DNA of 64,000 nucleotides, taken from positions 1 to 64,000 of IMG/VR virus record IMGVR_UViG_3300042691_019444. One strand, written 5' to 3'. Under the pieces are notes generated by a model that saw only the letters and a list, made by a program, of their open reading frames with translations, was not told the DNA's origin and did not search any database. Positions within the stretch are counted from its first letter, which is position 1; each line of letters opens with the position of its first letter. Made by a program: the position numbers and the translations under genes. This DNA is from a virus. This document shows positions 1 through 64,000 of the stretch, in pieces.

Positions 1-144
1 AAGGTTCGCTATCCGACCCCTGCGGTGGAGACCCCTGCGGTGGAGACCCCTGCGGTGGAGACCCCTGCGGAGACTCCGGTAGCGGTTGTGGAACCGGTAG
101 TCGAAGCCAAGAAGGGTAAGGGTAAGGGTAAGAAGACGGCGTGA
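1..144 (+). CDS. 3' end of a truncated low-complexity protein (TPAVE repeats, Lys-rich tail)
   Basis: Frame 1 reads KVRYP(TPAVE)3TPAETPVAVVEPVVEAKKGKGKGKKTA with TGA at 142-144. Confidence 0.6.
   Translation, partial: KVRYPTPAVETPAVETPAVETPAETPVAVVEPVVEAKKGKGKGKKTA
16..70 (+). repeat. 15-bp tandem repeat ACCCCTGCGGTGGAG x3 plus a partial copy
   Basis: Directly visible; encodes TPAVE. Confidence 0.9.
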
Positions 145-147
145 TGA

Positions 148-207
148 GGCCGAAACCTAGGGGGCAACCCCGATGGTCTGCGCGTACGTGCGCGCACTGA
201 GGAGGCC
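148..207 (+). ncRNA. Type II hammerhead ribozyme
   Basis: GGCC-GAAA-CC[GGGG GCAA CCCC]GG-UC | UGCGCG..CGCGCA-CUGAGGA-GGCC; all core nucleotides and three stems present; predicted cleavage after C178. Confidence 0.85.
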
Positions 208-209
208 AT

Positions 210-536
210 ATGATCGGGAAAACTACACGCCGGAGTAATTGTTTGCCGTCAGTGTCGGGATGGGCCCAAAGTCCATCACTGTATTTCCTACTAGGGATTA
301 CGTCTAATCCCTGCGCGACGTCAATTCCCAAGGATGCAGAGGGTGAGTACAGTATAATCCGCAATGGGACACTGTACCGGTTCAGGCTATTCCGGTCTGG
401 TAACGGACCGGGTAAGAATGGGTATAAGCGATTGTATGTAGAGTGCCCAGATTGTGGGCACCTAATCGAATGCGGACACCTTGGACAGCATAGGGGGTCC
501 AAGATATGCATTACACGTGCAAGTGTAAGAGTTTAG
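210..536 (+). CDS. Hypothetical protein with C-terminal zinc-finger-like motif
   Basis: SD GAGGAGG; CPDCGH...H...C. Confidence 0.6.
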   Translation: MIGKTTRRSNCLPSVSGWAQSPSLYFLLGITSNPCATSIPKDAEGEYSIIRNGTLYRFRLFRSGNGPGKNGYKRLYVECPDCGHLIECGHLGQHRGSKICITRASVRV

Positions 537-540
537 GTCT

Positions 541-583
541 TTGTGACCAGACTCCAGCTCATTCGGGTGAGTTGGAGTCTGAC
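541..583 (+). promoter_or_regulatory. 5'-leader hairpin, copy 1 (GACTCCAG...TTGGAGTCTGAC)
   Basis: Stem 548-561/568-581 just upstream of the SD; related copy at 1208-1255. Confidence 0.6.
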
Positions 584-597
584 CATGAGGAGGTATT

Positions 598-981
598 ATG
601 TATAGGATTTGGTTGGTAAATTTTGGGTGGTATTATCAGGATCTCGGGCATAAGACCGCACGTGAGGCTCTCAGGGCAGCACAACGCGGGGGGTTCGAGG
701 CTCGTGTTGAGAACGAGCAGGGGGACACGATCGTGACGTGGCATCCCATTGGTGGTGCACGGTGGTACACCCCTAGAACGGAGACGCCGTACGGATGCAG
801 GTTGGCAAAGCTCATAGCATCCGGTCAGATGTCTGAAGCCAGGAATCTGAGAGCGTTAGTTGGGAAGACTTCGTGGAGGGCGTGTGAAGCCCGTGCCATC
901 GCCGGTGCAATCCGGTACGCTAACCGGAAATGGGGTTTGAGTGAAGACCCACTCAAATGGTTATGGGAGGATTGGAAATGA
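598..981 (+). CDS. Hypothetical phage protein
   Basis: ORF with strong SD GAGGAGG. Confidence 0.7.
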   Translation: MYRIWLVNFGWYYQDLGHKTAREALRAAQRGGFEARVENEQGDTIVTWHPIGGARWYTPRTETPYGCRLAKLIASGQMSEARNLRALVGKTSWRACEARAIAGAIRYANRKWGLSEDPLKWLWEDWK

Positions 982-1190
982 GACTCACATTCACCGCCCC
1001 TACGGGAGTAGAGACCCCCGTATTGGACGATAAACACGCCCCCTATCACGTTGCAACAACGCATCTATGTGGGTGTGGGGAATTCTACGTGAGTGGTAGT
1101 GGTCTCAAACGCGATGGACTAAGGTTCATTGCGGACGCAGTCTGTTGTGACTGCGGGCAGATACGAGGGACCCTCATACTAGAACTATGA
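978..1190 (+). CDS. Small Cys-rich hypothetical protein
   Basis: SD GGAGG, ATGA overlap, CxC/CxxC motifs. Confidence 0.6.
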   Translation: MRLTFTAPTGVETPVLDDKHAPYHVATTHLCGCGEFYVSGSGLKRDGLRFIADAVCCDCGQIRGTLILEL

Positions 1191-1207
1191 CGGGGGTCAT
1201 TCCAATC

Positions 1208-1255
1208 TTGTGGCTGGACTCCAGTCCATTACGTGGTAGTGGGTTGGAGTCTGAC
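1208..1255 (+). promoter_or_regulatory. 5'-leader hairpin, copy 2
   Basis: Same outer stem as copy 1; inner stem has a different sequence but still pairs; precedes the helicase SD. Confidence 0.6.
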
Positions 1256-1271
1256 AACAAGGAGGCGGCAG

Positions 1272-3377
1272 ATGACCGCGAAGAGAGAGGTAATTGATGC
1301 GATGTTTCCTAGTCGGAGAACGGCTAGGAAACAGATGACCGCAACACGTGTTGCGGTACAGGTAGAACAGAGTGCACCTGAAGTGGATTACTCCAGGTTT
1401 GTTCAGGGTGCCAATCCCGAACAGACCGAGGCAATCCTTCATCGCGAAGGCCCCTTGGGGGTGTTTGCGGGTGCAGGTAGTGGCAAGACCAGAGTTCTGG
1501 TCTCCCGCGTAGGCGCACTCATCGCTTCTGGTGTTAGGCCAGAAAGAATCGTCAGCGTGACCTTCAGTAAGAAGGCTGCTGATGAGATGGGGGAGCGAGC
1601 AGCCAAGATGGGAATCCAAGGAGCGGTGTTTGCCACATGGCATTCCCTCGCGTTGCGTATGCTTCGCGAGGATGGGACGGAGTGGGGCACGGTCTGGAGT
1701 GTAGACGACACGGACCGGGCCAAACTCATTCTCAAGTCCGATGTACTCGGATACAAGGGAATGGGATGGAATGGTGCTGACTTGGGTCAAGTAGCGTCTT
1801 TCATCTCGTTCTGTAAGTCTCAGTTGTGGGCTGCTAATTCATCAGAGGCACAAGCCTACGCTGAGAAGGAGTTCGCTAAGGACTCTAAGAAGGCAATTGA
1901 AGCCTTCAAGCGGTATGACGTGGAGTTGGCTGATAACCAACTACTCACGTTCGATGACATGCTGGTGTTTGCCTATCAGTGGCTCTCCGTGGAGGAGAAC
2001 CGCAGACGATGGGCATCTAAGTGGGATTACGTCTTGCAGGATGAAGCGCAAGACGCCAACCCCGCACAGATGAAACTCGCGTCTATGTTGGCACGGGACC
2101 ATCGAAACTACATGATCGTCGGTGACCCTGCGCAAAGCATCTACGGATGGCGCGGGTCAAAACCAGAGTACATTACGACTTTCGCTTCCGTGTGGGAGGG
2201 TGCCAAGGTCGTGTGTATGAATCGCAATTACCGTTGCGGTTCACGCATTGTTGACGTCGCTAACGCGGTTATCACCAAGGCTGCAATCAAGCTCCCTGAC
2301 GACCTTATTGCAGAAGGTGGTTGGGAAGGTAACGTGTCATGGCGTCAGTGTAGTGACATGGATGCCGAAGCCAATTTCGTGGCTGCGGAAATTCTGGAGC
2401 GCCACAATACCGACCTAACACCCCTAGAACACAATACGGTTCTCTTCCGGACTAACGCGCAGTCTCGCGCGTTGGAAGAGGCTCTGCTCGCCCGTCAGAT
2501 CCCTTACGTCGTAGTGGGGGGTGTGTCGTTCTATGAGCGTAGAGAGGTGAAAGACATTCTAGCATACCTAAGAGTCGCATTGGGTAAGGGCAATCAGGAC
2601 GAGAACGTGCGGCGATGTCTCAATTCTCCATTCCGATACTTGGGAGCGGCATTCGCAGATAAGCTCTCAAGGTCATTGGTGGCGTTCCGTGGGAACGTTG
2701 CTAGTGCGGCGTACGATGCCTGTAATGCTACGCGTGTGCAGGCACGCCAGCGGGCATCCGTGATGGAATGGGTAGGTATTCTGGAGTCAGTAGTTGCGTA
2801 TGAGAACCGCCTCCATGATAAGGAATCAAGCGAAGAGAACGCAGGAACTCTCATTGATGCTTTGGTTGAGAAGACCAAATACATCGAGTGGCTGAAGCGT
2901 GACCAGGGGGAAGAAGGGTTGGAGTCGTCGCATGTTGCCAACATCAAGGAGTTGGCACGTGTTGCGACGCGCTTTGCGACTGCCACTGAACTACTCACAT
3001 TCATTGACAACACCATCGCCGCTGCGGAGCGGCAACGTAAGCAGAAGGAGCAGAAGGGGCGAGTTCTTCTCATGTCCATTCACCGATCTAAGGGTCTCGA
3101 ATGGCCTAACGTGTTCGTTATTGGTGCCGTGGAGGGGATTCTTCCCCACGGCAGGGGCGAGCCTGAAGAGGAACGCAGACTGTTCTATGTGGCTTGCACG
3201 CGAGCGGCACGCAGACTCTACATTACCTCTCCTAAGAGCATTGCACTCAAGGGAGGAGTCAAAGAAGTGAAGGTGTCCCAATTCGTTCGGGATGCCGGAT
3301 TAGGGGATGAGTTGGACTACTTTACTGACCTTGCCAGGGAGCGGGGGGAAGATGAGGAGCTGTGCGGTATCGCATAG
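1272..3377 (+). CDS. uvrD: UvrD/PcrA/Rep superfamily 1 DNA helicase
   Basis: AGAGSGKT, TFSKKAA, QDEAQD, VGDPAQSIYGWRG, NYR, HRSKGLEW, EERRLFYVACTRA; SD GGAGG at 1261. Confidence 0.95.
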   Translation: MTAKREVIDAMFPSRRTARKQMTATRVAVQVEQSAPEVDYSRFVQGANPEQTEAILHREGPLGVFAGAGSGKTRVLVSRVGALIASGVRPERIVSVTFSKKAADEMGERAAKMGIQGAVFATWHSLALRMLREDGTEWGTVWSVDDTDRAKLILKSDVLGYKGMGWNGADLGQVASFISFCKSQLWAANSSEAQAYAEKEFAKDSKKAIEAFKRYDVELADNQLLTFDDMLVFAYQWLSVEENRRRWASKWDYVLQDEAQDANPAQMKLASMLARDHRNYMIVGDPAQSIYGWRGSKPEYITTFASVWEGAKVVCMNRNYRCGSRIVDVANAVITKAAIKLPDDLIAEGGWEGNVSWRQCSDMDAEANFVAAEILERHNTDLTPLEHNTVLFRTNAQSRALEEALLARQIPYVVVGGVSFYERREVKDILAYLRVALGKGNQDENVRRCLNSPFRYLGAAFADKLSRSLVAFRGNVASAAYDACNATRVQARQRASVMEWVGILESVVAYENRLHDKESSEENAGTLIDALVEKTKYIEWLKRDQGEEGLESSHVANIKELARVATRFATATELLTFIDNTIAAAERQRKQKEQKGRVLLMSIHRSKGLEWPNVFVIGAVEGILPHGRGEPEEERRLFYVACTRAARRLYITSPKSIALKGGVKEVKVSQFVRDAGLGDELDYFTDLARERGEDEELCGIA
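1338..1357. repeat. Dispersed palindrome ACCGCAACACGTGTTGCGGT, in frame in the helicase N-terminus
   Basis: Exact 20-mer; encodes TATRVAV. Confidence 0.95.
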
Positions 3378-4012
3378 CCGACGGGGTACCTGCTCGGTCT
3401 GCAAAGATGGGCGGGTATCCAACTCCAACGTTCGATCAATATCTACATGCTCTAAGGGACGGCCGCATAACGTTCGACCGGTTCCTTAGTGCGACCACCA
3501 TGCGATGGTGGGCATTGTCGGCCACGCTCTATCGTAAATGGGGCAAGGACGCCTCGGGGGTGGATGTGGCTGACTTGTACCAGGAGCTAACTCTAGCAGC
3601 CTGGACGTTCGTGTCGCAATGGGACGCTACACGTGGAACCACGTTGGAGCAGTTCGTTGTATATAATGCAATGGACAAGGCCAAGAAGTGGTTACACGTG
3701 CAACGCGCGGCCAAACGTAGCGGTAATGCGGATGGCAATCCATCTCGGCGTGAAGTCTGTTCTGATTCAATCAAGCGCAACGTAGGCGTGATTGAATCAG
3801 AACTAACGAGGTTTGATGGGTACCGGGAAGCTATGAGTAAGGCCGACGAAAAATTCGGTTGCATCATCCATAGCCTCGCGCGTACAAATAGTGTCACAAT
3901 GACTGCGAGGGAGATTTACAAGTCAAAGGAGCGTAGGCGGGAGTATCACCTATGCTCTCTTGAGCATGCACATCGCGTGGTGCGGAGTGTGCTCAAGCGA
4001 CTTGCGTCCTAA
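3362..4012 (+). CDS. Phage sigma-70-family (region 2) RNA polymerase sigma factor-like protein
   Basis: DVADLYQELTLAAWTFVSQWDATRGTTLEQFVVYNAMDKAKKWL fits the region 2 pattern (DLxQE...W...D..RG..F); region 4 degenerate; alternative start at 3407. Confidence 0.7.
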   Translation: MRYRIADGVPARSAKMGGYPTPTFDQYLHALRDGRITFDRFLSATTMRWWALSATLYRKWGKDASGVDVADLYQELTLAAWTFVSQWDATRGTTLEQFVVYNAMDKAKKWLHVQRAAKRSGNADGNPSRREVCSDSIKRNVGVIESELTRFDGYREAMSKADEKFGCIIHSLARTNSVTMTAREIYKSKERRREYHLCSLEHAHRVVRSVLKRLAS

Positions 4013-4036
4013 CACCGCAACACGTGTTGCGGTGTT
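4011..4036. repeat. Dispersed palindrome, extended to 26 bp
   Basis: AACACCGCAACACGTGTTGCGGTGTT. Confidence 0.95.
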
Positions 4037-4045
4037 GGGCAAATG

Positions 4046-4053
4046 CGGCATAA
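4046..4053 (+). promoter_or_regulatory. CGGCATAA putative phage promoter element
   Basis: Recurs upstream of many SD/start codons. Confidence 0.6.
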
Positions 4054-4079
4054 GCGGTTCACACAATAGGAGGCTGAAA

Positions 4080-5342
4080 ATGGCGGCGAAGAAATGTTAC
4101 GGCGTGGTTCTGGCAAAGGCGAACGAGGAAAGTGTCAATGCGGCGCTCAGCGCTGCGGACCTACCGGAAGACGGCACCCTTGAGGAGAAGATCGGGCGTC
4201 TCGTAGCGTACTACCGCAAGGAAGTTTCGAAAGAGAACCTTGCGAAGTGCGACAACTGCGAGGGTGTTTCCGACGTCAGTCTGGACAAGTGCCCATATTG
4301 CGGTGAGGGCGACGAAGAAGAGGAGTCCGAAGAGGAGGAGTCCGAAGAAGAGGAGTCCGAAGAGGAGGAGTCCGAAGAGGAGGACGAGGAAGAAGAGTCC
4401 GAAGAGGAGGACGAGGAAGAAGAGGAAGAAGAAGCGCCACCCCCACCCCCAAAGAAGGAGAAGGGTAAGAAGGCTGAACCGGAGCCCAAACCCGCAAAGG
4501 GTAAGAAGGCTGAACCGGAGCCCGAACCCAAACCAGCAAAGGGCAAGAAAGCAATCGATGCCGTCACTACGGCAATCGCACCTGCGAAGAAACCAGGGCG
4601 TCCACCGAAGGCTGAGATCGTCAAGGCTGAGGATGGTCCTGATCCAAAGTACAAGGTCGGTGACCTGGATACGGCAATTGAGCGCGTGAAGGGCCTTCGA
4701 GCAAAGGGCGAAGAGACCCTGTACGACCTTGGGAAAGAGCTTGCGGCCATTCATGGGGAGCAATTGTGGAAGCTCCGCCAGGACAAGGATGGGAATCCTG
4801 CCTATAAGGGGTTCGGTCAGTTCTGCGCGGCCGAGGTGGGGTTGTCACACACAACAGTATTCCAACTCATCGATGTGTCGACGAAGTTCGACCGCAAGCT
4901 GTTCAGTGAAGTCGGCCATAAGAAGTTGGCACTTGTGCTTCAGGCTCCCGAGGCCGTGCAACCTGAACTCATCAAGAAGGTGAGCACCGGAGTTTCTCAC
5001 CGAGACCTTCTCACGGAAGTGAAGGCCAAGCGCGACGAGGCAGGGGTTTCCAAGCGTAACACCGGTCGCAAGGAGATGCCGAAAGGTAAGGCCCCCAAGA
5101 GCAAGAAGACTGAGCCTGCAATCACCATTGCGGCGGTCATTGGCAAGAAGACCATCAAGCTCTACCAGGACCCCAAGAAGTCCGGTAAGAAGGAGTTGGT
5201 CCCCGCCACAGACCTGGCTCAGAACCCATTCGGGTACGATGAGTTGGGCAACGGTGTGCGAGAATACTTCAGCATCCAAAAGGGTCCTGATGGGGCTCTG
5301 ATTCTGCACATCGTGCGTAAGCGTGAAGGCAAAGAGAAGTAA
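4080..5342 (+). CDS. Putative DNA-binding/nucleoid protein (Zn ribbon, Glu tract, Lys/Pro repeats, DUF3102-like helical domain)
   Basis: CDNC..CPYC; (EEEES)n; KGKKAEPEPKPA repeats; LGKELAAI...YKGFGQFCAAEVGLSHTTVFQLI; SD AGGAGG. Confidence 0.55.
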   Translation: MAAKKCYGVVLAKANEESVNAALSAADLPEDGTLEEKIGRLVAYYRKEVSKENLAKCDNCEGVSDVSLDKCPYCGEGDEEEESEEEESEEEESEEEESEEEDEEEESEEEDEEEEEEEAPPPPPKKEKGKKAEPEPKPAKGKKAEPEPEPKPAKGKKAIDAVTTAIAPAKKPGRPPKAEIVKAEDGPDPKYKVGDLDTAIERVKGLRAKGEETLYDLGKELAAIHGEQLWKLRQDKDGNPAYKGFGQFCAAEVGLSHTTVFQLIDVSTKFDRKLFSEVGHKKLALVLQAPEAVQPELIKKVSTGVSHRDLLTEVKAKRDEAGVSKRNTGRKEMPKGKAPKSKKTEPAITIAAVIGKKTIKLYQDPKKSGKKELVPATDLAQNPFGYDELGNGVREYFSIQKGPDGALILHIVRKREGKEK

Positions 5343-5363
5343 CCGGCTTACTGCATCATCGAC

Positions 5364-5402
5364 AAAGGTCATCTATCTACCCGATAGGTGACCTTTTTTT
5401 TT
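5364..5402 (+). terminator. Rho-independent terminator
   Basis: GGTCATCTATC-TACCC-GATAGGTGACC followed by T9. Confidence 0.85.
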
Positions 5403-5409
5403 GTCTCAA

Positions 5410-5417
5410 CGGCATAA
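5410..5417 (+). promoter_or_regulatory. CGGCATAA putative phage promoter element before polB
   Basis: Between the terminator and SD GGAGG/ATG 5434. Confidence 0.6.
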
Positions 5418-5433
5418 CCCCCCGGAGGTTCTC

Positions 5434-8112
5434 ATGCGCTATGTTGGCGGATTCGTCGATAGGGACTATACGACGCTCGTTTACAGGACTGCGGACGGCG
5501 TTCGGAGAGGGAGGCAGTTTCCGGTTGAGTGGGTGACGTATTTCAAGCTCTCGCAACTAGGGCAATACCGAAACGATATTGAGCGCTCTACGGCGGTACT
5601 TGGCGCGCGTGTGGAAAACGATGAGTGGTTGCGGGTTAGGTGGGCAACAAGGGATGCCCGCTATGCCGTGACAGCAACAACTGACCGCCAAGGGAACGAC
5701 ATACCGAATTGGTTTCGCATGAGGGGCATTGTTCCGTATGAGAATGATGTGAGTCCCGTACGTAGGTTCTTTTCGGATAACAACGCAGAGACGGAACCGT
5801 GGCCGAGAGTCGCATATCTGGATATCGAAACTGACTCACGTTTACCGTTCTCTAAGCGTGAGCAGATGCGGGTGTTGTGTTGGACGGTAGTGGCGGGGTG
5901 TGATTGTCCTGAGAAGAACATCCAAGAGGGGGACGTGATATTCGAGGGATTGGAAGAGTTCACAGATGAGTCTGAGAAGGAGTTGCTAGATAAGCTGTGG
6001 ACTGCACTGGAACCGTTTGATGTGGTGGCGGCATGGTATGGGGACGGGTTTGACTTTCCGGTCATCAGGGCACGCACCCTGAAGGTTGGATTGTCGATTC
6101 AGTTTGAGTATTGGCGGTTCGTGGATCATCTGCGCGTGTATGAGCTTCTCAATAAGAACGTTGCGGAGACTGGAGATGAGAAGTCTTCGCTTGCCCTGAA
6201 TAGCGTGTGTCAGGCTGTGTTGGGTAAAGGTAAGCACGACTTCGATGCAAGTAAGACGTATCAGGCTTGGGAATCCGGTGGAGCAGAGCGTGAGCGGATG
6301 TTCGCTTATTGCCGTCAAGATACTAAGCTGTTGAAGGAGTTAGAGGATAAGACCGGATACCTGAAGACGTTCGGTACTATGTGTGCGGCGTGCAGGCTGT
6401 TCATGGAAACCTATTCACTGAAGTCTTCAATTCAGATGGATGGGTTCATGCTCCGGTTGGGTCGTGAGAGTAACTACCACTTCCCCTCAACGTTTGGATT
6501 CACGCCGTTGAACGAACTTACGTATAAGGGTGCATGGGTGATGAGCCCTAAACTGCACGGCATAATTCCCAACGTCCATGTGGCAGACTTTAGTTCACTG
6601 TACCCGAGCATCATGATTAGTTGGAATATGAGCCCGGAGACTGTGAACCATGAAGCTCCAATCAACGGCCCAATACCCCCGAATTCATGTAGGGCGCCAG
6701 GGACCGGAGTGGTGTTTAGGACCGACGTAGAAGGGTTGTTGCCTAAGGCGCTGAACGTGTTGTTGGGTATGCGTAAGGAGTGGGCCGATAAGAAGTCACA
6801 ATGCGTCCCAGGTACGCCTGAGTTTCAGGCAGCCGACCGTTGGAGCATGGCCTATAAGGTATTGGCAAATTCGTTCTACGGTGTAGTGGGGAGTACCAAT
6901 AGTCGATACCATGACCGTCGCATCGCTGAGTCTGTTACACAGACAGGCGCATGGTTGAATCAGACTACGGTGTTCGAGGCTGAGAAGGTTGGGATTATGG
7001 CCTTCTACGGTGATACGGATTCGTTTTTTGCCAATCAGGTAAGTAAGGATAGGTTCGCGAACTTCGTGGAGTGGTGCAATGTTGAGTTGTACCCAAGACT
7101 ACTCAAAGAACGAGGGTGCACAATCAATAGAGTGAAGTTGGCGTATGAGAAGGAATTCGCAGCCCTAATCCTCCTTGCAGCTAAGAAGTATTTTGGGTTC
7201 TATCAGCACTATAAGGGGAAGCCTGCTACGGCTAAGTCCAAACCTGAAGTGAAGGGGATGGAGTATCGGAGGGGGGATTCAATTGCTATTGCACGTGAGA
7301 TGCAGGGGCGCGTGATTGACATCTTCCATAAGGGAGTACAGTACGACGACAACGGCAACGTGAAGGGGTTCGTTGCCCCTGAACCAACTGACGTGTTGCC
7401 AATTCTGGAAGAGTACCGGGATAGGACGTTGAGTGGAAACCTTGATCTGAACGACATTGTGTTGGCTCAGTCATTGACTCAGCCCATATCCGAATATAAG
7501 GCGAAGACGCCGCCAGCCCATATCCGGGTTGCGATGATGTTGCGGGAGCGCGGTAAGGACGTTAGTCCGGGCACCCGTATTCGATATGTCGTAATCGACG
7601 GGTCGAAGTCTCCGAAGGTTGTGATTCCAGCGGAAGACTGGACTGGTGAATATGACTGCTATGCGGTTTGGGAAGATAGGTTGTTTCCGCCGACCGGGAG
7701 AGTGTTGGAGGTAGCGTTCCCTAACCATAACTGGAAGCCGTGGTTTAGGGTACGGCCAAAGAAGCGACGGGGAGCTACCGCCAAGGAGCAGCCAAGCCTA
7801 CCGTTGCACAACCCCAAGGCAACGCCACCCAAGCCCGTTATGGTGCCACCCAAGCCCGTAGCACCGCCACCTATGCGCCCCACCCCCCTAACCGTGCGCA
7901 TCAACGCCACAACCCCTGATAGCAGGCAAGTAAGACGCGCAATCCTATCGCTCAAACCTCTCATTGAATCGTGCGAGCCGGGTGACACCAAAGTCATCAT
8001 TGAGGTATCGACTGGTGATGCGATTATGACGTTGTTGGTGACCAATCCCATAACGCCAACCGCCCAATTGATTGCAATCTTGAAGAAGAAAGGATGGTTA
8101 CATGCGTCGTAA
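5434..8112 (+). CDS. polB: Family B DNA polymerase with 3'-5' exonuclease
   Basis: Exo DIETD, FDFP, YCRQD; Pol DFSSLYPSI, KVLANSFYG, YGDTDS, KKYF, KGME. Confidence 0.95.
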   Translation: MRYVGGFVDRDYTTLVYRTADGVRRGRQFPVEWVTYFKLSQLGQYRNDIERSTAVLGARVENDEWLRVRWATRDARYAVTATTDRQGNDIPNWFRMRGIVPYENDVSPVRRFFSDNNAETEPWPRVAYLDIETDSRLPFSKREQMRVLCWTVVAGCDCPEKNIQEGDVIFEGLEEFTDESEKELLDKLWTALEPFDVVAAWYGDGFDFPVIRARTLKVGLSIQFEYWRFVDHLRVYELLNKNVAETGDEKSSLALNSVCQAVLGKGKHDFDASKTYQAWESGGAERERMFAYCRQDTKLLKELEDKTGYLKTFGTMCAACRLFMETYSLKSSIQMDGFMLRLGRESNYHFPSTFGFTPLNELTYKGAWVMSPKLHGIIPNVHVADFSSLYPSIMISWNMSPETVNHEAPINGPIPPNSCRAPGTGVVFRTDVEGLLPKALNVLLGMRKEWADKKSQCVPGTPEFQAADRWSMAYKVLANSFYGVVGSTNSRYHDRRIAESVTQTGAWLNQTTVFEAEKVGIMAFYGDTDSFFANQVSKDRFANFVEWCNVELYPRLLKERGCTINRVKLAYEKEFAALILLAAKKYFGFYQHYKGKPATAKSKPEVKGMEYRRGDSIAIAREMQGRVIDIFHKGVQYDDNGNVKGFVAPEPTDVLPILEEYRDRTLSGNLDLNDIVLAQSLTQPISEYKAKTPPAHIRVAMMLRERGKDVSPGTRIRYVVIDGSKSPKVVIPAEDWTGEYDCYAVWEDRLFPPTGRVLEVAFPNHNWKPWFRVRPKKRRGATAKEQPSLPLHNPKATPPKPVMVPPKPVAPPPMRPTPLTVRINATTPDSRQVRRAILSLKPLIESCEPGDTKVIIEVSTGDAIMTLLVTNPITPTAQLIAILKKKGWLHAS

Positions 8113-8623
8113 AGTCGAGACCACTACGGTGAAGTTACCCGAACAGATAAGTAGGATTGGGCGGGTAATTGAGACGGTATTCAGTTGTGATATTTGGGAG
8201 GAGTATAAGGAGCTGAAAGCGAAGCTCCGAATAGGTGAGGGGCACGCTGATTATTACACCGTACTAAGAGCCAATGATGAGGCTGAAGCCAACTACCTAA
8301 GGGCGTCGCGACTGTTGGCTAACGCTGAGTTGGAGTTGAAGAAGTTTATGGTTGAGCACCGTAAGACGTGCGCGGCTATGCGTAGTGATGCCCTAAAGTC
8401 GCTGAAGGAAGAGAAGTTGGAGGGTAGTAGGACTAAGACCATTACCAATCAGGACCTAGACGATTATGCGGCAGTACACTTCCACGACCTATGGACCGCA
8501 CAGGAGACAAGTAAGGTTCAGCATGAACAGACAATCGAGCACTTGAGAGTGTTGGTTGATGCGTGGAAGTCTAGGTGCCGCACACTCCAGGGCATGGTTG
8601 CAAAGGTACGCAATACTACCTAG
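8102..8623 (+). CDS. Coiled-coil protein, possible UvsY-like recombination mediator
   Basis: All-helical, about 170 aa, between polB and SSB/RecA; resemblance by eye only. Confidence 0.4.
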   Translation: MRRKVETTTVKLPEQISRIGRVIETVFSCDIWEEYKELKAKLRIGEGHADYYTVLRANDEAEANYLRASRLLANAELELKKFMVEHRKTCAAMRSDALKSLKEEKLEGSRTKTITNQDLDDYAAVHFHDLWTAQETSKVQHEQTIEHLRVLVDAWKSRCRTLQGMVAKVRNTT

Positions 8624-8628
8624 GGTGC

Positions 8629-8648
8629 ACCGCAACACGTGTTGCGGT
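8629..8648. repeat. Dispersed palindrome
   Basis: Exact 20-mer. Confidence 0.95.
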
Positions 8649-8677
8649 ATAGTTGGGGAGCCGTTCCGGGTAGCGGC

Positions 8678-8711
8678 AGGGATGCACGGGTAGTGCGTCC
8701 CTTTTCTTTTT
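8678..8711 (+). terminator. Rho-independent terminator
   Basis: AGGGATGCAC-GGGTA-GTGCGTCCCT followed by a T-rich tract. Confidence 0.8.
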
Positions 8712-8784
8712 AGGCATTACGGCATAAGCTACTTGTCCAGTTTCGTAGCTATAACGCAACGAAAACAACGCAACGGAGAACATC

Positions 8785-10038
8785 ATGGCCGGACTATCAT
8801 TGGAAGACTTTCTCGGGCACGCAACGAGAGCACAGGGAGGGAAGAACAAATACCTATCAAAGTGGAAGAAGAACAACCCTCCAACGGTGCTGGTGTGGTT
8901 GCATACTAAGGCGATCATCATGCCTCTTTGGAGACATGGAGTGCCTCGGTTGATGGAAGTCAAAGATGAGGATGGGGATAAGCGGATCGAAGTATGGGGT
9001 GGGGATTGGAGTTGCTGGGAGCCTGAAGAGGTATTGAAGCAACAATACTTCCGAGACCGGGAAACGGGCGAGCGTGAAGTACCTCCTACAATCTGCCCTG
9101 CGTGCAGGTTGGTTGAGCATGTAAGGGAGCGGGTTGAGAGTGGGAATCTGAATTGGACCACACCAATCTTCAAGTTCGTCGGCGACGATGCATCGAAGAA
9201 GGTCATCATTCATGCGGCCGGTATGTATAACGGCTTCAACGGAGACCTGAGTGATGAGGAGAAGGACGAGCTAAAGAAGCACCGAATCTTCAGAAACGAT
9301 GTGTGGCGTGAGAACATGATGGCGAAGCTCTCATACGGCTTCGTGGTTGTGGACAACTCCAACCTAACGGCGGGACCTCAGATTGCAATCGAGACCTCAT
9401 CGTTGGGAGACTGCGTCAAGAAGGTAATTGCGGACGCCATGATGGAGGCAGAGGACGAGGGCAACCCGTATACGAATCCGTACGCTATTCGGTGGGCATA
9501 CGATGCAAATGCGAAGGACTTGAATAAGAAGTATGCGGCCAACAAAATGAGCAAGGTTCCGTTCACAGAACAGGTAAGGAAGCTCATTGTAGACACCGCT
9601 CCCCCAGACCTGTCGCGACTGGATTACAAGCTCGACCCAACCGCCCTAAAGGAGCAGTTGCAGGAAGTGTGTTTGGTCAAGGACATTCCGTGGTCCGAGA
9701 TTTTTGGTGATGCTGAGAAGGCATGGCCTAAAATCAAGGAACGCCAAGAGGCTAAGAAGGAGAAGGTTACTGACAAGTCGACGGAGTTCAACACCGACGA
9801 ATTTGAGGATACCCCCAAAGGACCGCCGTCTCGGAAGGAGACGAAGAGTAAGAGTGATAAGAAACCAACGGTGGCGGCACTGAAGCCCAAGACGGTTGCT
9901 ACCAAGAACGTTGAGTGTTGTCCGAGTTGTGGAGAGCCAATTACAGCGTCGGATAAGAATGAGGGCATTTGCCCGCATTGTGGGGAGTTGTTCAACGTCG
10001 TCGATAAGGTGTTGGGTAAGGACGAATTACCGTACTGA
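8785..10038 (+). CDS. Putative ssDNA-binding protein (T4 gp32-like)
   Basis: H..C..CPAC Zn ligands, YGFVVVD, low-complexity linker, DELPY C-terminal tip; between polB and recA. Confidence 0.55.
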   Translation: MAGLSLEDFLGHATRAQGGKNKYLSKWKKNNPPTVLVWLHTKAIIMPLWRHGVPRLMEVKDEDGDKRIEVWGGDWSCWEPEEVLKQQYFRDRETGEREVPPTICPACRLVEHVRERVESGNLNWTTPIFKFVGDDASKKVIIHAAGMYNGFNGDLSDEEKDELKKHRIFRNDVWRENMMAKLSYGFVVVDNSNLTAGPQIAIETSSLGDCVKKVIADAMMEAEDEGNPYTNPYAIRWAYDANAKDLNKKYAANKMSKVPFTEQVRKLIVDTAPPDLSRLDYKLDPTALKEQLQEVCLVKDIPWSEIFGDAEKAWPKIKERQEAKKEKVTDKSTEFNTDEFEDTPKGPPSRKETKSKSDKKPTVAALKPKTVATKNVECCPSCGEPITASDKNEGICPHCGELFNVVDKVLGKDELPY

Positions 10039-10107
10039 TTGGCGCGTTGGTGAGTTGTAAATGCCCATCTCACGGCATAGTGAGGTGGGCATTGTTTTGT
10101 GGAGGTT

Positions 10108-11301
10108 ATGATGGGACGGAAACGTATTGTCGATGAAACTCCAATGGTGTTGGGTTACGAAGAGGAGGAATTTGGGGTTGAGTCGGTGGAGAGTCTGATA
10201 CCACCCCGTAATGAAGTGTTGGATGCGTTGAGGGGTGTGGCGGCAGACATAAATCGATGGGGGGCTGCTAAAGAGGTACTTACTAACGTGAGGGCCGTGA
10301 AGACGTGTTTCCCTCAATTCAATAAGGCCACCAAAGTAAACGGATTCCCAATCGAACGGTTCACATTGGTGCATGGGCCATCAGCGCACGGGAAGACGAC
10401 ATTCGCAATTGGGGTGGGAATGTCATTCCTGATGGGTAACCACTTCTATGCACATTGCGACGCTGAGAACACCACACCCGCAGACTACGTTGATAAGTTG
10501 ATGGGCTCGTATGCGGATCATCCAGCATTCCTTGCTATGCGCCCGCGTACGTACGAGCAAGCCATTGATGGTGTGAGGCAGTTCTGCGAAGTAATCCATA
10601 AGGCACGGGAAGAGGGCAAAATCCCTGCCGATACGTCTGGCGTCGTAGTGATGGATTCGATTCAGAAGCTCATGCCCCAACACTTACTGGATAAGATTCG
10701 GAAAGAAGGGGCTGATGGGTTGGGGGGTAGGGCGGGGCAGCTCAAAGCTGCAATGAATCAGGCGTGGCTGAACGACCTGATACCGATGCTGAACCAAACG
10801 GGGACCGCTGTACTTGCAATTGGTAGGGAAGCGCAAGACCCGAATGCAACTGAGATTGACCGCAAGTTCGGTAATGACTGGAAGCTAACGGGCGGCGTCG
10901 GATTGGTATACGACGCCTCCTTACTGGTGAGAGTCACGCGGTCATCTTGGGTATACGACAAACCCGGTGAGAACGGGGTAGTCATTGGGGAGAAGCACAA
11001 GTTGCGAGTCTGGAAGAGTAAGGTGGAGGCAAAAGACGCAAAGCATACCGAGTGCTTCTTTTATACGTCCAACGGTAAGGGTGGATATGCGGAAGGCTTT
11101 GATTTTCAACGCGACTACCTGGAGTTGGGAGTCGATTGCGGCGTAGTAACCAAGGCCGGAAGCTGGTTTTCGTTGGAGGATGATCGGTTAGGGCAAGGTG
11201 AACACAATGCCGTCTTGGCCTTACATCGGAATCCTAAGTTGTTTGAGAGGTTGAAGATGTTAGTTGATTCAACGTTGGAGAGTGAGGTAGGGGCATCATG
11301 A
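10108..11301 (+). CDS. recA: RecA/UvsX-like recombinase
   Basis: Walker A GPSAHGKT, DAENT, VVMDSI, GGVGLVYDASL, KSKV, KAGSWFS..RLGQG. Confidence 0.9.
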   Translation: MMGRKRIVDETPMVLGYEEEEFGVESVESLIPPRNEVLDALRGVAADINRWGAAKEVLTNVRAVKTCFPQFNKATKVNGFPIERFTLVHGPSAHGKTTFAIGVGMSFLMGNHFYAHCDAENTTPADYVDKLMGSYADHPAFLAMRPRTYEQAIDGVRQFCEVIHKAREEGKIPADTSGVVVMDSIQKLMPQHLLDKIRKEGADGLGGRAGQLKAAMNQAWLNDLIPMLNQTGTAVLAIGREAQDPNATEIDRKFGNDWKLTGGVGLVYDASLLVRVTRSSWVYDKPGENGVVIGEKHKLRVWKSKVEAKDAKHTECFFYTSNGKGGYAEGFDFQRDYLELGVDCGVVTKAGSWFSLEDDRLGQGEHNAVLALHRNPKLFERLKMLVDSTLESEVGAS

Positions 11302-12050
11302 ACATGAATATGAAGATGCTTGTCACCAGTGATTGGCATGCCGATGCAGTGACGAATGGGATTGAGCGGTACAATGAGATAGAGAGCATTGCGTTGGAGA
11401 TGGTGAAGACTGCAATCGAAGAACGTGTGAGTGTCTTCGTGTTTGCGGGGGACCTGTGCAATCCCGGATTAGGCGGTCGCACCATCATGGCAATCTCACT
11501 CGCAAGTAAGGTTGCCAATATGCTGGATGATGTAGGTATTAGGTCGATATGGTTGGCGGGTAATCATGATGTGGTTGATGTCGATTACCCTCTATCGTCA
11601 CTGATGCCCCTATGCACGCAAGGCAATTCCAATATCAATGTGGCGCAAGTGCCGATGGTCGTGGAGTTGGCACACGTCCCATTCAGGTTCTTATGTTTGC
11701 CGTATGTGTCAAAGTACCTAGGTGCGCGCATGTACGAGCATCATAATTATGTCGAGGCTCTGACTGCTGGGTTTAGTGCTCATGATTGGAAGTACACAAT
11801 AGTCGTCAGCCACATGACGGCATTGGACGTCACGGGGTTAGAGGTTGGGACGGAGAGCAATGAGTTTCGGTACGGAAAATCGTACAAGTTGAATCTGCCC
11901 TCTTACCTTGACAGGGGCGTAAGGTTGGTGATTCAAGGGCATTTCCATAAGCATCAACGGCATGGGGGGTTGTTTGTACCGGGGTCGTTAGTGCGGCTCG
12001 GGTTTGGGGAAGAGAAGCATCACCCCCACTACCACATTCTATCCATTTGA
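11298..12050 (+). CDS. Mre11/SbcD-like metallophosphoesterase nuclease
   Basis: SDWH, GDL, GNHD, SH, GHFH, PGSL motifs; near the Rad50-like gene. Confidence 0.85.
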   Translation: MNMNMKMLVTSDWHADAVTNGIERYNEIESIALEMVKTAIEERVSVFVFAGDLCNPGLGGRTIMAISLASKVANMLDDVGIRSIWLAGNHDVVDVDYPLSSLMPLCTQGNSNINVAQVPMVVELAHVPFRFLCLPYVSKYLGARMYEHHNYVEALTAGFSAHDWKYTIVVSHMTALDVTGLEVGTESNEFRYGKSYKLNLPSYLDRGVRLVIQGHFHKHQRHGGLFVPGSLVRLGFGEEKHHPHYHILSI

Positions 12051-12069
12051 CCGCAACACGTGTTGCGGT
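12050..12069. repeat. Dispersed palindrome
   Basis: Exact 20-mer overlapping the stop codon, followed by an SD. Confidence 0.95.
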
Positions 12070-12079
12070 GGAGGGCCCG

Positions 12080-12511
12080 ATGAGAAGACTAGTGTATGAG
12101 AAGCCTGCCGAGGGTTTCAGCGTCAAGAGCATACCCACTCAGACGTTAGGGTTCATCACGGTACGTGTCCCTTTCAAGCGTTTACCGGATGTGAAAGGTG
12201 TTCTGGTAAGACTGGAACCTAAAGAGGGGTGTTTGCCCGCCCAAATGGAAGAAGCTCTGACGATTGTTCGTAGTTGTGGACCTAAGTCGATTCAGGCAAT
12301 GGCCGTCAGAGTATTGGTTGCCACACCCGAGATGGAGGACACCGTTGATGAGTTGGTAGGTAATGCGGAGTTGCCAGATGAGACTTCGGTGAGGGCCGTA
12401 GTTGTGGAGATGGCTAAGGAGTCGGCCATTGCTGAGGAGCTGAAGGATTCCCTCGTCAATTACGTTTGCGAAGTATACGACCGAACGGAGGATTCCGATG
12501 TATATCGCTGA
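12080..12511 (+). CDS. Hypothetical protein, possibly a detached SbcD C-terminal region
   Basis: SD GGAGG; lies between the nuclease and the ATPase; acidic helical C-terminus. Confidence 0.5.
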   Translation: MRRLVYEKPAEGFSVKSIPTQTLGFITVRVPFKRLPDVKGVLVRLEPKEGCLPAQMEEALTIVRSCGPKSIQAMAVRVLVATPEMEDTVDELVGNAELPDETSVRAVVVEMAKESAIAEELKDSLVNYVCEVYDRTEDSDVYR

Positions 12512-14465
12512 GTTGGCATTGGAGAATTGGCTCCCATACGGCGGCACAACCGTGTTGAAGTTGGAACCTACCATCTATGCGATTGTTGCCGAAACCGAGG
12601 AGTATAAGGAGCGGAGTAATTGGGTGGGTAAGACTGCATTGTTTGAGGCTCCTGCGTTCGTGTTCTTTGGGGACCACCGTAAACGTACTGAAGATGAGTG
12701 GATTACCAATGGTGCCAAGAAGGGGTCAGTGTCGGTACTGCTGTCGAGTGGTGACAGACTGACGCGTAGCAGGGTTGTGGGTGAAGCAACCAAGTTCACG
12801 GTAGTTACAAGTGCAGGCAATCTCAAAGCAGGCAATGAAGCCGAGGAGTATGTTGCTAGGTTGTTGAAGATGAGTAAGGACGATTATTATTCAATGAGCC
12901 ATTACAGACAGGGGAAGTTGAGTGAGATCGTCACAATGGAGCCTGCCGCCAGGACGGAGTTGTTTTCTAAGTGGCTGAAGCTCAGTAGGTTGGTTGATGC
13001 GGAAGACTTGATTGCGAATGCGATTGTGGAGTTGAATGACGAACGCAGTAGGGCATTCGGTGTGATACGTGCAGGTTATGAGGCAATGAAACAAGCGCTG
13101 GATGACGTTGAACCAACGTCGGGGGAGCCAGTGGCATTGACTGAACCGGCAGCAATGGTTGAGTTTTGCAAAGTAGGACTCTCTAAGTTGGAGTATGCGG
13201 CGACGCAATTGCAGAAGCGGGTGAATGCGAAGAACGTACAGGTTCAGCAGTTGTTCACGCAAGCGAAGTCTGCGCGCGAATACGCCGTGAACCAAGCGAA
13301 TGCTGAGCATCGTAAGGCATATGCTGTTGAGATTGAAAAGCTGAGCAGTACGTTGCCGCCTAAACGCCCCGAGATCGATGCCAAAGTACAGGACCAATAT
13401 GAACAACGCTCTAATCAGATAGCGGTGCTCAATAGGGACCTAGCGTTGGCGCGGAGAGCCTGCAAGGGTGAGTTTGATGGTAAGTGTCCGGTGAATGGGT
13501 CTACGTGTCCCGTGCGGGACAAAATCAATGCAGCAAACGGTGAGGCCGTAACCCGCAGGGACCAACTCACGTCTAAGTGCGATGAGGCCATGCGTGTACG
13601 AGACAAGCTGGAAACAACCATCAATGAGATAAAGGTTCAGATTCGGTCTTACGATGAAGTGGTGACCCGCATAAGTACGCTGAAGAGTAAGGCTGAAGAG
13701 ATTCGGGTATCCAACATGAAGGCAGTCAATCCAGATGTGTTGTCGGCCTACAACGATGCCCGCAATGAATTGGAGAGCCTCAATATGGCACTCAAGGATG
13801 CGACGACCCATACCGAACAAGCTATGGCAATGGCATCCAAAATGACCGAAGCGATGGACGTTATTGCGAATTCCGATAAGGCTCTGAAGATCACACAAGC
13901 GGCCAGATACATCTTCAGCAAGCAAGGTGCTCAGCGTCGTATTGCGGAGCGGGTGATGCGGCGTATTGAGATGAGGGGTAATGAGACGTTGAGGGAGAAT
14001 GGGATTGAGCTTGCGTTCCATTTGGCGTGGTCTCGACTGGGGAAGGGGTTGGCTACGTATTGTCGGAGTTGTGGGGCGAGCTTCCCTAAGTCGGAACGTG
14101 TGAAGATGTGTAGTTGTGGCACTGCACGCGGACCGTTGGTTATCGATAAGAGTGAGGTGATTCTGAGCGATCAAAGCGGAGCCGCTAATGACATCGTTGG
14201 TGGAGTCATTCGGTTGGAGACTTCGGCCTGGTACAGAGAAACCAGGGGGTCGATGTGGAATGTGACGTTCATTGATGAACCGTATGGGGCGGTCGACCAA
14301 TACAATCGGCATGCATTTTCAAAGTTACTGCGAAGTATGCTGTCCAACAGATTGGGGATCGAACAGGCATTCGTTACGGCACACAACCCTGAGATGTTGA
14401 CTGAATTACCGGGGACCATTCGGTTGATTCGGAGAGGGAAGCTAACGCGAGCAGAGGTGGTGTGA
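12498..14465 (+). CDS. Rad50/SbcC-like ABC ATPase
   Basis: LENWLPY, SNWVGKT Walker A, RQG Q-loop, coiled coil with CPVNGSTCP hook, QSG signature, FIDEP Walker B, VTAH. Confidence 0.85.
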   Translation: MYIAELALENWLPYGGTTVLKLEPTIYAIVAETEEYKERSNWVGKTALFEAPAFVFFGDHRKRTEDEWITNGAKKGSVSVLLSSGDRLTRSRVVGEATKFTVVTSAGNLKAGNEAEEYVARLLKMSKDDYYSMSHYRQGKLSEIVTMEPAARTELFSKWLKLSRLVDAEDLIANAIVELNDERSRAFGVIRAGYEAMKQALDDVEPTSGEPVALTEPAAMVEFCKVGLSKLEYAATQLQKRVNAKNVQVQQLFTQAKSAREYAVNQANAEHRKAYAVEIEKLSSTLPPKRPEIDAKVQDQYEQRSNQIAVLNRDLALARRACKGEFDGKCPVNGSTCPVRDKINAANGEAVTRRDQLTSKCDEAMRVRDKLETTINEIKVQIRSYDEVVTRISTLKSKAEEIRVSNMKAVNPDVLSAYNDARNELESLNMALKDATTHTEQAMAMASKMTEAMDVIANSDKALKITQAARYIFSKQGAQRRIAERVMRRIEMRGNETLRENGIELAFHLAWSRLGKGLATYCRSCGASFPKSERVKMCSCGTARGPLVIDKSEVILSDQSGAANDIVGGVIRLETSAWYRETRGSMWNVTFIDEPYGAVDQYNRHAFSKLLRSMLSNRLGIEQAFVTAHNPEMLTELPGTIRLIRRGKLTRAEVV

Positions 14466-15004
14466 TGGCTAAGGGGCATTTGAAGGGGCCTAGAGGGGAA
14501 TTGGAAGTTGCTAAGATTGTGCAAGAATGGTGGAGAAATTACGAGCCTGAAGCCATATTCGTAAGAACACCCGGATCGGGCGGATGGCATGGTCGAAATC
14601 AACGCGGGGCTGCCATTAGGGCCGGACATAATGTGAGTGGGGACGTAACGACGTCTTCTACGTCTTTCCCGTTTTGCGTCGAAGTGAAGAGGGTAGAGGA
14701 CTTCGACATGGACAATTTGGTAGAGTGTAGTTGTGTACGGCCGAGCCCCGTTTGGAAATGGTGGTTACAGGTACAACGGGAAGCCGGTGAGGTTCAGAAG
14801 GAACCTATGTTGTGGTTTAGGCAGAACCGAAAGCCGTGGATGGTTATTGTGGCGCTTTCATATGCGCGCGAGAACATCACCGTATCCCCCGTTGTAACGT
14901 GGACGACCAGACAACTACTCAACATCAATTGCGGGGCATCCCCTGTGATGTATGCGGCTAAGGACTTGTTGCGGATGGACCCTCAGTTACTTGCAAGGGA
15001 TTAG
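14462..15004 (+). CDS. Holliday junction resolvase (Hjc-like PD-(D/E)XK)
   Basis: KGPRGELEVAK, RTPGSGG, GDV, VEVKR, PMLWFRQNR. Confidence 0.8.
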   Translation: MMAKGHLKGPRGELEVAKIVQEWWRNYEPEAIFVRTPGSGGWHGRNQRGAAIRAGHNVSGDVTTSSTSFPFCVEVKRVEDFDMDNLVECSCVRPSPVWKWWLQVQREAGEVQKEPMLWFRQNRKPWMVIVALSYARENITVSPVVTWTTRQLLNINCGASPVMYAAKDLLRMDPQLLARD

Positions 15005-15006
15005 CA

Positions 15007-15468
15007 ATGTTTACCGAATCATTGATGAGGGCGTTGGGGAGGATTGTGGATAGGTATCGGAATGAGTATGTGGCAACGTTACCGACCAATACAATACCGC
15101 TCCCCCCACCGGGCATACGGGCGCAAGTTGTAGACTTCGCAGCATTGTTTCCAAATGCGACCGTGGGTGATTGGGTGAACTTTACTGTAGCGCTAACTAG
15201 AAGGGAGTGGACTGAAGGTTACAGAAGCGCTTTGGAAGCGCGGGTGTTTGGTGAGATTGAGTTACCGGAACCCATAGCGGAACCCCCAGAATGGGCTGTA
15301 GTTGATTACAACGTTGTTCCGCTAAAGGACGACGTTGAACATGAGCCTGTTGTGCTGACAACCGAGGACGGCAGGCCGTACCTAAGGAGTAACTATGTCG
15401 ACCGAGAATGGAATGGCGTTGAGTCCGGGAATGACAGTGCTACACAAGCCAAGCGGAGTGATCGGTAA
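15007..15468 (+). CDS. Hypothetical protein
   Basis: ORF in operon. Confidence 0.6.
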   Translation: MFTESLMRALGRIVDRYRNEYVATLPTNTIPLPPPGIRAQVVDFAALFPNATVGDWVNFTVALTRREWTEGYRSALEARVFGEIELPEPIAEPPEWAVVDYNVVPLKDDVEHEPVVLTTEDGRPYLRSNYVDREWNGVESGNDSATQAKRSDR

Positions 15469-15778
15469 GATTGCAAAGCTGTACGGTGAAGGTGAGTACA
15501 AGGACCGGAATGGGAATTACTTATCATCAGCCGTAATCGAACTTGAAGATGGCAATGCGTTCCTACATAACCTCGAAAACGTCATGGTTATGAGTGTCAA
15601 TCTTACGCAGGTATATGAGTTGATGCGAGGAGCGTTGGGTGTGGTTATGAAGGAGTCGTTTACGATTGCCCGGTCTTATGGGGTGGAGTTTGAGGATGTT
15701 GTGAATGTAGGAATATGCGTGTTGCAACAACAGACCAACCTACTCAGGGCTACGGCTCCGAATTCCACTCCCCTCTGA
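15395..15778 (+). CDS. Hypothetical protein
   Basis: SD AAGGAG. Confidence 0.6.
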   Translation: MSTENGMALSPGMTVLHKPSGVIGKIAKLYGEGEYKDRNGNYLSSAVIELEDGNAFLHNLENVMVMSVNLTQVYELMRGALGVVMKESFTIARSYGVEFEDVVNVGICVLQQQTNLLRATAPNSTPL

Positions 15779-15837
15779 TTAGGTTGTATTCCACAACCAT
15801 AGGCAATAATAGCCTCCGGGCGGCATTACTTACCAGT

Positions 15838-15857
15838 ACCGCAACACGTGTTGCGGT
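15838..15857. repeat. Dispersed palindrome
   Basis: Exact 20-mer followed by GGAGG and ATG 15869. Confidence 0.95.
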
Positions 15858-15868
15858 GGGAGGTTGGT

Positions 15869-16207
15869 ATGATTGTACGGCTCACCAGTAACCTCATTGT
15901 GTCTGCTACGGATGGGCTTTCGTTTGAATTGAAGGTCCGAAAGACGAAGGTTTCGCAATCGGGCGAAAAGCAGGAGTATTGGAAGGGAGTAGGTTACTAT
16001 TCCGACCTACGACAAGCGGCGGTCGCTGCGCTGAATAAAGGACTTGCCCGTGGTGACAAGTCTGTAGGGATCAAAGAACTGATTGGTGCAATCGACAAGG
16101 CGTCAAAAGTGATTGGGGATTCGTGTTCAAGGGCCATAACGGCCTACGATGCCGCACAAGTGGAAGGAGTGTTTGGTGATGGAGGAATCGAAAGTATCTT
16201 TGACTGA
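15869..16207 (+). CDS. Hypothetical phage protein
   Basis: SD GGAGG; WKGVGYYSDLRQA. Confidence 0.65.
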   Translation: MIVRLTSNLIVSATDGLSFELKVRKTKVSQSGEKQEYWKGVGYYSDLRQAAVAALNKGLARGDKSVGIKELIGAIDKASKVIGDSCSRAITAYDAAQVEGVFGDGGIESIFD

Positions 16208-16493
16208 TGCGCTGAAGCTGATTGAGTCTGCGGTAAAGTTGGTTGAACCGTTCTATGCGTCGCGCTTCAGAATTTGCGAGAAAATCGAAGAGGACTACAA
16301 CCGTCAGATCCGAACTCTGAAGGGACAACAATGCATCTACACGGCAATCATTGGATTGTTGTTTAGGTATGAGGGGGAGGCAATGAAGCGGGTGATGAAT
16401 AGGATTGCTGAATCTACTGACGACTCATCCATACAGGCTATCGGAATACTGAAACTGATTGAGGCGGGGTCATGCAAGTTTCCAAGACAGTAA
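16179..16493 (+). CDS. Hypothetical protein
   Basis: SD AAGGAG. Confidence 0.55.
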   Translation: MEESKVSLTDALKLIESAVKLVEPFYASRFRICEKIEEDYNRQIRTLKGQQCIYTAIIGLLFRYEGEAMKRVMNRIAESTDDSSIQAIGILKLIEAGSCKFPRQ

Positions 16494-16705
16494 GGACCGT
16501 GAAGGTGCCAATTGCGTGGAAGCCTGATTGGGCACCTGCACATATCGACGCAACCTACACATTACCGGCAGACGAAGACCCCGAAGACCCCGTAAGGGTG
16601 CAATGTGTTTGCAATTCATGCGGGGCTCATTGGCAGACAGACTGCTATTCGCGTCGCCACCTAACTCATATTCAGCGGTTCTGCCAGACCCATCTTCACC
16701 GTTAG
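16472..16705 (+). CDS. Small Zn-finger-like protein
   Basis: CNSC..H..C..H; start uncertain. Confidence 0.5.
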   Translation: MQVSKTVRTVKVPIAWKPDWAPAHIDATYTLPADEDPEDPVRVQCVCNSCGAHWQTDCYSRRHLTHIQRFCQTHLHR

Positions 16706-16713
16706 GAGGCTAA

Positions 16714-17169
16714 ATGCCACAATATCGACTGAAGCTGATCGATTCGTTTGGGAGGGTAATTGCGAAGCGCAAGTACCTATTCCAATCCCTAGGTAGGTTG
16801 GCGGCCATGTCAATTCCTACGTCGGAACTACTTAGGTTGAGGGACGAATGCAAAGGTAACTTTGAGCTGGTGTTGAATCCGATCCGACAAGCTCTCATGG
16901 AGAACGGCTATAAGGATTTGGTGATTCTGCCGGCGCAGACACACATCGTTGAATTGGTGCCTATGGAGCAGGAAGTAACGGCCCATGAGCACGGCATTGA
17001 TGCGGATAGGGTTGCATTGGTTACGGCCTATCAGATGTTCAATTCGGCATTTGAGCAGGAGGTGAAACCTAGTCCCAAGCTACTGATGGCTTACCAAATG
17101 CTACGGCGTGAAATGTCAAAAATGGAGTTGGATACATGGGTACCATCTGTCAGTTCCCCACGCGGGTGA
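16714..17169 (+). CDS. Hypothetical protein
   Basis: SD AGGAGG. Confidence 0.65.
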   Translation: MPQYRLKLIDSFGRVIAKRKYLFQSLGRLAAMSIPTSELLRLRDECKGNFELVLNPIRQALMENGYKDLVILPAQTHIVELVPMEQEVTAHEHGIDADRVALVTAYQMFNSAFEQEVKPSPKLLMAYQMLRREMSKMELDTWVPSVSSPRG

Positions 17170-17495
17170 AACGGCCAGTTGAGAGGAAGTCGCGCGTACG
17201 TGCGGATAAGATCAACCATGCACTGGCAAACGGTACACCTAAGGCATTCCACTACGAAGGAGTGACCATCAAGGGGGTATGGTACGACATTACGGTTCAG
17301 AAGATGGATTCCGGTAGATGGTGTTGGGAGGCAAAGCGGGTGATGTGTGAGACGGATACGGAGAACGATCTCGGTATCCCGCTGTCGTTGGTTGCCATAC
17401 TGAAAGAGGAACCGACCGTTACGTACGACACTCCAATTGAGTCGTTGGAGGCGGCGTATAGGTTGCTAAGTAGTCCGCAACACGTGTTGCGGTAG
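17136..17495 (+). CDS. Hypothetical protein
   Basis: ORF in operon; ends in the palindrome. Confidence 0.55.
   Translation: MGTICQFPTRVKRPVERKSRVRADKINHALANGTPKAFHYEGVTIKGVWYDITVQKMDSGRWCWEAKRVMCETDTENDLGIPLSLVAILKEEPTVTYDTPIESLEAAYRLLSSPQHVLR
17475..17492. repeat. Dispersed palindrome (18-bp core)
   Basis: CCGCAACACGTGTTGCGG followed by TAGGAGG. Confidence 0.95.
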
Positions 17496-17503
17496 GAGGG
17501 GCT

Positions 17504-17809
17504 ATGGATACGGATACGACGTATGTGTGGGTAAGGATAGTGGCGGTTGTTGGGGCGTTGTTGAGTTTGGTGGTGTCGTTCGTATTCTGTGGTGGGCTTG
17601 CAACGGATGCTGAGGTGATCCGTAGTGTGGAGACGGCCGGTTACTCGAAGGTCGTTATACTGAATCGCAATCGTCTAGTTAGCTGGAAGTGTTCAAGGGG
17701 TGACGCGTCGGAGTTCACGGTTGAGGCTGAGAACTCGCAAGGCAAACGCGTGGAGCTGATCTTGTGTGTGGGTACGTATCCAAAGGGCAACACCTTGAGG
17801 GTGAAGTGA
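17504..17809 (+). CDS. Membrane-anchored hypothetical protein
   Basis: N-terminal hydrophobic helix; SD AGGAGG. Confidence 0.65.
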   Translation: MDTDTTYVWVRIVAVVGALLSLVVSFVFCGGLATDAEVIRSVETAGYSKVVILNRNRLVSWKCSRGDASEFTVEAENSQGKRVELILCVGTYPKGNTLRVK

Positions 17810-18252
17810 TGTTTAGGGATTGGCTACTGGTCAGGGTCATAAGCCTATCGGGTGAAGTACGGGACCTTCAGACGAGATTAGCAGTCCTTGCAACGGAGAA
17901 TCTGAATCTCCGGTTAGAGAACAATCGGTGGTGCGCGGAACGGACTGTTCTCAAGTCTCAGCGGCGTAAACATAAGACCGAGTTGGAGTTGATGGCTGCT
18001 GAGTTGGATTCAATCAAGTCCAAGTGGTTGGCATACGTGCAGGACCATAACCTGATGGATGCAAGTACGAAGCGCCAGATTGTACAGGAGTTGAATGTGG
18101 CGGCGAACATTCTGGCCGGCATCGAGGGCCCCGAGTCTCAAAGTGTGACTGAAACCCGCCCGAAGACTGAGTTGGAGTTGTTGCGAAGTAGGGCTAGGGG
18201 TATCAGAACTCATCTTCAAGCCTGTCTGCGAATGCTACAGATCAACTCATAG
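17809..18252 (+). CDS. Coiled-coil hypothetical protein
   Basis: TGATG overlap; heptad pattern. Confidence 0.6.
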   Translation: MFRDWLLVRVISLSGEVRDLQTRLAVLATENLNLRLENNRWCAERTVLKSQRRKHKTELELMAAELDSIKSKWLAYVQDHNLMDASTKRQIVQELNVAANILAGIEGPESQSVTETRPKTELELLRSRARGIRTHLQACLRMLQINS

Positions 18253-18324
18253 CTACCACGCACACCTATCCTCCCTTACAATCGGCTCACCCTGTGTCAT
18301 AATCCGACCACAAGGAGAAGCCGA

Positions 18325-19716
18325 ATGAAACTGAATCAATTTCAACGACGTGTTGGCGGGTCTGGTTCGATTCCGGTGTTGGGATCGGATACGGCCCCGA
18401 CAGCCGTATTGACTACCACGTTGCCCGATAACTTCGTGCATGCCGATAGGTCTCAGATTGAAGGGTTCCCAGTCCAACGGTTGGCCGTTGCATATAAGTA
18501 CACGGGAGCAGGTGTGGCCCCTACGGTATCGGCGAACCTTTACCTGTACGATCACACAACGCAGGGATGGTTCCAGATGGATGGGACCATCATATTGCAG
18601 GATGGGAAGATCAATCACTTCGACGTTGTGTCGCTGTATGATTTGCCTGCCGACTCACATTCACTTGCGCTTGCGGGGTCTCTCAATGCCATCATCGTTC
18701 CGTTGGCTGCTGGAGGAGAGCCTGATGGAACATATACGTTTGTTGCGGCGTTCGATGGTGCTCAGTCAGCGGTGGATGTTAGTTCGGCCCTGAGTGCACT
18801 ACTTACAACGCTGATTGCCAATCAGACGAACGGTACTCAGAAGTCCATTGTGCGGGGCGGGGCTAAGGGTACGACTGCGGCAGGCGACATCACCGGTAGG
18901 GCGTTGGGACCTAATGCGCAAGCTCTCGACGTATACGACGCATCTCCAAACTGCATTCCAGGCAATTACTCAACAAGTCGGGGTGATGCCGTAGCTGTTC
19001 GGGCATCGGACATAACTGTGACGTTCACAGGCCCGACCATTGTTGCGAGTCAGATTCGGCGGGTGATGGCGTACATTGATGCAGCCACTAAGCCCTATGT
19101 GTGGGAACAGGGCAAGAATGCAATCATCTCCATTTCGGGCACGACCATTACGGTGGCGTCCATTGATGGAGTGGTCGCAACAATCCCCGCAACAACGACG
19201 TTGGTTGTTGTGGATTGGGTTGCGCAAGACAAGGCGTATGACCAATCGTTGCAGGCACTGCGGACAGCCCCGATGTACGATGTACGGTCATTCCGCATCA
19301 CCGATTTGGTTCCGTTGTTGGCAGCGAATCAGACAGTCACGAACGCATGGGCTGATTTGGGCCCCGAAGTGTTGGTGGACGGTGCAACACACTTGCGTGG
19401 ATGGTTCGTATACACGAAGGGAACCGGTAATGTTACGACGTTGCAAGTGCGTGCCCTAATCAAGCACACGGCTGGAGGTACGGAGGAGTATCCGTTGCCC
19501 GTACTGAAGACCGACATCAGTGCGGTTCCGTACACGATTACGGCTGATGATGAGGGGGTATATGTGTCACCCGTAGATGCGAGTGGACTTAGGTCGTTGT
19601 TGTGGGCTCTCGCCAATACGGTCAAATACGTTCAATTCCAAGTGAAGGCCACAACTCCGGGCGATATGGTTATCAACGCAACTGGAACCGGCTATACACT
19701 GGGATGGGGAGGTTGA
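18325..19716 (+). CDS. Putative virion structural/accessory protein
   Basis: Thr/Gly/Ala/Val-rich beta-type composition; first gene of the structural block. Confidence 0.6.
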   Translation: MKLNQFQRRVGGSGSIPVLGSDTAPTAVLTTTLPDNFVHADRSQIEGFPVQRLAVAYKYTGAGVAPTVSANLYLYDHTTQGWFQMDGTIILQDGKINHFDVVSLYDLPADSHSLALAGSLNAIIVPLAAGGEPDGTYTFVAAFDGAQSAVDVSSALSALLTTLIANQTNGTQKSIVRGGAKGTTAAGDITGRALGPNAQALDVYDASPNCIPGNYSTSRGDAVAVRASDITVTFTGPTIVASQIRRVMAYIDAATKPYVWEQGKNAIISISGTTITVASIDGVVATIPATTTLVVVDWVAQDKAYDQSLQALRTAPMYDVRSFRITDLVPLLAANQTVTNAWADLGPEVLVDGATHLRGWFVYTKGTGNVTTLQVRALIKHTAGGTEEYPLPVLKTDISAVPYTITADDEGVYVSPVDASGLRSLLWALANTVKYVQFQVKATTPGDMVINATGTGYTLGWGG

Positions 19717-20498
19717 TGATGAGCGGTCTTGGACAAATTGAAGCGCTAGGCAATCCCCCAGGCATCAACAACGAAGCTGTGCTGGGTCTCAATGGCGTTG
19801 CAAATAGTCTCTCATACATTGTTGCTGAGATAGAGAAGCACTTTCATACGGCTCAGCAGATTTACGGACTCACTGCCAATACGATGGCCCGTAAGTCGGT
19901 ATCACCAATCGTCATCACGGGTGGTAGTGATGCGTGGGGCACTGAGTTGGAGTTGCATAACGGAACTGTAATTGAGTCAGGTTCGGCAACTAAGAAGTTC
20001 GATATGAATCAACTATATGTGAACGCGGTAGGTACGGCTAACCGCATCACTATGTTGGAGTTCTATGCGAACACACATTCAGCAAACGTAGCCGCAACTA
20101 CTCAAGCGACCGGAGATACGGTTACGAAGAACGGACACGGGTTGGCTAACGGTACGAAGGTGATGCTGAACACCATCGTTACGTCGACTGGCATCAATGC
20201 CTATACGGTCTATTATGTGGTCAATCAGGCCACCAATACGTTCCAGTTGTCACTGACGCTCGGAGGGGCTGCGATCGATATTGGGACCGGAGACGGCACG
20301 TGCAATTATACGGTGTTGACTCAGACGCTTATCACGGAAACTGTGGTGAGTAAGTCGGCAGTCAATTCTGATGCTCTAGTGATTCCGATTCAGATGGCTC
20401 GCCAAACATGCAATACGCGTATCACGTGCAGGGGGTACGCGGGTGGGGGAACGAACGCCATTAGCTTCTTCGTTGGTCTCCATTCGTATGCAGCATGA
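19716..20498 (+). CDS. Putative virion protein with a tail-fibre-type beta module (HGL..G..V...YYV...TFQL)
   Basis: HGLANGTKVML...YYVVNQATNTFQLSLTLGGAAIDI. Confidence 0.6.
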   Translation: MMSGLGQIEALGNPPGINNEAVLGLNGVANSLSYIVAEIEKHFHTAQQIYGLTANTMARKSVSPIVITGGSDAWGTELELHNGTVIESGSATKKFDMNQLYVNAVGTANRITMLEFYANTHSANVAATTQATGDTVTKNGHGLANGTKVMLNTIVTSTGINAYTVYYVVNQATNTFQLSLTLGGAAIDIGTGDGTCNYTVLTQTLITETVVSKSAVNSDALVIPIQMARQTCNTRITCRGYAGGGTNAISFFVGLHSYAA

Positions 20499-20507
20499 GG
20501 TGATGTA

Positions 20508-21053
20508 ATGGCAACAATCGCTCAATTGGCCCCTACGCTGATTTCGGTCGGCTTTACGGCAAAGGAACTACGGCGGGAACTACGGCCTAAGAATGCCCCT
20601 CCCCCACCACAATCGGCTCCCATCCAACGTAAACGATATGAACAAATCGTTAGGTTGTTGTGTAAGAATCCGACCCTAACTGATGAGGAGATTGCGAGGC
20701 GTGTAACTACGGTTCCGGCCTCATTGGTAACTACCATCAGGGCTGAGGTGAATGGTGTGGTTGCCCAGCTAGCGGGGCTGGACCCCGTAGATGAAGGAGT
20801 CGATCCTGAGACTGAATTGCAAGACGCTACAGTCAACGCCAGCACGAACAGGGTTATTCGCAACAAGCATGGACTTGAGGACGGAACTCAGATTCAGCTT
20901 GTTGAGGTAGTTGGTACGAGTGGAGTCTCACAAGGAGAGATGGTGTTTGTAATCAACACTAACGCAAACAACTTCCAGGTCTCACGTACGCAAGGCGGCA
21001 GTGAGATTGACTTCGTAGGAGCCGGCTCGATTCGGTATTTGGTGATGACATGA
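20508..21053 (+). CDS. Putative virion protein carrying the same beta module
   Basis: HGLEDGTQIQL...FVINTNANNFQVSRTQGGSEIDF. Confidence 0.55.
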   Translation: MATIAQLAPTLISVGFTAKELRRELRPKNAPPPPQSAPIQRKRYEQIVRLLCKNPTLTDEEIARRVTTVPASLVTTIRAEVNGVVAQLAGLDPVDEGVDPETELQDATVNASTNRVIRNKHGLEDGTQIQLVEVVGTSGVSQGEMVFVINTNANNFQVSRTQGGSEIDFVGAGSIRYLVMT

Positions 21054-21754
21054 TTGTTGAGTGCGGAAAGCCTAACGGGAGCGGACTTGTGTTCTGTGAG
21101 TCTTTCCGCTCTCGTCAACTCATCCAGTCTCGTGGTGGTGCGTTGGTTGGTTGTGCGGTGGGGGACGGTGGCATCAACCCAACGGCGGCGTCTTCGCGCG
21201 TGACGTTCGCGGGGACGGAGAACCTACTGAATCTAACGACTCGGTTCACACTGGCAACTAAGTTCAGGACTCCTGTGGCGGTACCTGGAGGTTCCAAACA
21301 CATTGTTGGAAGATTTGATAGTGCGTTTGTTGATGCTCAGTGGGCTCTTCAATATCAGATCAGCGGATTGATTGCTCCACCATCATTGACGTTCTACGTG
21401 GCAATTACCGGAGGGACAGTTGCTTCAGCTCTATTGGATGTTGCGCTCAGTCAGGCAACTGAGTATTTGGTGCACGTCGTTGTCAATTGTTCTAATGCGA
21501 TGGCGACTAGAGTTGTCATATATGTGAATGGGGCTACTCCACCACAAAGCAACACGTCAACACTCCCAGTCATAATACGTAGGTCGTCTACGCCCCTTAC
21601 GGTGTTCAATCGTTCTGGTGGTTCGACATTAGCACCAGACAATGATTTTGTTCTTCGTAGCGTGCGAATCTTTGATACCGCGTGGAGCGCTGAAGAAGTG
21701 CTGGATGACTACAACAATGACACCTATGCGGAAGTGTTTGGGGGTGGACCATGA
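21050..21754 (+). CDS. LamG/concanavalin A-like domain protein
   Basis: HVVV..IYVNG...VRIFDTAWSAEEV. Confidence 0.7.
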   Translation: MIVECGKPNGSGLVFCESFRSRQLIQSRGGALVGCAVGDGGINPTAASSRVTFAGTENLLNLTTRFTLATKFRTPVAVPGGSKHIVGRFDSAFVDAQWALQYQISGLIAPPSLTFYVAITGGTVASALLDVALSQATEYLVHVVVNCSNAMATRVVIYVNGATPPQSNTSTLPVIIRRSSTPLTVFNRSGGSTLAPDNDFVLRSVRIFDTAWSAEEVLDDYNNDTYAEVFGGGP

Positions 21755-22761
21755 GCGGACCTATCCTTGAGGCGCAACTCAAGACCTGGTCGTGGGAGTT
21801 GGGTCCAAGTAGCATTCTGGTCAACGGGGACTTTGAGGGTGCGGCTGGTCCTCCCCCTGCGGGGTGGTCTCAGGTGAACGGACTGGCTACCAGGGAGTCT
21901 GGCGCTAGGACTGGCGGTACAGGACTCTATGTGTGTAGGGTGTCCTACTCCACCGCAGCGAGCGGTTACGCGTATCAGGCTGCGGGACTGAACCTGTCTC
22001 CTTACCGTATTACAGGATGGACTCGTGGCGATGGTACGGCCATTCCATTTGTTGGTAAGGACGGTGGAGCAGTATTCGTCGGTACGGCTAGCACAGCGTG
22101 GCAGCAGTATTCAGCGGACTTCTTCTACACATCTGGGAATACAATCTACCTATACTGCAACAATCTTGTGGCTGGTAGGTATGTGGAGTTCGACGACACT
22201 ACTCTCATACCGTTCTATGCGAGGACTCCTAATCTCGGGTCATTGAGGACTGCTGTTCAGTTAGGAAACGGTGTTACACCTAGTTCACTCCCGACCCTCC
22301 TGACAGGTACTCGTGGATTCCAACTTTCAGCCGCGAGTGCCCAGACGTTCCAGTGGTACCAAGCACTGAGCAATGGAACCTATACCGTTGCATTGACGTT
22401 TAGTCATACCAACTCACCAGCGGGGAATGGATATATCTTTGACGCGAGGGACAGTGGTGGAGCTGGGTACGCGTTGATCGGACCAGGGGCGGTACTCTCT
22501 CAGTCTACCGGGGTCACCTACCTGAATGGTCGCCCGATCAGTGCTGGAGTGGACATTGTACCTTACGGTCCAATCAATACGTTGGTATGCGCCGGAATCA
22601 CTCTGTCTATTGCGTCGCGGTTGGTGATAGGTGCCCACAACTCCGCGTCAACGTTCTTACTCAATAGTAAGTTCTACAACGTGAGTATCTATCCGGGCAC
22701 CCTTACTCCAACGCAGGCTCGGTCCTACCATGAACGCCAGATGGCGATACTGAGGTACTAA
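21751..22761 (+). CDS. Carbohydrate-binding-like plus LamG-like virion protein
   Basis: LVNGDFEG..W...EFDD; YLNG...IYPGTLTPTQ. Confidence 0.6.
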   Translation: MSGPILEAQLKTWSWELGPSSILVNGDFEGAAGPPPAGWSQVNGLATRESGARTGGTGLYVCRVSYSTAASGYAYQAAGLNLSPYRITGWTRGDGTAIPFVGKDGGAVFVGTASTAWQQYSADFFYTSGNTIYLYCNNLVAGRYVEFDDTTLIPFYARTPNLGSLRTAVQLGNGVTPSSLPTLLTGTRGFQLSAASAQTFQWYQALSNGTYTVALTFSHTNSPAGNGYIFDARDSGGAGYALIGPGAVLSQSTGVTYLNGRPISAGVDIVPYGPINTLVCAGITLSIASRLVIGAHNSASTFLLNSKFYNVSIYPGTLTPTQARSYHERQMAILRY

Positions 22762-24815
22762 TGGGACTCATCCACGAATTGACCTCGTCCCGTGAATTGA
22801 AGGTTTACCACGACTTTCAACGACGCAGTCTCCTCGACTATTCAGGGAACGGTATTGGGCTCGGAGTTGGGGCAGGCTCGGCAGGATACTGGACCAAGTC
22901 TGGTGGCCGAGTAGGATTTAGCGGTACGATTGCGACCGAGCTGACGGCGGGAGCACAGGCGTCATTGGACCTAACTACAGCGACTCTGTTCTACACGTTC
23001 ACGCCGATGACGCCATCTTACTCTCCAACGGCGATGGCTATCTCAAAGTCCGAGGGGACTGGTACGTTACTAAACGGATATACGACGTTGGTCAGTCTGA
23101 CGTCTGTTTGGCTGTACCTTGGGAACTCGTCGTCGTTCCAAAGTATCCTCTCCTCGGGAGCGTTGTTGAACAAGTTCGGGTATCCGGTCCAGGTCGCACA
23201 CTCGTGGAACGGGACCACTGTGTGGTCATGGGTCAACGGTGTACTTACAGACCTACGGCCACAGACGGCGATACCGACGTCGGCTGGTAGGAGCTACAGG
23301 TTTGGATGGCCTGGCTCAGTAGGATTCCACGACATGGCTCTCCACAACGGTGGGATGGTGAATCGTGTACTGACAGGGTCTGAGGTTTCCAGGTTGTACG
23401 AGGAGTTCATTGACTCACCGAAATCTTCGGACCTACCTAGGCGGAACTTCGTACAGGTACCGAGGGGACTCACTGATGCGGAGTATGCTGCGAAGGGGAT
23501 AGTCCTCGATACGGCATTTGAACTTGTCAGTGTGGGCGGTAGTAGGCGCATCTTGGACATGGGTCCTAACAACTACGCCGGGACAATCAGCGGCGTGGTG
23601 ACCCCCGCCAAAGATGGCACTGGAATCAGGATTGGTACTGTCACAGACAACGTTCTGTTTCCAGACGTGACCCAACTGAATTCGGCGGTGTCATTTACGT
23701 ACGAAGAAGTCTGCGAGTTCAATGACGTAAATCTACCAGCAGCAGGATACCAGGCGATCAAGTTCCTGAACGTCAGTAACTACATCGCAATGGGTCCAAT
23801 TGTTGGGGCGGCAGGAGCTACCAAGAAGCACAGTACGGTGATTGCCAACGGTTCTGTGACATACGCGTCTACGGTCGCTAACGTACTTCGTAAGGGATGC
23901 AAACAGCATATCGTTGCCGTTTACAATGGAGCGGGCGTAACCAACGCTGACAAGTATCAGGTATACATTGACGGTAAGTCGTATCTTTGCGATTTTCCTG
24001 GTGGCAATCTGCCTTCTACAGGTCCCAATCTAGCAGCACAAGCCCTACAGACAGGGGCGACTACAGGTACTCCTAGGATTGTAGAATCTCAGCGTTGGAG
24101 TATTCCTCCTATGACAGCCGCACAGGCGCGGGCGAGCTACTTGGAGTTCGCCCGTAGAGTGGTGTTCAAACAGACGTTCGAAGATGTACCGGTCAGTCTG
24201 GCAGCAGTAGGGATTGGTGGGTACATAGGAAGTTGGAGAGTGTTGAGTGGTAGTTGGAAGTGCACTGAATCAGCGGACGGTAGGCGTTGGTTGGAGTGTG
24301 TGACATCAGGCAATATCGTAGACACTATTCCCGACCCACTGTCCAACGGCACTAAACGATTCACGTTCGTCCACGCGTCTGCGGTTACGATGAGGTTTGG
24401 ATGGATGCTGAAGTCGTTGATGGCTATTGGTAGCGCTGACCCTACCTTGGCTCAGCAAGGTTACGCATTCCACATTGATTCCACAGGTAGGACGATGTTG
24501 TGGAGGCTAGACTCTGCGGCATCTCCAGCGGTACTTTGGGACGTTCCTGGTTATCTACCAGTGAGTTCAACCGAGTACACCGTTACGGTCTCACGCCAAC
24601 CAAGTGATGGACTGATCTCTACATGGGTCAGCGGTGGTGCCTATAACAACTCCATACCATCCGCGCCCGTAGCAGACCCAACCTATCAGCCCAATCCGTC
24701 CTACTTCCAAGTACAGGCAACTCCGGGCGATAAGGTTCTGTTGTGGGATCCCAAGGATAGCAAGGTCGGAATCGTGCATTATCAGGGACAACTAGAGCCC
24801 AATGAGATATGGTGA
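22761..24815 (+). CDS. Multi-LamG domain putative receptor-binding/virion protein
   Basis: DYSGNG, WNGTTVWSWVNG, NRVLTGSEVSRLY, HIVAVYNG..YIDG. Confidence 0.7.
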   Translation: MGLIHELTSSRELKVYHDFQRRSLLDYSGNGIGLGVGAGSAGYWTKSGGRVGFSGTIATELTAGAQASLDLTTATLFYTFTPMTPSYSPTAMAISKSEGTGTLLNGYTTLVSLTSVWLYLGNSSSFQSILSSGALLNKFGYPVQVAHSWNGTTVWSWVNGVLTDLRPQTAIPTSAGRSYRFGWPGSVGFHDMALHNGGMVNRVLTGSEVSRLYEEFIDSPKSSDLPRRNFVQVPRGLTDAEYAAKGIVLDTAFELVSVGGSRRILDMGPNNYAGTISGVVTPAKDGTGIRIGTVTDNVLFPDVTQLNSAVSFTYEEVCEFNDVNLPAAGYQAIKFLNVSNYIAMGPIVGAAGATKKHSTVIANGSVTYASTVANVLRKGCKQHIVAVYNGAGVTNADKYQVYIDGKSYLCDFPGGNLPSTGPNLAAQALQTGATTGTPRIVESQRWSIPPMTAAQARASYLEFARRVVFKQTFEDVPVSLAAVGIGGYIGSWRVLSGSWKCTESADGRRWLECVTSGNIVDTIPDPLSNGTKRFTFVHASAVTMRFGWMLKSLMAIGSADPTLAQQGYAFHIDSTGRTMLWRLDSAASPAVLWDVPGYLPVSSTEYTVTVSRQPSDGLISTWVSGGAYNNSIPSAPVADPTYQPNPSYFQVQATPGDKVLLWDPKDSKVGIVHYQGQLEPNEIW

Positions 24816-24832
24816 CGAGTGAGTGGTGCGCT

Positions 24833-24852
24833 ACCGCAACACGTGTTGCGGT
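24833..24852. repeat. Dispersed palindrome
   Basis: Exact 20-mer. Confidence 0.95.
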
Positions 24853-24875
24853 GAAACGTTTCAAGGAGAATCGAA

Positions 24876-25694
24876 ATGGCTACATACGTTCTGGTGAATA
24901 CGGTTCAGGTTGCGAAGGCTGTACTGAAGAGCGGTACGATTGTTGATTCGGTTGCCAGTGACACAACCCTAATCTCCAACGCAGGAGGACTACTCATCCC
25001 GACCGCTACGTACGCGGCACTTGTGACGGCTGCTGAGAAGGTCCGTAAGATGTGGGCGTCGGGCTTCGATCAGCAGACCTGTGATGCGGCGATGATGACG
25101 GCCTATACGCGAGCGCTGGACTTGGCCCGCGACACCATTGGCAATACGTCCCAAACCTACTATGGGCGAGTGGAGTACGTGAACCCACTTGCGGCGGAAC
25201 TCATCAGCATCGTTGCGGATGTGGCGTTGTCGAACGTTGCATTGACGATTGCGTCACAACCAAACGTTCCTTGCAAGTTGCAGGTGCGGATTACGGATGC
25301 GGACTCCTCCGTATCGGCCGGTACCTGTACCATCGTCGGAACCAACGCGGCAGGTGAGGCAGTGACGCAGGTCATTCCGATTACGGGCGGAACCCGAACC
25401 GTGATTACGGATGACGCGTACGCACGTGTGACCAGCATCACGGTTGCGGCGCTCGCCGGTCATACAGGTGCCGATAAGATTGGAGTGGGAGTGGGAGTTG
25501 CGCTTGGGTTGCCGATTCCTGCGGGCGCGACGGGTGTGGGCGTCTACAAGGCTACGGTGGACTACGCTGATGAGGCCGTGGGTACGGTTGACACTACGGC
25601 CCGAACAATCGCCCCTACGACCGCTGCGAACGGTACCCATGACTATGAGTTCTGGTACAAGTACACGCTCGCACACACGCACACCATTTCCTGA
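24876..25694 (+). CDS. Putative virion (decoration-like) protein
   Basis: Ala/Thr/Val-rich; TIVGTNAAGEAVTQVI motif; SD AAGGAG. Confidence 0.6.
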   Translation: MATYVLVNTVQVAKAVLKSGTIVDSVASDTTLISNAGGLLIPTATYAALVTAAEKVRKMWASGFDQQTCDAAMMTAYTRALDLARDTIGNTSQTYYGRVEYVNPLAAELISIVADVALSNVALTIASQPNVPCKLQVRITDADSSVSAGTCTIVGTNAAGEAVTQVIPITGGTRTVITDDAYARVTSITVAALAGHTGADKIGVGVGVALGLPIPAGATGVGVYKATVDYADEAVGTVDTTARTIAPTTAANGTHDYEFWYKYTLAHTHTIS

Positions 25695-25722
25695 TTGACA
25701 TTCTCAGTACCCCCGATAGGAT
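25695..25722 (+). promoter_or_regulatory. Sigma-70-like promoter
   Basis: TTGACA-N16-TAGGAT. Confidence 0.45.
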
Positions 25723-25755
25723 GAGATAGAGTTTCACGCGTAGCGGGAACTCCCG

Positions 25756-25802
25756 AACGGCTCAACCCGGACCCCCTCCCCTCGGTTGAGCCGTTTCCTT
25801 TT
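25756..25802 (+). terminator. Rho-independent terminator hairpin with C-rich loop
   Basis: AACGGCTCAACC/GGTTGAGCCGTT followed by TCCTTTT. Confidence 0.75.
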
Positions 25803-25857
25803 GGATAATCAAACATAGCGGCGTAGACTTCAGCATAAACCTAGAAGGGATGTGCTG

Positions 25858-26775
25858 ATGGTTAGTGCGGCTATCAAGTTCGAACAAGGAGCCCTGATTG
25901 GTGTGGCTGGTCAGGCTTTGGAGGGTATTGCCCGAACGTCGGTGACGGTCTCGAATGGGGACGATACTGGGGTGGTGACGTGGGAGTATAAGTTGGAGTC
26001 GGCTCCCATTGGGTCGTCTCTGATTCCCGGCATACTGGGTACATCCTCATCGGTGTCGTTCTTGCCGGATGTGGAGGGTGGTTACGGTATCTCACTGAAG
26101 GTTGTTGGCCCTAGCGGGACTGCGACGGATAGGAGGGTATTCAGCGTTCCGACTGCATGGGGACACAACATTCCGGCGTCGGGGTTCGATGGTAATGCTC
26201 ACAACTTTGGAGGGCAGTCCCGTGGATGGGCCGGAACCTCCACTACGGGGCAGAAGCTATTGGACTCATTCATTGCGTTCGTGTCAACCGCACTACGTAC
26301 GTTTGCGGGGGACGTTGGCGGGTTGTTCAACAACAACATGCTTGTCAAGATACAGGGCAATACGATTCTGGCCTCAACTCCGGTTGCCAATGATGCTCTG
26401 GTATATGACGGCACCAAATGGGCGCCGTCTCCACGCGCCGATAAGCTACATATGTGGAGAGGCATTCCGGCTGATGAAGATCAATCTACAGGTGCAACTC
26501 CCATCGTTGATTTGGGGCATCTGACAGACGTTCCTGATATCGGTACTGACCCTGTAATGATGGCGTCAACTACAGGTCAATCCGTACGGGTCACCAGATT
26601 GGCATCCATGGCCGTAGCTACGGGGGAGCATGATTTCGTACTGATAAAGAACGGAATGAATGACCACTACGAACTATGGTGGAATGGTAATCGGTCAGGT
26701 AGTGCGGGTGCTAGCGGATATGGGGATTTGGCTGCCGGCGAAACCAAAATCCTACTGTATTGGATTGAGCGCTAA
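25858..26775 (+). CDS. Putative virion protein with a PKD/Ig-like N-terminal domain
   Basis: WEYKLESAPIGS...FLPDVEGGYGISLKV; DALVYDGTKWAP. Confidence 0.6.
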   Translation: MVSAAIKFEQGALIGVAGQALEGIARTSVTVSNGDDTGVVTWEYKLESAPIGSSLIPGILGTSSSVSFLPDVEGGYGISLKVVGPSGTATDRRVFSVPTAWGHNIPASGFDGNAHNFGGQSRGWAGTSTTGQKLLDSFIAFVSTALRTFAGDVGGLFNNNMLVKIQGNTILASTPVANDALVYDGTKWAPSPRADKLHMWRGIPADEDQSTGATPIVDLGHLTDVPDIGTDPVMMASTTGQSVRVTRLASMAVATGEHDFVLIKNGMNDHYELWWNGNRSGSAGASGYGDLAAGETKILLYWIER

Positions 26776-26803
26776 AACGGCATAAGCCATAGCTGGAGGC
26801 ACT

Positions 26804-27055
26804 ATGGCTAGGAGACGTTTGAAAGACCTGATTCGGGTTGGCGCTGAATGGGTAGTTCCGGGGACGGGACCGTTGATTGTTGTCGATTACCATCCATCGA
26901 CAGTTATGGTGAGGACACGTACGGGTAGTGAGTGGCTGATACCCGTAACGACTTTGCTGAGATTTGGTTCGCACGTGGGAGGAGCACATGAGGTCAAAGT
27001 TCAAAGAACCGATAGATTACATCGTAAGCCGGTTGGAGTTGAAGGACAGCAATGA
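26804..27055 (+). CDS. Hypothetical protein
   Basis: CGGCATAA at 26778 plus SD GGAGG. Confidence 0.6.
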   Translation: MARRRLKDLIRVGAEWVVPGTGPLIVVDYHPSTVMVRTRTGSEWLIPVTTLLRFGSHVGGAHEVKVQRTDRLHRKPVGVEGQQ

Positions 27056-27278
27056 GAACGTCGCAATAGGCGTCATTGTGATGCCCCGGTATGAGGGGGA
27101 TACTGATGACCGGTTCTGCGGCACTCAGGGTGATCTCAATATCCGTATCGAGGGCAGCAGAACACGCCAATCCGATGCATATGAGTTGGCCTGCTCCCTA
27201 TTGGACAACCTAAAGGGAAAGCATCGGCTGCTCGAATACGTTCCACGTCTGAAGGCAAAGGTGAAGGTGCGGGTATGA
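26988..27278 (+). CDS. Hypothetical protein
   Basis: SD GGAGGAG. Confidence 0.6.
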   Translation: MRSKFKEPIDYIVSRLELKDSNENVAIGVIVMPRYEGDTDDRFCGTQGDLNIRIEGSRTRQSDAYELACSLLDNLKGKHRLLEYVPRLKAKVKVRV

Positions 27279-27382
27279 GCATATTGATTGGGGTCGCAAT
27301 AGCGTGCATTGCTGGCGCCATTGGGTTCCTGAACGGTATGATTTGGGAACGTCACAGGTTGGCGGGGCAACGGCGGCATTAG
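27275..27382 (+). CDS. Small membrane protein (35 aa)
   Basis: MSILIGVAIACIAGAIGFLNGMIWERHRLAGQRRH; ATGA overlap; below the ORF-track cutoff. Confidence 0.5.
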   Translation: MSILIGVAIACIAGAIGFLNGMIWERHRLAGQRRH

Positions 27383-27390
27383 GTAACTGT

Positions 27391-27410
27391 ACCGCAACAC
27401 GTGTTGCGGT
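27391..27410. repeat. Dispersed palindrome
   Basis: Exact 20-mer followed by GGAGG and ATG 27420. Confidence 0.95.
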
Positions 27411-27419
27411 GGAGGAACC

Positions 27420-27668
27420 ATGGGTAAGCAAGCAATTCATAAATGCGCGTCGTGTGGTAAGTGGGTGAGGGCAATGCCTGGGGACCCAGTTGTGTCTCTC
27501 AGACAATTGGGGGCGGGGTTCTACCATTACGATTGTGCAATGGTGGAGAGTGCGAAGCTACGGGGCACTACGGTTCCGACAATTGGAGAGCAGGACGTAT
27601 TTGGTTTCCTTGACGAAATCGAGGAGTTGGTAGAAGGAGGTTCTGATGCGCACGTTGATTCTGATTAG
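27420..27668 (+). CDS. Small Zn-finger-like protein
   Basis: CASC...HYDC. Confidence 0.6.
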   Translation: MGKQAIHKCASCGKWVRAMPGDPVVSLRQLGAGFYHYDCAMVESAKLRGTTVPTIGEQDVFGFLDEIEELVEGGSDAHVDSD

Positions 27669-28131
27669 TGTGGTGCTGATTGGTTGCGGGGGCGCGGAGT
27701 TTAGTTCTGTTTCAGAACCTCTCACAATTCCTCAGATGGATGCTGCCGTGGATGCGATTGTTGGGGAGGAGACAGGGCCCGACACATTGCCGGAAGTCGA
27801 TAGTCCGGATGCAGCATCGGATACGCCTCAATCCCCAGATGGGTGTGAGCCCCTAACTCAAGCGCAGACATGCGAGCGTGCGTACGACCACGACAGGTGC
27901 GGAATCCTATACGAACCAAATTGTGGGATGGGTAGAGATTGCGGTAGTTGTCGGCACGGTGAGTGTGACTTTCAATCACACTTTTGCTTGTGCTCACGCA
28001 TCGTGACTGATGCGGACTTCTACAAGTGCGATGCTGATGAAGACCCCTATAACGGGGGAGCGGAGTGTGTGGCTGATGCGCATTGCCGTATCAATCCATC
28101 CTTTGCCAACATCTATTGCTGTACCAAATAG
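27646..28131 (+). CDS. Cys-rich lipoprotein
   Basis: Lipobox LIGC, Asp/Ala/Pro linker, Cys-rich C-terminus. Confidence 0.7.
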   Translation: MRTLILISVVLIGCGGAEFSSVSEPLTIPQMDAAVDAIVGEETGPDTLPEVDSPDAASDTPQSPDGCEPLTQAQTCERAYDHDRCGILYEPNCGMGRDCGSCRHGECDFQSHFCLCSRIVTDADFYKCDADEDPYNGGAECVADAHCRINPSFANIYCCTK

Positions 28132-28139
28132 GAGGACAG

Positions 28140-28358
28140 ATGGGTGCGAAGCGTGAGAAGGAATTGGAGCTGGAGAACACGATACTGCAAGAGGCTGTGT
28201 CGGAGTTGTCTACCCAACTGAATACGATTCAGAAACTAGCTGAGGGGAACATGCGGGCATATGAGGTGAAGGGCCCATCACCCGCAGTGAAGAGCGTACT
28301 GATGCTTAGGTTGGAGTGTGATGCTCTGAAGTCCAGACTGGAGAGAAGGGGCATTTGA
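28140..28358 (+). CDS. Hypothetical coiled-coil protein
   Basis: SD AGGAGG. Confidence 0.55.
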   Translation: MGAKREKELELENTILQEAVSELSTQLNTIQKLAEGNMRAYEVKGPSPAVKSVLMLRLECDALKSRLERRGI

Positions 28359-28768
28359 TGGAATCGTGCCGTGTCCGTATGTGTGTGAGGAATGGGGGCT
28401 ATGCCTACTTGGCTTCGCCGTATACGCATCTTGAACCATCTACGGAAGCGTATCGGTATGAGCAGGTTAGGGACGCATTTGCCTCTCTGGTTACGTCTGA
28501 TTTCGGTAAGTGCATGGCAATTGTTTCTCCTATACTGATGACTCATAATGCGGTAGTGGTGCACGGGTTGCCGCGCGATGCAGGATGGTGGGAGCGGTTC
28601 AATTTGGAATTGATGAAACGCGCTACGGTTTGCATCGTATTGTGTGTGCCGGGATGGAGGGAGTCAGTCGGGGTTAGTAAGGAATTGAAGTGGTTCAAAC
28701 AGAACAACGTGCCAATTCTTTATTATGAAGGATGGGAATTGGTGTGGTGCCCAGAAGGAGGGTTGTGA
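28358..28768 (+). CDS. DUF1937 / nucleoside 2-deoxyribosyltransferase-like protein
   Basis: YLASPYTH, SPILMTH, GWRESVGVSKE. Confidence 0.75.
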   Translation: MESCRVRMCVRNGGYAYLASPYTHLEPSTEAYRYEQVRDAFASLVTSDFGKCMAIVSPILMTHNAVVVHGLPRDAGWWERFNLELMKRATVCIVLCVPGWRESVGVSKELKWFKQNNVPILYYEGWELVWCPEGGL

Positions 28769-29100
28769 TGGAAGTCAAAGAACGCAGTCGATGGTTGGAA
28801 GAGCTGATCAACAAGCGGGTTGCGGAACGGAATCACCCGGTATCTACCCAAGTGCAATACTTTGCGCCGCGCTTCAGATTGAGTGACCAGGATAGGCTAT
28901 ATCTTTCACAACTGAGTGCTGACATGAGTGCGGGGCAAAAGATTGGATTGTTGAAAGCCTATAGGCGGCAGTTGTTTGAGATTGATATGAAGCTGTTGAT
29001 GATGCATCCGGCCGCAATCATCCCCGGTATGAGTGAGTCGGATCATCGCAAAGCCCGCAATGCAGCCAAGCGTGAACGGCGTCGACTGCGCGGTAAGTAA
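28768..29100 (+). CDS. Hypothetical protein
   Basis: SD AGGAGG, TGATG overlap. Confidence 0.55.
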   Translation: MEVKERSRWLEELINKRVAERNHPVSTQVQYFAPRFRLSDQDRLYLSQLSADMSAGQKIGLLKAYRRQLFEIDMKLLMMHPAAIIPGMSESDHRKARNAAKRERRRLRGK

Positions 29101-29156
29101 TCCTCCCCCTTTACTAGTCTCCCGGTCTTCTGATAGTTGTATGTCAGGAGCCAATC

Positions 29157-29693
29157 ATGCGGAGACGTATACCCGAGAACACTGGCATTCGTAATCCTAA
29201 TGGGGGAACGAGCGCCCTAATGGTGCGCGTTCAACGGGAGATGTTCGTTGAGAAGTTGTTGATGGACGACACTCCCAATGACCTGATAATTGCTGCTGCC
29301 GAACAGCAATTTGGCATTGGGATGCGCGCTACCCAATACCTCATCCAGACAGTAAAGAAGAGATGGGAGCAGGAGACTGCCGATAGACGCCAGTATTGGA
29401 AGGACATGGCAATACGGCGGTTGATGCACACCATAAAGGGGGCGCGCGAGGACCGGAAATGGGGCGACGTAGTTGCGGCCGAGCGACTACTAAGTCAGAT
29501 TCAGGGAACGCAGGCACCTGTTGAGATCAAGGCCGAATTCACGTACGCGCAAGCGGTAGCCGACTACATCAGCAATTACACTGATGATGAGTTGAATGAC
29601 ATGATTGCCCAATACAATGATATGAAGCGACGGGCGTCGGTCATTACGGTACAGGCCGAGCAGGTCTCACCGCCACTGCTCCCCAAGCTATAG
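29157..29693 (+). CDS. Putative terminase small subunit (HTH)
   Basis: N-terminal HTH-like region, helical middle, LLSQIQGTQAPVEIK and YTDDELN tail typical of TerS. Confidence 0.5.
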   Translation: MRRRIPENTGIRNPNGGTSALMVRVQREMFVEKLLMDDTPNDLIIAAAEQQFGIGMRATQYLIQTVKKRWEQETADRRQYWKDMAIRRLMHTIKGAREDRKWGDVVAAERLLSQIQGTQAPVEIKAEFTYAQAVADYISNYTDDELNDMIAQYNDMKRRASVITVQAEQVSPPLLPKL

Positions 29694-29694
29694 C

Positions 29695-29738
29695 ACCGCA
29701 ACACGTGTTGCGGCATAACGCATGTGGAGGTTGTTATG
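29695..29738 (+). promoter_or_regulatory. 44-bp palindrome + CGGCATAA + SD + ATG leader cassette
   Basis: 42/44 identical to 52636-52679. Confidence 0.85.
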
Positions 29739-30041
29739 AGCGACAACGAACAAGCGTTATGCGTGCCATGCGTACATCTAAACGGGTCGGGGTCCGATAC
29801 GCTTCTCAAGGAATACCGAGAAGTTGTGGAGGCATTCGACGAACTACAGTTGGCCCTTCAGCGACTTACGTTTCATTCGCGAGACTACTACGTATTGGGA
29901 GATGATGCGTGGAAGGTTGCGCGTGATGCCGAGACCGCCAGACGAGCAATGGTGTCAAGGTGTCGGGATGAGTATCGGCAAATCATGGTGGGGATTCGGA
30001 GACAAATTCGGGATAAGGAACGCCAGAGGGAGGTAAGATGA
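29736..30041 (+). CDS. Hypothetical phage protein
   Basis: Leader cassette; PCVHLNGSG...HSRDYY. Confidence 0.65.
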   Translation: MSDNEQALCVPCVHLNGSGSDTLLKEYREVVEAFDELQLALQRLTFHSRDYYVLGDDAWKVARDAETARRAMVSRCRDEYRQIMVGIRRQIRDKERQREVR

Positions 30042-30343
30042 GAGTCATATTCGAGTTGGCGGTTGGGATGGTGTTGGTTGCGGCGATAGTGCATGGTGCG
30101 ATTCTCAAGCTGAGGGTTGCGATGCTTGAGAAGAAGGTAAAGCAACTGACCACCAAAACGAACAATCCCTCAACCGTATTCGGGTTCAGGATCGGTACAC
30201 CAGACATCCATGAAATGGCCCTGAAGATGGGATATGAGCCATTCGCATTGACGGGGGACCAACTCATGGATGTGGTCGATTTGGTGATGGAGGAGAAGGC
30301 CCATACCCATAAGCCCAATCACCCAATCATAGACGCAAATTAG
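30038..30343 (+). CDS. Membrane-anchored hypothetical protein
   Basis: N-terminal TM helix. Confidence 0.55.
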   Translation: MRVIFELAVGMVLVAAIVHGAILKLRVAMLEKKVKQLTTKTNNPSTVFGFRIGTPDIHEMALKMGYEPFALTGDQLMDVVDLVMEEKAHTHKPNHPIIDAN

Positions 30344-30349
30344 GAGGGT

Positions 30350-31249
30350 GTGATGCGGCGCAAAGTAAGTTCAGAGGACCCATTCTTCAGATACGACTTT
30401 GGTGGGGACCCATCATCACAGGAGTACAGGGGTTGTTCGCTTGTGAAGCCCAGTACGATTCATGAACTTGTGGAGGAGTTCAATACGGCGGTGAATGCGG
30501 TGGAGACTTGCTATGCGCGACTGCGAGAGGCCGAAGCTGACCTTGAGAAAGTGTATAGCTATCAGGGGAGCACGAATCGGATTCGCATTGATGCGTGCGC
30601 CGGATACGGGCATGGATGTGACTTTAGTCCGGCAGGAGCCCAACGCACGATTGAGAAGATGCAGCGAGAAGCATGGTGGTTCATTGTTGAGCGGCTTGAG
30701 ATGCGTAGGGTGCTCAGCGTGCAGAAGACCAAAGAGTTAGATGAGCAGTTGAACAAAGGTGAATTGCCTCCCATTACGTATCCGAACGTGGAGGCATTCG
30801 TCCAGAAGTACGCATCAGACATCTCGTCGCTTATTGAGGATCAGATAAAGGAGGTGTTCGGGTTCCTACGCCCGCGTGGGGGTACGCGCGGCGGGAAGTA
30901 TAAGACCAATCCTAAGTTCGAGTTGAAGGACCGAGTCATCCTGGCGTATTGGGTCGACGACATGACGTGGAGTAGTCGATACCAAATCGCCCACAACTAC
31001 CAGAACGAAGCCCGTGCACTGGAGAGGGTATTCCAGACGTTGGACGGGAAGGGTAATGTGCTGAAGGGCTATTACTCAGAGTTGGACATCGCAATGAGGG
31101 AGGCACCTGATGGGGTAGGTGAGACTGACTATTTCAAATTCCGGGCATGCAAGAACCGCAACCTACATCTGCAATTCAAGCGGATGGATCTGGTGAAGAA
31201 ACTGAACATGATTGCTGGGGGTAAGTCCCTAAAGGAAGCATCGCAATGA
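30350..31249 (+). CDS. DUF4942 domain protein
   Basis: LERVFQTLDGK...YFKFRACKNRNLHLQFKRMDLVKKLN. Confidence 0.75.
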   Translation: MMRRKVSSEDPFFRYDFGGDPSSQEYRGCSLVKPSTIHELVEEFNTAVNAVETCYARLREAEADLEKVYSYQGSTNRIRIDACAGYGHGCDFSPAGAQRTIEKMQREAWWFIVERLEMRRVLSVQKTKELDEQLNKGELPPITYPNVEAFVQKYASDISSLIEDQIKEVFGFLRPRGGTRGGKYKTNPKFELKDRVILAYWVDDMTWSSRYQIAHNYQNEARALERVFQTLDGKGNVLKGYYSELDIAMREAPDGVGETDYFKFRACKNRNLHLQFKRMDLVKKLNMIAGGKSLKEASQ

Positions 31250-31725
31250 CAAAGCTGAGAGAGCAAGTGCATGAGTTCATGGTGGCTACGGGGCAGGAGA
31301 TTCTGGATAACCCCTCAGTACCACCTTCGCCCGCTACGGTTCGGTTGAGGGTACTGCTTATTGTGGAAGAAGCGTTTGAGTATGCAATTGCATCTACGTC
31401 GGATAGGGGAGCGCACAGATACTTGAGCGCCGCAATGAGCAACGTACTGAAGACCATACAGGAGTTGGATGCTGACGTATGGGATCACCCGAACCGCGTA
31501 GAGATTGCCGACGCGTTGGCCGATCTTGATTATGTTGTGGAGGGTGCACGCCTTACGTATGGAATCGATGGGGACCGGATTGCGGACATTGTGCATGCAA
31601 CCAACATGAAGAAGTTGGAGGGCCCAATCGACCCGGTAACCATGAAGCGACTGAAGCCTCCTGGCTGGGTTCCGCCGACTGTCGATATCGCTAAGGAGCT
31701 GAACAAGCAATGCCTCCCAAAGTAA
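31246..31725 (+). CDS. MazG-like / PRA-PH nucleotide pyrophosphohydrolase
   Basis: LIVEEAFE, ADALADLDYV, VHATNMKK, KPPGWVPP. Confidence 0.85.
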   Translation: MTKLREQVHEFMVATGQEILDNPSVPPSPATVRLRVLLIVEEAFEYAIASTSDRGAHRYLSAAMSNVLKTIQELDADVWDHPNRVEIADALADLDYVVEGARLTYGIDGDRIADIVHATNMKKLEGPIDPVTMKRLKPPGWVPPTVDIAKELNKQCLPK

Positions 31726-32450
31726 CAGGGCCACTGTTCAAGTGGTTTGGAAGTAAGTGGTTGAGCAGTAAGACGCTCCCACAACCAACACGGGACTCGT
31801 TGATTGAACCGTTCGCGGGAGGAGCTGGTTATGCCTTACGGCATTGTCACCTAAACGTCCTATTGGCTGAGTCGGATGTTCGATTGCATCATTTGTGGGT
31901 GTGGCTCATAAGGTATGCGACCGAAGCGGCCATTAGGGAGATTCCGATCGATATCCCGGTCGGTACAGATATCAGACATTTGGAATTGAGTGTCGGCCAG
32001 GAACTACTCCTCAAAAACTGGCAGCGAACGAATAACGTGGGGAATTGCTGGACCATAAGTCCGTGGGGCAACAAGCCCGGACAATGGACCGCAAATACCC
32101 GCGCACGTGTTGCGGAAGAGATAGGGGCAATCAAGCATTGGAATGTAGCAACCGATGACGGGTTCGAAGTAATGAAGCGTTCTTACTTCGTTGACGCCAC
32201 ATGGTTCATCGACCCTCCTTATCAGTACAACTACCAATATGGTAAGCGACCAATTGATTATGAAGCTCTAGGCAAATTGGTAGATAGGTGTGCGGAGCGT
32301 GGTCAGGTGATTGTGTGTGAGGCAGTATGTCCCAAGACAGGCCGTGTTCCTACGTGGTTGCCATTCAAGCACTTCGGCGACCGCATCACCAGTAGGCGCA
32401 AACCCACCAATAACCATCACAGCAAAGAGCTAATTTGGGTCAGTGCCTAA
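31710..32450 (+). CDS. Dam-like (alpha class) DNA adenine methyltransferase
   Basis: FKWFGSKW, EPFAGGAG, FIDPPY. Confidence 0.8.
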   Translation: MPPKVTGPLFKWFGSKWLSSKTLPQPTRDSLIEPFAGGAGYALRHCHLNVLLAESDVRLHHLWVWLIRYATEAAIREIPIDIPVGTDIRHLELSVGQELLLKNWQRTNNVGNCWTISPWGNKPGQWTANTRARVAEEIGAIKHWNVATDDGFEVMKRSYFVDATWFIDPPYQYNYQYGKRPIDYEALGKLVDRCAERGQVIVCEAVCPKTGRVPTWLPFKHFGDRITSRRKPTNNHHSKELIWVSA

Positions 32451-32451
32451 C

Positions 32452-32471
32452 ACGGCAACACGTGTTGCGGT
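32452..32471. repeat. Dispersed palindrome variant (ACGGC...)
   Basis: One mismatch; CGGCATAA follows at 32478. Confidence 0.85.
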
Positions 32472-32526
32472 AGCTTGCGGCATAAGTAGTAGTAAGCACC
32501 GCAAACGGTTGTTGTGAGGAGGTATC

Positions 32527-33276
32527 ATGAAGACCTATACGCTGATTGATGGTAAGTGCCACGAAGGTGTTGTTGTGAAGAACGTAGGGAGGGGAGCCCC
32601 GCGCGTGATGGTCGGAGACCGAACGTTTATGTATGCGGGCACAAGGGACTTTGTTGGGCTTGCGCCTGATAAGACCACAACGGTTACGCGCGCACGACTT
32701 GCAACTACGATTCATCAGAACCGAAAGTTCATGATTCTGGTGAATGACTGGAAGGGACTTGTTGGGGGGACAATGCTGCTGTTCTCCGTAACAGTCAAAC
32801 TCCCTAAGGGGCATTCGGGCCCGCTTGTGCGGTTGGTGAAGCTAGCTAATTGTCCGATGAGGGGAGCACATTTACATGCTCATGGGCAATGCCGGTTGTG
32901 TGGGGAGGAGTTAGTGGACAACATTCCTCGCACGAACAACGGTAAGCCATTCAGGCATCCAGATAAGGGGCTGATTCACGAGTCCACACGCGCACAGGAG
33001 TCGATGGTTGGCTGGTTCAACATTCGGTCCCGTGAGGCCCAGAATGGAGAGACAATCGTTGAGGGGTTGTTGTCGTTTCCGAACCATAACCCCAGACAGT
33101 CAATTCCGGGCGACTTGGTTGTTGGGTATCCAATTACGTCGGTGTTGGATACCCAAACATTGTTTAGTGGATTCAGGATCGAGTACGCGGGTGGAGAGAT
33201 TCCGCAATTCAGGACAGTGCCGTATGAGGAGAAGTTGGTAATGGACACGGACTGGTATTTGGACGGTCAACTATGA
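32527..33276 (+). CDS. Hypothetical protein
   Basis: SD GAGGAGGT. Confidence 0.65.
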   Translation: MKTYTLIDGKCHEGVVVKNVGRGAPRVMVGDRTFMYAGTRDFVGLAPDKTTTVTRARLATTIHQNRKFMILVNDWKGLVGGTMLLFSVTVKLPKGHSGPLVRLVKLANCPMRGAHLHAHGQCRLCGEELVDNIPRTNNGKPFRHPDKGLIHESTRAQESMVGWFNIRSREAQNGETIVEGLLSFPNHNPRQSIPGDLVVGYPITSVLDTQTLFSGFRIEYAGGEIPQFRTVPYEEKLVMDTDWYLDGQL

Positions 33277-33527
33277 CGGCGGAACTCCTGCGGCACATGT
33301 TGGGGAACTTCGCACTTGCGTTGTTGTTCATTGGCGCGCTTGCGTTGCTGTGTGGGTATGCGCTTGAGAGGTATGAGAGATACGAGGAGACAGACGATCC
33401 GGAAGAATCACTGGAGAGGAGGGTACGGGCGGTTGAGAATCGGTGTAGGGGGTTGAGAGATCAGATGAACAAGGTAGTAGATAGGGTCGAAAGACTAGAA
33501 CGTAAACAGGAGCGGGAACATGAGTGA
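33273..33527 (+). CDS. Membrane-anchored coiled-coil protein
   Basis: TM helix then coiled coil. Confidence 0.55.
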   Translation: MTAELLRHMLGNFALALLFIGALALLCGYALERYERYEETDDPEESLERRVRAVENRCRGLRDQMNKVVDRVERLERKQEREHE

Positions 33528-34227
33528 TTGTCATGATGGACCCAAGTGGAACCCGAGGCGGGCATCTGCACACCTGCTGAGGATTGCGGCGGACTACACG
33601 GAGAACGCAACAACCGATAACTCGTTCAGCAGCGTAAGGGAATCGTTGATTGTCATTGCGCTGAAAGAGCCAATGGTGTCGCGTAATCGCCTGACCGAGA
33701 TCATGTATGGCGTGCTTGGGTATGATGAGGAGACCATTGCGGAGGAGTGCAGGTGTTTGGTTGATGATGAGCCGGGACTCATGATCCACCAGACAATTCC
33801 GGATGCGGAGTTGGAGTCAATGGCATCGTTGGTTCAGTCTGGTGGGGCCATCAAGTGGAATAGGTGGCCGAGATTGAGGGCCGTATTCAAGAACACGTCT
33901 CCGTCTAACCGGATATGGTTGGAGTTGGTAGCGTTCATCGATACGGTTGTGACGCAGTACGGATGGGGGACCAATACGCCGCAAGTAACCGAGGCACTTG
34001 CTGATGCTCAGTGTGAATGCGATATGCTGGATATGGACCGCCAGCAATCAATCGCCCGCATCACCGAACTACAGGCATCCAATACCAAGAACGTTGAGAA
34101 GTTGAGGGCAACTCAGGGTATGCTGAGGCGGGTAGTAAATGCCCTATTGTTCGGTACTCCACCACTCATTCCGAAAGACGTTCTGACAAATGATGAGATG
34201 TACGAGGTACTGAGGATTGACGCCTAA
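33520..34227 (+). CDS. Hypothetical protein
   Basis: ORF in operon. Confidence 0.6.
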   Translation: MSDCHDGPKWNPRRASAHLLRIAADYTENATTDNSFSSVRESLIVIALKEPMVSRNRLTEIMYGVLGYDEETIAEECRCLVDDEPGLMIHQTIPDAELESMASLVQSGGAIKWNRWPRLRAVFKNTSPSNRIWLELVAFIDTVVTQYGWGTNTPQVTEALADAQCECDMLDMDRQQSIARITELQASNTKNVEKLRATQGMLRRVVNALLFGTPPLIPKDVLTNDEMYEVLRIDA

Positions 34228-34260
34228 CGGTTCAGTTGTACGGGTAACCGTTCCTGAACC

Positions 34261-34296
34261 TGAACGCCGCATGGACCTCCCGCCATGCGGCGTTCA
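34261..34296 (+). terminator. Strong hairpin (terminator or structured RNA)
   Basis: TGAACGCCGCATGG-ACCTCCCG-CCATGCGGCGTTCA; weak U tract. Confidence 0.6.
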
Positions 34297-34310
34297 CCTA
34301 TTTGGGCTTC

Positions 34311-34354
34311 ACCGCAACACGTGTTGCGGCATAACCGGTTAGGAGGTTGTGATG
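34311..34354 (+). promoter_or_regulatory. 44-bp palindrome + CGGCATAA + SD + ATG leader cassette
   Basis: Same geometry as 29695, 43764 and 52636. Confidence 0.85.
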
Positions 34355-34573
34355 CCTGCTACGGAAGTCCCTCAAATGGACGTTAGGGTTGTGCTGCTAT
34401 TGGCGTATACGTCCCGCAACATAGGGGCGTTGAGTGCTTGTGTGGAGCATATGCGAACAGTGCTGGGCATGAATTATCCCCAGATTTATGCCATAGCGCG
34501 GGAGGTGAATCCGGCGTTGGAACTTGCGGAATGGGATGCATTGTTGGCTGAAGCTGACGACTTGTGGGAGTGA
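34352..34573 (+). CDS. Hypothetical protein
   Basis: Follows the leader cassette. Confidence 0.6.
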   Translation: MPATEVPQMDVRVVLLLAYTSRNIGALSACVEHMRTVLGMNYPQIYAIAREVNPALELAEWDALLAEADDLWE

Positions 34574-34581
34574 GGTGTGTG

Positions 34582-35142
34582 ATGGAAAAGTGTTGTGGGA
34601 CGTGCATGCACTGGAATAGGTCTGACCCGATCGATGGGTGTGCGGTGGTGGAGGTAGAACGGACTGCCGAGATAGGTGAGTGCCTGAATAGGGCATTTCC
34701 CAACCACACCCCGAGAGTATGGATTAGGTCGAATTGTGGGGCTCTATGTGTCAGATACAAGGAGTTCCGTTATGACCCCGAGAGGTTGGGGATGGCAATT
34801 GTGCTTGAAGCGGTTTACCGAAGTGAGGAATTCGACCGTAGTGGGGAATGCACCCAATTGCCGGACGGGGTTGAGGCTATACCGGCATTCTGGCGGATGG
34901 GTGAGTGTAGGGCATATGCGGGAGCCCAAATGCGGAGAGCCCGAGAAGAGCTGAAGTTGGTTGGCATTCCGCATGAGAGGGTGAGTGGGTTTGTCAAGGA
35001 CGCTGAGGAGTTATTGAGACGGCTAATTAGGCAACACGGATGGGGGTCTGTTGAGCTGAAAGCCGAGAAGGACCGAATTGTTGAGTGTTGGCGTCGCGCC
35101 AAACCCCCTCAACCGAAACTGATAGGGAATGAAGGTGTGTGA
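34582..35142 (+). CDS. Hypothetical protein, Cys-rich N-terminus
   Basis: CCGTCMHW; SD GAGG. Confidence 0.55.
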   Translation: MEKCCGTCMHWNRSDPIDGCAVVEVERTAEIGECLNRAFPNHTPRVWIRSNCGALCVRYKEFRYDPERLGMAIVLEAVYRSEEFDRSGECTQLPDGVEAIPAFWRMGECRAYAGAQMRRAREELKLVGIPHERVSGFVKDAEELLRRLIRQHGWGSVELKAEKDRIVECWRRAKPPQPKLIGNEGV

Positions 35143-35621
35143 TGGAAGACCGCGAAGACTACTGCACTACATGCAAGGACTTCACAGTGCGGTTGAAGTT
35201 GTGTGTGAATTGCCATGACCGGGAAGCCCATATGGCACAAGCCACAATCACCAGACTGACCACCAAAGTATCGGAGCTTGAATCTGAACTTACCGAGTAT
35301 CGGAATAGGGTGTTTGCGGGGGATGTGTGGGTTGTGAGGTACGTGGTAGATGGGAATGAGATTGAGCGGTCAGGTACGGAGATGGAAGTACGTCGGGTGC
35401 TGAAGTGGGTGCGGAAGGATGGTAGTGCTACCAATATTCGGTTCGTTCATAAGAGGGTGTATCGAATGCGGTGCAAGTCCCTACATCAAACCTGTAATGA
35501 CCCTCCCAAGGGGGACGGTAACTGTATGGCGTACTCGGCATTTTTGAACGACGCCATAGTTGTGAGTAAGGAGCTGGTTAGGGGAGCGCCTAAGGCGTAC
35601 CCGCGATGGAGGCCACTATGA
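35142..35621 (+). CDS. Hypothetical protein
   Basis: CxxC pairs, coiled coil. Confidence 0.55.
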   Translation: MEDREDYCTTCKDFTVRLKLCVNCHDREAHMAQATITRLTTKVSELESELTEYRNRVFAGDVWVVRYVVDGNEIERSGTEMEVRRVLKWVRKDGSATNIRFVHKRVYRMRCKSLHQTCNDPPKGDGNCMAYSAFLNDAIVVSKELVRGAPKAYPRWRPL

Positions 35622-35875
35622 AGACCAAACCAACCCCATACCCAACAAATCAAGTCCATCAGGATCGGGGCATGATGTTGGAGTGTGTGCGTACTGCCAG
35701 GGAGTTGATTGTTAGGGCGTTAGGGAGGATTGAGTACTGTGGGGTGGAGATGCCTGATGAGGACCGCAATCAGCTTCATGAGGCCGTAGCCGTACTGGAC
35801 CGGGTAGAGCGTCTAGTCAGAACAACCACATGGAAGGAGGCCACTGATGCCGACAAACCTCATACCGCTAAGTGA
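35618..35875 (+). CDS. Hypothetical protein
   Basis: SD GGAGG, ATGA overlap. Confidence 0.55.
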   Translation: MKTKPTPYPTNQVHQDRGMMLECVRTARELIVRALGRIEYCGVEMPDEDRNQLHEAVAVLDRVERLVRTTTWKEATDADKPHTAK

Positions 35876-36098
35876 GGCCGGTTACAGGGAGAGGGACTTC
35901 GTCCTGAAGCTATGGGCGAACGGGATGATGCCTCGTCTGATTGACCTAAAGGCATTCATGGAGATTGCCAAGTACGACCCTAGCAGGGATGAGATTGTGG
36001 TCGAGATACTTGGTACGACGATGGCAATTAGGGTTGTGGAGTTGTATGGCCCCGAACCGGTAAGGGGGGGACGCCAAAAGGAGACTAGAGATGGCTAA
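35847..36098 (+). CDS. Hypothetical protein
   Basis: SD AGGAGG. Confidence 0.55.
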   Translation: MPTNLIPLSEAGYRERDFVLKLWANGMMPRLIDLKAFMEIAKYDPSRDEIVVEILGTTMAIRVVELYGPEPVRGGRQKETRDG

Positions 36099-36315
36099 GA
36101 AGCAAAAGTTGACCGTGAAGGTACCGCCCATTGCGGTGAGTGTTCGGAACACTGATGGGTGTAGTGGTACGTCGTTCTATGACACGTTGTTGGTCATTAG
36201 GGCTGACAGCAAATACTCCCTAGCGGAGAAGCTGCGCGACCTAGCTAGCCTGATTGGGTCATCCGACAACCTACTGAGTTCCGGAACCGTAATGATTGGT
36301 TGCCGCCGTAGGTGA
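36091..36315 (+). CDS. Hypothetical protein
   Basis: SD AAGGAG. Confidence 0.5.
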   Translation: MAKKQKLTVKVPPIAVSVRNTDGCSGTSFYDTLLVIRADSKYSLAEKLRDLASLIGSSDNLLSSGTVMIGCRRR

Positions 36316-36318
36316 GGG

Positions 36319-36516
36319 ATGGAGATCAAACAAGTCAGGTGTTGGTTGTGTGGTGTTTCGTTTGGGCACGGGAAGGTAGTGGTGGCCGAGAACGACCTAA
36401 CCGGTACCCGAACCTATCTGTATGGTTGCCACGACTGCACAACCCGCAGGGACGGCATTAGGGTATTGGAGATGAAGGCCATCACTATGGACAACGCAAC
36501 GGAGAAGAGACCATGA
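36319..36516 (+). CDS. Small Zn-ribbon protein
   Basis: CWLC..CHDC. Confidence 0.5.
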   Translation: MEIKQVRCWLCGVSFGHGKVVVAENDLTGTRTYLYGCHDCTTRRDGIRVLEMKAITMDNATEKRP

Positions 36517-36719
36517 AGGTTATTAGGTACGGCAAAAAAATCCGCAAGCTACTGCGATGTCAGATGTGTGAGTCGGAGATGGAGGCAATGCCCGATGAAC
36601 TCAAACCTACCTCGCAGGTGAATAAGAATGGTTCGGTGATGATGGGGTGGACATGCCCGGTATGTGGGGTGGACGTCTATACGTCAGACGACTCAATCCC
36701 AATCGTAATGGAGAGGTAG
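36513..36719 (+). CDS. Small Zn-ribbon protein
   Basis: CQMC..CPVC. Confidence 0.55.
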   Translation: MKVIRYGKKIRKLLRCQMCESEMEAMPDELKPTSQVNKNGSVMMGWTCPVCGVDVYTSDDSIPIVMER

Positions 36720-36721
36720 CG

Positions 36722-36952
36722 ATGAAGCTCCCCCGGAAAGGCACCCGTATCCATTACGACCCAACACCCGGCATACAGAATCCCAACCGGTGGAGTGGTC
36801 AGTACAGAGGATGTGTGGATGGACAGTTGATTGTTAGGGTATGGTTTCCACACAAGCAACGTTGGAGTTATCAGCTATACAGCAGATGGTGGTGGGATGA
36901 GGGTCACTTTAGGGTCGGCCCACTACCACGACTCAAATTGATGTCAGCATAG
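36722..36952 (+). CDS. Hypothetical protein
   Basis: SD GAGGT. Confidence 0.5.
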   Translation: MKLPRKGTRIHYDPTPGIQNPNRWSGQYRGCVDGQLIVRVWFPHKQRWSYQLYSRWWWDEGHFRVGPLPRLKLMSA

Positions 36953-36958
36953 GAGGGA

Positions 36959-37450
36959 ATGATGGAACAGCTAAGAGAGGGTGACGACATACAGACACTC
37001 GTTCTGGTGGTTATGTGTGAGTGTTGCCATACCGTGTACCGGTTACGACCAGGTGACTACCATAGGGAGAATTATGAGATTGTGTGGAGGTGTGTGGCAT
37101 GCAACGTCGACAACTACCTGGGTCACGCTCAGAAGTTCTCCGAATATGTAGCGGGTCTGTTGGGTAGACTGGAGAGTGCTGAACATGAGTTGTTGGAACG
37201 CCGAACAATCGCCGGTAGCCCTAGAAGGTTCTTCAGCATACTAACTACTGATGGCCCCCCAGACCAACGTCCCATAGAGGGAGTGCAGTTGTCTGACGGG
37301 TCATGTCTGTTGTGGTGTCCCAATGGTGCGTTGGTTGGATTCGATTCTTTGGAGGGGTTGTTATCTGCACACCCGAACTTCAGACTGTACTGGAAGCAAG
37401 GTGAGGACGGACACATGCGCTGGGTGAAGGACCCCAAAGAGACTCCGTAA
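36959..37450 (+). CDS. Hypothetical protein (Zn ribbon plus EGVQLSDG motif)
   Basis: SD AGGAGG. Confidence 0.55.
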   Translation: MMEQLREGDDIQTLVLVVMCECCHTVYRLRPGDYHRENYEIVWRCVACNVDNYLGHAQKFSEYVAGLLGRLESAEHELLERRTIAGSPRRFFSILTTDGPPDQRPIEGVQLSDGSCLLWCPNGALVGFDSLEGLLSAHPNFRLYWKQGEDGHMRWVKDPKETP

Positions 37451-37675
37451 CTACCGGGTTGGATCGTAGTCATTTACCCACCTAGACATTCCGCATCACA
37501 GCATTCAATATCAGGGATTGGAGGTGAGTGCGGATGGACCCCGAAATCCCCATCAGTTCAGTTCCTATCAATTCGCTACTTGATCCGGAATGGGATGAGG
37601 TGGTGAGATGGGGGCCAATCGAGGAAGTGCTCCCACCGCAAGGATTGGGAAGCACGGAGGAAGGAGGCTTAGACG

Positions 37676-37921
37676 ATGGGTGACGTTATGGTGTATGGGT
37701 CTGACCCATTCGATATCACGGTGGTTCGGTACAAGGACGGAGAGCACGCAGGGAAGTTCTGTGCGTTCTATACCCAAGAGGTGTTTGCGAGGGGCAGTAC
37801 ACGGGAAGAAGCCATTGAGGCGTTGTGCGCAAAGTTGCGTGGTATGTTCAGCAATTGCGACGTACACCAGCGAGTGTGTGTTCCGTTCAATAAAGTGTTG
37901 CGCCCCAAGAAGGGTGAATGA
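37676..37921 (+). CDS. Hypothetical protein, HicB-N-like
   Basis: FARGSTREEAIEAL. Confidence 0.45.
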   Translation: MGDVMVYGSDPFDITVVRYKDGEHAGKFCAFYTQEVFARGSTREEAIEALCAKLRGMFSNCDVHQRVCVPFNKVLRPKKGE

Positions 37922-37922
37922 C

Positions 37923-37942
37923 ACCGCAACATGTGTTGCGGT
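37923..37942. repeat. Dispersed palindrome variant (CATGTG core)
   Basis: One C>T mismatch; precedes the terL SD. Confidence 0.9.
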
Positions 37943-37953
37943 AGGAGGCTCAT

Positions 37954-39606
37954 ATGGGACGCAAACCCCTAACCCCCTTAGATGTGGATGAGTGGGAGCA
38001 GAATAGACCGCCCACTAACCGCGAAGCCCTAATGATGAATGAGGGCGTGCAGGCAACCATACATGCGCTGTTCGCACGTGCGCGCATAGACCCCGTGTGT
38101 ACGTTCGACTTAGTTGCCCGCGAAGAGACTAGTAAGGTGAAGATTCGGGCCTTACCGCATCAGCGCCTATTTTTCGACTTCGTAATGGCTCACAGACATT
38201 GCGTGGTGTTCGAACCGCCCGGTACAAGTAAGACGTTCAATACGGCGTTCATTACGTTGTTCTTGCTGGGCAATGACCCAACAGAACGCGGAGCCATAAT
38301 CAGCGCTACACAACCACAAGCCCGTAAGCCGTTGGGGATGGTGCGGAGCTACATTGAAGAGTCGAAAGAGCTGAAGGCCATATTCCCCAAACTCCAACCC
38401 ACACTACGACGGGGTGAGCCGTGGACTAAGGACGCCATAACGGTGCATCGACCTCCGGGCATTCGAGACCCGTCGCTGGTTGCCGTGGGTATCGATGGGG
38501 CCTTACCGGGTTCGCGTCTGAGCTGGATTGTGGTGGATGACATTCTGAACCGCGAGAACACCGCCACACACGAGCAACGCCTAAAGGTCATAGACTTCTT
38601 CGACCTAACGGTACTGAGCCGCAATGACATGAAGACCGGGCGGTGCATCGTAACCAATACGGCGCACCACGAACACGACCTCCAGCACTACCTACTGAAG
38701 AAGGGTTGGCCTACCCTACGAATGGAGTTGGAGGGGAACGTTTGGATCTATAACACGGATTGGGACTCACCCCTGATACGGCCTGCTAAGCATACGCCGT
38801 TGAGACCAAATGGGCCGTACCGGTTGACTGACCACGACAAGGACGGGTTTGACGAATTCAATACCAAGTCCATGTGGCCTGCTAAGTACGACGCTGATGT
38901 GGTGGCTGAGCTGAAGCGGAATCACACGCCTAGGCGCTACGCACAGCTATTCAAACAGGAGTGTAGGGACGAAGAGTCACAGCGATGCAAGGATTCGTGG
39001 ATTGAGGCATGTAAGGAGCGCGGTAAGGGACTGAAGCAACTGCACAAGTACGAGGGGCCCAACCTAGTGACGACGGGCGTAGACCTAGCGTTTAGGGAGG
39101 GAGAGGAGCACGACTTTACGGCGTTCGTTACGGTGGAGTTCATGCAGGATGGCAGTAGGCGCCTATTGGAAGTCGAGTATGGGCAATGGGACTCTCCGAC
39201 CATTGTGGACAAGTGCATTGAGAAGGCTGAGCTTTTCAAGTGCATCCTTAGGGTGGAGAACAATGCCGCGCAGGACACCATCATTCAGTTTGCGCGTAAG
39301 CGAAACAAGGCATTACGAATCAGGCCCCACACCACGGGACGCAATAAGGCGCACCCTGAGTACGGTGTGGAGGGTATGTTTGTTGAGGTACGCAATGCAG
39401 GCTGGATATTCCCGTGTGACGATGCACTCAACTGCGATGAATCCGTACAGTGGTTGTTGGAGGGTATGGCAACCTACGATCCAGCCAAGCACACACATGA
39501 CGGGCTTATGGCGTTGTGGTTCGCAGTCGAACAAGGACGCGAGTTGGGGGCATTCCGTACACTCAAGTCCGGAGCTGGCGGTTTCGGTGGGCTAATGAGC
39601 AGATGA
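37954..39606 (+). CDS. terL: Terminase large subunit
   Basis: PHQ, PPGTSKT Walker A variant, ISATQPQA, GSRLSWIVVDD Walker B, GVDLA..DFTA, VENNAAQ, HDGLMA nuclease motifs. Confidence 0.9.
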   Translation: MGRKPLTPLDVDEWEQNRPPTNREALMMNEGVQATIHALFARARIDPVCTFDLVAREETSKVKIRALPHQRLFFDFVMAHRHCVVFEPPGTSKTFNTAFITLFLLGNDPTERGAIISATQPQARKPLGMVRSYIEESKELKAIFPKLQPTLRRGEPWTKDAITVHRPPGIRDPSLVAVGIDGALPGSRLSWIVVDDILNRENTATHEQRLKVIDFFDLTVLSRNDMKTGRCIVTNTAHHEHDLQHYLLKKGWPTLRMELEGNVWIYNTDWDSPLIRPAKHTPLRPNGPYRLTDHDKDGFDEFNTKSMWPAKYDADVVAELKRNHTPRRYAQLFKQECRDEESQRCKDSWIEACKERGKGLKQLHKYEGPNLVTTGVDLAFREGEEHDFTAFVTVEFMQDGSRRLLEVEYGQWDSPTIVDKCIEKAELFKCILRVENNAAQDTIIQFARKRNKALRIRPHTTGRNKAHPEYGVEGMFVEVRNAGWIFPCDDALNCDESVQWLLEGMATYDPAKHTHDGLMALWFAVEQGRELGAFRTLKSGAGGFGGLMSR

Positions 39607-39618
39607 AGGGAGCAGACA

Positions 39619-40128
39619 ATGAAACATGCGTGGTTGTTGCTGATGGTGTGGTTGATGGGGTGTTCGTCCACTGACCTTCCGAACGGGCTTACGTGCGCAA
39701 CGTGCGACGCGCGCGTGGATGGCCCTACCGCTATGGTGTGCGTCGATGAGGCGTTCTCTAGCGAGACGGGTGTGGCCGTAAATGCCATCAGGGAATGGGA
39801 TGGGGCGTTGTGCGGTAAGTTGCAATTCAAGACCAGAGTCATCGATGGGGCAGATGCCCCGGTAGACGGGTGTGACTATACGGTGTTGGCCGTAAGCTCG
39901 ACTGCCCCATGGGTTGCTGAGCATATGGAGGAGAACCTAGCAGGCTTTGCGGATCCCTCCATAGGCGTAGCTTGGGTGATTATTGACAAGGTTCCGGCAG
40001 GGTTGACACGTGCGGTTGTGGTGCACGAATTCGGTCACCTGTTGGGAGTCAAACACGGTGAGGGTGTAATGGCCGCAACCCTTACCAACGAATGCATTGC
40101 GGCTGAGTCTGTAGGGGAGGTGGAGTGA
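39619..40128 (+). CDS. Lipoprotein zinc metalloprotease (matrixin/M10-like)
   Basis: Lipobox LMGC; HEFGHLLGVKH and Met-turn GVM. Confidence 0.8.
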   Translation: MKHAWLLLMVWLMGCSSTDLPNGLTCATCDARVDGPTAMVCVDEAFSSETGVAVNAIREWDGALCGKLQFKTRVIDGADAPVDGCDYTVLAVSSTAPWVAEHMEENLAGFADPSIGVAWVIIDKVPAGLTRAVVVHEFGHLLGVKHGEGVMAATLTNECIAAESVGEVE

Positions 40129-40619
40129 TGGATACTGTATTAGGTGGAGCGATGGATGCCGTATTGGATGTGATGCAGGTAATCCGTAAGGCGCCAAGGG
40201 TGTTCTATCTGGTTAGGTTGGCGGATGAGACGGGTGTGAGTGGGACTGGGATTGTGGCGGATGGTGTGCAGTTCTGGGACGGTACGTGCGTTGTGAATTG
40301 GGCCACAACCACAACAAGCACAAGCATCTACAAGTCGATCACCGACGTAACTACCATTCACGGCCATAACGGTAAGACGCGAGTGTTCTGGGAGGACATC
40401 GACTTCATACACCGTCCTACGCAAACAGCAGTCATGCACGACTGTCAGGTGTTCAAGCCACTACCGGACGGGTCATGTGAGCTGTTCGATGGTTGGCCTA
40501 AACCCGAAGAGGACTACGTCAGTATCCGGTGGTACATAAACCGGTATGGGCGTCGGTTGCACAACCTACCTAGGGCAACACCCTATGTTGCTCCACCGAT
40601 GGGTGTAAGGGGCCCCTAG
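40125..40619 (+). CDS. Conserved phage hypothetical protein
   Basis: FYLVRLADETGVSGTGIVADGVQFWDG...HGHNG motif. Confidence 0.65.
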   Translation: MMDTVLGGAMDAVLDVMQVIRKAPRVFYLVRLADETGVSGTGIVADGVQFWDGTCVVNWATTTTSTSIYKSITDVTTIHGHNGKTRVFWEDIDFIHRPTQTAVMHDCQVFKPLPDGSCELFDGWPKPEEDYVSIRWYINRYGRRLHNLPRATPYVAPPMGVRGP

Positions 40620-40635
40620 TGCGCGGCATAACCCT

Positions 40636-40655
40636 ACCGCAACACGTGTTGCGGT
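40636..40655. repeat. Dispersed palindrome
   Basis: Exact; between CGGCATAA (40624) and the SD. Confidence 0.95.
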
Positions 40656-40665
40656 GGAGGTTACT

Positions 40666-41103
40666 ATGCGTCCAACATGCCCGGTCTGTGGTGTCCGTCA
40701 CACCAAATTCCCCCGTAAGTGCTATTACAACCAACTAGGCTATTACTCACACGCCATCATCATGACTGGCCTCAGTGACATTCAGGCCATTCTCAACCAT
40801 CCCCAACTAGATGGTAAGGATTCGTGGAAGAGTGAGTTGCGCAAGTTCGTTGTAATGAAGAACTATGTGCGGGAATGGGCTGATGAGATTGATCCAAAGC
40901 AAGCGGGTAAACCGGATACCTTAGAACCACCGATTGACCTCATACGTGTGATTGTGGTGGCTGAGAATGATTTGCAGCGTGCCATACTGGATGGGGCTCT
41001 GAAGTACCCGGACATCCGAACACGCATCGATAACCTAGCGGCCAAGCTAGCCAATGAGTGCAGGTTGGCCGAACGAGAGGAGAGGGCCTATGAAGGTGGG
41101 TGA
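40666..41103 (+). CDS. Hypothetical protein
   Basis: SD GGAGG. Confidence 0.6.
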   Translation: MRPTCPVCGVRHTKFPRKCYYNQLGYYSHAIIMTGLSDIQAILNHPQLDGKDSWKSELRKFVVMKNYVREWADEIDPKQAGKPDTLEPPIDLIRVIVVAENDLQRAILDGALKYPDIRTRIDNLAAKLANECRLAEREERAYEGG

Positions 41104-41320
41104 CAAGGTCCGTATCAAACTACATGCCCGCGAAGAATGGGTTGCTGATGTTGCCAATATTGTAGATGGTGCGGTTGGGACACTGGCATCGATCTATAAG
41201 GGGATGTATTTGGTAACGTTCAATCCACCACTCTATCCTACGCGGAAGCGGGGGTCGTATAACCTACCGCAACCCGTGTCGGGTATGCATTTCGATCGTC
41301 AAGACCTCATTGCGGCATAA
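41090..41320 (+). CDS. Small SH3/KOW-like protein
   Basis: MKVGDKVRI. Confidence 0.55.
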   Translation: MKVGDKVRIKLHAREEWVADVANIVDGAVGTLASIYKGMYLVTFNPPLYPTRKRGSYNLPQPVSGMHFDRQDLIAA

Positions 41321-41323
41321 CTT

Positions 41324-41343
41324 ACCGCAACCCGTGTTGCGGA
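41324..41343. repeat. Dispersed palindrome variant (CAACCCGTG)
   Basis: One internal mismatch; after CGGCATAA at 41313; a more degenerate copy at 41266. Confidence 0.85.
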
Positions 41344-41350
41344 GGTGGTT

Positions 41351-41590
41351 ATGCGTACTTCAAAACAACTCAAGTCTGATGTGCGGTTCGCCAGGCGCAT
41401 TGCACAGCTCATTTCAGCACACCTATCTGATGATGAGTTTGCACGCTTGTTGGCTATGCTTGATGGGTCCGACCTTATCGAAGATGCCATTGAGAAGGTC
41501 GGGTTCTGGAGATGCCCGCACGTGTACGTGAGGGGCAATCGCAAAGCCGTAAAGCGAGAACCTGTGAAGGCAATGGGTAAGGAGGAGTGA
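41351..41590 (+). CDS. Hypothetical protein
   Basis: SD GGAGGT. Confidence 0.55.
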   Translation: MRTSKQLKSDVRFARRIAQLISAHLSDDEFARLLAMLDGSDLIEDAIEKVGFWRCPHVYVRGNRKAVKREPVKAMGKEE

Positions 41591-42102
41591 TGCTGAAGTA
41601 TGTAAATGATCCCACAATCATCGCATTCACCAGGGCCCGATTACCCTACGGATGGCTCGGTAACATGAGTGCCTATCCGGTCACCATCTTTGAGGTGTGT
41701 TGGCCTACCGCCGAACATGCATTCCAAGCCATGCGGGTGCATGAGAACTATTGGAATACGGTACGGGATGCTGCATCACCCATGACCGCTAAGATGCTAG
41801 TGAGGGGGATGATATCTAGGGGTGGTTACTTTATGGTGGTGGAACCCCGTACCGTGCGTGACATTGAGAACATGCGTACGGTGTTGATGCAGAAGGTGAT
41901 TCAGAATCCCAAGCTAGCAGTAGCGCTACTCCAGACCGGAGACAGCCTAATTGTTGAAGACGTTACTAAGCAGCCACATGACTTGTTCTGGGGCATGAAG
42001 TTGGTTGGAGACCATTGGGTGGGGGACAACATGCTTGGGTTATTGTGGATGGGGGTACGCGCTAGGCTACGAGGCATTATTCCTCAACAGGGGGTTCTAT
42101 GA
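41590..42102 (+). CDS. NADAR family protein (YbiA-like)
   Basis: GWLGNM, WPTAEHAFQA, QKVIQNPKL..LLQTGD..IVE, DLFWG, GDNMLGLLWMGVR. Confidence 0.9.
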   Translation: MLKYVNDPTIIAFTRARLPYGWLGNMSAYPVTIFEVCWPTAEHAFQAMRVHENYWNTVRDAASPMTAKMLVRGMISRGGYFMVVEPRTVRDIENMRTVLMQKVIQNPKLAVALLQTGDSLIVEDVTKQPHDLFWGMKLVGDHWVGDNMLGLLWMGVRARLRGIIPQQGVL

Positions 42103-42344
42103 GTAAGAAGGTAATTGGCATCGACCTAGCATCCGGTAAGGACTACACGTCAATGGTTGTGATGGGGGGCGGTAAGGTTCTGCAACTGCATCAAGGTACA
42201 ACGATGGATGTGGAGCAGATTAGGGCTGCTGTCCGGACATTAGAGACTGCTAATCAGATGTCGGTGAATGCGAACAATGTTCTGAAGTTCGCAGTATGGT
42301 TCAAGTCGCAATTGTTCAGGGAGATGGGAGGGACTGGCATATGA
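42099..42344 (+). CDS. Hypothetical protein
   Basis: IGIDLASGKDYTS. Confidence 0.5.
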   Translation: MSKKVIGIDLASGKDYTSMVVMGGGKVLQLHQGTTMDVEQIRAAVRTLETANQMSVNANNVLKFAVWFKSQLFREMGGTGI

Positions 42345-42724
42345 AGCCTGTAGACCAGACAGTGTTTACGGTACCGGGAGGCAATTGCTTCTCAGCGTGT
42401 GTTGCGTCGTTGTTGCACCTAAGCATTGATGAGGTGCCGTACTTTATGGGGGATGAACCGCCTGATAAGCCCAATATGTGGTTCAGGCGGTTCTTGGATT
42501 GGTTGAAGCCTAAAGGGTTATGGGCGGTTACCATTGAGCTGGGTAATGGTTGGGTGCCATTCGGTGAATGCATCCTATCGGGCAAGTCTCCTAGGGGGGA
42601 CTTTCTACATAGTGTGGTGGCCGATGGTCTAACTATCATTCATGACCCACACCCATCCAGAGCCGGCATACTGACGCGGGAAGACGTAGTGGTGCTGATT
42701 CCTAGGATCATCTATAGGTTGTAA
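42341..42724 (+). CDS. Peptidase C39/papain-like fold protein
   Basis: Q..GNCFSACVASLL, HSVV, HDP. Confidence 0.55.
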   Translation: MKPVDQTVFTVPGGNCFSACVASLLHLSIDEVPYFMGDEPPDKPNMWFRRFLDWLKPKGLWAVTIELGNGWVPFGECILSGKSPRGDFLHSVVADGLTIIHDPHPSRAGILTREDVVVLIPRIIYRL

Positions 42725-43716
42725 TGACTCTGACGATCAGAGACCTCTACACGACATGTCCTAAGTGCGGAATGTACTTGGGTGCCTACGCAATGCGCGC
42801 ACGCGGGCAAGTGCGGCATAAGTGCCAACAACAATCGGAGGCTGATATGAGTAAGTACAGAGTCGAGACGTTTGGTCCATTTGAGATTAGCGAAACTGAT
42901 AACTTCGCAGAATTCACATCCAAAGACGGAGACGGCGTGGACATACCGTTGCAGAACGGGGTGGCGCGTGTGCGCGTTACAGTGCGCAAGCGTCCCGGAG
43001 AACCGTCTGAACCATTCGAGCACCAGATTGGACGCCTTGCTAAGTGCATCATGGCAGAGGTTGAGGGGGAGCCAAGTACGTCGGACGGTGCGGTTGATGT
43101 GGCAATCCGTCTCATCAAACACGCGTACGGGCATAGACCGCTAGACCTAGGTCCTACCATTGCGGTGGACTTCGACGGCGTAATCCATTCCTACGTTAGT
43201 GGTTGGAAGGGTGTGGATGGGATTCCGGATCCGCCCGTACCAGGGGCCATTGAATGGCTGAATGATGTGGTTACGGAATGCCGTGTTGTTATCCACACCA
43301 CAAGGGCCGAGAGTCCTAAAGGGGTGGCCGCCATTGTTGAGTGGTTGAAACGGAACGGCGCAACCCCACAACTCTACAACTCAACCATCACCAATAAGAA
43401 GGTACCGGCGGTCGTATACATTGACGACAGGGCATTCCGATTCACCGGTACATTCCCATCTATCGAGAAGCTGCTGATTGGAATGAAGCCCTGGTACAAG
43501 CAACCATCCTTTAGCGGACCCCACATAGGGACTCGCGGTAGGACGAGAAGTGAAGCGGCGCACGCTGCTATCGATATGATGGAACGAGAAGGGTTGTTGG
43601 ATGATTCCAAATGTGTTGAGTTGAAGTTTGGAACCGATACGGGGGACTATCGACACACATGTACGGTTGTGGATACCGTGGCTGAGCCCATGGACCTTAC
43701 CAAAATCCCCCTCTAA
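42724..43716 (+). CDS. HAD-superfamily phosphatase domain protein
   Basis: IAVDFDGVIHSY, HTTR, KVPAVVYIDDRA; likely start 42847 (SD GGAGG, CGGCATAA at 42814). Confidence 0.8.
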   Translation: MTLTIRDLYTTCPKCGMYLGAYAMRARGQVRHKCQQQSEADMSKYRVETFGPFEISETDNFAEFTSKDGDGVDIPLQNGVARVRVTVRKRPGEPSEPFEHQIGRLAKCIMAEVEGEPSTSDGAVDVAIRLIKHAYGHRPLDLGPTIAVDFDGVIHSYVSGWKGVDGIPDPPVPGAIEWLNDVVTECRVVIHTTRAESPKGVAAIVEWLKRNGATPQLYNSTITNKKVPAVVYIDDRAFRFTGTFPSIEKLLIGMKPWYKQPSFSGPHIGTRGRTRSEAAHAAIDMMEREGLLDDSKCVELKFGTDTGDYRHTCTVVDTVAEPMDLTKIPL

Positions 43717-43763
43717 TCCCACCTATACGGCCGACACCAATCCAACTAAACTAACACCTAGGC

Positions 43764-43807
43764 ACCGCAACACGTGTTGCGGCATAACAGGTTAGGAGGC
43801 ATTCATG
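43764..43807 (+). promoter_or_regulatory. 44-bp palindrome + CGGCATAA + SD + ATG leader cassette
   Basis: Same geometry as 34311. Confidence 0.85.
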
Positions 43808-44017
43808 CGACGACCGTTGTATGTCACGAACAAGGCTATGGTCCACTACATGTATTGGATGTGCGCACATAGCGCCAAAGAGCGACGGCTGCAAGAAGCA
43901 CACTCGCGCGCCACCATATCGTTGGAGGCGTGGTTTGAATTCGTCAGATACCGGGGCAATTCGTACACACATATTGAGTTCTACGAAGCCTGTTGGGGAA
44001 TCTCCAATGGCCCGTAA
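43805..44017 (+). CDS. Hypothetical protein
   Basis: Follows the leader cassette. Confidence 0.55.
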   Translation: MRRPLYVTNKAMVHYMYWMCAHSAKERRLQEAHSRATISLEAWFEFVRYRGNSYTHIEFYEACWGISNGP

Positions 44018-44288
44018 ACGTCTAACCAGTGCACAGCTAACCGCACTAGATAGGGAGGTAGTGGTTGGGGCGGTATGGACGGTTGAGGAGTTCCATACCC
44101 TGAATCCGGTGCAGGTAGTGAGGGAATGTGCTGATGGGTTGTTTGTGTGGGTTGTGCCTAAGTATGGAGTAGAGGGGCGCAAACACCCGTTCAAAGTAGG
44201 CCGTTCATTCTTCGACCTATCGGGGTCCAAGTACATTGGGACCGATAAGGTATGTGACCACGAGCAGATAACCGATCTAATAGGATGA
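44007..44288 (+). CDS. Hypothetical protein, paralog of 54777-55037
   Basis: Shared GAxW, PxQxV, VWxVP, SxYxG...CxHExxT. Confidence 0.65.
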   Translation: MARKRLTSAQLTALDREVVVGAVWTVEEFHTLNPVQVVRECADGLFVWVVPKYGVEGRKHPFKVGRSFFDLSGSKYIGTDKVCDHEQITDLIG

Positions 44289-44530
44289 CTATGAAACTCC
44301 AATTCATTGCAACGGTGTTCGAGAAACGTGAGCGAGAGAACGCAACCTCAACAACACTGACGTCCACTAACGCTGAGATTGCGATTTACCATTCTCCGAA
44401 GGACGCCAAACACTTCGGTCCCGTTAGGGGTACTGAGGGGGAGTCAAACAAGTTCTTTCGGGTAACCATTGAGGAGGTGCCATACAGTGAAGCCAGCAAT
44501 GGGACAACCATTGAGGACTACGCTTCATGA
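44285..44530 (+). CDS. Hypothetical protein
   Basis: Overlapping operon gene. Confidence 0.5.
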   Translation: MTMKLQFIATVFEKRERENATSTTLTSTNAEIAIYHSPKDAKHFGPVRGTEGESNKFFRVTIEEVPYSEASNGTTIEDYAS

Positions 44531-44763
44531 ACACCGCGAGGGCTGTCATGCTGTGCGCGGCATCGTACATGCTCTCAAGGGAAGCTGATGCCATCTACTA
44601 CAATCTCGAAGCATCTGATGAGGAGCGCAAACGTGCACGTGAGCTTGATAAGGTATCCCATCAGATGGCAAAGGATGCCGGCGCACTTGATAGCGATACA
44701 CTTTGGCATCAAGGGGTGGAGTGGGTAACTAACGCCGATACTGACAAGTATGCGGATGACTAG
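44527..44763 (+). CDS. Hypothetical protein
   Basis: ATGA overlap. Confidence 0.5.
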   Translation: MNTARAVMLCAASYMLSREADAIYYNLEASDEERKRARELDKVSHQMAKDAGALDSDTLWHQGVEWVTNADTDKYADD

Positions 44764-44769
44764 GAGGGT

Positions 44770-45066
44770 GTGATGAAGATGGGATTGATAGATCCGGAGA
44801 CTGGTGAGGTGTGCGCCGTATTCAAAGTTTCAGAATCGAGCATAGATGACGTTCATAAGGCATTGTGTGATAAAGGCACATTCAAGATGCCTGTATCGGT
44901 TTGGATTGAATACTTACCGATGCCTAAGGCCAAACCGGCTATCGTTTGTATCAACCCTAAGATTCGCCAACACCTGTGCTACACATGGGCAACTAAACTG
45001 AGGGACTTGCAACATAGGGATGTGAGATGTGATAGACCTACGCTTGACTACAAGTTCAACATCTGA
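44770..45066 (+). CDS. Hypothetical protein
   Basis: SD AGGAGG. Confidence 0.5.
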   Translation: MMKMGLIDPETGEVCAVFKVSESSIDDVHKALCDKGTFKMPVSVWIEYLPMPKAKPAIVCINPKIRQHLCYTWATKLRDLQHRDVRCDRPTLDYKFNI

Positions 45067-45281
45067 GACGTTCGGGGTTGACTTGAAGCACGCGAGGCCA
45101 ACATGTGCGGTGGAAAGATTCAATCCTATGTGGTGGGGTATCGGCATACTGACGGGCGCAACCTAACCCGCTACGTTATGGCAAGCTCTGAAGCTGAAGC
45201 CATAAGTGTTGTGACGGCCGAACCTACCTGCGCTGAGTTGCAATACGTACAACTCCCCTCCCAATTACAACCCCCAAAGCT

Positions 45282-45875
45282 ATGAGCCCCCCTAGGTGGT
45301 TGACTAAGTTCCCATATAGGGGTGTCGGCATATGTTCGTGGTGCGGTAAGGCCACCCCACCGAAACGACGATACTGGTGTTCAAAGGAATGTGTTGAAGA
45401 GTGGATGATCCGTAGCAATGCCACGAGCCTACGTAGGGCAACGTTCGAACGGGACAGGGGCGTGTGCGCATTGTGCGGGGTCGACACAGAGGCAGTACAC
45501 AACGAGCTAACCAAACTCTACTACGATGCCCTAGCGAGGCAAGTAGGGGCAGGAACGTATCATGCCAGTCATGCCCTAGCTAAGCGCATTCCCGACTCAG
45601 ACCCCTACAGGGTTCGGATGCGTGAGTTGGGTAGTCCTAAGTGGATGAAGCGCTCTCTGTGGGAGGCCGATCATATTCAGACGGTTGTGGAGGGTGGCGG
45701 GGGTTGTGGGTTGGAGAACATTCGCACGTTGTGTTGGAAGTGTCATGCTGCGGAGACGGCTAAGCTACATGCCCGTCTGAAGGAGTTTCGTAGGCATTGC
45801 CCTCCTGATGTGGAGGCGTGGTTGGATGAACTAGGTACCGCAACACGTGTTGCGGCAGATAAGGAGGCCCCATGA
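45282..45875 (+). CDS. HNH endonuclease
   Basis: CSWC..WCSKEC; RDRGVCALCG; WEADHI..GGG..LENIRTLCWKCH. Confidence 0.85.
   Translation: MSPPRWLTKFPYRGVGICSWCGKATPPKRRYWCSKECVEEWMIRSNATSLRRATFERDRGVCALCGVDTEAVHNELTKLYYDALARQVGAGTYHASHALAKRIPDSDPYRVRMRELGSPKWMKRSLWEADHIQTVVEGGGGCGLENIRTLCWKCHAAETAKLHARLKEFRRHCPPDVEAWLDELGTATRVAADKEAP
45837..45856. repeat. Dispersed palindrome, in frame in the HNH C-terminus
   Basis: Exact core; encodes TATRVAA. Confidence 0.95.
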
Positions 45876-46237
45876 AGTGCAGTATGATCGTTCCGAGTGA
45901 AGTAGTGGCCGAACACTTACACGCTCGCGCGTGTGCGTGGGTGAAACGTCTATTGGAGAAGTGTGAGGTACAGGACGGGAAGGTCGTTATACCAGAGGAG
46001 CTAGTTAGGTCACTAAGCAATGCCGGGAAGGATTACCAACAACTAAACCCCATAGACCGATCCATTCTGCGGTATGAGGCTATGATGCTGATGCTGGCAA
46101 TCACAAGGCCAGAGTGGCACGGGCGTAAGTTGGTACGGTGTGGGGAGTGCAGTAGGCGCGTCAATGGTGTATGTGAAAACCATGGGTCCGAATGTGATGC
46201 GGACTGGGGTTGTGTGGAAGGATTGGAGGCACAATGA
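45872..46237 (+). CDS. Hypothetical protein
   Basis: SD AAGGAGG; Cys-rich C-terminus. Confidence 0.55.
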   Translation: MKCSMIVPSEVVAEHLHARACAWVKRLLEKCEVQDGKVVIPEELVRSLSNAGKDYQQLNPIDRSILRYEAMMLMLAITRPEWHGRKLVRCGECSRRVNGVCENHGSECDADWGCVEGLEAQ

Positions 46238-46968
46238 AGAAGGCAAAGTCTGATAAGCAAATCGTCGGGACCGTTGAGCATGTTGGCATCGATACGTTGA
46301 AGCCCAACAAGTGGAACCCAAATAAGATGACTACCCGCAAGATGGATAGTCTGAAACAAGGACTGATGGAGGAGGGTTGGCTATCGTCTCAGACGTTGCT
46401 GGTGTGGGGTACCGATAAGGACGGAGTTGCCCACAACGTCATTATTGATGGTGAGCATAGGTGGCGGGCAGCGAAGGCTTGTGGGTTCAAACAGGCTCCT
46501 ATTGTGGTGCTGAACAACATCACTGAGATGGAGGCAAAACGGCTAACCATCAAGCTCAATCAACGACGTGGTGAGTTTGACAGTACGATGCTTGGAGACC
46601 TGTTGAAAGAGGTTGCACGCGAGACGGATGCAGCGCTGTCGCTGGGCTTTGAGGATGACTATGTGAGCAAGCTCATTGCATCTACGGATAAGACCGTAAG
46701 TGCGGCAGTATCGGCAGCAACTCCTCCCCCTGCACCGCCACCCCCTCCTGCTCCACCGCCACCTCCTCCAACTAAGGTGGACGGCATCAAGGGCGTACAA
46801 CCAAACACCCGCATTCCGGTCGTCTTCTACATGGATTCAGATGAGGATGCGACTTTGGTGCGTGAAGTGTTTGCGCACGCTCAACGGCAATTCGAGTCTG
46901 ACAGTAAGTTGCTGTTGAGTGCCGCCAAGTACATCAAGGCCAATCCGACCGCTATTCCAAAGGGGTAA
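46234..46968 (+). CDS. ParB/Srx N-terminal domain protein
   Basis: LKPNKWNPN, IIDGEHRWRAA, LNQRRGE. Confidence 0.85.
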   Translation: MKKAKSDKQIVGTVEHVGIDTLKPNKWNPNKMTTRKMDSLKQGLMEEGWLSSQTLLVWGTDKDGVAHNVIIDGEHRWRAAKACGFKQAPIVVLNNITEMEAKRLTIKLNQRRGEFDSTMLGDLLKEVARETDAALSLGFEDDYVSKLIASTDKTVSAAVSAATPPPAPPPPPAPPPPPPTKVDGIKGVQPNTRIPVVFYMDSDEDATLVREVFAHAQRQFESDSKLLLSAAKYIKANPTAIPKG

Positions 46969-48305
46969 TGATGAAACGCGTAATGCCGGACGGCTCCAGT
47001 ATCGACATGACCTATAAGTCCCCCCGCGTTAGTGGGGAGATTTATGAATGTGGGTTGCCCCTTACGTTTGACCAGTACAGCTATTGCGAATTCAGGTGCG
47101 CATACTGTTTCGCATTCAGTACTAAGTCGGTGAATATGGGGGGCAGTAAGGAGAAGAGTCTAAGTCGATACGACTACCCGCTTACGTGCGTTGATGTGGA
47201 ACGGGTAAAGTCCCTGTTCCTGAAGCGCACAACCAGTGAGAAGGGTGTTGTGCCGATGATACAGAACCTCATGGCAAAGCGGGCCCCCTTCCATTGGGGA
47301 GGGCTATGTGATCCGTTCGACGGCCATGAGGAGAGGTATCAGGTAGGGTTGGAGCTGCTCCGGTTCTTGCGCGCCATGAACTACCCGACGGTGTTGTGTA
47401 CTAAGGGTGTGTTGATGACCCGAGACCCATGGCGTAGCGTGCTGATGCAGAGTAACTTTCGGTTCCAGCAAAGCATCATTACTCAGGACCCTGTGAAGGT
47501 GGCAGTAGTGGATGCAGGGTGCCCTGATGCGGAAGCTAGGTTTGAGGCTATGCGCGTACTTGCGCGCGAGATGGGCCTCATTACGACGTTGCGGTTACGG
47601 CCCATCATACCGGGCATCGTTACGCCTAAGGACTGCGTGGAACTTATCAGGCGTGCTCACGCGTGTGGGGCAGTAGGTGTGAGTACGGAGTTCTTCTGCG
47701 TTGAGGCACGGGGGGAACATAATCGAGAGCGGTATGCGCCGATGAATGAGGTGGCGGGCATTGACATCTTTGACTTCTACCGTAAGAACTCACCAGGCCA
47801 GAGCGGATACTTGCGCCTAAACCCTGAGGTGAAGAATCCGTACTTCGACGCCATGGAGTCGACCGCTAAGTCGTTGGGGATGCGGTTTGCCATCAGTGAC
47901 TTCCATGGCAAGGAGCGGAATAACTGCACTACATGCTGTGCGGTTTACTGGGATGATGAGACCCAATTGGGAGGCAATGCTGAAGGGCCCTTTATCAACT
48001 ACGGTACACTCACGCGCGGCATCCAATTGGCATCCCGTACGGGATTCGTGTCGTTTGGGGATGTGGCTGAATCGCTCGATTGGGCCGAGCATATTGTGGA
48101 TAGTAACTTTCAGGGGTACATGTGCTCGAACCTGGAGCGTAGCCGCAACCGCAATAAGACGTTGAAGGACGCCCTACAGGGGGAATGGAATGACCCCAAT
48201 AACAGCAAGTCCCCTCACCGCTACACGTACGGCCAACTGAAGCCCATACGGGTGAATGATGCCGGGGATGTGGTGTATCAGTGGGTAGGTAGGAAACCAA
48301 CCTAG
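46968..48305 (+). CDS. Radical SAM protein (SplB/spore photoproduct lyase-like clade)
   Basis: CEFRCAYC, GGLCDPF, TKG, RLRPIIPG. Confidence 0.85.
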   Translation: MMKRVMPDGSSIDMTYKSPRVSGEIYECGLPLTFDQYSYCEFRCAYCFAFSTKSVNMGGSKEKSLSRYDYPLTCVDVERVKSLFLKRTTSEKGVVPMIQNLMAKRAPFHWGGLCDPFDGHEERYQVGLELLRFLRAMNYPTVLCTKGVLMTRDPWRSVLMQSNFRFQQSIITQDPVKVAVVDAGCPDAEARFEAMRVLAREMGLITTLRLRPIIPGIVTPKDCVELIRRAHACGAVGVSTEFFCVEARGEHNRERYAPMNEVAGIDIFDFYRKNSPGQSGYLRLNPEVKNPYFDAMESTAKSLGMRFAISDFHGKERNNCTTCCAVYWDDETQLGGNAEGPFINYGTLTRGIQLASRTGFVSFGDVAESLDWAEHIVDSNFQGYMCSNLERSRNRNKTLKDALQGEWNDPNNSKSPHRYTYGQLKPIRVNDAGDVVYQWVGRKPT

Positions 48306-48325
48306 ACCGCAACACGTGTTGCGGT
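48306..48325. repeat. Dispersed palindrome
   Basis: Exact 20-mer between the radical SAM and glycosyltransferase genes. Confidence 0.95.
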
Positions 48326-48335
48326 GGAGTGGCAG

Positions 48336-49337
48336 ATGAGCATTATCAACCTGTTCTTTCTGGTACCTCCGTCGCAGCTTGGCGGTTGTACGTCGTTCAC
48401 CCTGCATCTGTACCATGCGCTTATCAACCTAGGGCACACCCCTAGGTTGTGCCGCATTACGGACACTGACAAAATCAAGGCCAGTAAGTTTCCGTATGGA
48501 CTTGAGATATGGAATGTTCCGCTTGAGTACGCATTGAACTTAGTTGGCAATGAGCCTGCCCTAATCACGTACTGCTTCTGGAAGAAGTATGCTGTGCATG
48601 CCGAACCGCTGATAAGGGCCGGAGTACCAATGGTGGTGCATGACCCCGCCGAGTTTCATTCGGATGAGTTGGAGTTGTTCAAACGGTTGCGGTATCGCCC
48701 AATAGTTATACGGGACCGCAACGTGAGGGGACTAAAGGCGTTAGGTGTGGAGTCTACGTACATTCCACACCCGTACGCCACATCTCCTACTGTGCCGATG
48801 CCTAAGGTCTACAGAGCCTTATGCTTGGCAAGGGTGGACTTTAGGAAACGCACTCACTGGATAGTGACCGCCAACAAGGCGTTGAGCGAATCGAAGCAAT
48901 GCCACCTATACGGGGAGGTGAATCGTATTTACGAATATCACCAACTACGCAAGGAACATCCTGATTGGAAGCAGTGGTATCACGGGCAATTCCCCGACAG
49001 GTTGGGGGCTGCGGTGGAGTTGTTTGGTGGGGCTGAGTATGCTGTGGACCTAACTCACATTCAGGGAGACGGGGGTGGCACGCAGTACACATTCTTTGAG
49101 GCGTGGAATGCCGGCATCCCGTTGGTACTGAACAGGGCATGGGAAACCGGGGTAACCGATGAGGTTAGGGACGGAGATAGTTGTGTGATGGTAAACAATG
49201 CCGATGAGTTGGTTGAGGTATTGAATACCAATCCTAAGAACTTCGCTGGAATAGTTGAGGGGGGCACACGCATAATGCACGCACACGGCAATGACGTTGC
49301 GATGCTGTATGCAGAACAAGCCATTAGGAGGCCATAA
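48336..49337 (+). CDS. GT-B fold glycosyltransferase
   Basis: GGCTSFTLHL, VHDP, ARVDFRK, DGGGTQYTFFEA. Confidence 0.75.
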   Translation: MSIINLFFLVPPSQLGGCTSFTLHLYHALINLGHTPRLCRITDTDKIKASKFPYGLEIWNVPLEYALNLVGNEPALITYCFWKKYAVHAEPLIRAGVPMVVHDPAEFHSDELELFKRLRYRPIVIRDRNVRGLKALGVESTYIPHPYATSPTVPMPKVYRALCLARVDFRKRTHWIVTANKALSESKQCHLYGEVNRIYEYHQLRKEHPDWKQWYHGQFPDRLGAAVELFGGAEYAVDLTHIQGDGGGTQYTFFEAWNAGIPLVLNRAWETGVTDEVRDGDSCVMVNNADELVEVLNTNPKNFAGIVEGGTRIMHAHGNDVAMLYAEQAIRRP

Positions 49338-50107
49338 TGCTGATCGATATCGGAATTGGTAAGAAGGTGTTTGTGGGGGTTGTCAGTCATGCTCGCCCGG
49401 ACAATGTTGCTAAGATGAGAGAGCTAGTTGGCGACGCAACGTGGTTCGTTGGAATTGGAGAGAGTAAGGCATACAAGGCAGCGGGGGCGGTTCATGTGGT
49501 GGAGAGTGGTCCCTTGTGCCGTAGTCGTAATGCCATCATCGACAATGCGGGCGCGAAGGCTGCTGATTATTGTGTGGAGTTGAGTGACGATCTGACCAAA
49601 GTACAGATTGCAGTATCAACACCTAAGAAGCTAGCGGCTCAAGACTCCGACTTTCAAACCGTAACCAGAATGGTGATTGAAGGGATGCTGGCGGTTGGGG
49701 CTAAGTTGGGCGGGGCTGCCCCTACTTCCAATCCGTTCTATTCAAATGTGGATGCCCCAATTCATAAGTCCTCATTCATCGTTGGGGACTTCATCGTAAT
49801 CGATACGTCGTGCGGGCTTAGGTTCTCCGAAGAAATGACCCTCAAGGAAGACTACGACTATACGATGCAGCACATTTACACGTTCGGGTGTGTTGCCCGT
49901 AGGGATGATGTGTTGATGACATTCCTACATCGTAAGAACAAGGGGGGTGCCGTAGAGGTGAGAACGCCTCAGTTGGAGCAGGATAACATCGCGTATCTGA
50001 AGACGCGTTGGCCTGACTGCATTGTTGATAACCCGAGACGCCCCAATGAGATTCTGTTGAAGCTCCCCAAGTATCTCAATCAGGGGCGGGCATCGGTGTC
50101 GAAATGA
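49337..50107 (+). CDS. GT-A fold glycosyltransferase, GREB1/TET-associated (TAGT)-like
   Basis: SHAR, SRNAI, LSDD, KEDYDYTMQH, KGG, LKTRWP. Confidence 0.75.
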   Translation: MLIDIGIGKKVFVGVVSHARPDNVAKMRELVGDATWFVGIGESKAYKAAGAVHVVESGPLCRSRNAIIDNAGAKAADYCVELSDDLTKVQIAVSTPKKLAAQDSDFQTVTRMVIEGMLAVGAKLGGAAPTSNPFYSNVDAPIHKSSFIVGDFIVIDTSCGLRFSEEMTLKEDYDYTMQHIYTFGCVARRDDVLMTFLHRKNKGGAVEVRTPQLEQDNIAYLKTRWPDCIVDNPRRPNEILLKLPKYLNQGRASVSK

Positions 50108-50787
50108 AGGGGTTAGTGGTATCGGCTAAAGGCGCTGAGGAACGGGACCTAATTGAATACGATGGAGTATTGGTTAGGAGGGATTGGGGGCCCGACATAG
50201 GTGTGTTGAAGGAATGGGCTCCAGTTTACCGGTGCTTGGAGTCGAGAATACCAGGGCACCGCGTGATGGATATAGGTGGCAATATAGGCATGTTCAGTAC
50301 TAAGGCATTGAAGTTAGGGGCTGAACATGTTGTGGCGTTTGAGCCAGAACCAGGGGCATTCAGTGTGTTGAGTGCCAATCTGATGGGGAAGAATGCGATT
50401 GCCTATAACGTGGCAGTAGGGGCAACCAATGGGACGGTCAGGTTGAGTGTATCGCCTAGCGGTAATGCCACGTCAGCAACCACTATGGTGCATGTGAATA
50501 GGCGGCAATCGATCGAGGTACCCAAAGTTTCATTCCTTGAGATGGTTGAACAGTACAGGCCGACGTTTCTCAAGGTGGATTGTGAGGGGGCGGAACTTGA
50601 GTTTTTGGATGGTTATCGGATGCCCGCTTGCGTGAAGGTAGTGACTGCCGAGCTACATCGGGAATTTGCTGGTTGGGAGTCATTGTGTCAGCGGGTGATT
50701 GGGTCCTTCAGTGAGTGGACGGCAATAAAGAAGCCATTGTCGTATTCGTTCCACAGGTGTTGGCTCATAAACTACGAGAGACCATGA
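50104..50787 (+). CDS. FkbM family SAM-dependent methyltransferase
   Basis: DIGGNIG, AFEPE, LKVDCEGAE, ELH. Confidence 0.9.
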   Translation: MKGLVVSAKGAEERDLIEYDGVLVRRDWGPDIGVLKEWAPVYRCLESRIPGHRVMDIGGNIGMFSTKALKLGAEHVVAFEPEPGAFSVLSANLMGKNAIAYNVAVGATNGTVRLSVSPSGNATSATTMVHVNRRQSIEVPKVSFLEMVEQYRPTFLKVDCEGAELEFLDGYRMPACVKVVTAELHREFAGWESLCQRVIGSFSEWTAIKKPLSYSFHRCWLINYERP

Positions 50788-51710
50788 TTTACCAAACCAA
50801 TCAGCCGTGGACTGTGCAGGTCGAACTAGTTGAGGGATGCAATAGGTTGTGCGCGTTCTGTGGCATAAACGCTATACGGACACGACCAGGTGATTACAAG
50901 TACATGACCGTTGAGACGGCAACCAAAGTAGCGATTGAGCTGGGGGCAATCGCTCCTAAGTGCAAGATTCATTTCGCAATGCATGGTGAGCCATTACAGC
51001 ATCCACAATTCCATTCGATGGTCTCATTGTTCCGCACAATCCTACCTGAAGTTGAGATGATGGTAGTCACGAATGGGCGTGTGATTATGAACGACCTACA
51101 GGGAGGGCTGAATCGGATATTCGAGGCTGGGATCGATATGGTGATGCTCGATACGTACGAGCCTGAGCGGGGGCGCCTACGCGCGGGTGTGGAGATACTG
51201 CGAGGCATTCTGGTCTCAGACTATTATGGTGATGTGGTGAAGGGTAATGCCCCGAACCCGTATATGAATCATCACCGTAAGGTGCGTGGATACTTGTGCG
51301 TGATGGATGATATTGGGATTCGTAATGGTGAGCACCCTTCACGGAAACTACACAACCATTCCGGTTCAAACCCGTTAGGAACTAAGGTCCAGTCTCCACT
51401 TCAGAAGACATGCACTAAACCGTTCCGTGAGATGAGTGTGAATTGGAATGGGGATGTGCGGTTGTGTTGCGAAGACTGGACTGGTGCCTATACGTGCGGC
51501 AATTTGAACGAGAGGTCTGCTGCCGATATTTGGTACGGCCCTGAATTCGAATCCGCGCGTACAATGCTTCAGAACAAGCGGCGTGATTTCGGAGCCTGTA
51601 AGGTATGTGATGCTAGTAGTGGGATGAGATGTGGATTGCTGCCGAAATACCCGTCAGTCAGTCCTGAAGTTGAGAGCATTGTTAGGAACACTGAGAAGGA
51701 GGCAAAATGA
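50784..51710 (+). CDS. Radical SAM protein with SPASM/twitch domain
   Basis: CNRLCAFC, GEPLQHP, TNG, CTKPF..WNGDVRLCC..CKVC. Confidence 0.9.
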   Translation: MIYQTNQPWTVQVELVEGCNRLCAFCGINAIRTRPGDYKYMTVETATKVAIELGAIAPKCKIHFAMHGEPLQHPQFHSMVSLFRTILPEVEMMVVTNGRVIMNDLQGGLNRIFEAGIDMVMLDTYEPERGRLRAGVEILRGILVSDYYGDVVKGNAPNPYMNHHRKVRGYLCVMDDIGIRNGEHPSRKLHNHSGSNPLGTKVQSPLQKTCTKPFREMSVNWNGDVRLCCEDWTGAYTCGNLNERSAADIWYGPEFESARTMLQNKRRDFGACKVCDASSGMRCGLLPKYPSVSPEVESIVRNTEKEAK

Positions 51711-52444
51711 AACGAAGACTGCAAAGCACCGCAACACGTGTTGCGGTCAAACCCGGTACGGTGCACCCGGTTGAGTACGTTCCCTATAAGGACCTAAAGA
51801 AGTCCGATTACAACCCTCGCAAGATGCCAAAGGCAAAGCTGGAGCGACTAGCTACGAACATTGCATTGTTCGGGTTCGTTGAGAACGTAGTTGTACGGAA
51901 GGAGACGGGGGAGATTATTGGTGGGCATCAGCGCATTGCTGCGCTTGAGTTGTTGGCGTCGGGTAAGTTTACGCCCAAGAATGCTGAAGGTAAGGAGATT
52001 GAATTCACACCCATCGTCAAGGTGCCAGTCATATACGTTGAGGGGTTGTCGGACTTTGACGTAAAGAATCTCAATCTCAGTCTGAACAGCATCAGTGGTG
52101 AGTGGGATTCCGATAAGCTGGGTACGCTTATCAATCAGATGGTCAGTGAGGTGGAGACCGCAATGGACAACATTGCGAAGGATGCACTTGCATATCTGTC
52201 GCCCAGCGGGTTGTCCACCGATGAGCTGAATGCAATCATCAACAAGGAATCTGAGGACGGGTTGGCGCCTGAACGTACAACCGGTGTCCCCAAGCTAAAC
52301 CTTGAGTTTACGTCGAAGGAACTTAGGGATGCATTCAAGGCGTTCGTTGGTGAGGAGAAGCAAGACGGGATTCCGAGCGGGGACCTACTTGCTAAGCGGT
52401 TGGGAATTGAGGTTGTGAAGAAGCGGAAGTCGAAGCGTACCTAA
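51707..52444 (+). CDS. ParB/Srx N-terminal domain protein (second copy)
   Basis: LKKSDYNPRKM, FGFVENVVV, IIGGHQRIAA, LNSISGEWD. Confidence 0.85.
   Translation: MKRRLQSTATRVAVKPGTVHPVEYVPYKDLKKSDYNPRKMPKAKLERLATNIALFGFVENVVVRKETGEIIGGHQRIAALELLASGKFTPKNAEGKEIEFTPIVKVPVIYVEGLSDFDVKNLNLSLNSISGEWDSDKLGTLINQMVSEVETAMDNIAKDALAYLSPSGLSTDELNAIINKESEDGLAPERTTGVPKLNLEFTSKELRDAFKAFVGEEKQDGIPSGDLLAKRLGIEVVKKRKSKRT
51728..51747. repeat. Dispersed palindrome, in frame in the ParB-like N-terminus
   Basis: Exact 20-mer; encodes TATRVAV. Confidence 0.95.
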
Positions 52445-52635
52445 TTCGGCATCTCCACCGCTTAGTACCAAACTCCCTCCCCCGATCACAACAATCCGTC
52501 AACATACTAGGACGTTCAATACCGTGCTTTGAGCGCGGCATACGTAGTCCTATGCTCGCCAAGTAGACGGCTATTGCTAGGGCCAGAAGGTGGATTGCTG
52601 CGTTCATTAGTGGGTTGTACTAGGTACGGGCCCCT

Positions 52636-52679
52636 ACCGCAACACGTGTTGCGGCATAACGCACGTGGAGGTTGTGATG
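52636..52679 (+). promoter_or_regulatory. 44-bp palindrome + CGGCATAA + SD + ATG leader cassette
   Basis: 42/44 identical to 29695-29738. Confidence 0.85.
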
Positions 52680-53360
52680 CGCTCACGTGTTATTGACTAC
52701 AGGGCTGAGTTCGAAAGCACCAAACGCGAGCACGATGCAGTGTTGGACGAAGCATCGTTTGAGGTGGCAGGCATACGCGCAACCGCTGAAGGTGAGTTGA
52801 AACTACTGTGCGGGAAGTTGGGTATCCGGTACAGGGATGCCAATAAGTCCGATCATCCCGAAATTGCTCACCATATGCGTGGGTTGGCAATCAAGACCAA
52901 TAAGGTGTTCGATAGGGCCATCTGTAGGCGTAAGGCCCTACACCTATGGATGTGTGAATGTGCAAAGTTGGCCGAGTTGAAGTGTGGGGACAATCCTGGT
53001 TTGCTGCTCATGTATGACTCGATTTCGGTTAGTAGTTATTCGACGCAGGGATTCGGAGCCGCTACCTACGCGTCCGGATATGCAACGTTGGTTGCGTGGC
53101 AGTTGAAACAGATATGCGATTGGTTAGTGGTTGAGGTGATATGCAACCAACTAGACCGGTCGTACGACGTAATGGTTGGGGTTGAGTCGAAGTTGGACGT
53201 TGAGATTCTGAAGCTGAAACCAACCGCTATCACGTTGCGTGAGTGGCTGAAGAAGTGTTGGGCGGTAGGTTGCAATCCTAGGGTGTTCAATCCGTACTTG
53301 CCGCACGGCATAGAGGCGAAGCTGGGATTAGACTACTTTGGAGGTGAAATCAATGGGTAA
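52677..53360 (+). CDS. Hypothetical phage protein
   Basis: Leader cassette; YSTQGFGA..YA, GCNPRVFNPYLP. Confidence 0.65.
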   Translation: MRSRVIDYRAEFESTKREHDAVLDEASFEVAGIRATAEGELKLLCGKLGIRYRDANKSDHPEIAHHMRGLAIKTNKVFDRAICRRKALHLWMCECAKLAELKCGDNPGLLLMYDSISVSSYSTQGFGAATYASGYATLVAWQLKQICDWLVVEVICNQLDRSYDVMVGVESKLDVEILKLKPTAITLREWLKKCWAVGCNPRVFNPYLPHGIEAKLGLDYFGGEING

Positions 53361-54126
53361 TTGGGTTGAATCCATATGTGCCAATTGTGGAAACCCGTAT
53401 GAGCGACAAAGCCTATATGGGCAAGTTCATAAGGTGCGGATGCGCGTACGCGTAAGGGGGACTTCGCCCCGAACTATCACACGTAATGCGCACGTGTCGT
53501 TCTGCCCCCTATGTTTGGAGAAGCGTAAGTGTCGGGTGTGCGGGGTTAGGTTTGAGAGGTACCCACATCCCAAATATCCAATCAAGTATGTGTGTCATAA
53601 GGACGAGACAGTGACTAAGCGGTATGCGCGTGAGTATGAGCCTATGAGGGTATGCCCGTCCTGTTACCGAATGAGCAAGTGCAAGCAATGCGGGTGGAAG
53701 TTCGACTATAAGAAGGCCGGATACGTTAGGCGCCCACCATTGTGTCCTTCGTGCAAGGCTGAGCGGCGGAAACAGATGTGTTACGTGTATGTGAAACGGT
53801 ACCGCAATGCTCATCCGGATCGTGCACGCGCCATAGAACGAAACACACAAGCCAAGAAAGCATTGCGATTCAAGACTGATCCTACCTACAGGGAGCACGT
53901 ACGTGCGCGCCAGCGCGAATGGGCGAAGCGCGATCGGGTAAAGAAACGGACCCTGAAGACCCTAATTGAGTCGACGTGTCTGAACACTCCAATTGGGTTA
54001 CTACGTGATAGGCGTTATGATTGTATGCACTACAATGCGAGGCTGTCTCGCGTTGTGAAGGAGAGACCACACGCATCTAACGTATGCCCCGAAGGATGTA
54101 AGTTCTACCGCAAAGGGAGAGGCTAA
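53353..54126 (+). CDS. Basic multi-CxxC zinc-ribbon protein
   Basis: Six CxxC pairs, Arg/Lys-rich. Confidence 0.65.
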   Translation: MGNWVESICANCGNPYERQSLYGQVHKVRMRVRVRGTSPRTITRNAHVSFCPLCLEKRKCRVCGVRFERYPHPKYPIKYVCHKDETVTKRYAREYEPMRVCPSCYRMSKCKQCGWKFDYKKAGYVRRPPLCPSCKAERRKQMCYVYVKRYRNAHPDRARAIERNTQAKKALRFKTDPTYREHVRARQREWAKRDRVKKRTLKTLIESTCLNTPIGLLRDRRYDCMHYNARLSRVVKERPHASNVCPEGCKFYRKGRG

Positions 54127-54127
54127 G

Positions 54128-54526
54128 ATGGAATCTGATAACAAGTATTGTCCACCGGCAGGTGATGCGAAGTGGCCTGTACTGGATTCGTCGGGGATGC
54201 CCCTATCTGGACTACCGACAGTGACCGCCCATACTTGGTATGAGGCAAATGAGAAGGTTCGTAAGGAATGGGGACCGGAATTCAAAGCCGCACCATTGGG
54301 GTATAAGATCCCAGAACAGGCAACCCCTTCACGCCCCCAAGTTCCTCCCACAATAACGACCAATATCAAGAAGGCAATGCGCGGCCGCATAGTGCTGGAC
54401 ATCACATTCCTTCCAGACAACGACCTAAGCGACGAAGCAACACTGAGGTTGGTACGGTGGAGATTGGGAGTCGCCCCATTGCCATTCAAGTATTCGCTAT
54501 CTATGACGCGCGACGAAAATGAGTAA
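54128..54526 (+). CDS. Hypothetical protein
   Basis: SD GGAG. Confidence 0.55.
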   Translation: MESDNKYCPPAGDAKWPVLDSSGMPLSGLPTVTAHTWYEANEKVRKEWGPEFKAAPLGYKIPEQATPSRPQVPPTITTNIKKAMRGRIVLDITFLPDNDLSDEATLRLVRWRLGVAPLPFKYSLSMTRDENE

Positions 54527-54743
54527 GTGCTACGGCAACGAGTACGGGGGCGTCACGCATTGTAAGGAATGCCGTCCAGGTCGACCCTTGTGCCGTTGGC
54601 AGCGACGTAGCAGTAAGCGCTATCAGGTGTGTATGTGTTCGGCCTATCACTTCCCCCATAGGGTTGGATCTGGCTTGTGTGGCAATCGAGATGCCCAGAA
54701 CTTGATACTGTACGGTCCTCCCCCTCAATCTACATCCCCCTAG
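54519..54743 (+). CDS. Small Cys/His-rich protein
   Basis: CMCSAYHFPHRVGSGLC. Confidence 0.6.
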   Translation: MSKCYGNEYGGVTHCKECRPGRPLCRWQRRSSKRYQVCMCSAYHFPHRVGSGLCGNRDAQNLILYGPPPQSTSP

Positions 54744-54776
54744 TTGCGGCATAACCAACTAAACTACGAGGTTAGG

Positions 54777-55037
54777 ATGCGAGTACGCATTGTGTTGACA
54801 CCAGGGGCGTTGTGGAAGTTGGGTAGCGAATACGCGTCGCTAAGTCCGATTCAAATTGTGGTAAGTGGTAGTGAGTACGTGTGGATTGTCCCATTGGCAC
54901 CCACATATGAGGCGTGGAGATCGACACATAATGTACGGAGGTATCCGATACGGGTGTCGAAAGACCGATTCAGTTTCCACGATTCAAGGTATCTTGGTCA
55001 CGAACCGATTTGCGAACATGAACCGGTGACCACATGA
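54777..55037 (+). CDS. Hypothetical protein, paralog of 44007-44288
   Basis: CGGCATAA at 54747; shared motifs. Confidence 0.65.
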   Translation: MRVRIVLTPGALWKLGSEYASLSPIQIVVSGSEYVWIVPLAPTYEAWRSTHNVRRYPIRVSKDRFSFHDSRYLGHEPICEHEPVTT

Positions 55038-55309
55038 ATCAGAATCCTCCGTTGTGGGTCAAAGACGTATTGGCAACAATCGCAACAGTCGAGACGGCCA
55101 AGATGTTCTCATTCGTATTCACCGATGAGAAGTATCCGGTCTATATGCGCAAGCTACACGGAGTGATTCCGTATATTGTGCATTACAGTGACAAGTCTCC
55201 GAAGGCTGATGATTGTGAGGCGTGTGCGGCCGGAACATGCATACAACGGATTGAGCAATACCCGAACGCGTTGGTTGTGGTGCACAATCGGCGTAACGAA
55301 CTTTCGTAG
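55034..55309 (+). CDS. Hypothetical protein
   Basis: ATGA overlap. Confidence 0.5.
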   Translation: MNQNPPLWVKDVLATIATVETAKMFSFVFTDEKYPVYMRKLHGVIPYIVHYSDKSPKADDCEACAAGTCIQRIEQYPNALVVVHNRRNELS

Positions 55310-55318
55310 GAGGATGAG

Positions 55319-55555
55319 ATGACCACCCCATTGGATGACCACTGTAGGGAATTGGTTAGGGTTGCAAAGGATGCTGGTGAGAAGGCTGATGCTGAGAAGA
55401 CATCTGATGCATGCATTGCGGCGTCGGACCGGTACAGGGAAGCCGCGATGGCTGTGATTCTGACTAACAACGATGCCTATGAGGCATTGTATGAACGAGC
55501 GTGCCATTACTTCGCTAAATTCCGCGAAGTCACATTCCCTCTCACATCTCCTTAG
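55319..55555 (+). CDS. Hypothetical protein
   Basis: SD AGGAGG. Confidence 0.55.
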   Translation: MTTPLDDHCRELVRVAKDAGEKADAEKTSDACIAASDRYREAAMAVILTNNDAYEALYERACHYFAKFREVTFPLTSP

Positions 55556-55591
55556 CTATCCCCAATTCATCGAGTCATGTATGCTGTCCAC

Positions 55592-55611
55592 ACCGCAACA
55601 CGTGTTGCGGT
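55592..55611. repeat. Dispersed palindrome
   Basis: Exact 20-mer followed by AGGAGG. Confidence 0.95.
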
Positions 55612-55623
55612 AGGAGGCACACC

Positions 55624-56169
55624 ATGATCGAGCGTATCGTAGCCAATCCGGACCATGAAAATGTATTCCCAATCGGGCTTGCCCTAGAGCCCGAGTATGC
55701 GGCAATTGCACGCGCGCAAGGCGCCATCCTGCTCCCCTATGATTACGAGTTTGCTATGTGCAACCCCATCGGGGCATTCAATAGGGTTGAGTATGGTACC
55801 TATTCGGCAAACGGTAGTCGACGAGGGACACCCCTAATTCAATTCCAAGTGAAGGTGGGGGCGATGCTGTATGCGGATTGCCTAAGTCGTATTCATTGGG
55901 TGGCCTGCATCGTTCCTCGGAACGTTGCAACATCACGGCTGAACGTAAACATGAATGCGATGTTGCAAGGGGGGCTGAACGTGGTGCATCCGCAGAATGC
56001 AACCCCGTCAATCAAGTTCGATCAATTCCAAAGCACAGCTCCCGTATGTATTGGTGGTGAATTCGACATCAATCCAGTCATTCCGGCGTTCTATGGTTTC
56101 GGACTCCACGCGCATTCGGTGTATGACGTAGAATGCTTGTGGGTAGCGATGAGTAGGACTCGGAGGTAG
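55624..56169 (+). CDS. Hypothetical protein preceding the head module
   Basis: SD AGGAGG. Confidence 0.6.
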   Translation: MIERIVANPDHENVFPIGLALEPEYAAIARAQGAILLPYDYEFAMCNPIGAFNRVEYGTYSANGSRRGTPLIQFQVKVGAMLYADCLSRIHWVACIVPRNVATSRLNVNMNAMLQGGLNVVHPQNATPSIKFDQFQSTAPVCIGGEFDINPVIPAFYGFGLHAHSVYDVECLWVAMSRTRR

Positions 56170-56423
56170 TGATGTTCAATAAGGCGTTGATATGGATTGC
56201 GGCAAGATTTGAGAAGCTATCAGTCACACTGAAGTTGAGAGCCCTGAGCAACGATGGCAATTCTGTCAATGACCGAGTTGTGCCATACCCTCCCATCATA
56301 TCGACAGACGGACTGAGCATGAGATGTCCACTAACCGAGACTGAGGTACGGCGGGAGATGGTTACTAAACCGGAGATGCCTAGTGTGTTGAGGGGCAGTC
56401 TCCAAGATAGGATAAAGCGATGA
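56169..56423 (+). CDS. Hypothetical protein
   Basis: SD GGAGG. Confidence 0.5.
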   Translation: MMFNKALIWIAARFEKLSVTLKLRALSNDGNSVNDRVVPYPPIISTDGLSMRCPLTETEVRREMVTKPEMPSVLRGSLQDRIKR

Positions 56424-58552
56424 ACGAGCCTATCGACTACCAATCCGCATATGGGTTCAGCCCTAACTCTGCAACGTTCAGGGTCGCTAAGCTGGCGGAC
56501 ACTGAACGGTATAAGGAGATGACGTATTGGGAACGGTATTTCCAATGCAAACAACACGACCATAAGCGGTACGATTTTTCGGGGAGGTTGATAAAGAGTA
56601 TGGTTGGGTACGCCCAACCACTGCTCTCAACCACAACATCGGTCTACGTACCCCTACAGGAACGCAGGCCGAGCGTTCCGTATCGCATAGTGCGGATTAT
56701 CGTCAACTCCTTCACAAAGATGACATTCGGTGAAGGTAGGTTTCCGGACTTCAATGTACCTTCCGACAAGGACGCTGATGCGTTCGTTGATGAGCTGAGT
56801 AAAGTTGCGGGGTTGCCCAGCAAAATGATTCAGGCTCGTAACATCGGAGGGGCTGCGGGAACGGTGGGGTTGTCGTGGTGTTACCTAAATGGCAATCCGC
56901 TCGTAGACGTGCACAACGGTAAGAACTTGTACGTACACGAGTGGGCCGATTGGGTGAACAGGGTGCCCAATCACGTGACTGAAGTTTACAAGTACCGAAA
57001 GGACGTATGGGACCCTGAGAAGAAACAACAAGTGCGAGAGGAGTATTGGTATAGGCGTGATTGGACTCCTCAGGCTGATGTGGTGTTTCAAGATGTCAAG
57101 GTGAAGGGGTCAGAGGAGCCGAATTGGGTTGTGGACGAAGAGCGGACTAAGCTCCACGATGACGGCTTCTGCCACTTTATTTGGATTCGCAATTTACCCG
57201 GTACGGACGATTCCCAAGATGGGTTGCCGGACTGTGAAGGAGTGTGGGAACAATCAGACTCCCTCGATATGGCGTGGAGTGTGTTATGCAGGGGTACGAT
57301 TCTGAATCTCGACCCCACACTCAAGCTCAAAATGGACCCCGAAGCGATTGATTACGCGTTCGTGCGTAAGGGGTCTGACCAGGCGATTGTTACGGGTAAA
57401 GACGGAGACGCCTCGTACTTGGAGTTGGCGGGTACGAGTGTGAATGCCGGACTGTCGCTTGTGAAGGAGTTACGTACACAAATTCTCGAAACGACTGAGT
57501 GTGTGATTCCGGACCCCGATAAGATTGCGGCAGCCGGTACGAGTGCAGTTGCCCTCAAAATGATCTATGCCCTTATGTTGGGGAAAACTGACATCTTGAG
57601 GGAGCAATATGGGAAAGCACTGCACGAGTTGGTTCGACAGATGCTTATGGTTGCTCAGAAATACTACAGTCCTCATGAAGAGCAGATTGTTGATGAGACT
57701 ACTGGTGAGGTGAAGACCGAACTAGTGCAGGGCATTGTCAATCTACCGCTCAAGGTTGTTGAGACGGAATCCGAAGACCCTGATAGCAACGAAATAACCA
57801 TCACACTTGAACCTCACAATCCTGGGAGCAATTCCCAAATTGAACTTGTGTGGGGACCGTATTTCAAACCAACTGCCGATGACCATCAGAAGATTGCGAC
57901 TACGTTGGTTCAGGCCACGGGCGGTAAAGCATTCTGTGGTACGAAGACCGCAATTGATGTCTTTGCTGCGGTATTGTCTCGCGACCCAAGTAAGATGCTT
58001 GAGGATCTGAAACATGACGAACACGCTACCCGTCAAGCCGCAATGGAGATTGCGACCGATATGGATGCGGCAATGAATGCAGGGGGTGAAACTGAACCGC
58101 CAGAACTTGAAGATCCGGTATCTCAGGAGGCGGCAGCACAGCAACCACAACCCCCAGCAATGCCGGGGGCTCCTGCTGCTCCTCAGCAGCCTCTACAACA
58201 GATGCCCCGTATCAACATTACTGCTACCGACGTGGCTTCAATCGTGCTCGTAAACGAGGCGCGTGCGAGCCAAGGATTGGGACCTATGGTGAAGCCGGAT
58301 GGTTCGATGGATCCGGATGGTTTCATGACCGTAGCGCTGTTCAAGGCTAAGACTGCAAACATCCTTGCGGCAGTCGCTAACGCGGAGAAGGGTCAGGTTG
58401 GAATCAAGTCTGCAAACGAACCACCCCCAGCACCGTTCGGTGGTAATGGCCCTCCGCAAAAGGGACCCCCTCAAAAGGGACCCCCTCAAAAGGGACCCCC
58501 TAATGCTCCTCCGGATGAGAAGCAATTTCCCCCCGATGCGGAATCGAAGTAA
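56420..58552 (+). CDS. Portal protein (SPP1 gp6-like) with Pro/Gln-rich C-terminal extension
   Basis: Size and position before MuF, scaffold and capsid; H..GF..FIWIRNLP, DASYLE, SAVALK, ELVWGPYF. Confidence 0.8.
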   Translation: MNEPIDYQSAYGFSPNSATFRVAKLADTERYKEMTYWERYFQCKQHDHKRYDFSGRLIKSMVGYAQPLLSTTTSVYVPLQERRPSVPYRIVRIIVNSFTKMTFGEGRFPDFNVPSDKDADAFVDELSKVAGLPSKMIQARNIGGAAGTVGLSWCYLNGNPLVDVHNGKNLYVHEWADWVNRVPNHVTEVYKYRKDVWDPEKKQQVREEYWYRRDWTPQADVVFQDVKVKGSEEPNWVVDEERTKLHDDGFCHFIWIRNLPGTDDSQDGLPDCEGVWEQSDSLDMAWSVLCRGTILNLDPTLKLKMDPEAIDYAFVRKGSDQAIVTGKDGDASYLELAGTSVNAGLSLVKELRTQILETTECVIPDPDKIAAAGTSAVALKMIYALMLGKTDILREQYGKALHELVRQMLMVAQKYYSPHEEQIVDETTGEVKTELVQGIVNLPLKVVETESEDPDSNEITITLEPHNPGSNSQIELVWGPYFKPTADDHQKIATTLVQATGGKAFCGTKTAIDVFAAVLSRDPSKMLEDLKHDEHATRQAAMEIATDMDAAMNAGGETEPPELEDPVSQEAAAQQPQPPAMPGAPAAPQQPLQQMPRINITATDVASIVLVNEARASQGLGPMVKPDGSMDPDGFMTVALFKAKTANILAAVANAEKGQVGIKSANEPPPAPFGGNGPPQKGPPQKGPPQKGPPNAPPDEKQFPPDAESK
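58451..58502 (+). repeat. 15-bp tandem repeat encoding PPQKG x3
   Basis: CCTC(A/C)(A/G)...AAGGGACCC units visible. Confidence 0.75.
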
Positions 58553-58561
58553 CCTGTCGGC

Positions 58562-59713
58562 ATGGCCGATCCATCTCCCAAACGTAAACGCCCCCAAGTA
58601 GAATCCGAAACAGTGCGAGCGCAACGCCCGGTCGTGTACTCGCGCGCGGCCGCAACACGTGTTGCGGAAGCCGAGTTATTGAATCGGAGACAAGCCACCG
58701 ATTACGCGAGCAAAGTCGGAATCGATAAGGTCAAAAAGACTTTGAACGATGCGCGTGAAGACCTAAAGGATCGAACGCGTAAGCTGCATCCGGCCTTAGG
58801 TGACGACACCTTCACAGCCATGCATCTGAAAGCAACTATGATTCAGATTGATATTGTGGTTGGGAACATGAAGCCGGATATTGCGTCAGCCGTGAGTGAG
58901 TCAAAGCAGATTGCGGCAGATAGGGCGCAAGAGAACAGTCTGAAGACGCTAAGTGCCATTGACTCACGGTTTGAAGGGTTGGTTAGGGGCATGCCGTTGG
59001 AGGTTGCGATGCAGTTCGACCCGGATGCCGTGGGTAAGAATGCATCGATACTTAGACGTCTAATGGAATCACCAGAATCCGACTCAGTAGGGAATGCCAT
59101 TATGGAGCGGTATGGGACCGCCGTAGTGGGTGCATTTGAGGATAAGTTGAGAGTCGGTATGGTGACCGGTAAGTCGTTTGCGGAAATGCGCGAGGACTTG
59201 ATAGCGGAGTCTACTTGGCTACAGTCACAACCCATGTATTGGGCTCAACGGATAGTGCGCACTGAAGTGATGGGTGCCTATTCGAGAGCTGCATTGGAGA
59301 ATGCTAAAGATGCCAATAAGATTCTAGGCGATATGGTCAAGATTCTGGTGGCGGGGTTTGATGACCGTACCGCATGGGACTCATATCAGGTGCATGGACA
59401 AATTAGGAAGTTGAGCGAGCCGTTTGAGTGGATAACCCGAGACGGCCAACGCATAGCCTATATGACTCCCCCTAACCGCCCCAATGACCGCGAAACCGTA
59501 ATCTATCACAGGGTTGTGATGCCAATTCCTGATGACCTGAAACCGGTATCTGATGCGGAATATGAGGCGGTGTTTGTGAAGCAATGTAAGAGCAAGAAGA
59601 ACAAGTCTCCATCACCCCCCGCACGCCCGCGTATGACAACCGTCCCCCTAACATGGTTTGGGACTGGTATTCCGGACGACATGCAATCCGATTTCGAAGC
59701 GGCTAGTGAGTGA
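58562..59713 (+). CDS. Minor head protein (MuF / SPP1 gp7-like)
   Basis: RIVRTEVMGAY, DDRT, HGQIR...PF, PPNRPNDR. Confidence 0.8.
   Translation: MADPSPKRKRPQVESETVRAQRPVVYSRAAATRVAEAELLNRRQATDYASKVGIDKVKKTLNDAREDLKDRTRKLHPALGDDTFTAMHLKATMIQIDIVVGNMKPDIASAVSESKQIAADRAQENSLKTLSAIDSRFEGLVRGMPLEVAMQFDPDAVGKNASILRRLMESPESDSVGNAIMERYGTAVVGAFEDKLRVGMVTGKSFAEMREDLIAESTWLQSQPMYWAQRIVRTEVMGAYSRAALENAKDANKILGDMVKILVAGFDDRTAWDSYQVHGQIRKLSEPFEWITRDGQRIAYMTPPNRPNDRETVIYHRVVMPIPDDLKPVSDAEYEAVFVKQCKSKKNKSPSPPARPRMTTVPLTWFGTGIPDDMQSDFEAASE
58650..58667. repeat. Dispersed palindrome core, in frame in the MuF N-terminus
   Basis: Exact 18-bp core; encodes AATRVAE. Confidence 0.95.
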
Positions 59714-59741
59714 TGTAGAATCACATTGAAAGGACTGCAAC

Positions 59742-59933
59742 ATGCCTATGAAGAACATGACCAATGGGACGCCAAATCTGACCAGTCAGAGCAAGAAGAA
59801 GGCATACGAATCAGAAGGTGTGACATCTGAGATGGTAACCAAATTGCCATTCATGGATGAGGTTGGGGACGACCATGAACCCGCCATCGAATGGCCTGAA
59901 GTGGATACGCCAACCGTTTTCAAGGTGAAGTGA
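59742..59933 (+). CDS. Hypothetical protein
   Basis: SD AAGGA. Confidence 0.55.
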   Translation: MPMKNMTNGTPNLTSQSKKKAYESEGVTSEMVTKLPFMDEVGDDHEPAIEWPEVDTPTVFKVK

Positions 59934-60547
59934 TGGCTGAACAATCTCGTGATGATAAGGGGCGATTTGCCGGGGGATCTGGAGGGTCTTCTGGTTCATT
60001 TGGTAAACAGATGAAAGCATTTGGGGAAAGGGGTGGTGCGAATGCTGAACGCGGATTGGCAAATATAGGGCAATCCGCGAAAATGAAAGGGCACGACAAA
60101 GCATTCAAAGATGCGAGTGCCCGCGCAAACACTGAGAATACATCTCAATCGCACCGCGAAGCGGCATCGCGAGCGAAAGCTGCGGGTGAAGTTGCAACGC
60201 GTGAACGACAACCCGCCAGTGAATACAAACGCGCTCACGAAGAGCATAGTGAAAAGGCCGCCGATTTAGAACGTAAGGAGATTCAATCATTAGGCGATAA
60301 GTCGACACACACGGCTCGTGCCGAAGAGGCCAGTAAATCTGCTGATAAGGTAGGAGCTTCGGCGAAAACGCGTGACGATCATAATCGGGCATTTGATGCA
60401 CATTCGCACGCATCAACCATGCACGGTAAAGCGCGAAACGAAGCAATGCGAGCAGGCAAAAAAGACTTAGCAGAACGGCACGGGTCTGAAATGAAGAGGC
60501 ACTATAACGCGGCTGAGAAACATAGCGATATTGCGGATTCACTATAA
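59933..60547 (+). CDS. Ala/His-rich helical protein with RDxxGRF motif (possible internal head protein)
   Basis: QSRDDKGRFAGG; repeated HxxA helices. Confidence 0.6.
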   Translation: MAEQSRDDKGRFAGGSGGSSGSFGKQMKAFGERGGANAERGLANIGQSAKMKGHDKAFKDASARANTENTSQSHREAASRAKAAGEVATRERQPASEYKRAHEEHSEKAADLERKEIQSLGDKSTHTARAEEASKSADKVGASAKTRDDHNRAFDAHSHASTMHGKARNEAMRAGKKDLAERHGSEMKRHYNAAEKHSDIADSL

Positions 60548-60566
60548 CCGCAACACGTGTTGCGGA
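60547..60566. repeat. Dispersed palindrome
   Basis: Exact core overlapping the stop codon. Confidence 0.95.
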
Positions 60567-60576
60567 GAGGCCAACA

Positions 60577-60873
60577 ATGTCTGAATCGTTGAAAGCGTTA
60601 GCTCGCAAAATTCAGAAGGCTAGGGAGGAAGCCCTCAATAACTTGTCGAGAGCCGCTAAACAACAATCGGAAGAACAGCAGTCCATCTTGGACTCAATGT
60701 CCAATGTCAAGCGGCGATTGACTGGCAGCGGTGATGCTGCCAATATCTCCAAGCGTGTGTTGACTCAGCTCTCCAGGTCTGAGCGCGCATATAAGGGTTG
60801 GGAAACCCGCCGAAACAACAAGGAGCAAGACAATGGCAATGGGACAACAGACGGGGACAGCGAATCACTCTGA
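60577..60873 (+). CDS. Hypothetical basic protein
   Basis: RAYKGWETRR motif. Confidence 0.55.
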   Translation: MSESLKALARKIQKAREEALNNLSRAAKQQSEEQQSILDSMSNVKRRLTGSGDAANISKRVLTQLSRSERAYKGWETRRNNKEQDNGNGTTDGDSESL

Positions 60874-61054
60874 TGCGGATACGCAATGTGTCCAGAAAGA
60901 CGGAGACACCACGAAGGAACCCGATGTGAACAGCAAGTTCACCGCCGAAGGTGGGGTATCCATCTTTGATGACCTGGAAGCCGGTAAGGAGTCGGGGTTT
61001 GACGAAGGTGTCGGGTCGATTGGTGTTGGGAAGAAACCATTCAACGTCCGATAA
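60833..61054 (+). CDS. Small acidic hypothetical protein
   Basis: SD AAGGAG. Confidence 0.55.
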   Translation: MAMGQQTGTANHSDADTQCVQKDGDTTKEPDVNSKFTAEGGVSIFDDLEAGKESGFDEGVGSIGVGKKPFNVR

Positions 61055-61063
61055 GGAGCAATC

Positions 61064-61474
61064 ATGGGCCAGACTCGTCTCGACGGAAGTCTACAAGCGG
61101 GACCCCCTAACGCATCTGAAGGGACGTTTCCGGCTTCCCAAACAACCATCCCATTGGTACTGACTCCTAATCCCAAACCGTGGCAAGTCGCTGAACCTAC
61201 GTTGACGCGTAGGGTCAATTCACCATCCCCATCCTGGAAGACCCTATCGGGTATTGGGGCGAATGACACCGTAACTGAGGCTCATTTCATTTATCTGCGT
61301 ACTGATTCGCAGTTGTCGGTGCGAATTACGCAAGAAGTGAATGGGGACCCCGTAACCGCAACCCTGAATGTTCGTGGGTTGCTAATTCTCGAAGTGTCTG
61401 ACTCCGAACCAATCACATTGGTTGAAGTACAGGGCACCGCAACACTCGATTTCTACGCACAAGGACAGAGGTGA
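61064..61474 (+). CDS. Putative virion protein
   Basis: Beta-rich; head module; SD AAGGAG. Confidence 0.55.
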   Translation: MGQTRLDGSLQAGPPNASEGTFPASQTTIPLVLTPNPKPWQVAEPTLTRRVNSPSPSWKTLSGIGANDTVTEAHFIYLRTDSQLSVRITQEVNGDPVTATLNVRGLLILEVSDSEPITLVEVQGTATLDFYAQGQR

Positions 61475-61477
61475 TAC

Positions 61478-62107
61478 ATGAGCACTGTGAAAGAGTCTTT
61501 TGATCAAGCCAACCCGAACACCATCGCCGATCTGCTGAGGGCAATTGGGTTCGGAAACGTGTTGGCGGGACTGCGACGTCAGGTCATTCGAGCGTCGTTG
61601 TCTTCACACAAGTTGGTTCTGCCCAACATCATGAAGTGTCAGCGCCTTGTTGGCGTGTACGCACGTGTGGGAACGGGCACTCCCGGTGCACAATCAATTC
61701 AGACTGTCGGGGCAACTCCATCGGCCGGACAGGTTGCTCAGACCCATACGGGTGACGTGTTGTTCGCATCGGCCGATGCGTGGACAGAAGTTGATGTGGA
61801 GTACGAGCCCGTATTGGGTGAAGTGGTCTCGCTCTCATCCAAGCCCGTTGTGTCCAATACGTTCTCCGCTCCAGGTGCACTGACCCTCATCTCTGCCGTT
61901 GGGTACACGAGTGCAGGCGCCACGGTAGCCCTCACGGTTGTGGCTCCCGGTACGTCGGTGACGACCGGACAAGTCGCACTCGCTGCGAGCAAGAATGCAG
62001 TCAACTTCGCATCCGCAGACTCCATCGTTCGCGCAGACGCTGTCTATATCAAGGGCTACGCGAGCGAACCCGGTGCCGTATTGGCATCCACGAGCAACAT
62101 TCTGTAA
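61478..62107 (+). CDS. Putative head decoration/structural protein with internal duplication
   Basis: Two repeats of GQVA...V.FASAD. Confidence 0.55.
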   Translation: MSTVKESFDQANPNTIADLLRAIGFGNVLAGLRRQVIRASLSSHKLVLPNIMKCQRLVGVYARVGTGTPGAQSIQTVGATPSAGQVAQTHTGDVLFASADAWTEVDVEYEPVLGEVVSLSSKPVVSNTFSAPGALTLISAVGYTSAGATVALTVVAPGTSVTTGQVALAASKNAVNFASADSIVRADAVYIKGYASEPGAVLASTSNIL

Positions 62108-62141
62108 TCCGCTGTAGGTCAGTTCAATCAGGAGGCCCCTC

Positions 62142-63002
62142 ATGCCCACTAAATCGACAGATACCAACGAGTTCATTTCATCTCTGGTCAACCCGGTTGT
62201 TACCGAAGGTTCGGGCGGTAGTGCGGACGGTTCGGAGACTAAGTCGGATACCAAACAAGGCGAGACTAAGTCGGATACCAAAGAGACCAAGTCCGGCTCA
62301 GACGAAACCAAACCAGAAACCAAACGGAAGGCCGATGACGGCGAGGATGTAGATGTGGATGAGAATGAGCGCGTCACAATGACGTTCGCTCAGTTTCAGA
62401 AGCGTCTCAAGCAAGCCCAGCGAGCAGTTCTGCGCGGTACGTTTGAATCCGATGATGTTCAGAAGATCCGGAAAGACTGGGAGAAGTCACAAGCGGCGCT
62501 GAAGGAACTCAATGAGATCAAGAAGTCGAGAATGGATGAGGTTGAAAGGGCGAAGAAGGAAGCCGAGGAAGCCAAACTCCAACTCGCTGAGCTTGAGAAT
62601 TCGGTGAAGGAACGTGAGCTGAATGACCTAGCTAACCGGGGCGAACAGGAAGTCCTGAACGTGGCAAAGAAGTTCATTCATTCCGACTACATCGAGGATG
62701 CTGTGCTGCTATTCCAGGGACACCTTGGGAAGTTGAGTGAAGCTGAGTTGGAGCAACTAACGCCTGAGAGTGTCAATTCGTGGTTCAAGGATTACGTCAA
62801 ACGGCGTCCTGCATTGGCCGTCTCAAGTGGCGAGAAGTCGGATAAACCGCAGCCTCGTCCAATCAATAGTGGGGCTGCCCCAAACAAGCCAAATTCGGAT
62901 GACAAGTCCGCACTTGCGAAGACCCCACGTCCTGGGCAACCCAATTCAATGACTCGTGCGGAATGGGATGATTTCAAGCGTCGCAATGGCTTGGATTACT
63001 AA
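62142..63002 (+). CDS. Capsid scaffolding protein
   Basis: Low-complexity N-terminus (ETKSDTK repeats), coiled coil, RPAL, MTRAEWDDFKRR tail; directly upstream of the capsid gene. Confidence 0.75.
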   Translation: MPTKSTDTNEFISSLVNPVVTEGSGGSADGSETKSDTKQGETKSDTKETKSGSDETKPETKRKADDGEDVDVDENERVTMTFAQFQKRLKQAQRAVLRGTFESDDVQKIRKDWEKSQAALKELNEIKKSRMDEVERAKKEAEEAKLQLAELENSVKERELNDLANRGEQEVLNVAKKFIHSDYIEDAVLLFQGHLGKLSEAELEQLTPESVNSWFKDYVKRRPALAVSSGEKSDKPQPRPINSGAAPNKPNSDDKSALAKTPRPGQPNSMTRAEWDDFKRRNGLDY

Positions 63003-63012
63003 TCCCTCCTTC

Positions 63013-63032
63013 ACCGCAATACGTGTTGCGGT
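63013..63032. repeat. Dispersed palindrome variant (CAATACGTG)
   Basis: One C>T mismatch. Confidence 0.9.
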
Positions 63033-63053
63033 GCACTCCCCAACAATCAACGA

Positions 63054-63081
63054 TTGACAAGTTCCTATGACGGAATATCGT
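63054..63081 (+). promoter_or_regulatory. Sigma-70-like promoter upstream of the capsid gene
   Basis: TTGACA-N16-TATCGT. Confidence 0.4.
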
Positions 63082-63176
63082 CGTAGTGTTGATATGCTCC
63101 ACCACGCGACGACGGCGGCAACGGTCGGTTCGGGAGCACGCATAGCGTCACTCACACCGATTCAAGGAGAGTCCAA

Positions 63177-64000
63177 ATGTCAGGCATTATCGTAGGAATT
63201 CCCCCGGCCGTTCTCGACCTCGTTCAGCAAGGCGTACTTGAGCGCACGTTCCATGACGGGTTGTACCCGAAACTCCAATTCCGGTCTGAGGCCATGGCAG
63301 AGGAGTGGCCCGCGAACACCGGTACGGAAATGTTCATGACCCGTCCCGGTCTCCTGACTCCGGTCACGGAACCGATGGTTGCGGGTGTGGACCCTACGCC
63401 GCAAACGGTGAATCATGAGCAGTGGGTTGCGCGTCTTGCGCGTTACTCGTCTGCAATCGATACACACGCTCCCACGTCGGTTGTGTCGAATGCCAATCAG
63501 TTCCTTCGCAACATCAACCAGCTCGGTCTTCAGGCCGGTATGTCGGTCAACCGCATTGCCCGCAATGAGTTGTTCAAGGCGTACCTGTCCGGCCATACCC
63601 TCACGACCGCAGCAGTGAGTTCTGGCGACCTGACGGTTCCGGTTGCATCGCTGAACGGCTTCACTGACGTCATCATTCTCGGCACCAATACGCGCCCCGA
63701 GACCGTGAGTCCGACTCGCCCATTGCCCATCAAGATTGGCATCGGGTCCGCTCGCATTTCTCGTAACGTGGTTGGGTTCACTCCGACCGATCCGACTGAC
63801 CCCTACGGACCGGGAAGCATCGTGTTGGACGTGGCAATTCCGGTTTCCGGTTTCGCGGCACGTACGGCGGTTGTTTCGGACTACGCTCCTCGTATCATTC
63901 GTGCTGGTGGCGGTGCATCCATCGACGCCATTACGAGTTCCGATACGTTCGTGTTCCAACTCATCATCAATGCGATGAACTACCTTCGATCGAAGAACGT
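63177..64000 (+). CDS. Major capsid protein (N4-gp56-like), truncated by the window end
   Basis: SD AAGGAG; my translation MSGIIVGIPPAVLDLVQQGVLERTFHDGLYPKLQFR...LGLQAGMSVNRIARNELF; absent from the ORF track, consistent with no stop before the window end. Confidence 0.8.
   Translation, partial: MSGIIVGIPPAVLDLVQQGVLERTFHDGLYPKLQFRSEAMAEEWPANTGTEMFMTRPGLLTPVTEPMVAGVDPTPQTVNHEQWVARLARYSSAIDTHAPTSVVSNANQFLRNINQLGLQAGMSVNRIARNELFKAYLSGHTLTTAAVSSGDLTVPVASLNGFTDVIILGTNTRPETVSPTRPLPIKIGIGSARISRNVVGFTPTDPTDPYGPGSIVLDVAIPVSGFAARTAVVSDYAPRIIRAGGGASIDAITSSDTFVFQLIINAMNYLRSKN

Follow-up and report, generated by a model that had tools for sequence, protein, structure and literature searches.

The 64,000-nt window analysed here belongs to the genome of an uncultivated tailed phage (G000; 92,970 bp with a 69-bp terminal repeat) and carries a dispersed array of the 18-bp palindrome CCGCAACACGTGTTGCGG, with the half-site (A)CCGCAACAC. 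A motif scan retrieved 23 copies (19 exact, four with one mismatch; core starts 1339 to 63014), in agreement with the number and positions given by an earlier sequence-only reading of this DNA. These copies and the genes discussed below are listed in Table 1. The whole genome contains 34 copies, 29 exact over 18 bp and 5 with one mismatch, while 100 dinucleotide shuffles gave zero matches. Nineteen of the 34 have both the outer A and the outer T that make the palindrome 20 bp long. Flank comparison also bore out that the flanks are mutually unrelated and show no target-site duplication.

The copies sit mostly at gene junctions, as had been claimed: 27 of the 34 lie in stop-to-start gaps, and 13 end 8-16 nt ahead of a start codon. 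Five of the seven copies outside gaps fall within the first 67 nt or the last 20 nt of a gene, and the copies at 1339, 51729 and 87678 lie 4-22 nt past start codons. The density is about one site per 2.7 kb. Comparison of the spacing with gene-junction controls had been named beforehand as a test that could refute the array, and the array proved more even than the controls: its coefficient of variation (CV) is 0.51 over the 34 copies, against 0.97 +/- 0.15 for uniform placement and 0.92-0.97 for 27 random gene junctions plus 7 random sites, and none of 20,000 simulations with junction sampling reached a value as low. Across five genomes the CV is 0.41-0.63. Within the window, 18 of 22 intervals lie within 1.6-4.6 kb, or the 19 originally counted if the 4,615-bp interval is included.

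Table 1. Palindrome copies, genes and promoter-like motif in the 64,000-nt window
Feature	Coordinates	Strand	Match	Context
Palindrome	1339..1356		exact	4 nt past alternative ATG 1335 of UvrD-like helicase gene
ECF-like sigma factor (region 2)	3362..4012	+		
Palindrome	4015..4032		exact	2 nt past stop of sigma-like gene, 13 nt before CGGCATAA; upstream of candidate reader gene
Promoter-like motif CGGCATAA	4046..4053	+		example copy; strand-specific
Candidate palindrome reader	4080..5342	+		
Palindrome	8630..8647		exact	6 nt past stop; followed by T-run terminator and CGGCATAA
Palindrome	12051..12068		exact	abuts stop of SbcD-like gene; junction has palindrome in 5/5 complete genomes compared
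Palindrome	15839..15856		exact	ATG 15869 is 12 nt downstream
Palindrome	17475..17492		exact	ATG 17504 is 11 nt downstream
Palindrome	24834..24851		exact	intergenic
Palindrome	27392..27409		exact	ATG 27420 is 10 nt downstream
Palindrome	29696..29713		exact	last 3 nt are first 3 nt of CGGCATAA
Palindrome	32453..32470		1 mismatch (position 2)	CGGCATAA 7 nt downstream
Palindrome	34312..34329		exact	fused to CGGCATAA
Palindrome	37924..37941		1 mismatch	large terminase start 12 nt on; junction common to G001, G002, G004
Palindrome	40637..40654		exact	CGGCATAA 5 nt upstream; ATG 11 nt downstream
Palindrome	41325..41342		1 mismatch	CGGCATAA 4 nt upstream
Palindrome	43765..43782		exact	fused to CGGCATAA
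Palindrome	45838..45855		exact	within last 12 codons of gene ending 45875; read as TATRVA
ParB-N domain protein 1 (ParB1)	46234..46968	+		
Palindrome	48307..48324		exact	stop 1 nt upstream; ATG 11 nt downstream
ParB-N domain protein 2 (ParB2)	51707..52444	+		
Palindrome	51729..51746		exact	codons 8-13 of ParB-N gene 51707-52444
Palindrome	52637..52654		exact	fused to CGGCATAA
Palindrome	55593..55610		exact	ATG 55624 is 13 nt downstream
Palindrome	58650..58667		exact	directly past portal gene; at or in start of head-morphogenesis gene
Palindrome	60548..60565		exact	abuts stop; ATG 11 nt downstream
Palindrome	63014..63031		1 mismatch	TTGACA-type promoter of major capsid gene about 22 nt downstream

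A second, promoter-like motif, CGGCATAA, occurs 16 times on the + strand of the genome and twice on the - strand. Eight of the 16 in G000, and 7 of 15 in its relative G001, are at most 27 nt from a palindrome, a zone that makes up 5.4% of the genome. The motif may be upstream of, fused to or downstream of the nearby palindrome, about a quarter of the palindromes overlap or abut it, and further palindrome-adjacent copies start at 8720, 29711, 32478, 34327, 40624, 41313, 43780 and 52652. It is this motif, rather than the palindrome, that the ECF-like sigma factor probably reads.

Most relatives of the phage have a perfect palindrome of their own spelling, 14-30 bp long. The exact 18-mer is retained in a syntenic relative at 68% DNA identity and G001 has 31 copies of a one-base variant, while G002, G003 and G004 each have 18 copies of a 22-bp perfect palindrome that looks unrelated to CCGCAACACGTGTTGCGG. 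In total about 20 spellings were found, uniform inside each genome and different between lineages. All are symmetric through the centre, and the central CpG is invariant because the central four bases are always ACGT, CCGG, TCGA or GCGC. The half-sites are graded (GCAACAC, GAAACAC, GAAACCC, GGAACCC, GGAACTC, GAACATC, GAAGATC, GATGATC), a pattern that, judged from the spellings, the drifting specificity of one reader would give. The places are often shared: 20 of 43 mappable sites in relatives coincide with G000 palindrome junctions, where 22% is expected (p = 3e-4), and one junction carries a palindrome in all five genomes. The 97%-complete relative G007 is without the array. Nearly the same palindrome also occurs in L005/L006, an unrelated phage with similar G+C content and zero proteins in common with G000, where it is placed directly upstream of ribosome-binding sites in a single orientation. 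In G001, 25 of 31 copies of the asymmetric variant share one orientation relative to transcription (25:6; p = 9e-4), a bias that a symmetric dimer does not explain.

The protein encoded at 4080-5342, one of the suspected readers from the outset, is the best candidate, since its central domain is predicted to fold like the DNA-binding domains of ParB and KorB. It consists of a zinc ribbon, a disordered linker, a ParB/KorB-like helix-turn-helix (HTH; residues ~190-325) and a beta-rich C-terminal domain; the N-terminal CTPase domain is absent. Structural matches of the predicted domain model (mean pLDDT 85) are mostly ParB-family DNA-binding domains, among them 6s6h (Z 7.2, rmsd 3.0 over 97 residues), with Spo0J 1vz0 at Z 6.4, KorB 8qa8 at 5.9, KorB 1r71 at 5.8 and SopB at 5.3. 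Foldseek matched it to ParB, Noc and Spo0J with probabilities of 0.8-0.95 (E 0.2-1). The structural scores are modest (Z < 8), and Raf1, an unrelated helical protein, scores equally high. The gene is preceded by a palindrome together with the promoter motif in both G000 and G001; in G004 it is preceded by a palindrome. The putative recognition helix is no more variable than the remaining domain. On the strength of the modelled fold, it is possible, although doubtful, that this protein reads the palindromes.

The two ParB-N domain proteins are poor candidates for the reader. They are central to a rival explanation put forward in the sequence-only reading, that the palindromes load ParB-type CTP-dependent sliding clamps, which spread from each site and coat the genome; the ParB-N proteins would then be the CTPase part and the ParB-like HTH protein the DNA reader. 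The inner cores CACGTG (G000) and CCCGGG (G003 and G004) are also those of parS and the Noc site NBS, whose arms differ, and this match is in line with such loading. So are the presence of at least one ParB-N protein in every clade genome checked by Pfam or BLAST, the pairing in the 4080 protein of a ParB-like DNA-binding fold with an absent CTPase domain, and a spacing of 2.7-5 kb, on the order of known clamp travel; KorB acts on promoters up to 1.5 kb distant (PMC11790492). However, some palindrome-rich genomes lack ParB1 and some lack ParB2, each protein also occurs in genomes without palindromes, and their box II motifs diverge from GERRxRA. ParB2 has no sequence-detectable HTH, two of its distant homologues carry a methyltransferase domain (PF01555), no ParA is encoded by the phage, and we know of no split ParB. 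The earlier proposal of a dimeric-protein array is the one favoured here, but its clamp-loading version is weakened by the patchy ParB-N distribution, ParB2 without an HTH and the missing ParA, and we consider clamp loading quite unlikely.

A role in RNA would likewise fit the tight packing of the sites next to stop codons and ribosome-binding sites. The palindrome could form a 7-8-bp intercistronic hairpin read by a sequence-specific RNA-binding protein or nuclease, which would stabilise long transcripts, mark processing sites in them or insulate the next ribosome-binding site. The predicted hairpin energy (-10.2 to -11.9 kcal/mol), the occurrence of only two canonical T-run terminators in 93 kb and the transcription-oriented variants of G001 and L005/L006 are consistent with this. 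Against it, the loop positions are self-complementary and their CpG is invariant in about 20 spellings, whereas an RNA loop needs neither and could vary freely; the prevailing G001 variant disrupts the sense-strand C-G pair rather than converting it to a G-U wobble; hairpins just past the three start codons mentioned above would hinder initiation; and Rfam gave no match. We regard an RNA function as unlikely. It is very unlikely that a host protein (a nucleoid protein, global regulator, or repair or nuclease system) reads the sites, with each lineage copying the site of its own host. The nearly identical 18-mer of L005/L006 speaks for a host reader, as does the fact that the presence of no phage gene tracks the array cleanly, and several spellings fit GAAC-N4-GTTC, the Gram-positive LexA box. 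However, the 18-mer is never multi-copy among 185,579 species (one genome each), its single occurrences falling mostly within a conserved coding motif or terminators, so that the match to a host operator or REP element once proposed as a refutation was not found. Moreover, the site is common to G000 (53% G+C) and G001 (61%), whose hosts are probably different, and sites of 22-30 bp are longer than any host box known to us.

The sites might instead serve DNA transactions, being nicked or cut by a symmetric phage nuclease or extruded as hairpins, and thereby start recombination-dependent replication or priming. A CpG that stays invariant while the arms vary recalls enzyme cleavage centres, the phage encodes SbcCD-like, PD-(D/E)XK, RecA-like, UvrD and DnaB functions, and distributed initiation would suit the even spacing; but no nuclease tracks the array, 34 breaks per genome would clash with packaging, and the association with the promoter motif is left without explanation, making this role highly improbable. 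Spread of a REP- or MITE-like mobile palindromic element is close to refuted. The many identical copies and the gain or loss of copies at single junctions (the one at 63014 sits in a block that neither G001 nor L002 has) would fit mobility, but target-site duplications are absent, as are host copies in the genome scan, and among the phage's genes there is none for a Y1/RAYT transposase, an integrase or a resolvase. Genomes of different spelling nevertheless have palindromes at conserved junctions, and the spacing is over-regular. Neither a free RNA loop nor a terminator, a mobile element or a host REP sits well with re-spelled symmetric sites at shared junctions.

Palindromes of 12-16 bp that are spread over a replicon and read by a dimer include parS/ParB, NBS/Noc, matS/MatP and SBS/SlmA. 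Such arrays occupy only particular regions of the bacterial chromosomes that they organise or mark; to our knowledge, none has been described for a phage genome. The IncP plasmid RK2 carries 12 OB sites, compared with 34 sites here. As in our phage, the OB operator of KorB is palindromic, dispersed in many copies over the replicon, and located at a distance from promoters that is either just a few bp or large, with genome-wide action (PMC11790492). KorB resembles the candidate reader in its DNA-binding fold, but its single chain also includes the ParB CTPase domain, and it cooperates with KorA and with a ParA partner (PMC11790492). In the candidate, a zinc ribbon followed by a disordered linker is found instead of that domain; no ParA is encoded, and the replicon is a lytic-looking phage rather than a plasmid. 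The operators and stoperators of Cluster A mycobacteriophages are likewise found throughout the genome (20 to 30 sites) in short intergenic gaps, few of them in promoters, and their consensus and repressor co-evolve between relatives; unlike the sites here, they are asymmetric, oriented with transcription, bound without cooperativity and devoted to the lysogenic immunity of temperate phages (PMC6550527), while the studied phage has symmetric sites and no integrase or partition system. REP elements with RAYT are also short intergenic palindromes in many copies (PMC3733652), but the array has no RAYT, no GTAG or CGTC tag and no copies in bacterial genomes, and differs in its perfect symmetry and regular spacing.

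The closest published case is a 17-bp dyad repeat, TGTTCGG-N3-CCGAACA, known from Corndog and other Cluster O mycobacteriophages and present in 34 copies across a ~70-kb phage genome, for which a dimeric binding protein was predicted and the function given as unknown (PMC4351075). The claim that our array is an undescribed element therefore needs qualifying, as a very similar unexplained array is on record. Both have invariant arms and many intergenic copies, about a third of the Cluster O copies being in genes, and both phages have ParB-like domain proteins without an integrase or parABS (PMC4351075). In Cluster O, however, the 3 bp at the centre of the repeat vary and are not palindromic, and copies are denser toward one genome end, whereas our palindrome is perfectly symmetric through an invariant CpG and evenly spaced genome-wide; the lineage-by-lineage re-spelling at conserved junctions also sets our array apart. 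The phages themselves are unrelated, and a DNA search of published phage genomes with the studied phage gave no match.

Altogether, we favour, at slightly better than even chances, the reading of the palindromes as operator-like sites at which a phage-encoded DNA-binding protein with two-fold symmetry docks, because relatives have palindromes of other spelling at many of these places, with central dyad symmetry in every lineage and over-regular spacing. The presence of the 4080 family in the array-free G007, the orientation bias of G001 and the one-orientation sites of L005/L006 count against it. That a protein binds the palindromes at all is reasonably probable from their sequence. Under the docking-site reading, the duplex palindrome would be occupied by a symmetric protein pair, one subunit per half-site, and protein and sites would have co-evolved, lineages re-spelling the sites often at unchanged places. 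The sites would form a lattice, fitted into the narrow space from a stop codon to the following ribosome-binding site or, where no gap exists, encoded in the opening or closing codons of a gene. A regulatory function of the array can be put forward only tentatively. Since protein bound at sites overlapping CGGCATAA would hinder RNA polymerase, we propose that it may be a genome-wide transcription regulator of the phage, in a mode that by analogy would resemble KorB on OB operators or a mycobacteriophage repressor on stoperators. At promoters it would repress from its operator, and elsewhere it might serve as a roadblock or organiser.

A motif scan of the window finds 23 copies of the 18-mer CCGCAACACGTGTTGCGG, of which 19 are exact and four have one mismatch, and thereby confirms the counts of the sequence-only reading; 100 dinucleotide shuffles of the window contained no copy. 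The full phage genome, G000, carries 34 copies (29 exact and five with one mismatch), 19 of which are extended to 20 bp by both a flanking A and a flanking T. The flanks are otherwise unrelated and no target-site duplication was found in G000, again as read from the sequence. Our gene model has 133 genes and hence 132 junctions between consecutive genes; 64 of the gaps are shorter than 25 nt and too small for the palindrome, and 27 of the 68 larger ones are occupied, while the remaining seven copies overlap called genes. The palindrome typically starts 0-18 nt past a stop codon. For 13 copies, 8-16 nt separate its end from the following start codon, and the ribosome-binding site is thus found immediately downstream. 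The intragenic copies on the + strand all lie in the frame that reads (T/A)ATR(V/I)A.

Copies in G000 are on average 2.75 kb apart, with a coefficient of variation (CV) of 0.51. Simulated uniform placement gave a CV of 0.97 +/- 0.15, and 27 random junctions combined with seven random positions gave 0.92-0.97, whether all junctions or only gaps of at least 25 nt were used; none of 20,000 runs reached a CV as low as that observed. The even spacing proposed earlier therefore holds against a gene-junction control. Altogether, the array is genuine, under strong selection and conserved throughout the clade, and the even spacing of its sites is kept by selection, inside genes too.

G000 is 92,970 bp long with a 69-bp terminal repeat, the window being its first 64 kb; it has a G+C content of 52.6% and nearly all of its genes on the + strand. 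A DNA search (Megablast) with 20 kb of G000 against published phages (50,697 genomes) gave no match, nor did a single-sequence terminase scan. Integrase, resolvase, ParA and Y1 transposase were not found in G000, and Rfam gave no family at its gathering score over the whole genome. A hammerhead ribozyme at 148-212 was rejected, as Rfam had no match there, either at the gathering score or, with that stretch searched alone, at any E value up to 1. The two ParB-N genes bracket a gene cluster at 46234-52444.

Positions of genes, palindrome copies and signals in the phage genome G000
Feature	Position	Remark
UvrD-like helicase	1272-3377	
Sigma-like protein	3362-4012	ECF-type region 2
4080 protein	4080-5342 (+)	candidate reader
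Family B DNA polymerase	5434-8112	
RecA/UvsX-like protein	10108-11301	
SbcC-like protein	12498-14465	
PD-(D/E)XK nuclease	14462-15004	
Large terminase	37954-39606	
ParB-N protein 1	46234-46968	unlikely reader
ParB-N protein 2	51707-52444	unlikely reader
Portal	56420-58552	
Major capsid protein	63177-64571	
Baseplate wedge	beyond window	
DnaB	beyond window	
DnaG primase	beyond window	
Fis-type HTH protein	90987-91514	L010:7987-8514
Gene-overlapping palindrome copies	1339, 51729, 87678	three copies, 4-22 nt past start codon
Gene-overlapping palindrome copy	45838	20 nt ahead of stop
Gene-overlapping palindrome copy	43765	probably intergenic
Gene-overlapping palindrome copies	85421, 91381	two copies, internal
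(T)TGCGGCATAA motifs in window	4046, 5410, 8720, 26778, 29711, 32478, 34327, 40624, 41313, 42814, 43780, 52652, 54747	probable promoter element
(T)TGCGGCATAA motifs beyond window	85699, 88482	probable promoter element
Hairpin + T-run terminators	about 5360-5403 and 8670-8711	
-35/-10 boxes	63053-63090	upstream of major capsid gene
CTAG(AG)GTATTCTGC	67230-67250	L009:3230-3250

An alignment of terminase homologues yielded 40 IMG/VR loci and one of primases 22 further loci, and eight full relatives were fetched. About half of the terminase loci and the majority of the primase loci have a high-copy palindrome of their own. It is CCGCAACACGTATTGCGG or its mirror in G001 (31 copies), a 22-24-bp palindrome built on GGATGATCGATCATCC in G002, ATTGGAAACCCGGGTTTCCAAT in G003 and AGTCGAGGCCCGGGCCTCGACT in G004 (18 copies each), an imperfect 26-bp palindrome in G008 (about 10 copies) and CTGAACATCGATGTTCAG in G009 (seven copies); the locus L047 has CCGCAAACCGGTTTGCGG in 18 copies in 17.8 kb, L036 a 30-bp palindrome in six copies in 21.6 kb, and there are many further lineage palindromes. 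An array is missing only from G007 (97% complete) and from the fragment G006. Between its genes at 26.5-38 kb (L117 and neighbours), G007 has an oriented cassette in nine copies, in which a TTGACC-like box is followed by ATAAACCGAAACCC and then by a hairpin with a T run; the half-site GAAACCCG, a palindrome arm in G003, is contained in it.

The spacing CV in G000-G004 is 0.41-0.63. Across lineages, the central four bases are ACGT, CCGG, TCGA or GCGC, which are all four possible forms around CpG, and none of the other twelve self-complementary tetranucleotides was seen as a centre. The half-sites form a graded series: GCAACAC, GCAAACC, GAAACAC, GAAACCC, CAAACCC, GGAACCC, GGAACTC, GAGGCCC, GAACATC, GAAGATC, GATGATC and GGTGATC. 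When the sites of G001-G004 were projected onto G000 junctions, 20 of the 43 that could be placed fell on a palindrome-bearing junction, compared with 22% expected (p = 3e-4). The junction after the SbcD-like gene has a palindrome in all five genomes (G000-G004), and the one ahead of the terminase in four (G000, G001, G002 and G004). At one junction, the exact 18-mer is retained in three genomes despite diverged flanks; at another, the G000 copy lies within a block absent from the relatives, so single sites also turn over. Taken together, the central symmetry, the graded half-sites and the conserved positions indicate that each genome has one sequence-specific reader; as its specificity drifts, the sites would follow without moving. 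The three regularities also speak against independent hairpins and repeated invasion by a mobile element.

The motif (T)TGCGGCATAA is common to G000 and G001 only and is strand-specific, with 16 copies on the + strand and two on the - strand of G000. It is mainly intergenic, 10-25 nt upstream of ribosome-binding sites, and is confined to the early/middle region at 4-55 kb, except for two copies further on. We take it to be the probable promoter element for the ECF-like sigma factor of G000; the Pfam score of this sigma-like protein is below threshold, but its region 2 motif stands out clearly when six orthologues are aligned. Orthologues are present in G001-G004 and G008, with a weak match in G007 and none found in G009. 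A related CGGCATC motif comes after the palindromes of G004. A palindrome is at most 27 nt away from eight of the 16 motifs of G000, where these distances are within 15 nt, and from 7 of 15 in G001; such zones make up 5.4% of the genome. The palindrome is either upstream of the motif (fused at -3, or 7-13 nt off) or downstream of it (4-27 nt), as would suit operators placed before or after a promoter; another 25 sites in G000 are distant from any such motif, the promoters being predicted, not mapped. Upstream of the major capsid gene, a TTGACA-type -35 box with a TATCTT-like -10 box is conserved in G001 and L002, and this gene thus seems to be driven by a host-type promoter. The element CTAG(AG)GTATTCTGC lies about 25 nt downstream of a palindrome and upstream of a 733-residue structural gene; it is conserved at the same junction in G001 and L002 and could be a signal, perhaps a late promoter. 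The half-sites GGAAC and GAAAC were also considered as ECF -35-like boxes and set aside, as no consistent -10 element was seen by eye at the right distance.

Several other identities were weighed against a protein-binding array. The 18-mer was found at 41 places in bacterial and archaeal genomes (one genome per species, 185,579 species), always singly, and most of these matches are ordinary terminators or the conserved alphaproteobacterial coding motif PQHVLRFWE, which we take to be MerR-like. A host REP element or operator, a match to which would have spoken against the sequence-only reading, is therefore rejected. REP/RAYT elements are likewise not indicated, the Y1 (RAYT) transposase PF01797 being absent and the palindrome nowhere multi-copy in a cellular genome, and a mobile element is rejected for want of target-site duplication, integrase, resolvase or Y1 transposase. 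An intrinsic terminator is rejected too: no copy in G000 is followed by a T run, and some copies come after a promoter-like motif and ahead of the gene that it would drive, where termination makes no sense. The 93-kb genome has only two canonical hairpins with T runs, which flank the DNA polymerase gene, and the motif CGGCATAA comes after each of them.

Two observations fit a symmetric site less easily. The G001 site is the G000 site with one base changed in one arm; with respect to the direction of transcription, it is the same arm in 25 of the 31 copies (p = 9e-4), a bias that a symmetric dimer does not explain. Some copies in L011 also have a compensating change in the other arm, which, together with the one-arm bias, indicates that sites are re-spelled by way of an intermediate that is asymmetric and oriented. 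In sense-strand RNA, the asymmetric variant of G001 breaks a pair rather than forming a wobble, which speaks against an RNA hairpin. The second observation concerns a phage unrelated to G000, L005/L006 (IMG/VR 3300018416_004886 and 3300022934_000335), whose terminase is of the T4 type and which has no protein in common with G000. In it, a near-identical palindrome with an asymmetric centre stands in one orientation immediately ahead of ribosome-binding sites, and a host factor, or a reader that can be transferred, therefore still has to be reckoned with. Several small genes there are each preceded by a leader about 45 nt long, made up of AACCACA, CCGCAACACCTGTTGCGG, TCAAGGAGCTAAAT and ATG, and the contig also has two exact copies of the G000 palindrome. 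Weighing all this, we consider that the array most likely serves as docking sites on the DNA for a symmetric protein encoded by the phage, a reading that we favour by somewhat more than even chances; a regulatory role at promoters is the best-supported function of the sites.

No gene of G000 tracks the palindromes in a presence/absence profile over the eight relatives. The ParB-N proteins, put forward earlier as possible readers, do not follow the array: each is missing in some palindrome-rich relatives and present in palindrome-free ones, which makes them unlikely. ParB-N protein 2 has no sequence-detectable HTH, and two of its distant homologues have a methyltransferase domain (PF01555). The Fis-type HTH protein is small, has two HTH motifs and is encoded directly after the DnaG primase, with a palindrome copy within its own coding sequence; relatives have either the two-HTH fusion or two adjacent single-HTH genes. 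Since it occurs in almost all lineages, including the palindrome-free G007, it does not discriminate, and no clear correspondence was seen between its recognition helices and the half-sites.

The best candidate reader is the 4080 protein, which has 420 residues and no Pfam or NCBIfam match. In the AlphaFold model, a zinc ribbon is followed by a disordered stretch, a helical domain predicted with confidence (residues ~190-325) and a C-terminal domain rich in beta structure. When the helical domain was searched against 48,161 representative solved chains, ParB-family DNA-binding domains came out at the top of the list, with Z scores of 7.2 for ParB-parS 6s6h (rmsd 3.0 over 97 residues), 6.4 for Spo0J 1vz0, 5.9 and 5.8 for KorB 8qa8 and 1r71, 5.3 for SopB, and 3.9 and 3.8 for P1 ParB and VirB; Raf1 scores equally high, and this Z range may reflect a common arrangement only. 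Foldseek gave probabilities of 0.8-0.95 for ParB, Noc and Spo0J, but with weak E values of 0.2-1. These model-based comparisons support, but do not prove, a ParB/KorB-type fold. The 4080 family has 2,106 metagenome cluster representatives at E <=0.001 and no Pfam name; the best 150 of these matches have the same two domains at their C-terminal end, ten sampled members contained no Pfam-named domain, and a tblastn search of published phages with the 4080 domain gave no match. The gene of the 4080 protein comes after a palindrome and the promoter motif in G000 and G001, and after a palindrome in G004. Two findings count against this protein as the reader: G007 has a 4080-family protein and no array, and the entropy of the putative recognition helix is not unusually high.

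The nearest published case is that of the Cluster O mycobacteriophages, phages without lysogeny genes, which have 34 copies of a 17-bp repeat, some of them intragenic; its authors predicted a dimeric binder, and its function was not known to them (PMC4351075). Both arrays have at least 30 copies of one short inverted repeat with invariant arms genome-wide, in a mixture of intergenic and intragenic positions. In mechanism, the nearest models would, by analogy, be KorB with its OB operators and the operators/stoperators of Cluster A mycobacteriophages. OB operators are located 4-10 bp from promoters or up to >1 kb away (PMC11790492), and G000 similarly has many palindromic operator-like sites both near to and far from predicted promoters. 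Cluster A phages have 20-30 operator/stoperator sites whose consensus co-evolves with the repressor (PMC6550527), and in G000-G004, too, the site consensus differs among relatives with positions kept. However, the G000 array fails a defining feature of each. The Cluster O repeat has a variable 3-bp centre, whereas the G000 palindrome is perfect through an invariant central CpG. KorB has a ParB N-terminal CTPase domain, in place of which the 4080 protein has its predicted zinc ribbon and disordered stretch, and a partner ParA-type ATPase, for which PF13614 and PF01656 gave no credible match in G000-G004. Stoperators are asymmetric and oriented, whereas the G000 site is symmetric and only the G001 variant is biased (25:6); moreover, Cluster A phages are temperate, with integrase or parABS, unlike G000. 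The array also differs from a parS/ParB centromere, where sites cluster near one locus instead of being evenly spread and are read by a full-length ParB (CTPase plus HTH) with a ParA; in G000, where ParA is absent, the ParB-N proteins either lack a sequence-detectable HTH or fail to track the palindromes.

We found a single published report of genome-wide one-palindrome arrays in phages (Cluster O, 2015), and these were never explained. What is new here is an even spacing held by selection, including within genes; a gradual re-spelling within one clade, with positions and the central CpG fixed, which provides natural site-reader pairs; and a concrete candidate reader with a predicted ParB/KorB-like DNA-binding fold. 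More tentatively, and at well under even chances, the array and a CTPase-less, ParB/KorB-type reader of the 4080 family may form an undescribed phage chromosome system that marks, silences or folds the whole genome via self-specific sites re-spelled by each lineage, and the re-spelling would perhaps prevent cross-reaction among co-infecting relatives. Orthogonal site-protein pairs could serve as tools. If the protein binds, the system would correspond, in a phage, to plasmid KorB or to the chromosomal Noc and MatP systems, and one protein would let the virus address its entire chromosome; if the chromosome-system reading is true, then together with the Cluster O phages this would be a general principle of large tailed phages.

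Follow-up and report, generated by a model that had tools for sequence, protein, structure and literature searches.

Gene content of the locus

The window analyzed here is a 64,000-nucleotide stretch (positions 1 to 64,000 of IMG/VR record IMGVR_UViG_3300042691_019444) of the complete 92,970-bp genome, with terminal repeats, of an uncultured phage. Between positions 46234 and 52444 we identified seven translationally coupled genes, all on the plus strand, encoding a ParB-N protein, a radical SAM enzyme resembling spore photoproduct lyase (SPL; rSAM1), a GT-B, a TAGT-clade GT-A, an FkbM methyltransferase, a second radical SAM enzyme (rSAM2) and a further ParB-N protein, in that order. A preliminary description of this DNA had reported the same run, and each gene was recovered on the strand and at the coordinates given there. 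The genes and associated repeats are:

46234–46968, plus strand: ParB1, a ParB-N (nucleotide-binding domain) protein (Pfam ParB_N, 1.2e-9; PHROG ParB families)
46968–48305, plus strand: rSAM1, SPL-like radical SAM enzyme of 445 aa (CxxxCxxC at residues 40–47; SPL fold match)
48306–48325, no strand: copy of a genome-wide 20-bp palindrome, between rSAM1 and GT-B
48324–49337, plus strand: GT-B fold glycosyltransferase (Pfam Glyco_trans_1_2, 1.2e-5, 25.7 bits against a cut-off of 25)
49337–50107, plus strand: TAGT-clade GT-A glycosyltransferase (TAGT, PF20691; DxD and KEDYD motifs)
50104–50787, plus strand: FkbM-family SAM methyltransferase (TIGR01444, 96.1 bits; Pfam Methyltransf_21, 5.9e-13)
50784–51710, plus strand: rSAM2, BtrN-like twitch/SPASM radical SAM dehydrogenase (Pfam Radical_SAM and SPASM)
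51707–52444, plus strand: ParB2, second ParB-N protein and last gene of the cassette (Pfam ParB_N, 4.5e-4; phrog_620, 1.4e-25)
51728–51747: palindrome copy within the N-terminal codons of ParB2
52636–52655, no strand: palindrome copy within 220 non-coding bases at the end of the cassette

Neighboring genes overlap by 1 to 4 bases, except at the rSAM1/GT-B junction, where a gap of about 18–30 bases contains the palindrome, a sequence present in 23 copies in the window (0 expected). Judged from the sequence, the ATG at 48336, which follows a GGAG, seems the more likely start of GT-B; rSAM2 likely begins at the ATG at 50784 rather than at the GTG at 50715. Coupling continues upstream of the cassette to 45872–46237 and to an HNH gene (45282–45875). 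No nucleotide-sugar or peptide-carrier genes lie inside the cassette. Elsewhere in the phage genome are HAD-like and MazG-like genes, and many of its ORFs are unannotated. The arrangement is not due to chance; syntenic cassettes are present at loci L164, L165–L168 and L086.

The two radical SAM enzymes

rSAM1 has zero Pfam matches and none in a sequence-profile search of the PDB. Against NCBIfam it resembles the Rv2578c/PA0069 radical SAM family (COG1533 “SplB-like” group; 8.6e-12), far under the cut-offs. The solved fold nearest to its AF2 model (pLDDT 89) is that of SPL (Z 19.1, rmsd 3.2 Å, 271 residues aligned; next family Z 15.9), with only 12–13% identity to SplB (PDB 4fhc and others). 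The chemistry of SPL runs via an allylic radical at the thymine methyl group in DNA. SPL mends a lesion without installing anything, whereas rSAM1 is set apart by its viral distribution and its fusions and links to glycosyltransferases. Its C-terminal region extends about 130 residues beyond SPL, and three extra cysteines (C28, C323 and C324) are kept in 97–100% of the 137 family members. The family is almost wholly viral, and no members were found in 50,697 GenBank phage records.

To our knowledge, no radical SAM enzyme hydroxylates a DNA base, which counts against such a role for rSAM1. The idea nevertheless has a context in gp53 of Pseudomonas phage M6, an SPL-like isomerase of N-alpha-glycinylthymidine in DNA (Lee et al., NAR 2021, PMC8989533). 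rSAM1 aligns with gp53 over 233 columns (hhalign probability 96%, E 2.4e-9, 24% identity); both have CxxxCxxC and a DPF motif and are phage radical SAM enzymes encoded among thymidine hypermodification genes. However, gp53 lacks the three cysteines conserved in the rSAM1 family, and phage M6 encodes a dUMP hydroxymethylase, a 5-HMU DNA kinase, an amino-acid:DNA transferase and a PLP decarboxylase, none of which occurs in the window’s genome.

For rSAM2, a PDB sequence search retrieved BtrN (3.2e-11), and its AF2 model (pLDDT 82) superimposes on BtrN (VIA; PDB 4m7t) with Z 24.6 and rmsd 2.5 Å over 235 of 246 residues at 23% identity (next match Z 14.2). Both proteins keep CxxxCxxC and the C-terminal cysteines. 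This similarity to BtrN, a 2-deoxy-scyllo-inosamine dehydrogenase, suggests that rSAM2 oxidizes a secondary alcohol of a sugar. BtrN belongs to aminoglycoside biosynthesis, whereas rSAM2 is encoded in a phage DNA glycosylation cassette, where its substrate is presumably a DNA-linked or nucleotide-linked sugar. Orthologues occur at L164 (57%), L086 (49%) and L165 (47%).

TET and rSAM1 in related cassettes

The closest cassette elsewhere, L164, encodes ParB, Tet_JBP, GT-B (60% identical), TAGT (65%) and rSAM2, arranged as they are in the window. Its Tet_JBP (Pfam, 81 bits) sits in the slot held by rSAM1 in the window, so that one enzyme replaces the other. Because rSAM1 holds this TET/JBP slot in the nearest related cassette, gene order points to a putative, as yet undescribed, oxygen-free route to a hydroxymethyl base. 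In the tree, the window TAGT pairs with the L164 protein (support 100) inside a clade of 53 rows, 46 of them TET-adjacent; no other member of this clade is rSAM-adjacent. The window protein scores slightly below the PF20691 cut-off (E 3.1e-5, 24.4 bits against 27.5), which the L164 protein exceeds (36.8 bits), and it matches phrog_842 (beta-glucosyl-HMC alpha-glucosyltransferase; 3e-9). We predict that it would glycosylate 5-hydroxymethyluracil (5hmU) in DNA.

TAGT and relatives of rSAM1 are also fused, in both orders (TAGT-rSAM1 in L058; rSAM1-TAGT, 76 bits, in L049), and relatives of rSAM1 are fused to FkbM in L085 and P0015. Of the 154 loci with a TAGT, rSAM1 alone occurs in 75, TET alone in 69, both in 3 and neither in 7; the two enzymes are thus nearly mutually exclusive beside TAGT, so that this check, proposed in the preliminary description, came out in its favor. 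The loci were ascertained via rSAM1 or via TAGT, and the table is therefore not an unbiased census; ORF calling was naive and many of the loci are truncated. Because four records (L165, L167, L168 and G012) carry rSAM1 together with an apparently intact TET, the two may not be redundant. On the other hand, pairs of O2-dependent and O2-independent isoenzymes are common in biology.

ParB1, which has a GxxRxxA motif, a poly-proline linker and a short C-terminal domain, falls in a starred clade of the ParB tree with rSAM1-adjacent (L085, L086) and TET-adjacent (L164) ParBs, and is 42–46% identical to the L164 protein. Nearest to ParB2 are the ParB preceding rSAM1 in L165 and the distal ParB of L086. 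In 70 of 80 viral loci a ParB gene is found no more than 3 kb from rSAM1; near more distant metagenome relatives it was detected in only 5 of 28 loci, which counts against the reading favored here. Across the tree, ParB lineages have exchanged TET for rSAM1 as partner, or the reverse, at least eight times. ParB-like proteins have been shown experimentally to activate phage thymine dioxygenases (O’Toole et al., PNAS 2026, PMC13229309). By analogy with that work, the ParB proteins here are best taken as activators of the oxidizing enzyme, and ParB1 is predicted to be an activator or partner of rSAM1.

The clusters of those ParB-dependent dioxygenases (5mYOX, TET/JBP clade C1) share with the window a ParB-N gene directly upstream of the base oxidizer, GT-A/TAGT and other tailoring genes, the lack of a C5-methyltransferase, and placement ahead of packaging and morphogenesis genes (PMC13229309). 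ParB1, GT-B, TAGT and rSAM2 have 42–65% identical orthologues in the TET cassette L164. The window’s genome differs in having no Tet_JBP, with an SPL-like radical SAM enzyme in its slot, and its cassette adds a second ParB and the FkbM methyltransferase. O’Toole et al. (2026; PMC13229309) make no mention of radical SAM enzymes. In kinetoplastids, base J arises by JBP1/2 conversion of thymine to 5hmU followed by O-glycosylation by JGT (PMC13229309). The logic predicted for the window (thymine, 5hmU, then an O-glycoside made by a TAGT/JGT-type GT-A) is the same, but the hydroxylase of base J is an Fe/2OG dioxygenase and that proposed here a radical SAM enzyme; a second sugar, methylation and radical oxidation of the sugar are further predicted for the window.

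The searches identified no alternative origin for a hydroxymethyl base. The absence of TET/JBP, thymidylate-synthase-like and C5-methyltransferase genes, previously noted for the window, extends to the complete genome, in which searches including Pfam on all ORFs found no Tet_JBP, ThyA-like, ThyX or C5-methyltransferase gene. A sensitive TET profile run against its six-frame translation found nothing, and the search for a TET or hydroxymethylase elsewhere in the genome thus came out in favor of the earlier proposal. About half of the window’s ORFs lack a family match, and a very divergent oxidase is not strictly excluded. Across 40 rSAM1-carrying genomes, 25 of them at least 90% complete, Thymidylat_synt was found in none and Tet_JBP in one, leaving 39 without either. 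Twelve rSAM1 loci also encode an amino-acid:DNA transferase, and P-loop kinases recur alongside; in known systems, this transferase and kinase require 5hmU in DNA (PMC8989533). Of 42 related genomes only 1 has a C5-methyltransferase gene and the window’s has none; because of this absence thymine, rather than 5mC, is most likely the target.

Predicted pathway and competing explanations

The best explanation, to which we assign a probability of roughly 0.55 with no chemistry shown, is ParB-assisted, oxygen-independent oxidation of the thymine methyl group to 5hmU in DNA, after which the base is glycosylated and the sugar tailored. The cassette would then be a post-replicative thymidine hypermodification pathway of the ParB/base-oxidizer/glycosyltransferase type in which rSAM1, a predicted thymine-methyl oxidase acting on DNA, takes the place of TET/JBP, a thymine dioxygenase that depends on oxygen and 2-oxoglutarate. 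The idea that an SplB-like enzyme activates the base without oxygen, in place of TET/JBP or a hydroxymethylase, was raised in the preliminary description; it now has independent comparative support (Tet_JBP in the rSAM1 slot, the TAGT and FkbM fusions, near-exclusivity, and joint absence of TS and TET in 39 of 40 genomes), the chemistry being untested. That DNA is the substrate is supported by the SPL fold, homology to gp53, ParB linkage, the ParB activators of dioxygenases and ParB partner switching.

Gene identities, folds, synteny and the swap of TET for rSAM1 rest on direct observation, whereas substrate, product and order of steps are inferred. ParB1, perhaps with ParB2, would open duplex phage DNA to rSAM1, as with the ParB-dependent thymine dioxygenases. 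rSAM1 would cleave SAM, and the 5'-deoxyadenosyl radical would take a hydrogen from the thymine C5 methyl group, leaving the allylic thymine radical through which the SPL reaction also passes. One-electron oxidation of this radical, possibly via a site formed by the family-specific cysteines C28, C323 and C324, and addition of water would yield 5hmU in DNA without O2. The TAGT-clade GT-A would glycosylate the hydroxymethyl group to a base-J-like product, and GT-B would add a second sugar. Finally, rSAM2 would oxidize a sugar hydroxyl and FkbM would methylate a hydroxyl, with O-methylation predicted on the sugar or on the hydroxymethyl group. If this is true, the end product is an undescribed di-glycosylated, methylated hydroxymethyluracil that shields phage DNA from host nucleases.

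It is unlikely, but still a serious possibility, that rSAM1 is instead a downstream tailoring enzyme acting on an already modified base or its sugar, with the hydroxymethyl acceptor supplied by an unrecognized phage or host enzyme. The sole characterized homologue, gp53, is such an enzyme, rearranging glycinyl-thymidine rather than initiating modification (PMC8989533); rSAM1 stands beside an apparently intact TET in the four records above, and many ORFs of the genome are unannotated. Yet this account leaves 39 of 40 genomes without a known 5hmU source, including complete ones encoding the kinase and amino-acid:DNA transferase, and does not explain why rSAM1 occupies the exact TET slot of an otherwise orthologous cassette; the six-frame TET search was negative for the window’s genome, and gp53 lacks the family-specific cysteines.

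We are more doubtful that rSAM1 starts some other DNA chemistry, functionalizing cytosine or a purine or coupling a thymine-methyl radical to a group other than hydroxyl, so that the glycosyltransferase acceptor is not 5hmU. Radical SAM enzymes catalyze a wide range of reactions, covalent catalysis is conceivable at the conserved Cys-Cys pair, and the rSAM1-FkbM fusions hint at a closely tied methylation step. The window TAGT, however, branches within a group of TET-adjacent enzymes that take hydroxymethylpyrimidines as acceptors, relatives have kinase and amino-acid:DNA transferase neighbors that require a 5-hydroxymethyl group (PMC8989533), and a C5-methyltransferase is absent.

There is only a slim chance that the cassette targets virion proteins, a cell-envelope glycan or free nucleotides. 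Enzymes of the GT-B, FkbM and BtrN-like kinds typically belong to glycan and natural-product pathways, one published survey excluded 65% of phage GT contigs for want of a base-modifying neighbor (bioRxiv 10.1101/2023.12.21.572611), and HAD-like and MazG-like genes occur in this genome; but the cassette encodes two ParB-N proteins, a TAGT-clade GT and an SPL-like enzyme whose family has DNA-acting relatives, is orthologous to one with a DNA thymine dioxygenase, and lacks nucleotide-sugar and peptide-carrier genes. That rSAM1 is a genuine SPL-type repair enzyme merely located beside glycosylation genes can be practically dismissed: SPL is the nearest fold and sources name relatives “DNA repair photolyase,” but there is no PDB sequence-profile match, NCBIfam scores fall far under all cut-offs, and this almost wholly viral family is fused to TAGT and FkbM and closely linked to ParB and GT genes.

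Genome context and composition of the cassette

The source record is 92,970 bp long, carries direct terminal repeats and is 100% complete according to CheckV, and nearly every gene of the window lies on the + strand. Pfam searches of all ORFs recovered UvrD, a family B polymerase, RecA, an SbcCD-like pair, a PDDEXK nuclease, DnaG, DnaB, MazG-like, DUF4942, NADAR, HAD-like and HNH proteins, as well as portal, MuF and baseplate J proteins. The window showed no tRNA gene, and 0.8 kb of it (19717-20507) holds no ORF of at least 60 aa in a greedy gene call. All seven genes of the run proposed in the preliminary description were identified where they had been placed:

46234-46968, + strand: ParB1, ParB_N domain (Pfam)
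46968-48305, + strand: rSAM1, SPL-like radical SAM protein of 445 aa, CxxxCxxC at residues 40-47
48324-49337, + strand: GT-B glycosyltransferase (Pfam Glyco_trans_1_2)
49337-50107, + strand: TAGT-like GT-A glycosyltransferase (Pfam TAGT below cut-off, and tree)
50104-50787, + strand: FkbM methyltransferase (TIGR01444, PF05050)
50784 (most likely ATG start)-51710, + strand: rSAM2, second radical SAM protein (Radical_SAM and SPASM)
51707-52444, + strand: ParB2, ParB_N domain (Pfam)

The junctions are overlaps of 1-4 bases, except for a short gap between rSAM1 and GT-B that a 20-bp palindrome copy occupies. Upstream, two further ORFs (45282-46237), one encoding an HNH endonuclease and the other 121 aa long and without known function, are coupled to ParB1 by 4-base overlaps and are not conserved in related cassettes. 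Scanned for promoters and terminators, the cassette yielded fewer matches than shuffled sequence did.

The perfect palindrome (18-20 bp, core CCGCAACACGTGTTGCGG, CACGTG centre) occurs in 23 copies in the window (1339-63031), where none is expected, and its 14-mer core in 30 copies genome-wide, or about one per 2.8 kb. A CACGTG centre is also found in parS-type sites. Copies in or beside the cassette are:

48306-48325: in the gap between rSAM1 and GT-B
51728-51747: inside the N-terminal codons of ParB2
52636-52655: directly past the cassette

Because no dispersed long or repeated palindromes were found in 80 related rSAM1 loci, the array is peculiar to this genome and does not accompany rSAM1/ParB modules in general.

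The radical SAM enzymes and their accessory proteins

We then examined rSAM1 and its family. The protein meets the test for the radical SAM superfamily, having the motif and a partial TIM-barrel core. Among 137 distinct family members the CxxxCxxC cluster cysteines are conserved in 99-100%, and the extra cysteines C28, C323 and C324 in 97-100%. Pfam gave no match for the window protein, not even with the Radical_SAM model, with which relatives do score. NCBIfam returned only Rv2578c/PA0069-type radical SAM models (40-45 bits against cut-offs of 360-430), which belong to the COG1533 'SplB-like' group. Many radical SAM structures align with the AF2 model of rSAM1 (pLDDT 89), at Z scores of 13-19. 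The nearest fold is that of spore photoproduct lyase (SPL), which VIA aligns over 271 residues at Z 19.1 and rmsd 3.2 Å; the next family, SuiB (Z 15.9), falls about 3 Z units short of it. The best Foldseek match is 4fhg (E 6.8e-7). A family profile searched against PDB sequences retrieved nothing at E <= 1. The earlier label 'SplB-like' is thus apt for fold and superfamily (VIA, Foldseek) and not for SPL proper, given the NCBIfam scores far below cut-off and the lack of a PDB sequence match. True SPL repair, which would share the nearest fold and yet find no sequence-level membership, is very hard to credit.

By hhalign, rSAM1 is homologous to gp53 of Pseudomonas phage M6 (probability 96.2%, E 2.4e-9, 24% identity). 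This SPL-like radical SAM enzyme isomerises glycinyl-thymidine in DNA and has been termed the first radical SAM enzyme installing a DNA modification (Lee et al.; PMC8989533). The window genome differs in that the rest of the M6 pathway is missing: Pfam searches of all ORFs and a six-frame Thymidylat_synt search found no dUMP hydroxymethylase, 5-HMU DNA kinase, amino-acid:DNA transferase or PLP decarboxylase.

The rSAM1 family is almost entirely viral, with counts of at least 249 proteins and of at least 471 viral contigs, and the closest homologues of the window enzyme are 57-64% identical to it. A search of 50,697 GenBank phage records found no member, and no cultured example was available; against GenBank phages, megablast with the cassette and tblastn with one family protein (P0001) were empty, and another (P0025) gave one weak match. 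Relatives in metagenomes escaped a single-protein scan and were recovered by an alignment-seeded one.

The second radical SAM enzyme, rSAM2, has the CNRLCAFC motif and invariant cysteines at C210, C228, C229, C272 and C275. Its model (pLDDT 82) matches BtrN, a twitch radical SAM dehydrogenase, over 235 of 246 residues (Z 24.6, rmsd 2.5 Å; next match 14.2), and the PDB sequence match to BtrN reaches 3.2e-11. This whole-enzyme match sets rSAM2 apart from generic SPASM maturases. By analogy with BtrN, which acts on an aminocyclitol and oxidises one of its secondary alcohols, the likeliest role of rSAM2 is the oxidation of a sugar hydroxyl, its substrate being inferred. The enzyme is retained in cassettes with the dioxygenase TET and in those with rSAM1, which argues for a tailoring step and not an initiating one.

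The FkbM protein scores well above cut-off (TIGR01444, 96.1 bits against 37.7; PF05050, 49.7 against 22.7), and FkbM enzymes methylate hydroxyl groups. The GT-B assignment is a borderline sequence match (Glyco_trans_1_2, 25.7 bits against a cut-off of 25) that is also obtained with the orthologue in L164, the closest TET-bearing cassette. The window TAGT (TET-associated glycosyltransferase) does not reach the Pfam PF20691 cut-off (24.4 bits against 27.5; 36.8 bits for its L164 sister). It is placed among TET-adjacent glycosyltransferases by the tree and is itself not adjacent to TET, as rSAM1 stands in that place.

Phage clade C1 5mYOX enzymes, which belong to the O2-dependent dioxygenases also called TET or Tet_JBP, are post-replicative thymine dioxygenases (O'Toole et al., PNAS 2026; PMC13229309). 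A subclass acts on duplex DNA only with a ParB-like protein, which has nucleotide-binding and dimerisation domains and no DNA-binding domain (PMC13229309). Glycosyltransferases, kinases and amino-acid:DNA transferases accompany such 5mYOX/ParB pairs, a C5-methyltransferase occurs in only 6% of pathways, and the words 'radical SAM' are absent from the text of that paper (PMC13229309). At the level of Pfam domain and sequence motif, both window ParBs fit this type: ParB_N is their only Pfam domain and both have GxxRxxA.

Dioxygenase and radical SAM versions of one cassette

The window cassette resembles ParB-dependent 5mYOX cassettes in its ParB domain make-up and in orthologous accessory genes in the same order; it differs in that its genome lacks 5mYOX. 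In L164 the order is ParB, Tet_JBP (81 bits), GT-B, TAGT and rSAM2, as in the window, with identities of 42-46% for ParB1, 60% for GT-B, 65% for TAGT and 57% for rSAM2. L164 is the window cassette with TET in the rSAM1 slot, minus FkbM and one of the ParBs, the second. The same cassette with either enzyme makes the window an especially clean natural experiment.

A second set of 80 loci was retrieved with the window TAGT as query. Its closest relatives (36-65% identical) occur in ParB-TAGT-X modules in which X is Tet_JBP (Pfam, 1.5e-26 and 3.1e-22 for two representative X proteins), and TET lies near TAGT in 72/80 loci, rSAM1 in 4/80. The preliminary description had asked whether the two enzymes exclude each other beside the same glycosyltransferases, and next to TAGT we observe that they nearly do: 75 of 154 TAGT-bearing loci have rSAM1 only, 69 TET only, three both and seven neither. 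The loci were ascertained via the genes being studied.

A tree of 107 TAGT-like proteins pairs the window protein with its L164 sister (support 100). The clade that holds it (support 99) otherwise contains 46 TET-adjacent proteins, five with neither partner and one with both. By this nesting among TET-adjacent proteins, the window cassette preserves a recent event of non-orthologous displacement, in which the radical SAM enzyme took over from the dioxygenase. In the ParB tree the partner switches between TET and rSAM1 at least eight times, and ParB1 groups with rSAM1-adjacent ParBs (L085, L086) and with the TET-adjacent ParB of L164. The L086 phage shares replication genes with the window (30-45% identical; L086:9034-15978 versus window 8785-15004 and 46210-52444). 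Its cassette (ParB-rSAM1-rSAM2-GT-B-(GT?)-ParB) directly follows a homologue of window gene 14462-15004, whereas that of the window lies at 46 kb; given this difference in genomic site, the cassette is mobile and moves as a unit.

An intact-looking Tet_JBP (HxD, H and R kept) occurs together with rSAM1 in four records (L165, L167, L168 and G012, the record of L023). The order is ParB-TET-ParB-rSAM1-TAGT-rSAM2 (locus coordinates ~2529-7759 in the first three), each of the two enzymes being preceded by its own ParB. TET and rSAM1 could be an aerobic/anaerobic pair or catalyse two non-redundant steps, and no loci are better placed to test displacement in nature.

We also called and clustered ORFs in 80 viral rSAM1 loci. 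Within 3 kb of rSAM1, 70 of them have a ParB-N gene and 50 a TAGT-like GT-A; in distant metagenome relatives the ParB linkage is weaker (5/28 loci). Further recurrent neighbours are P-loop kinases, an S-adenosylmethionine-synthetase-like protein, a cytidylyltransferase, GT-B and an rSAM2-like enzyme. Single ORFs join TAGT (33.4 bits) to rSAM1 in L058, rSAM1 to TAGT (76 bits) in L049, and rSAM1 to FkbM in L085 and the family protein P0015. The fusion of TAGT and rSAM1 in both orders is strong evidence that they act on one substrate in consecutive steps. A protein of ~357 aa without a Pfam family (cluster 12; L021:5711-6784 and 10 further loci) is repeatedly encoded between the ParB and TAGT genes of rSAM1 modules.

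The rSAM1 module is frequently found immediately upstream of the small terminase, large terminase and portal genes, and an amino-acid:DNA transferase (PF18724) recurs in 12 rSAM1 loci. This transferase and the kinase are known thymidine hypermodification enzymes that require 5-hydroxymethyluracil (5hmU) in DNA (PMC8989533). With two ParB-N proteins, an SPL-like enzyme and a TAGT-clade GT in the cassette and a thymine dioxygenase in its L164 orthologue, a target other than DNA, including the virion glycosylation considered earlier, seems improbable.

A possible oxygen-independent route to 5hmU

Hydroxymethylpyrimidines are known to arise either pre-replicatively, through thymidylate-synthase homologues, or post-replicatively, through Fe/2OG dioxygenases that require O2. 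For 5hmdU, Lee et al. give two sources, dUMP hydroxymethylase and TET_JBP (PMC8989533). The absence of TET/JBP, thymidylate-synthase-like and C5-methyltransferase genes, first noted for the window, extends to the complete genome: we found no Tet_JBP, no Thymidylat_synt in a six-frame search, no ThyX and no C5-methyltransferase, and a custom profile of 58 phage TETs run with filters off on the six-frame translation reached no better than E 2.2. In 40 rSAM1-carrying genomes (25 at least 90% complete) Thymidylat_synt was found in none (its positive control was found in 10/14) and Tet_JBP in one. Two complete genomes with a kinase, an amino-acid:DNA transferase and rSAM1 (G005, G036) have neither Thymidylat_synt nor Tet_JBP. 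A C5-methyltransferase is present in 1/42 genomes, and its near absence from TET and rSAM1 genomes alike makes thymine, on sequence grounds, a likelier target than 5-methylcytosine. NrdD, the phage anaerobic ribonucleotide reductase and our proxy for oxic or anoxic lifestyle, was found in 0/50 genomes of either type.

We therefore favour, with a probability of about 0.55, the following pathway. Assisted by ParB, rSAM1 would take hydrogen from the thymine methyl in duplex DNA; a thymine-methyl radical is an intermediate in SPL chemistry. Oxidation of the radical and capture of water would give 5hmU without O2, TAGT and GT-B would attach two sugars, rSAM2 would oxidise a sugar hydroxyl and FkbM would methylate. 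No experiment stands behind the substrate, the product, the independence of oxygen or the order of the steps, all of which are inferences. The gene identities, folds, synteny, fusions, displacement and exclusivity beneath them are observed. The proposal that an SplB-like radical SAM enzyme replaces TET in base activation has thereby gained comparative support (the L164 slot, the fusions, the near-exclusivity), its chemistry remaining an inference. That the whole rSAM1 family consists of O2-independent, ParB-assisted thymine C5-methyl hydroxylases of duplex DNA, radical SAM analogues of JBP/TET, we regard as an even bet. In a literature search of incomplete coverage, no paper connected TAGT or base activation with a radical SAM enzyme of the SPL-like kind.

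The pathway is weakened by the four records with both TET and rSAM1, by gp53 being a downstream enzyme, by the ascertainment of the loci and by the ParB linkage in only 5/28 metagenome loci. Possibly, then, rSAM1 is a tailoring enzyme like gp53 and the initiator is unrecognised; we consider this unlikely, with TET occupying the rSAM1 slot in L164 and known acceptor sources missing from the complete genome. That rSAM1 initiates another chemistry or acts on another base is less likely again, given the scarcity of C5-methyltransferases and the recurrence of enzymes that require 5hmU.

If the proposed pathway is correct, rSAM1 would be the first radical SAM enzyme initiating a DNA base modification and a third phage source of 5hmU, beside thymidylate-synthase homologues and 5mYOX dioxygenases, and its C-H hydroxylation of a DNA base would be a reaction type new to radical SAM chemistry. 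It would account for hypermodified-base synthesis in phages of anoxic habitats, and an O2-independent 5hmU writer would serve epigenetic sequencing chemistry and the production of nuclease-resistant DNA. A survey of phage DNA glycosyltransferases excluded 65% of GT contigs, which had no 5mYOX or ThyS neighbour (bioRxiv 10.1101/2023.12.21.572611); a radical SAM route would cover part of these.

Several other genes may bear on precursor supply. A 268-aa protein with an S-adenosylmethionine synthetase N-terminal domain, shorter than MetK, adjoins rSAM1 in nine loci (L082:3996-4802 and 8 others; cluster 15), as do cytidylyltransferase-like proteins (cluster 30, e.g., L007:6761-7201); they may supply SAM and activated sugar to the pathway. 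In the window, 41587-42102, 42724-43716 and ORFs within 20508-41590 encode a NADAR domain protein, a MazG-like PRA-PH protein, a nucleoside deoxyribosyltransferase-like DUF1937 protein, a methyltransferase-like DUF4942 protein and a 330-aa HAD/NT5C-like protein whose PHROG is labelled phosphoheptose isomerase, all of which may be involved in nucleotide or sugar supply.
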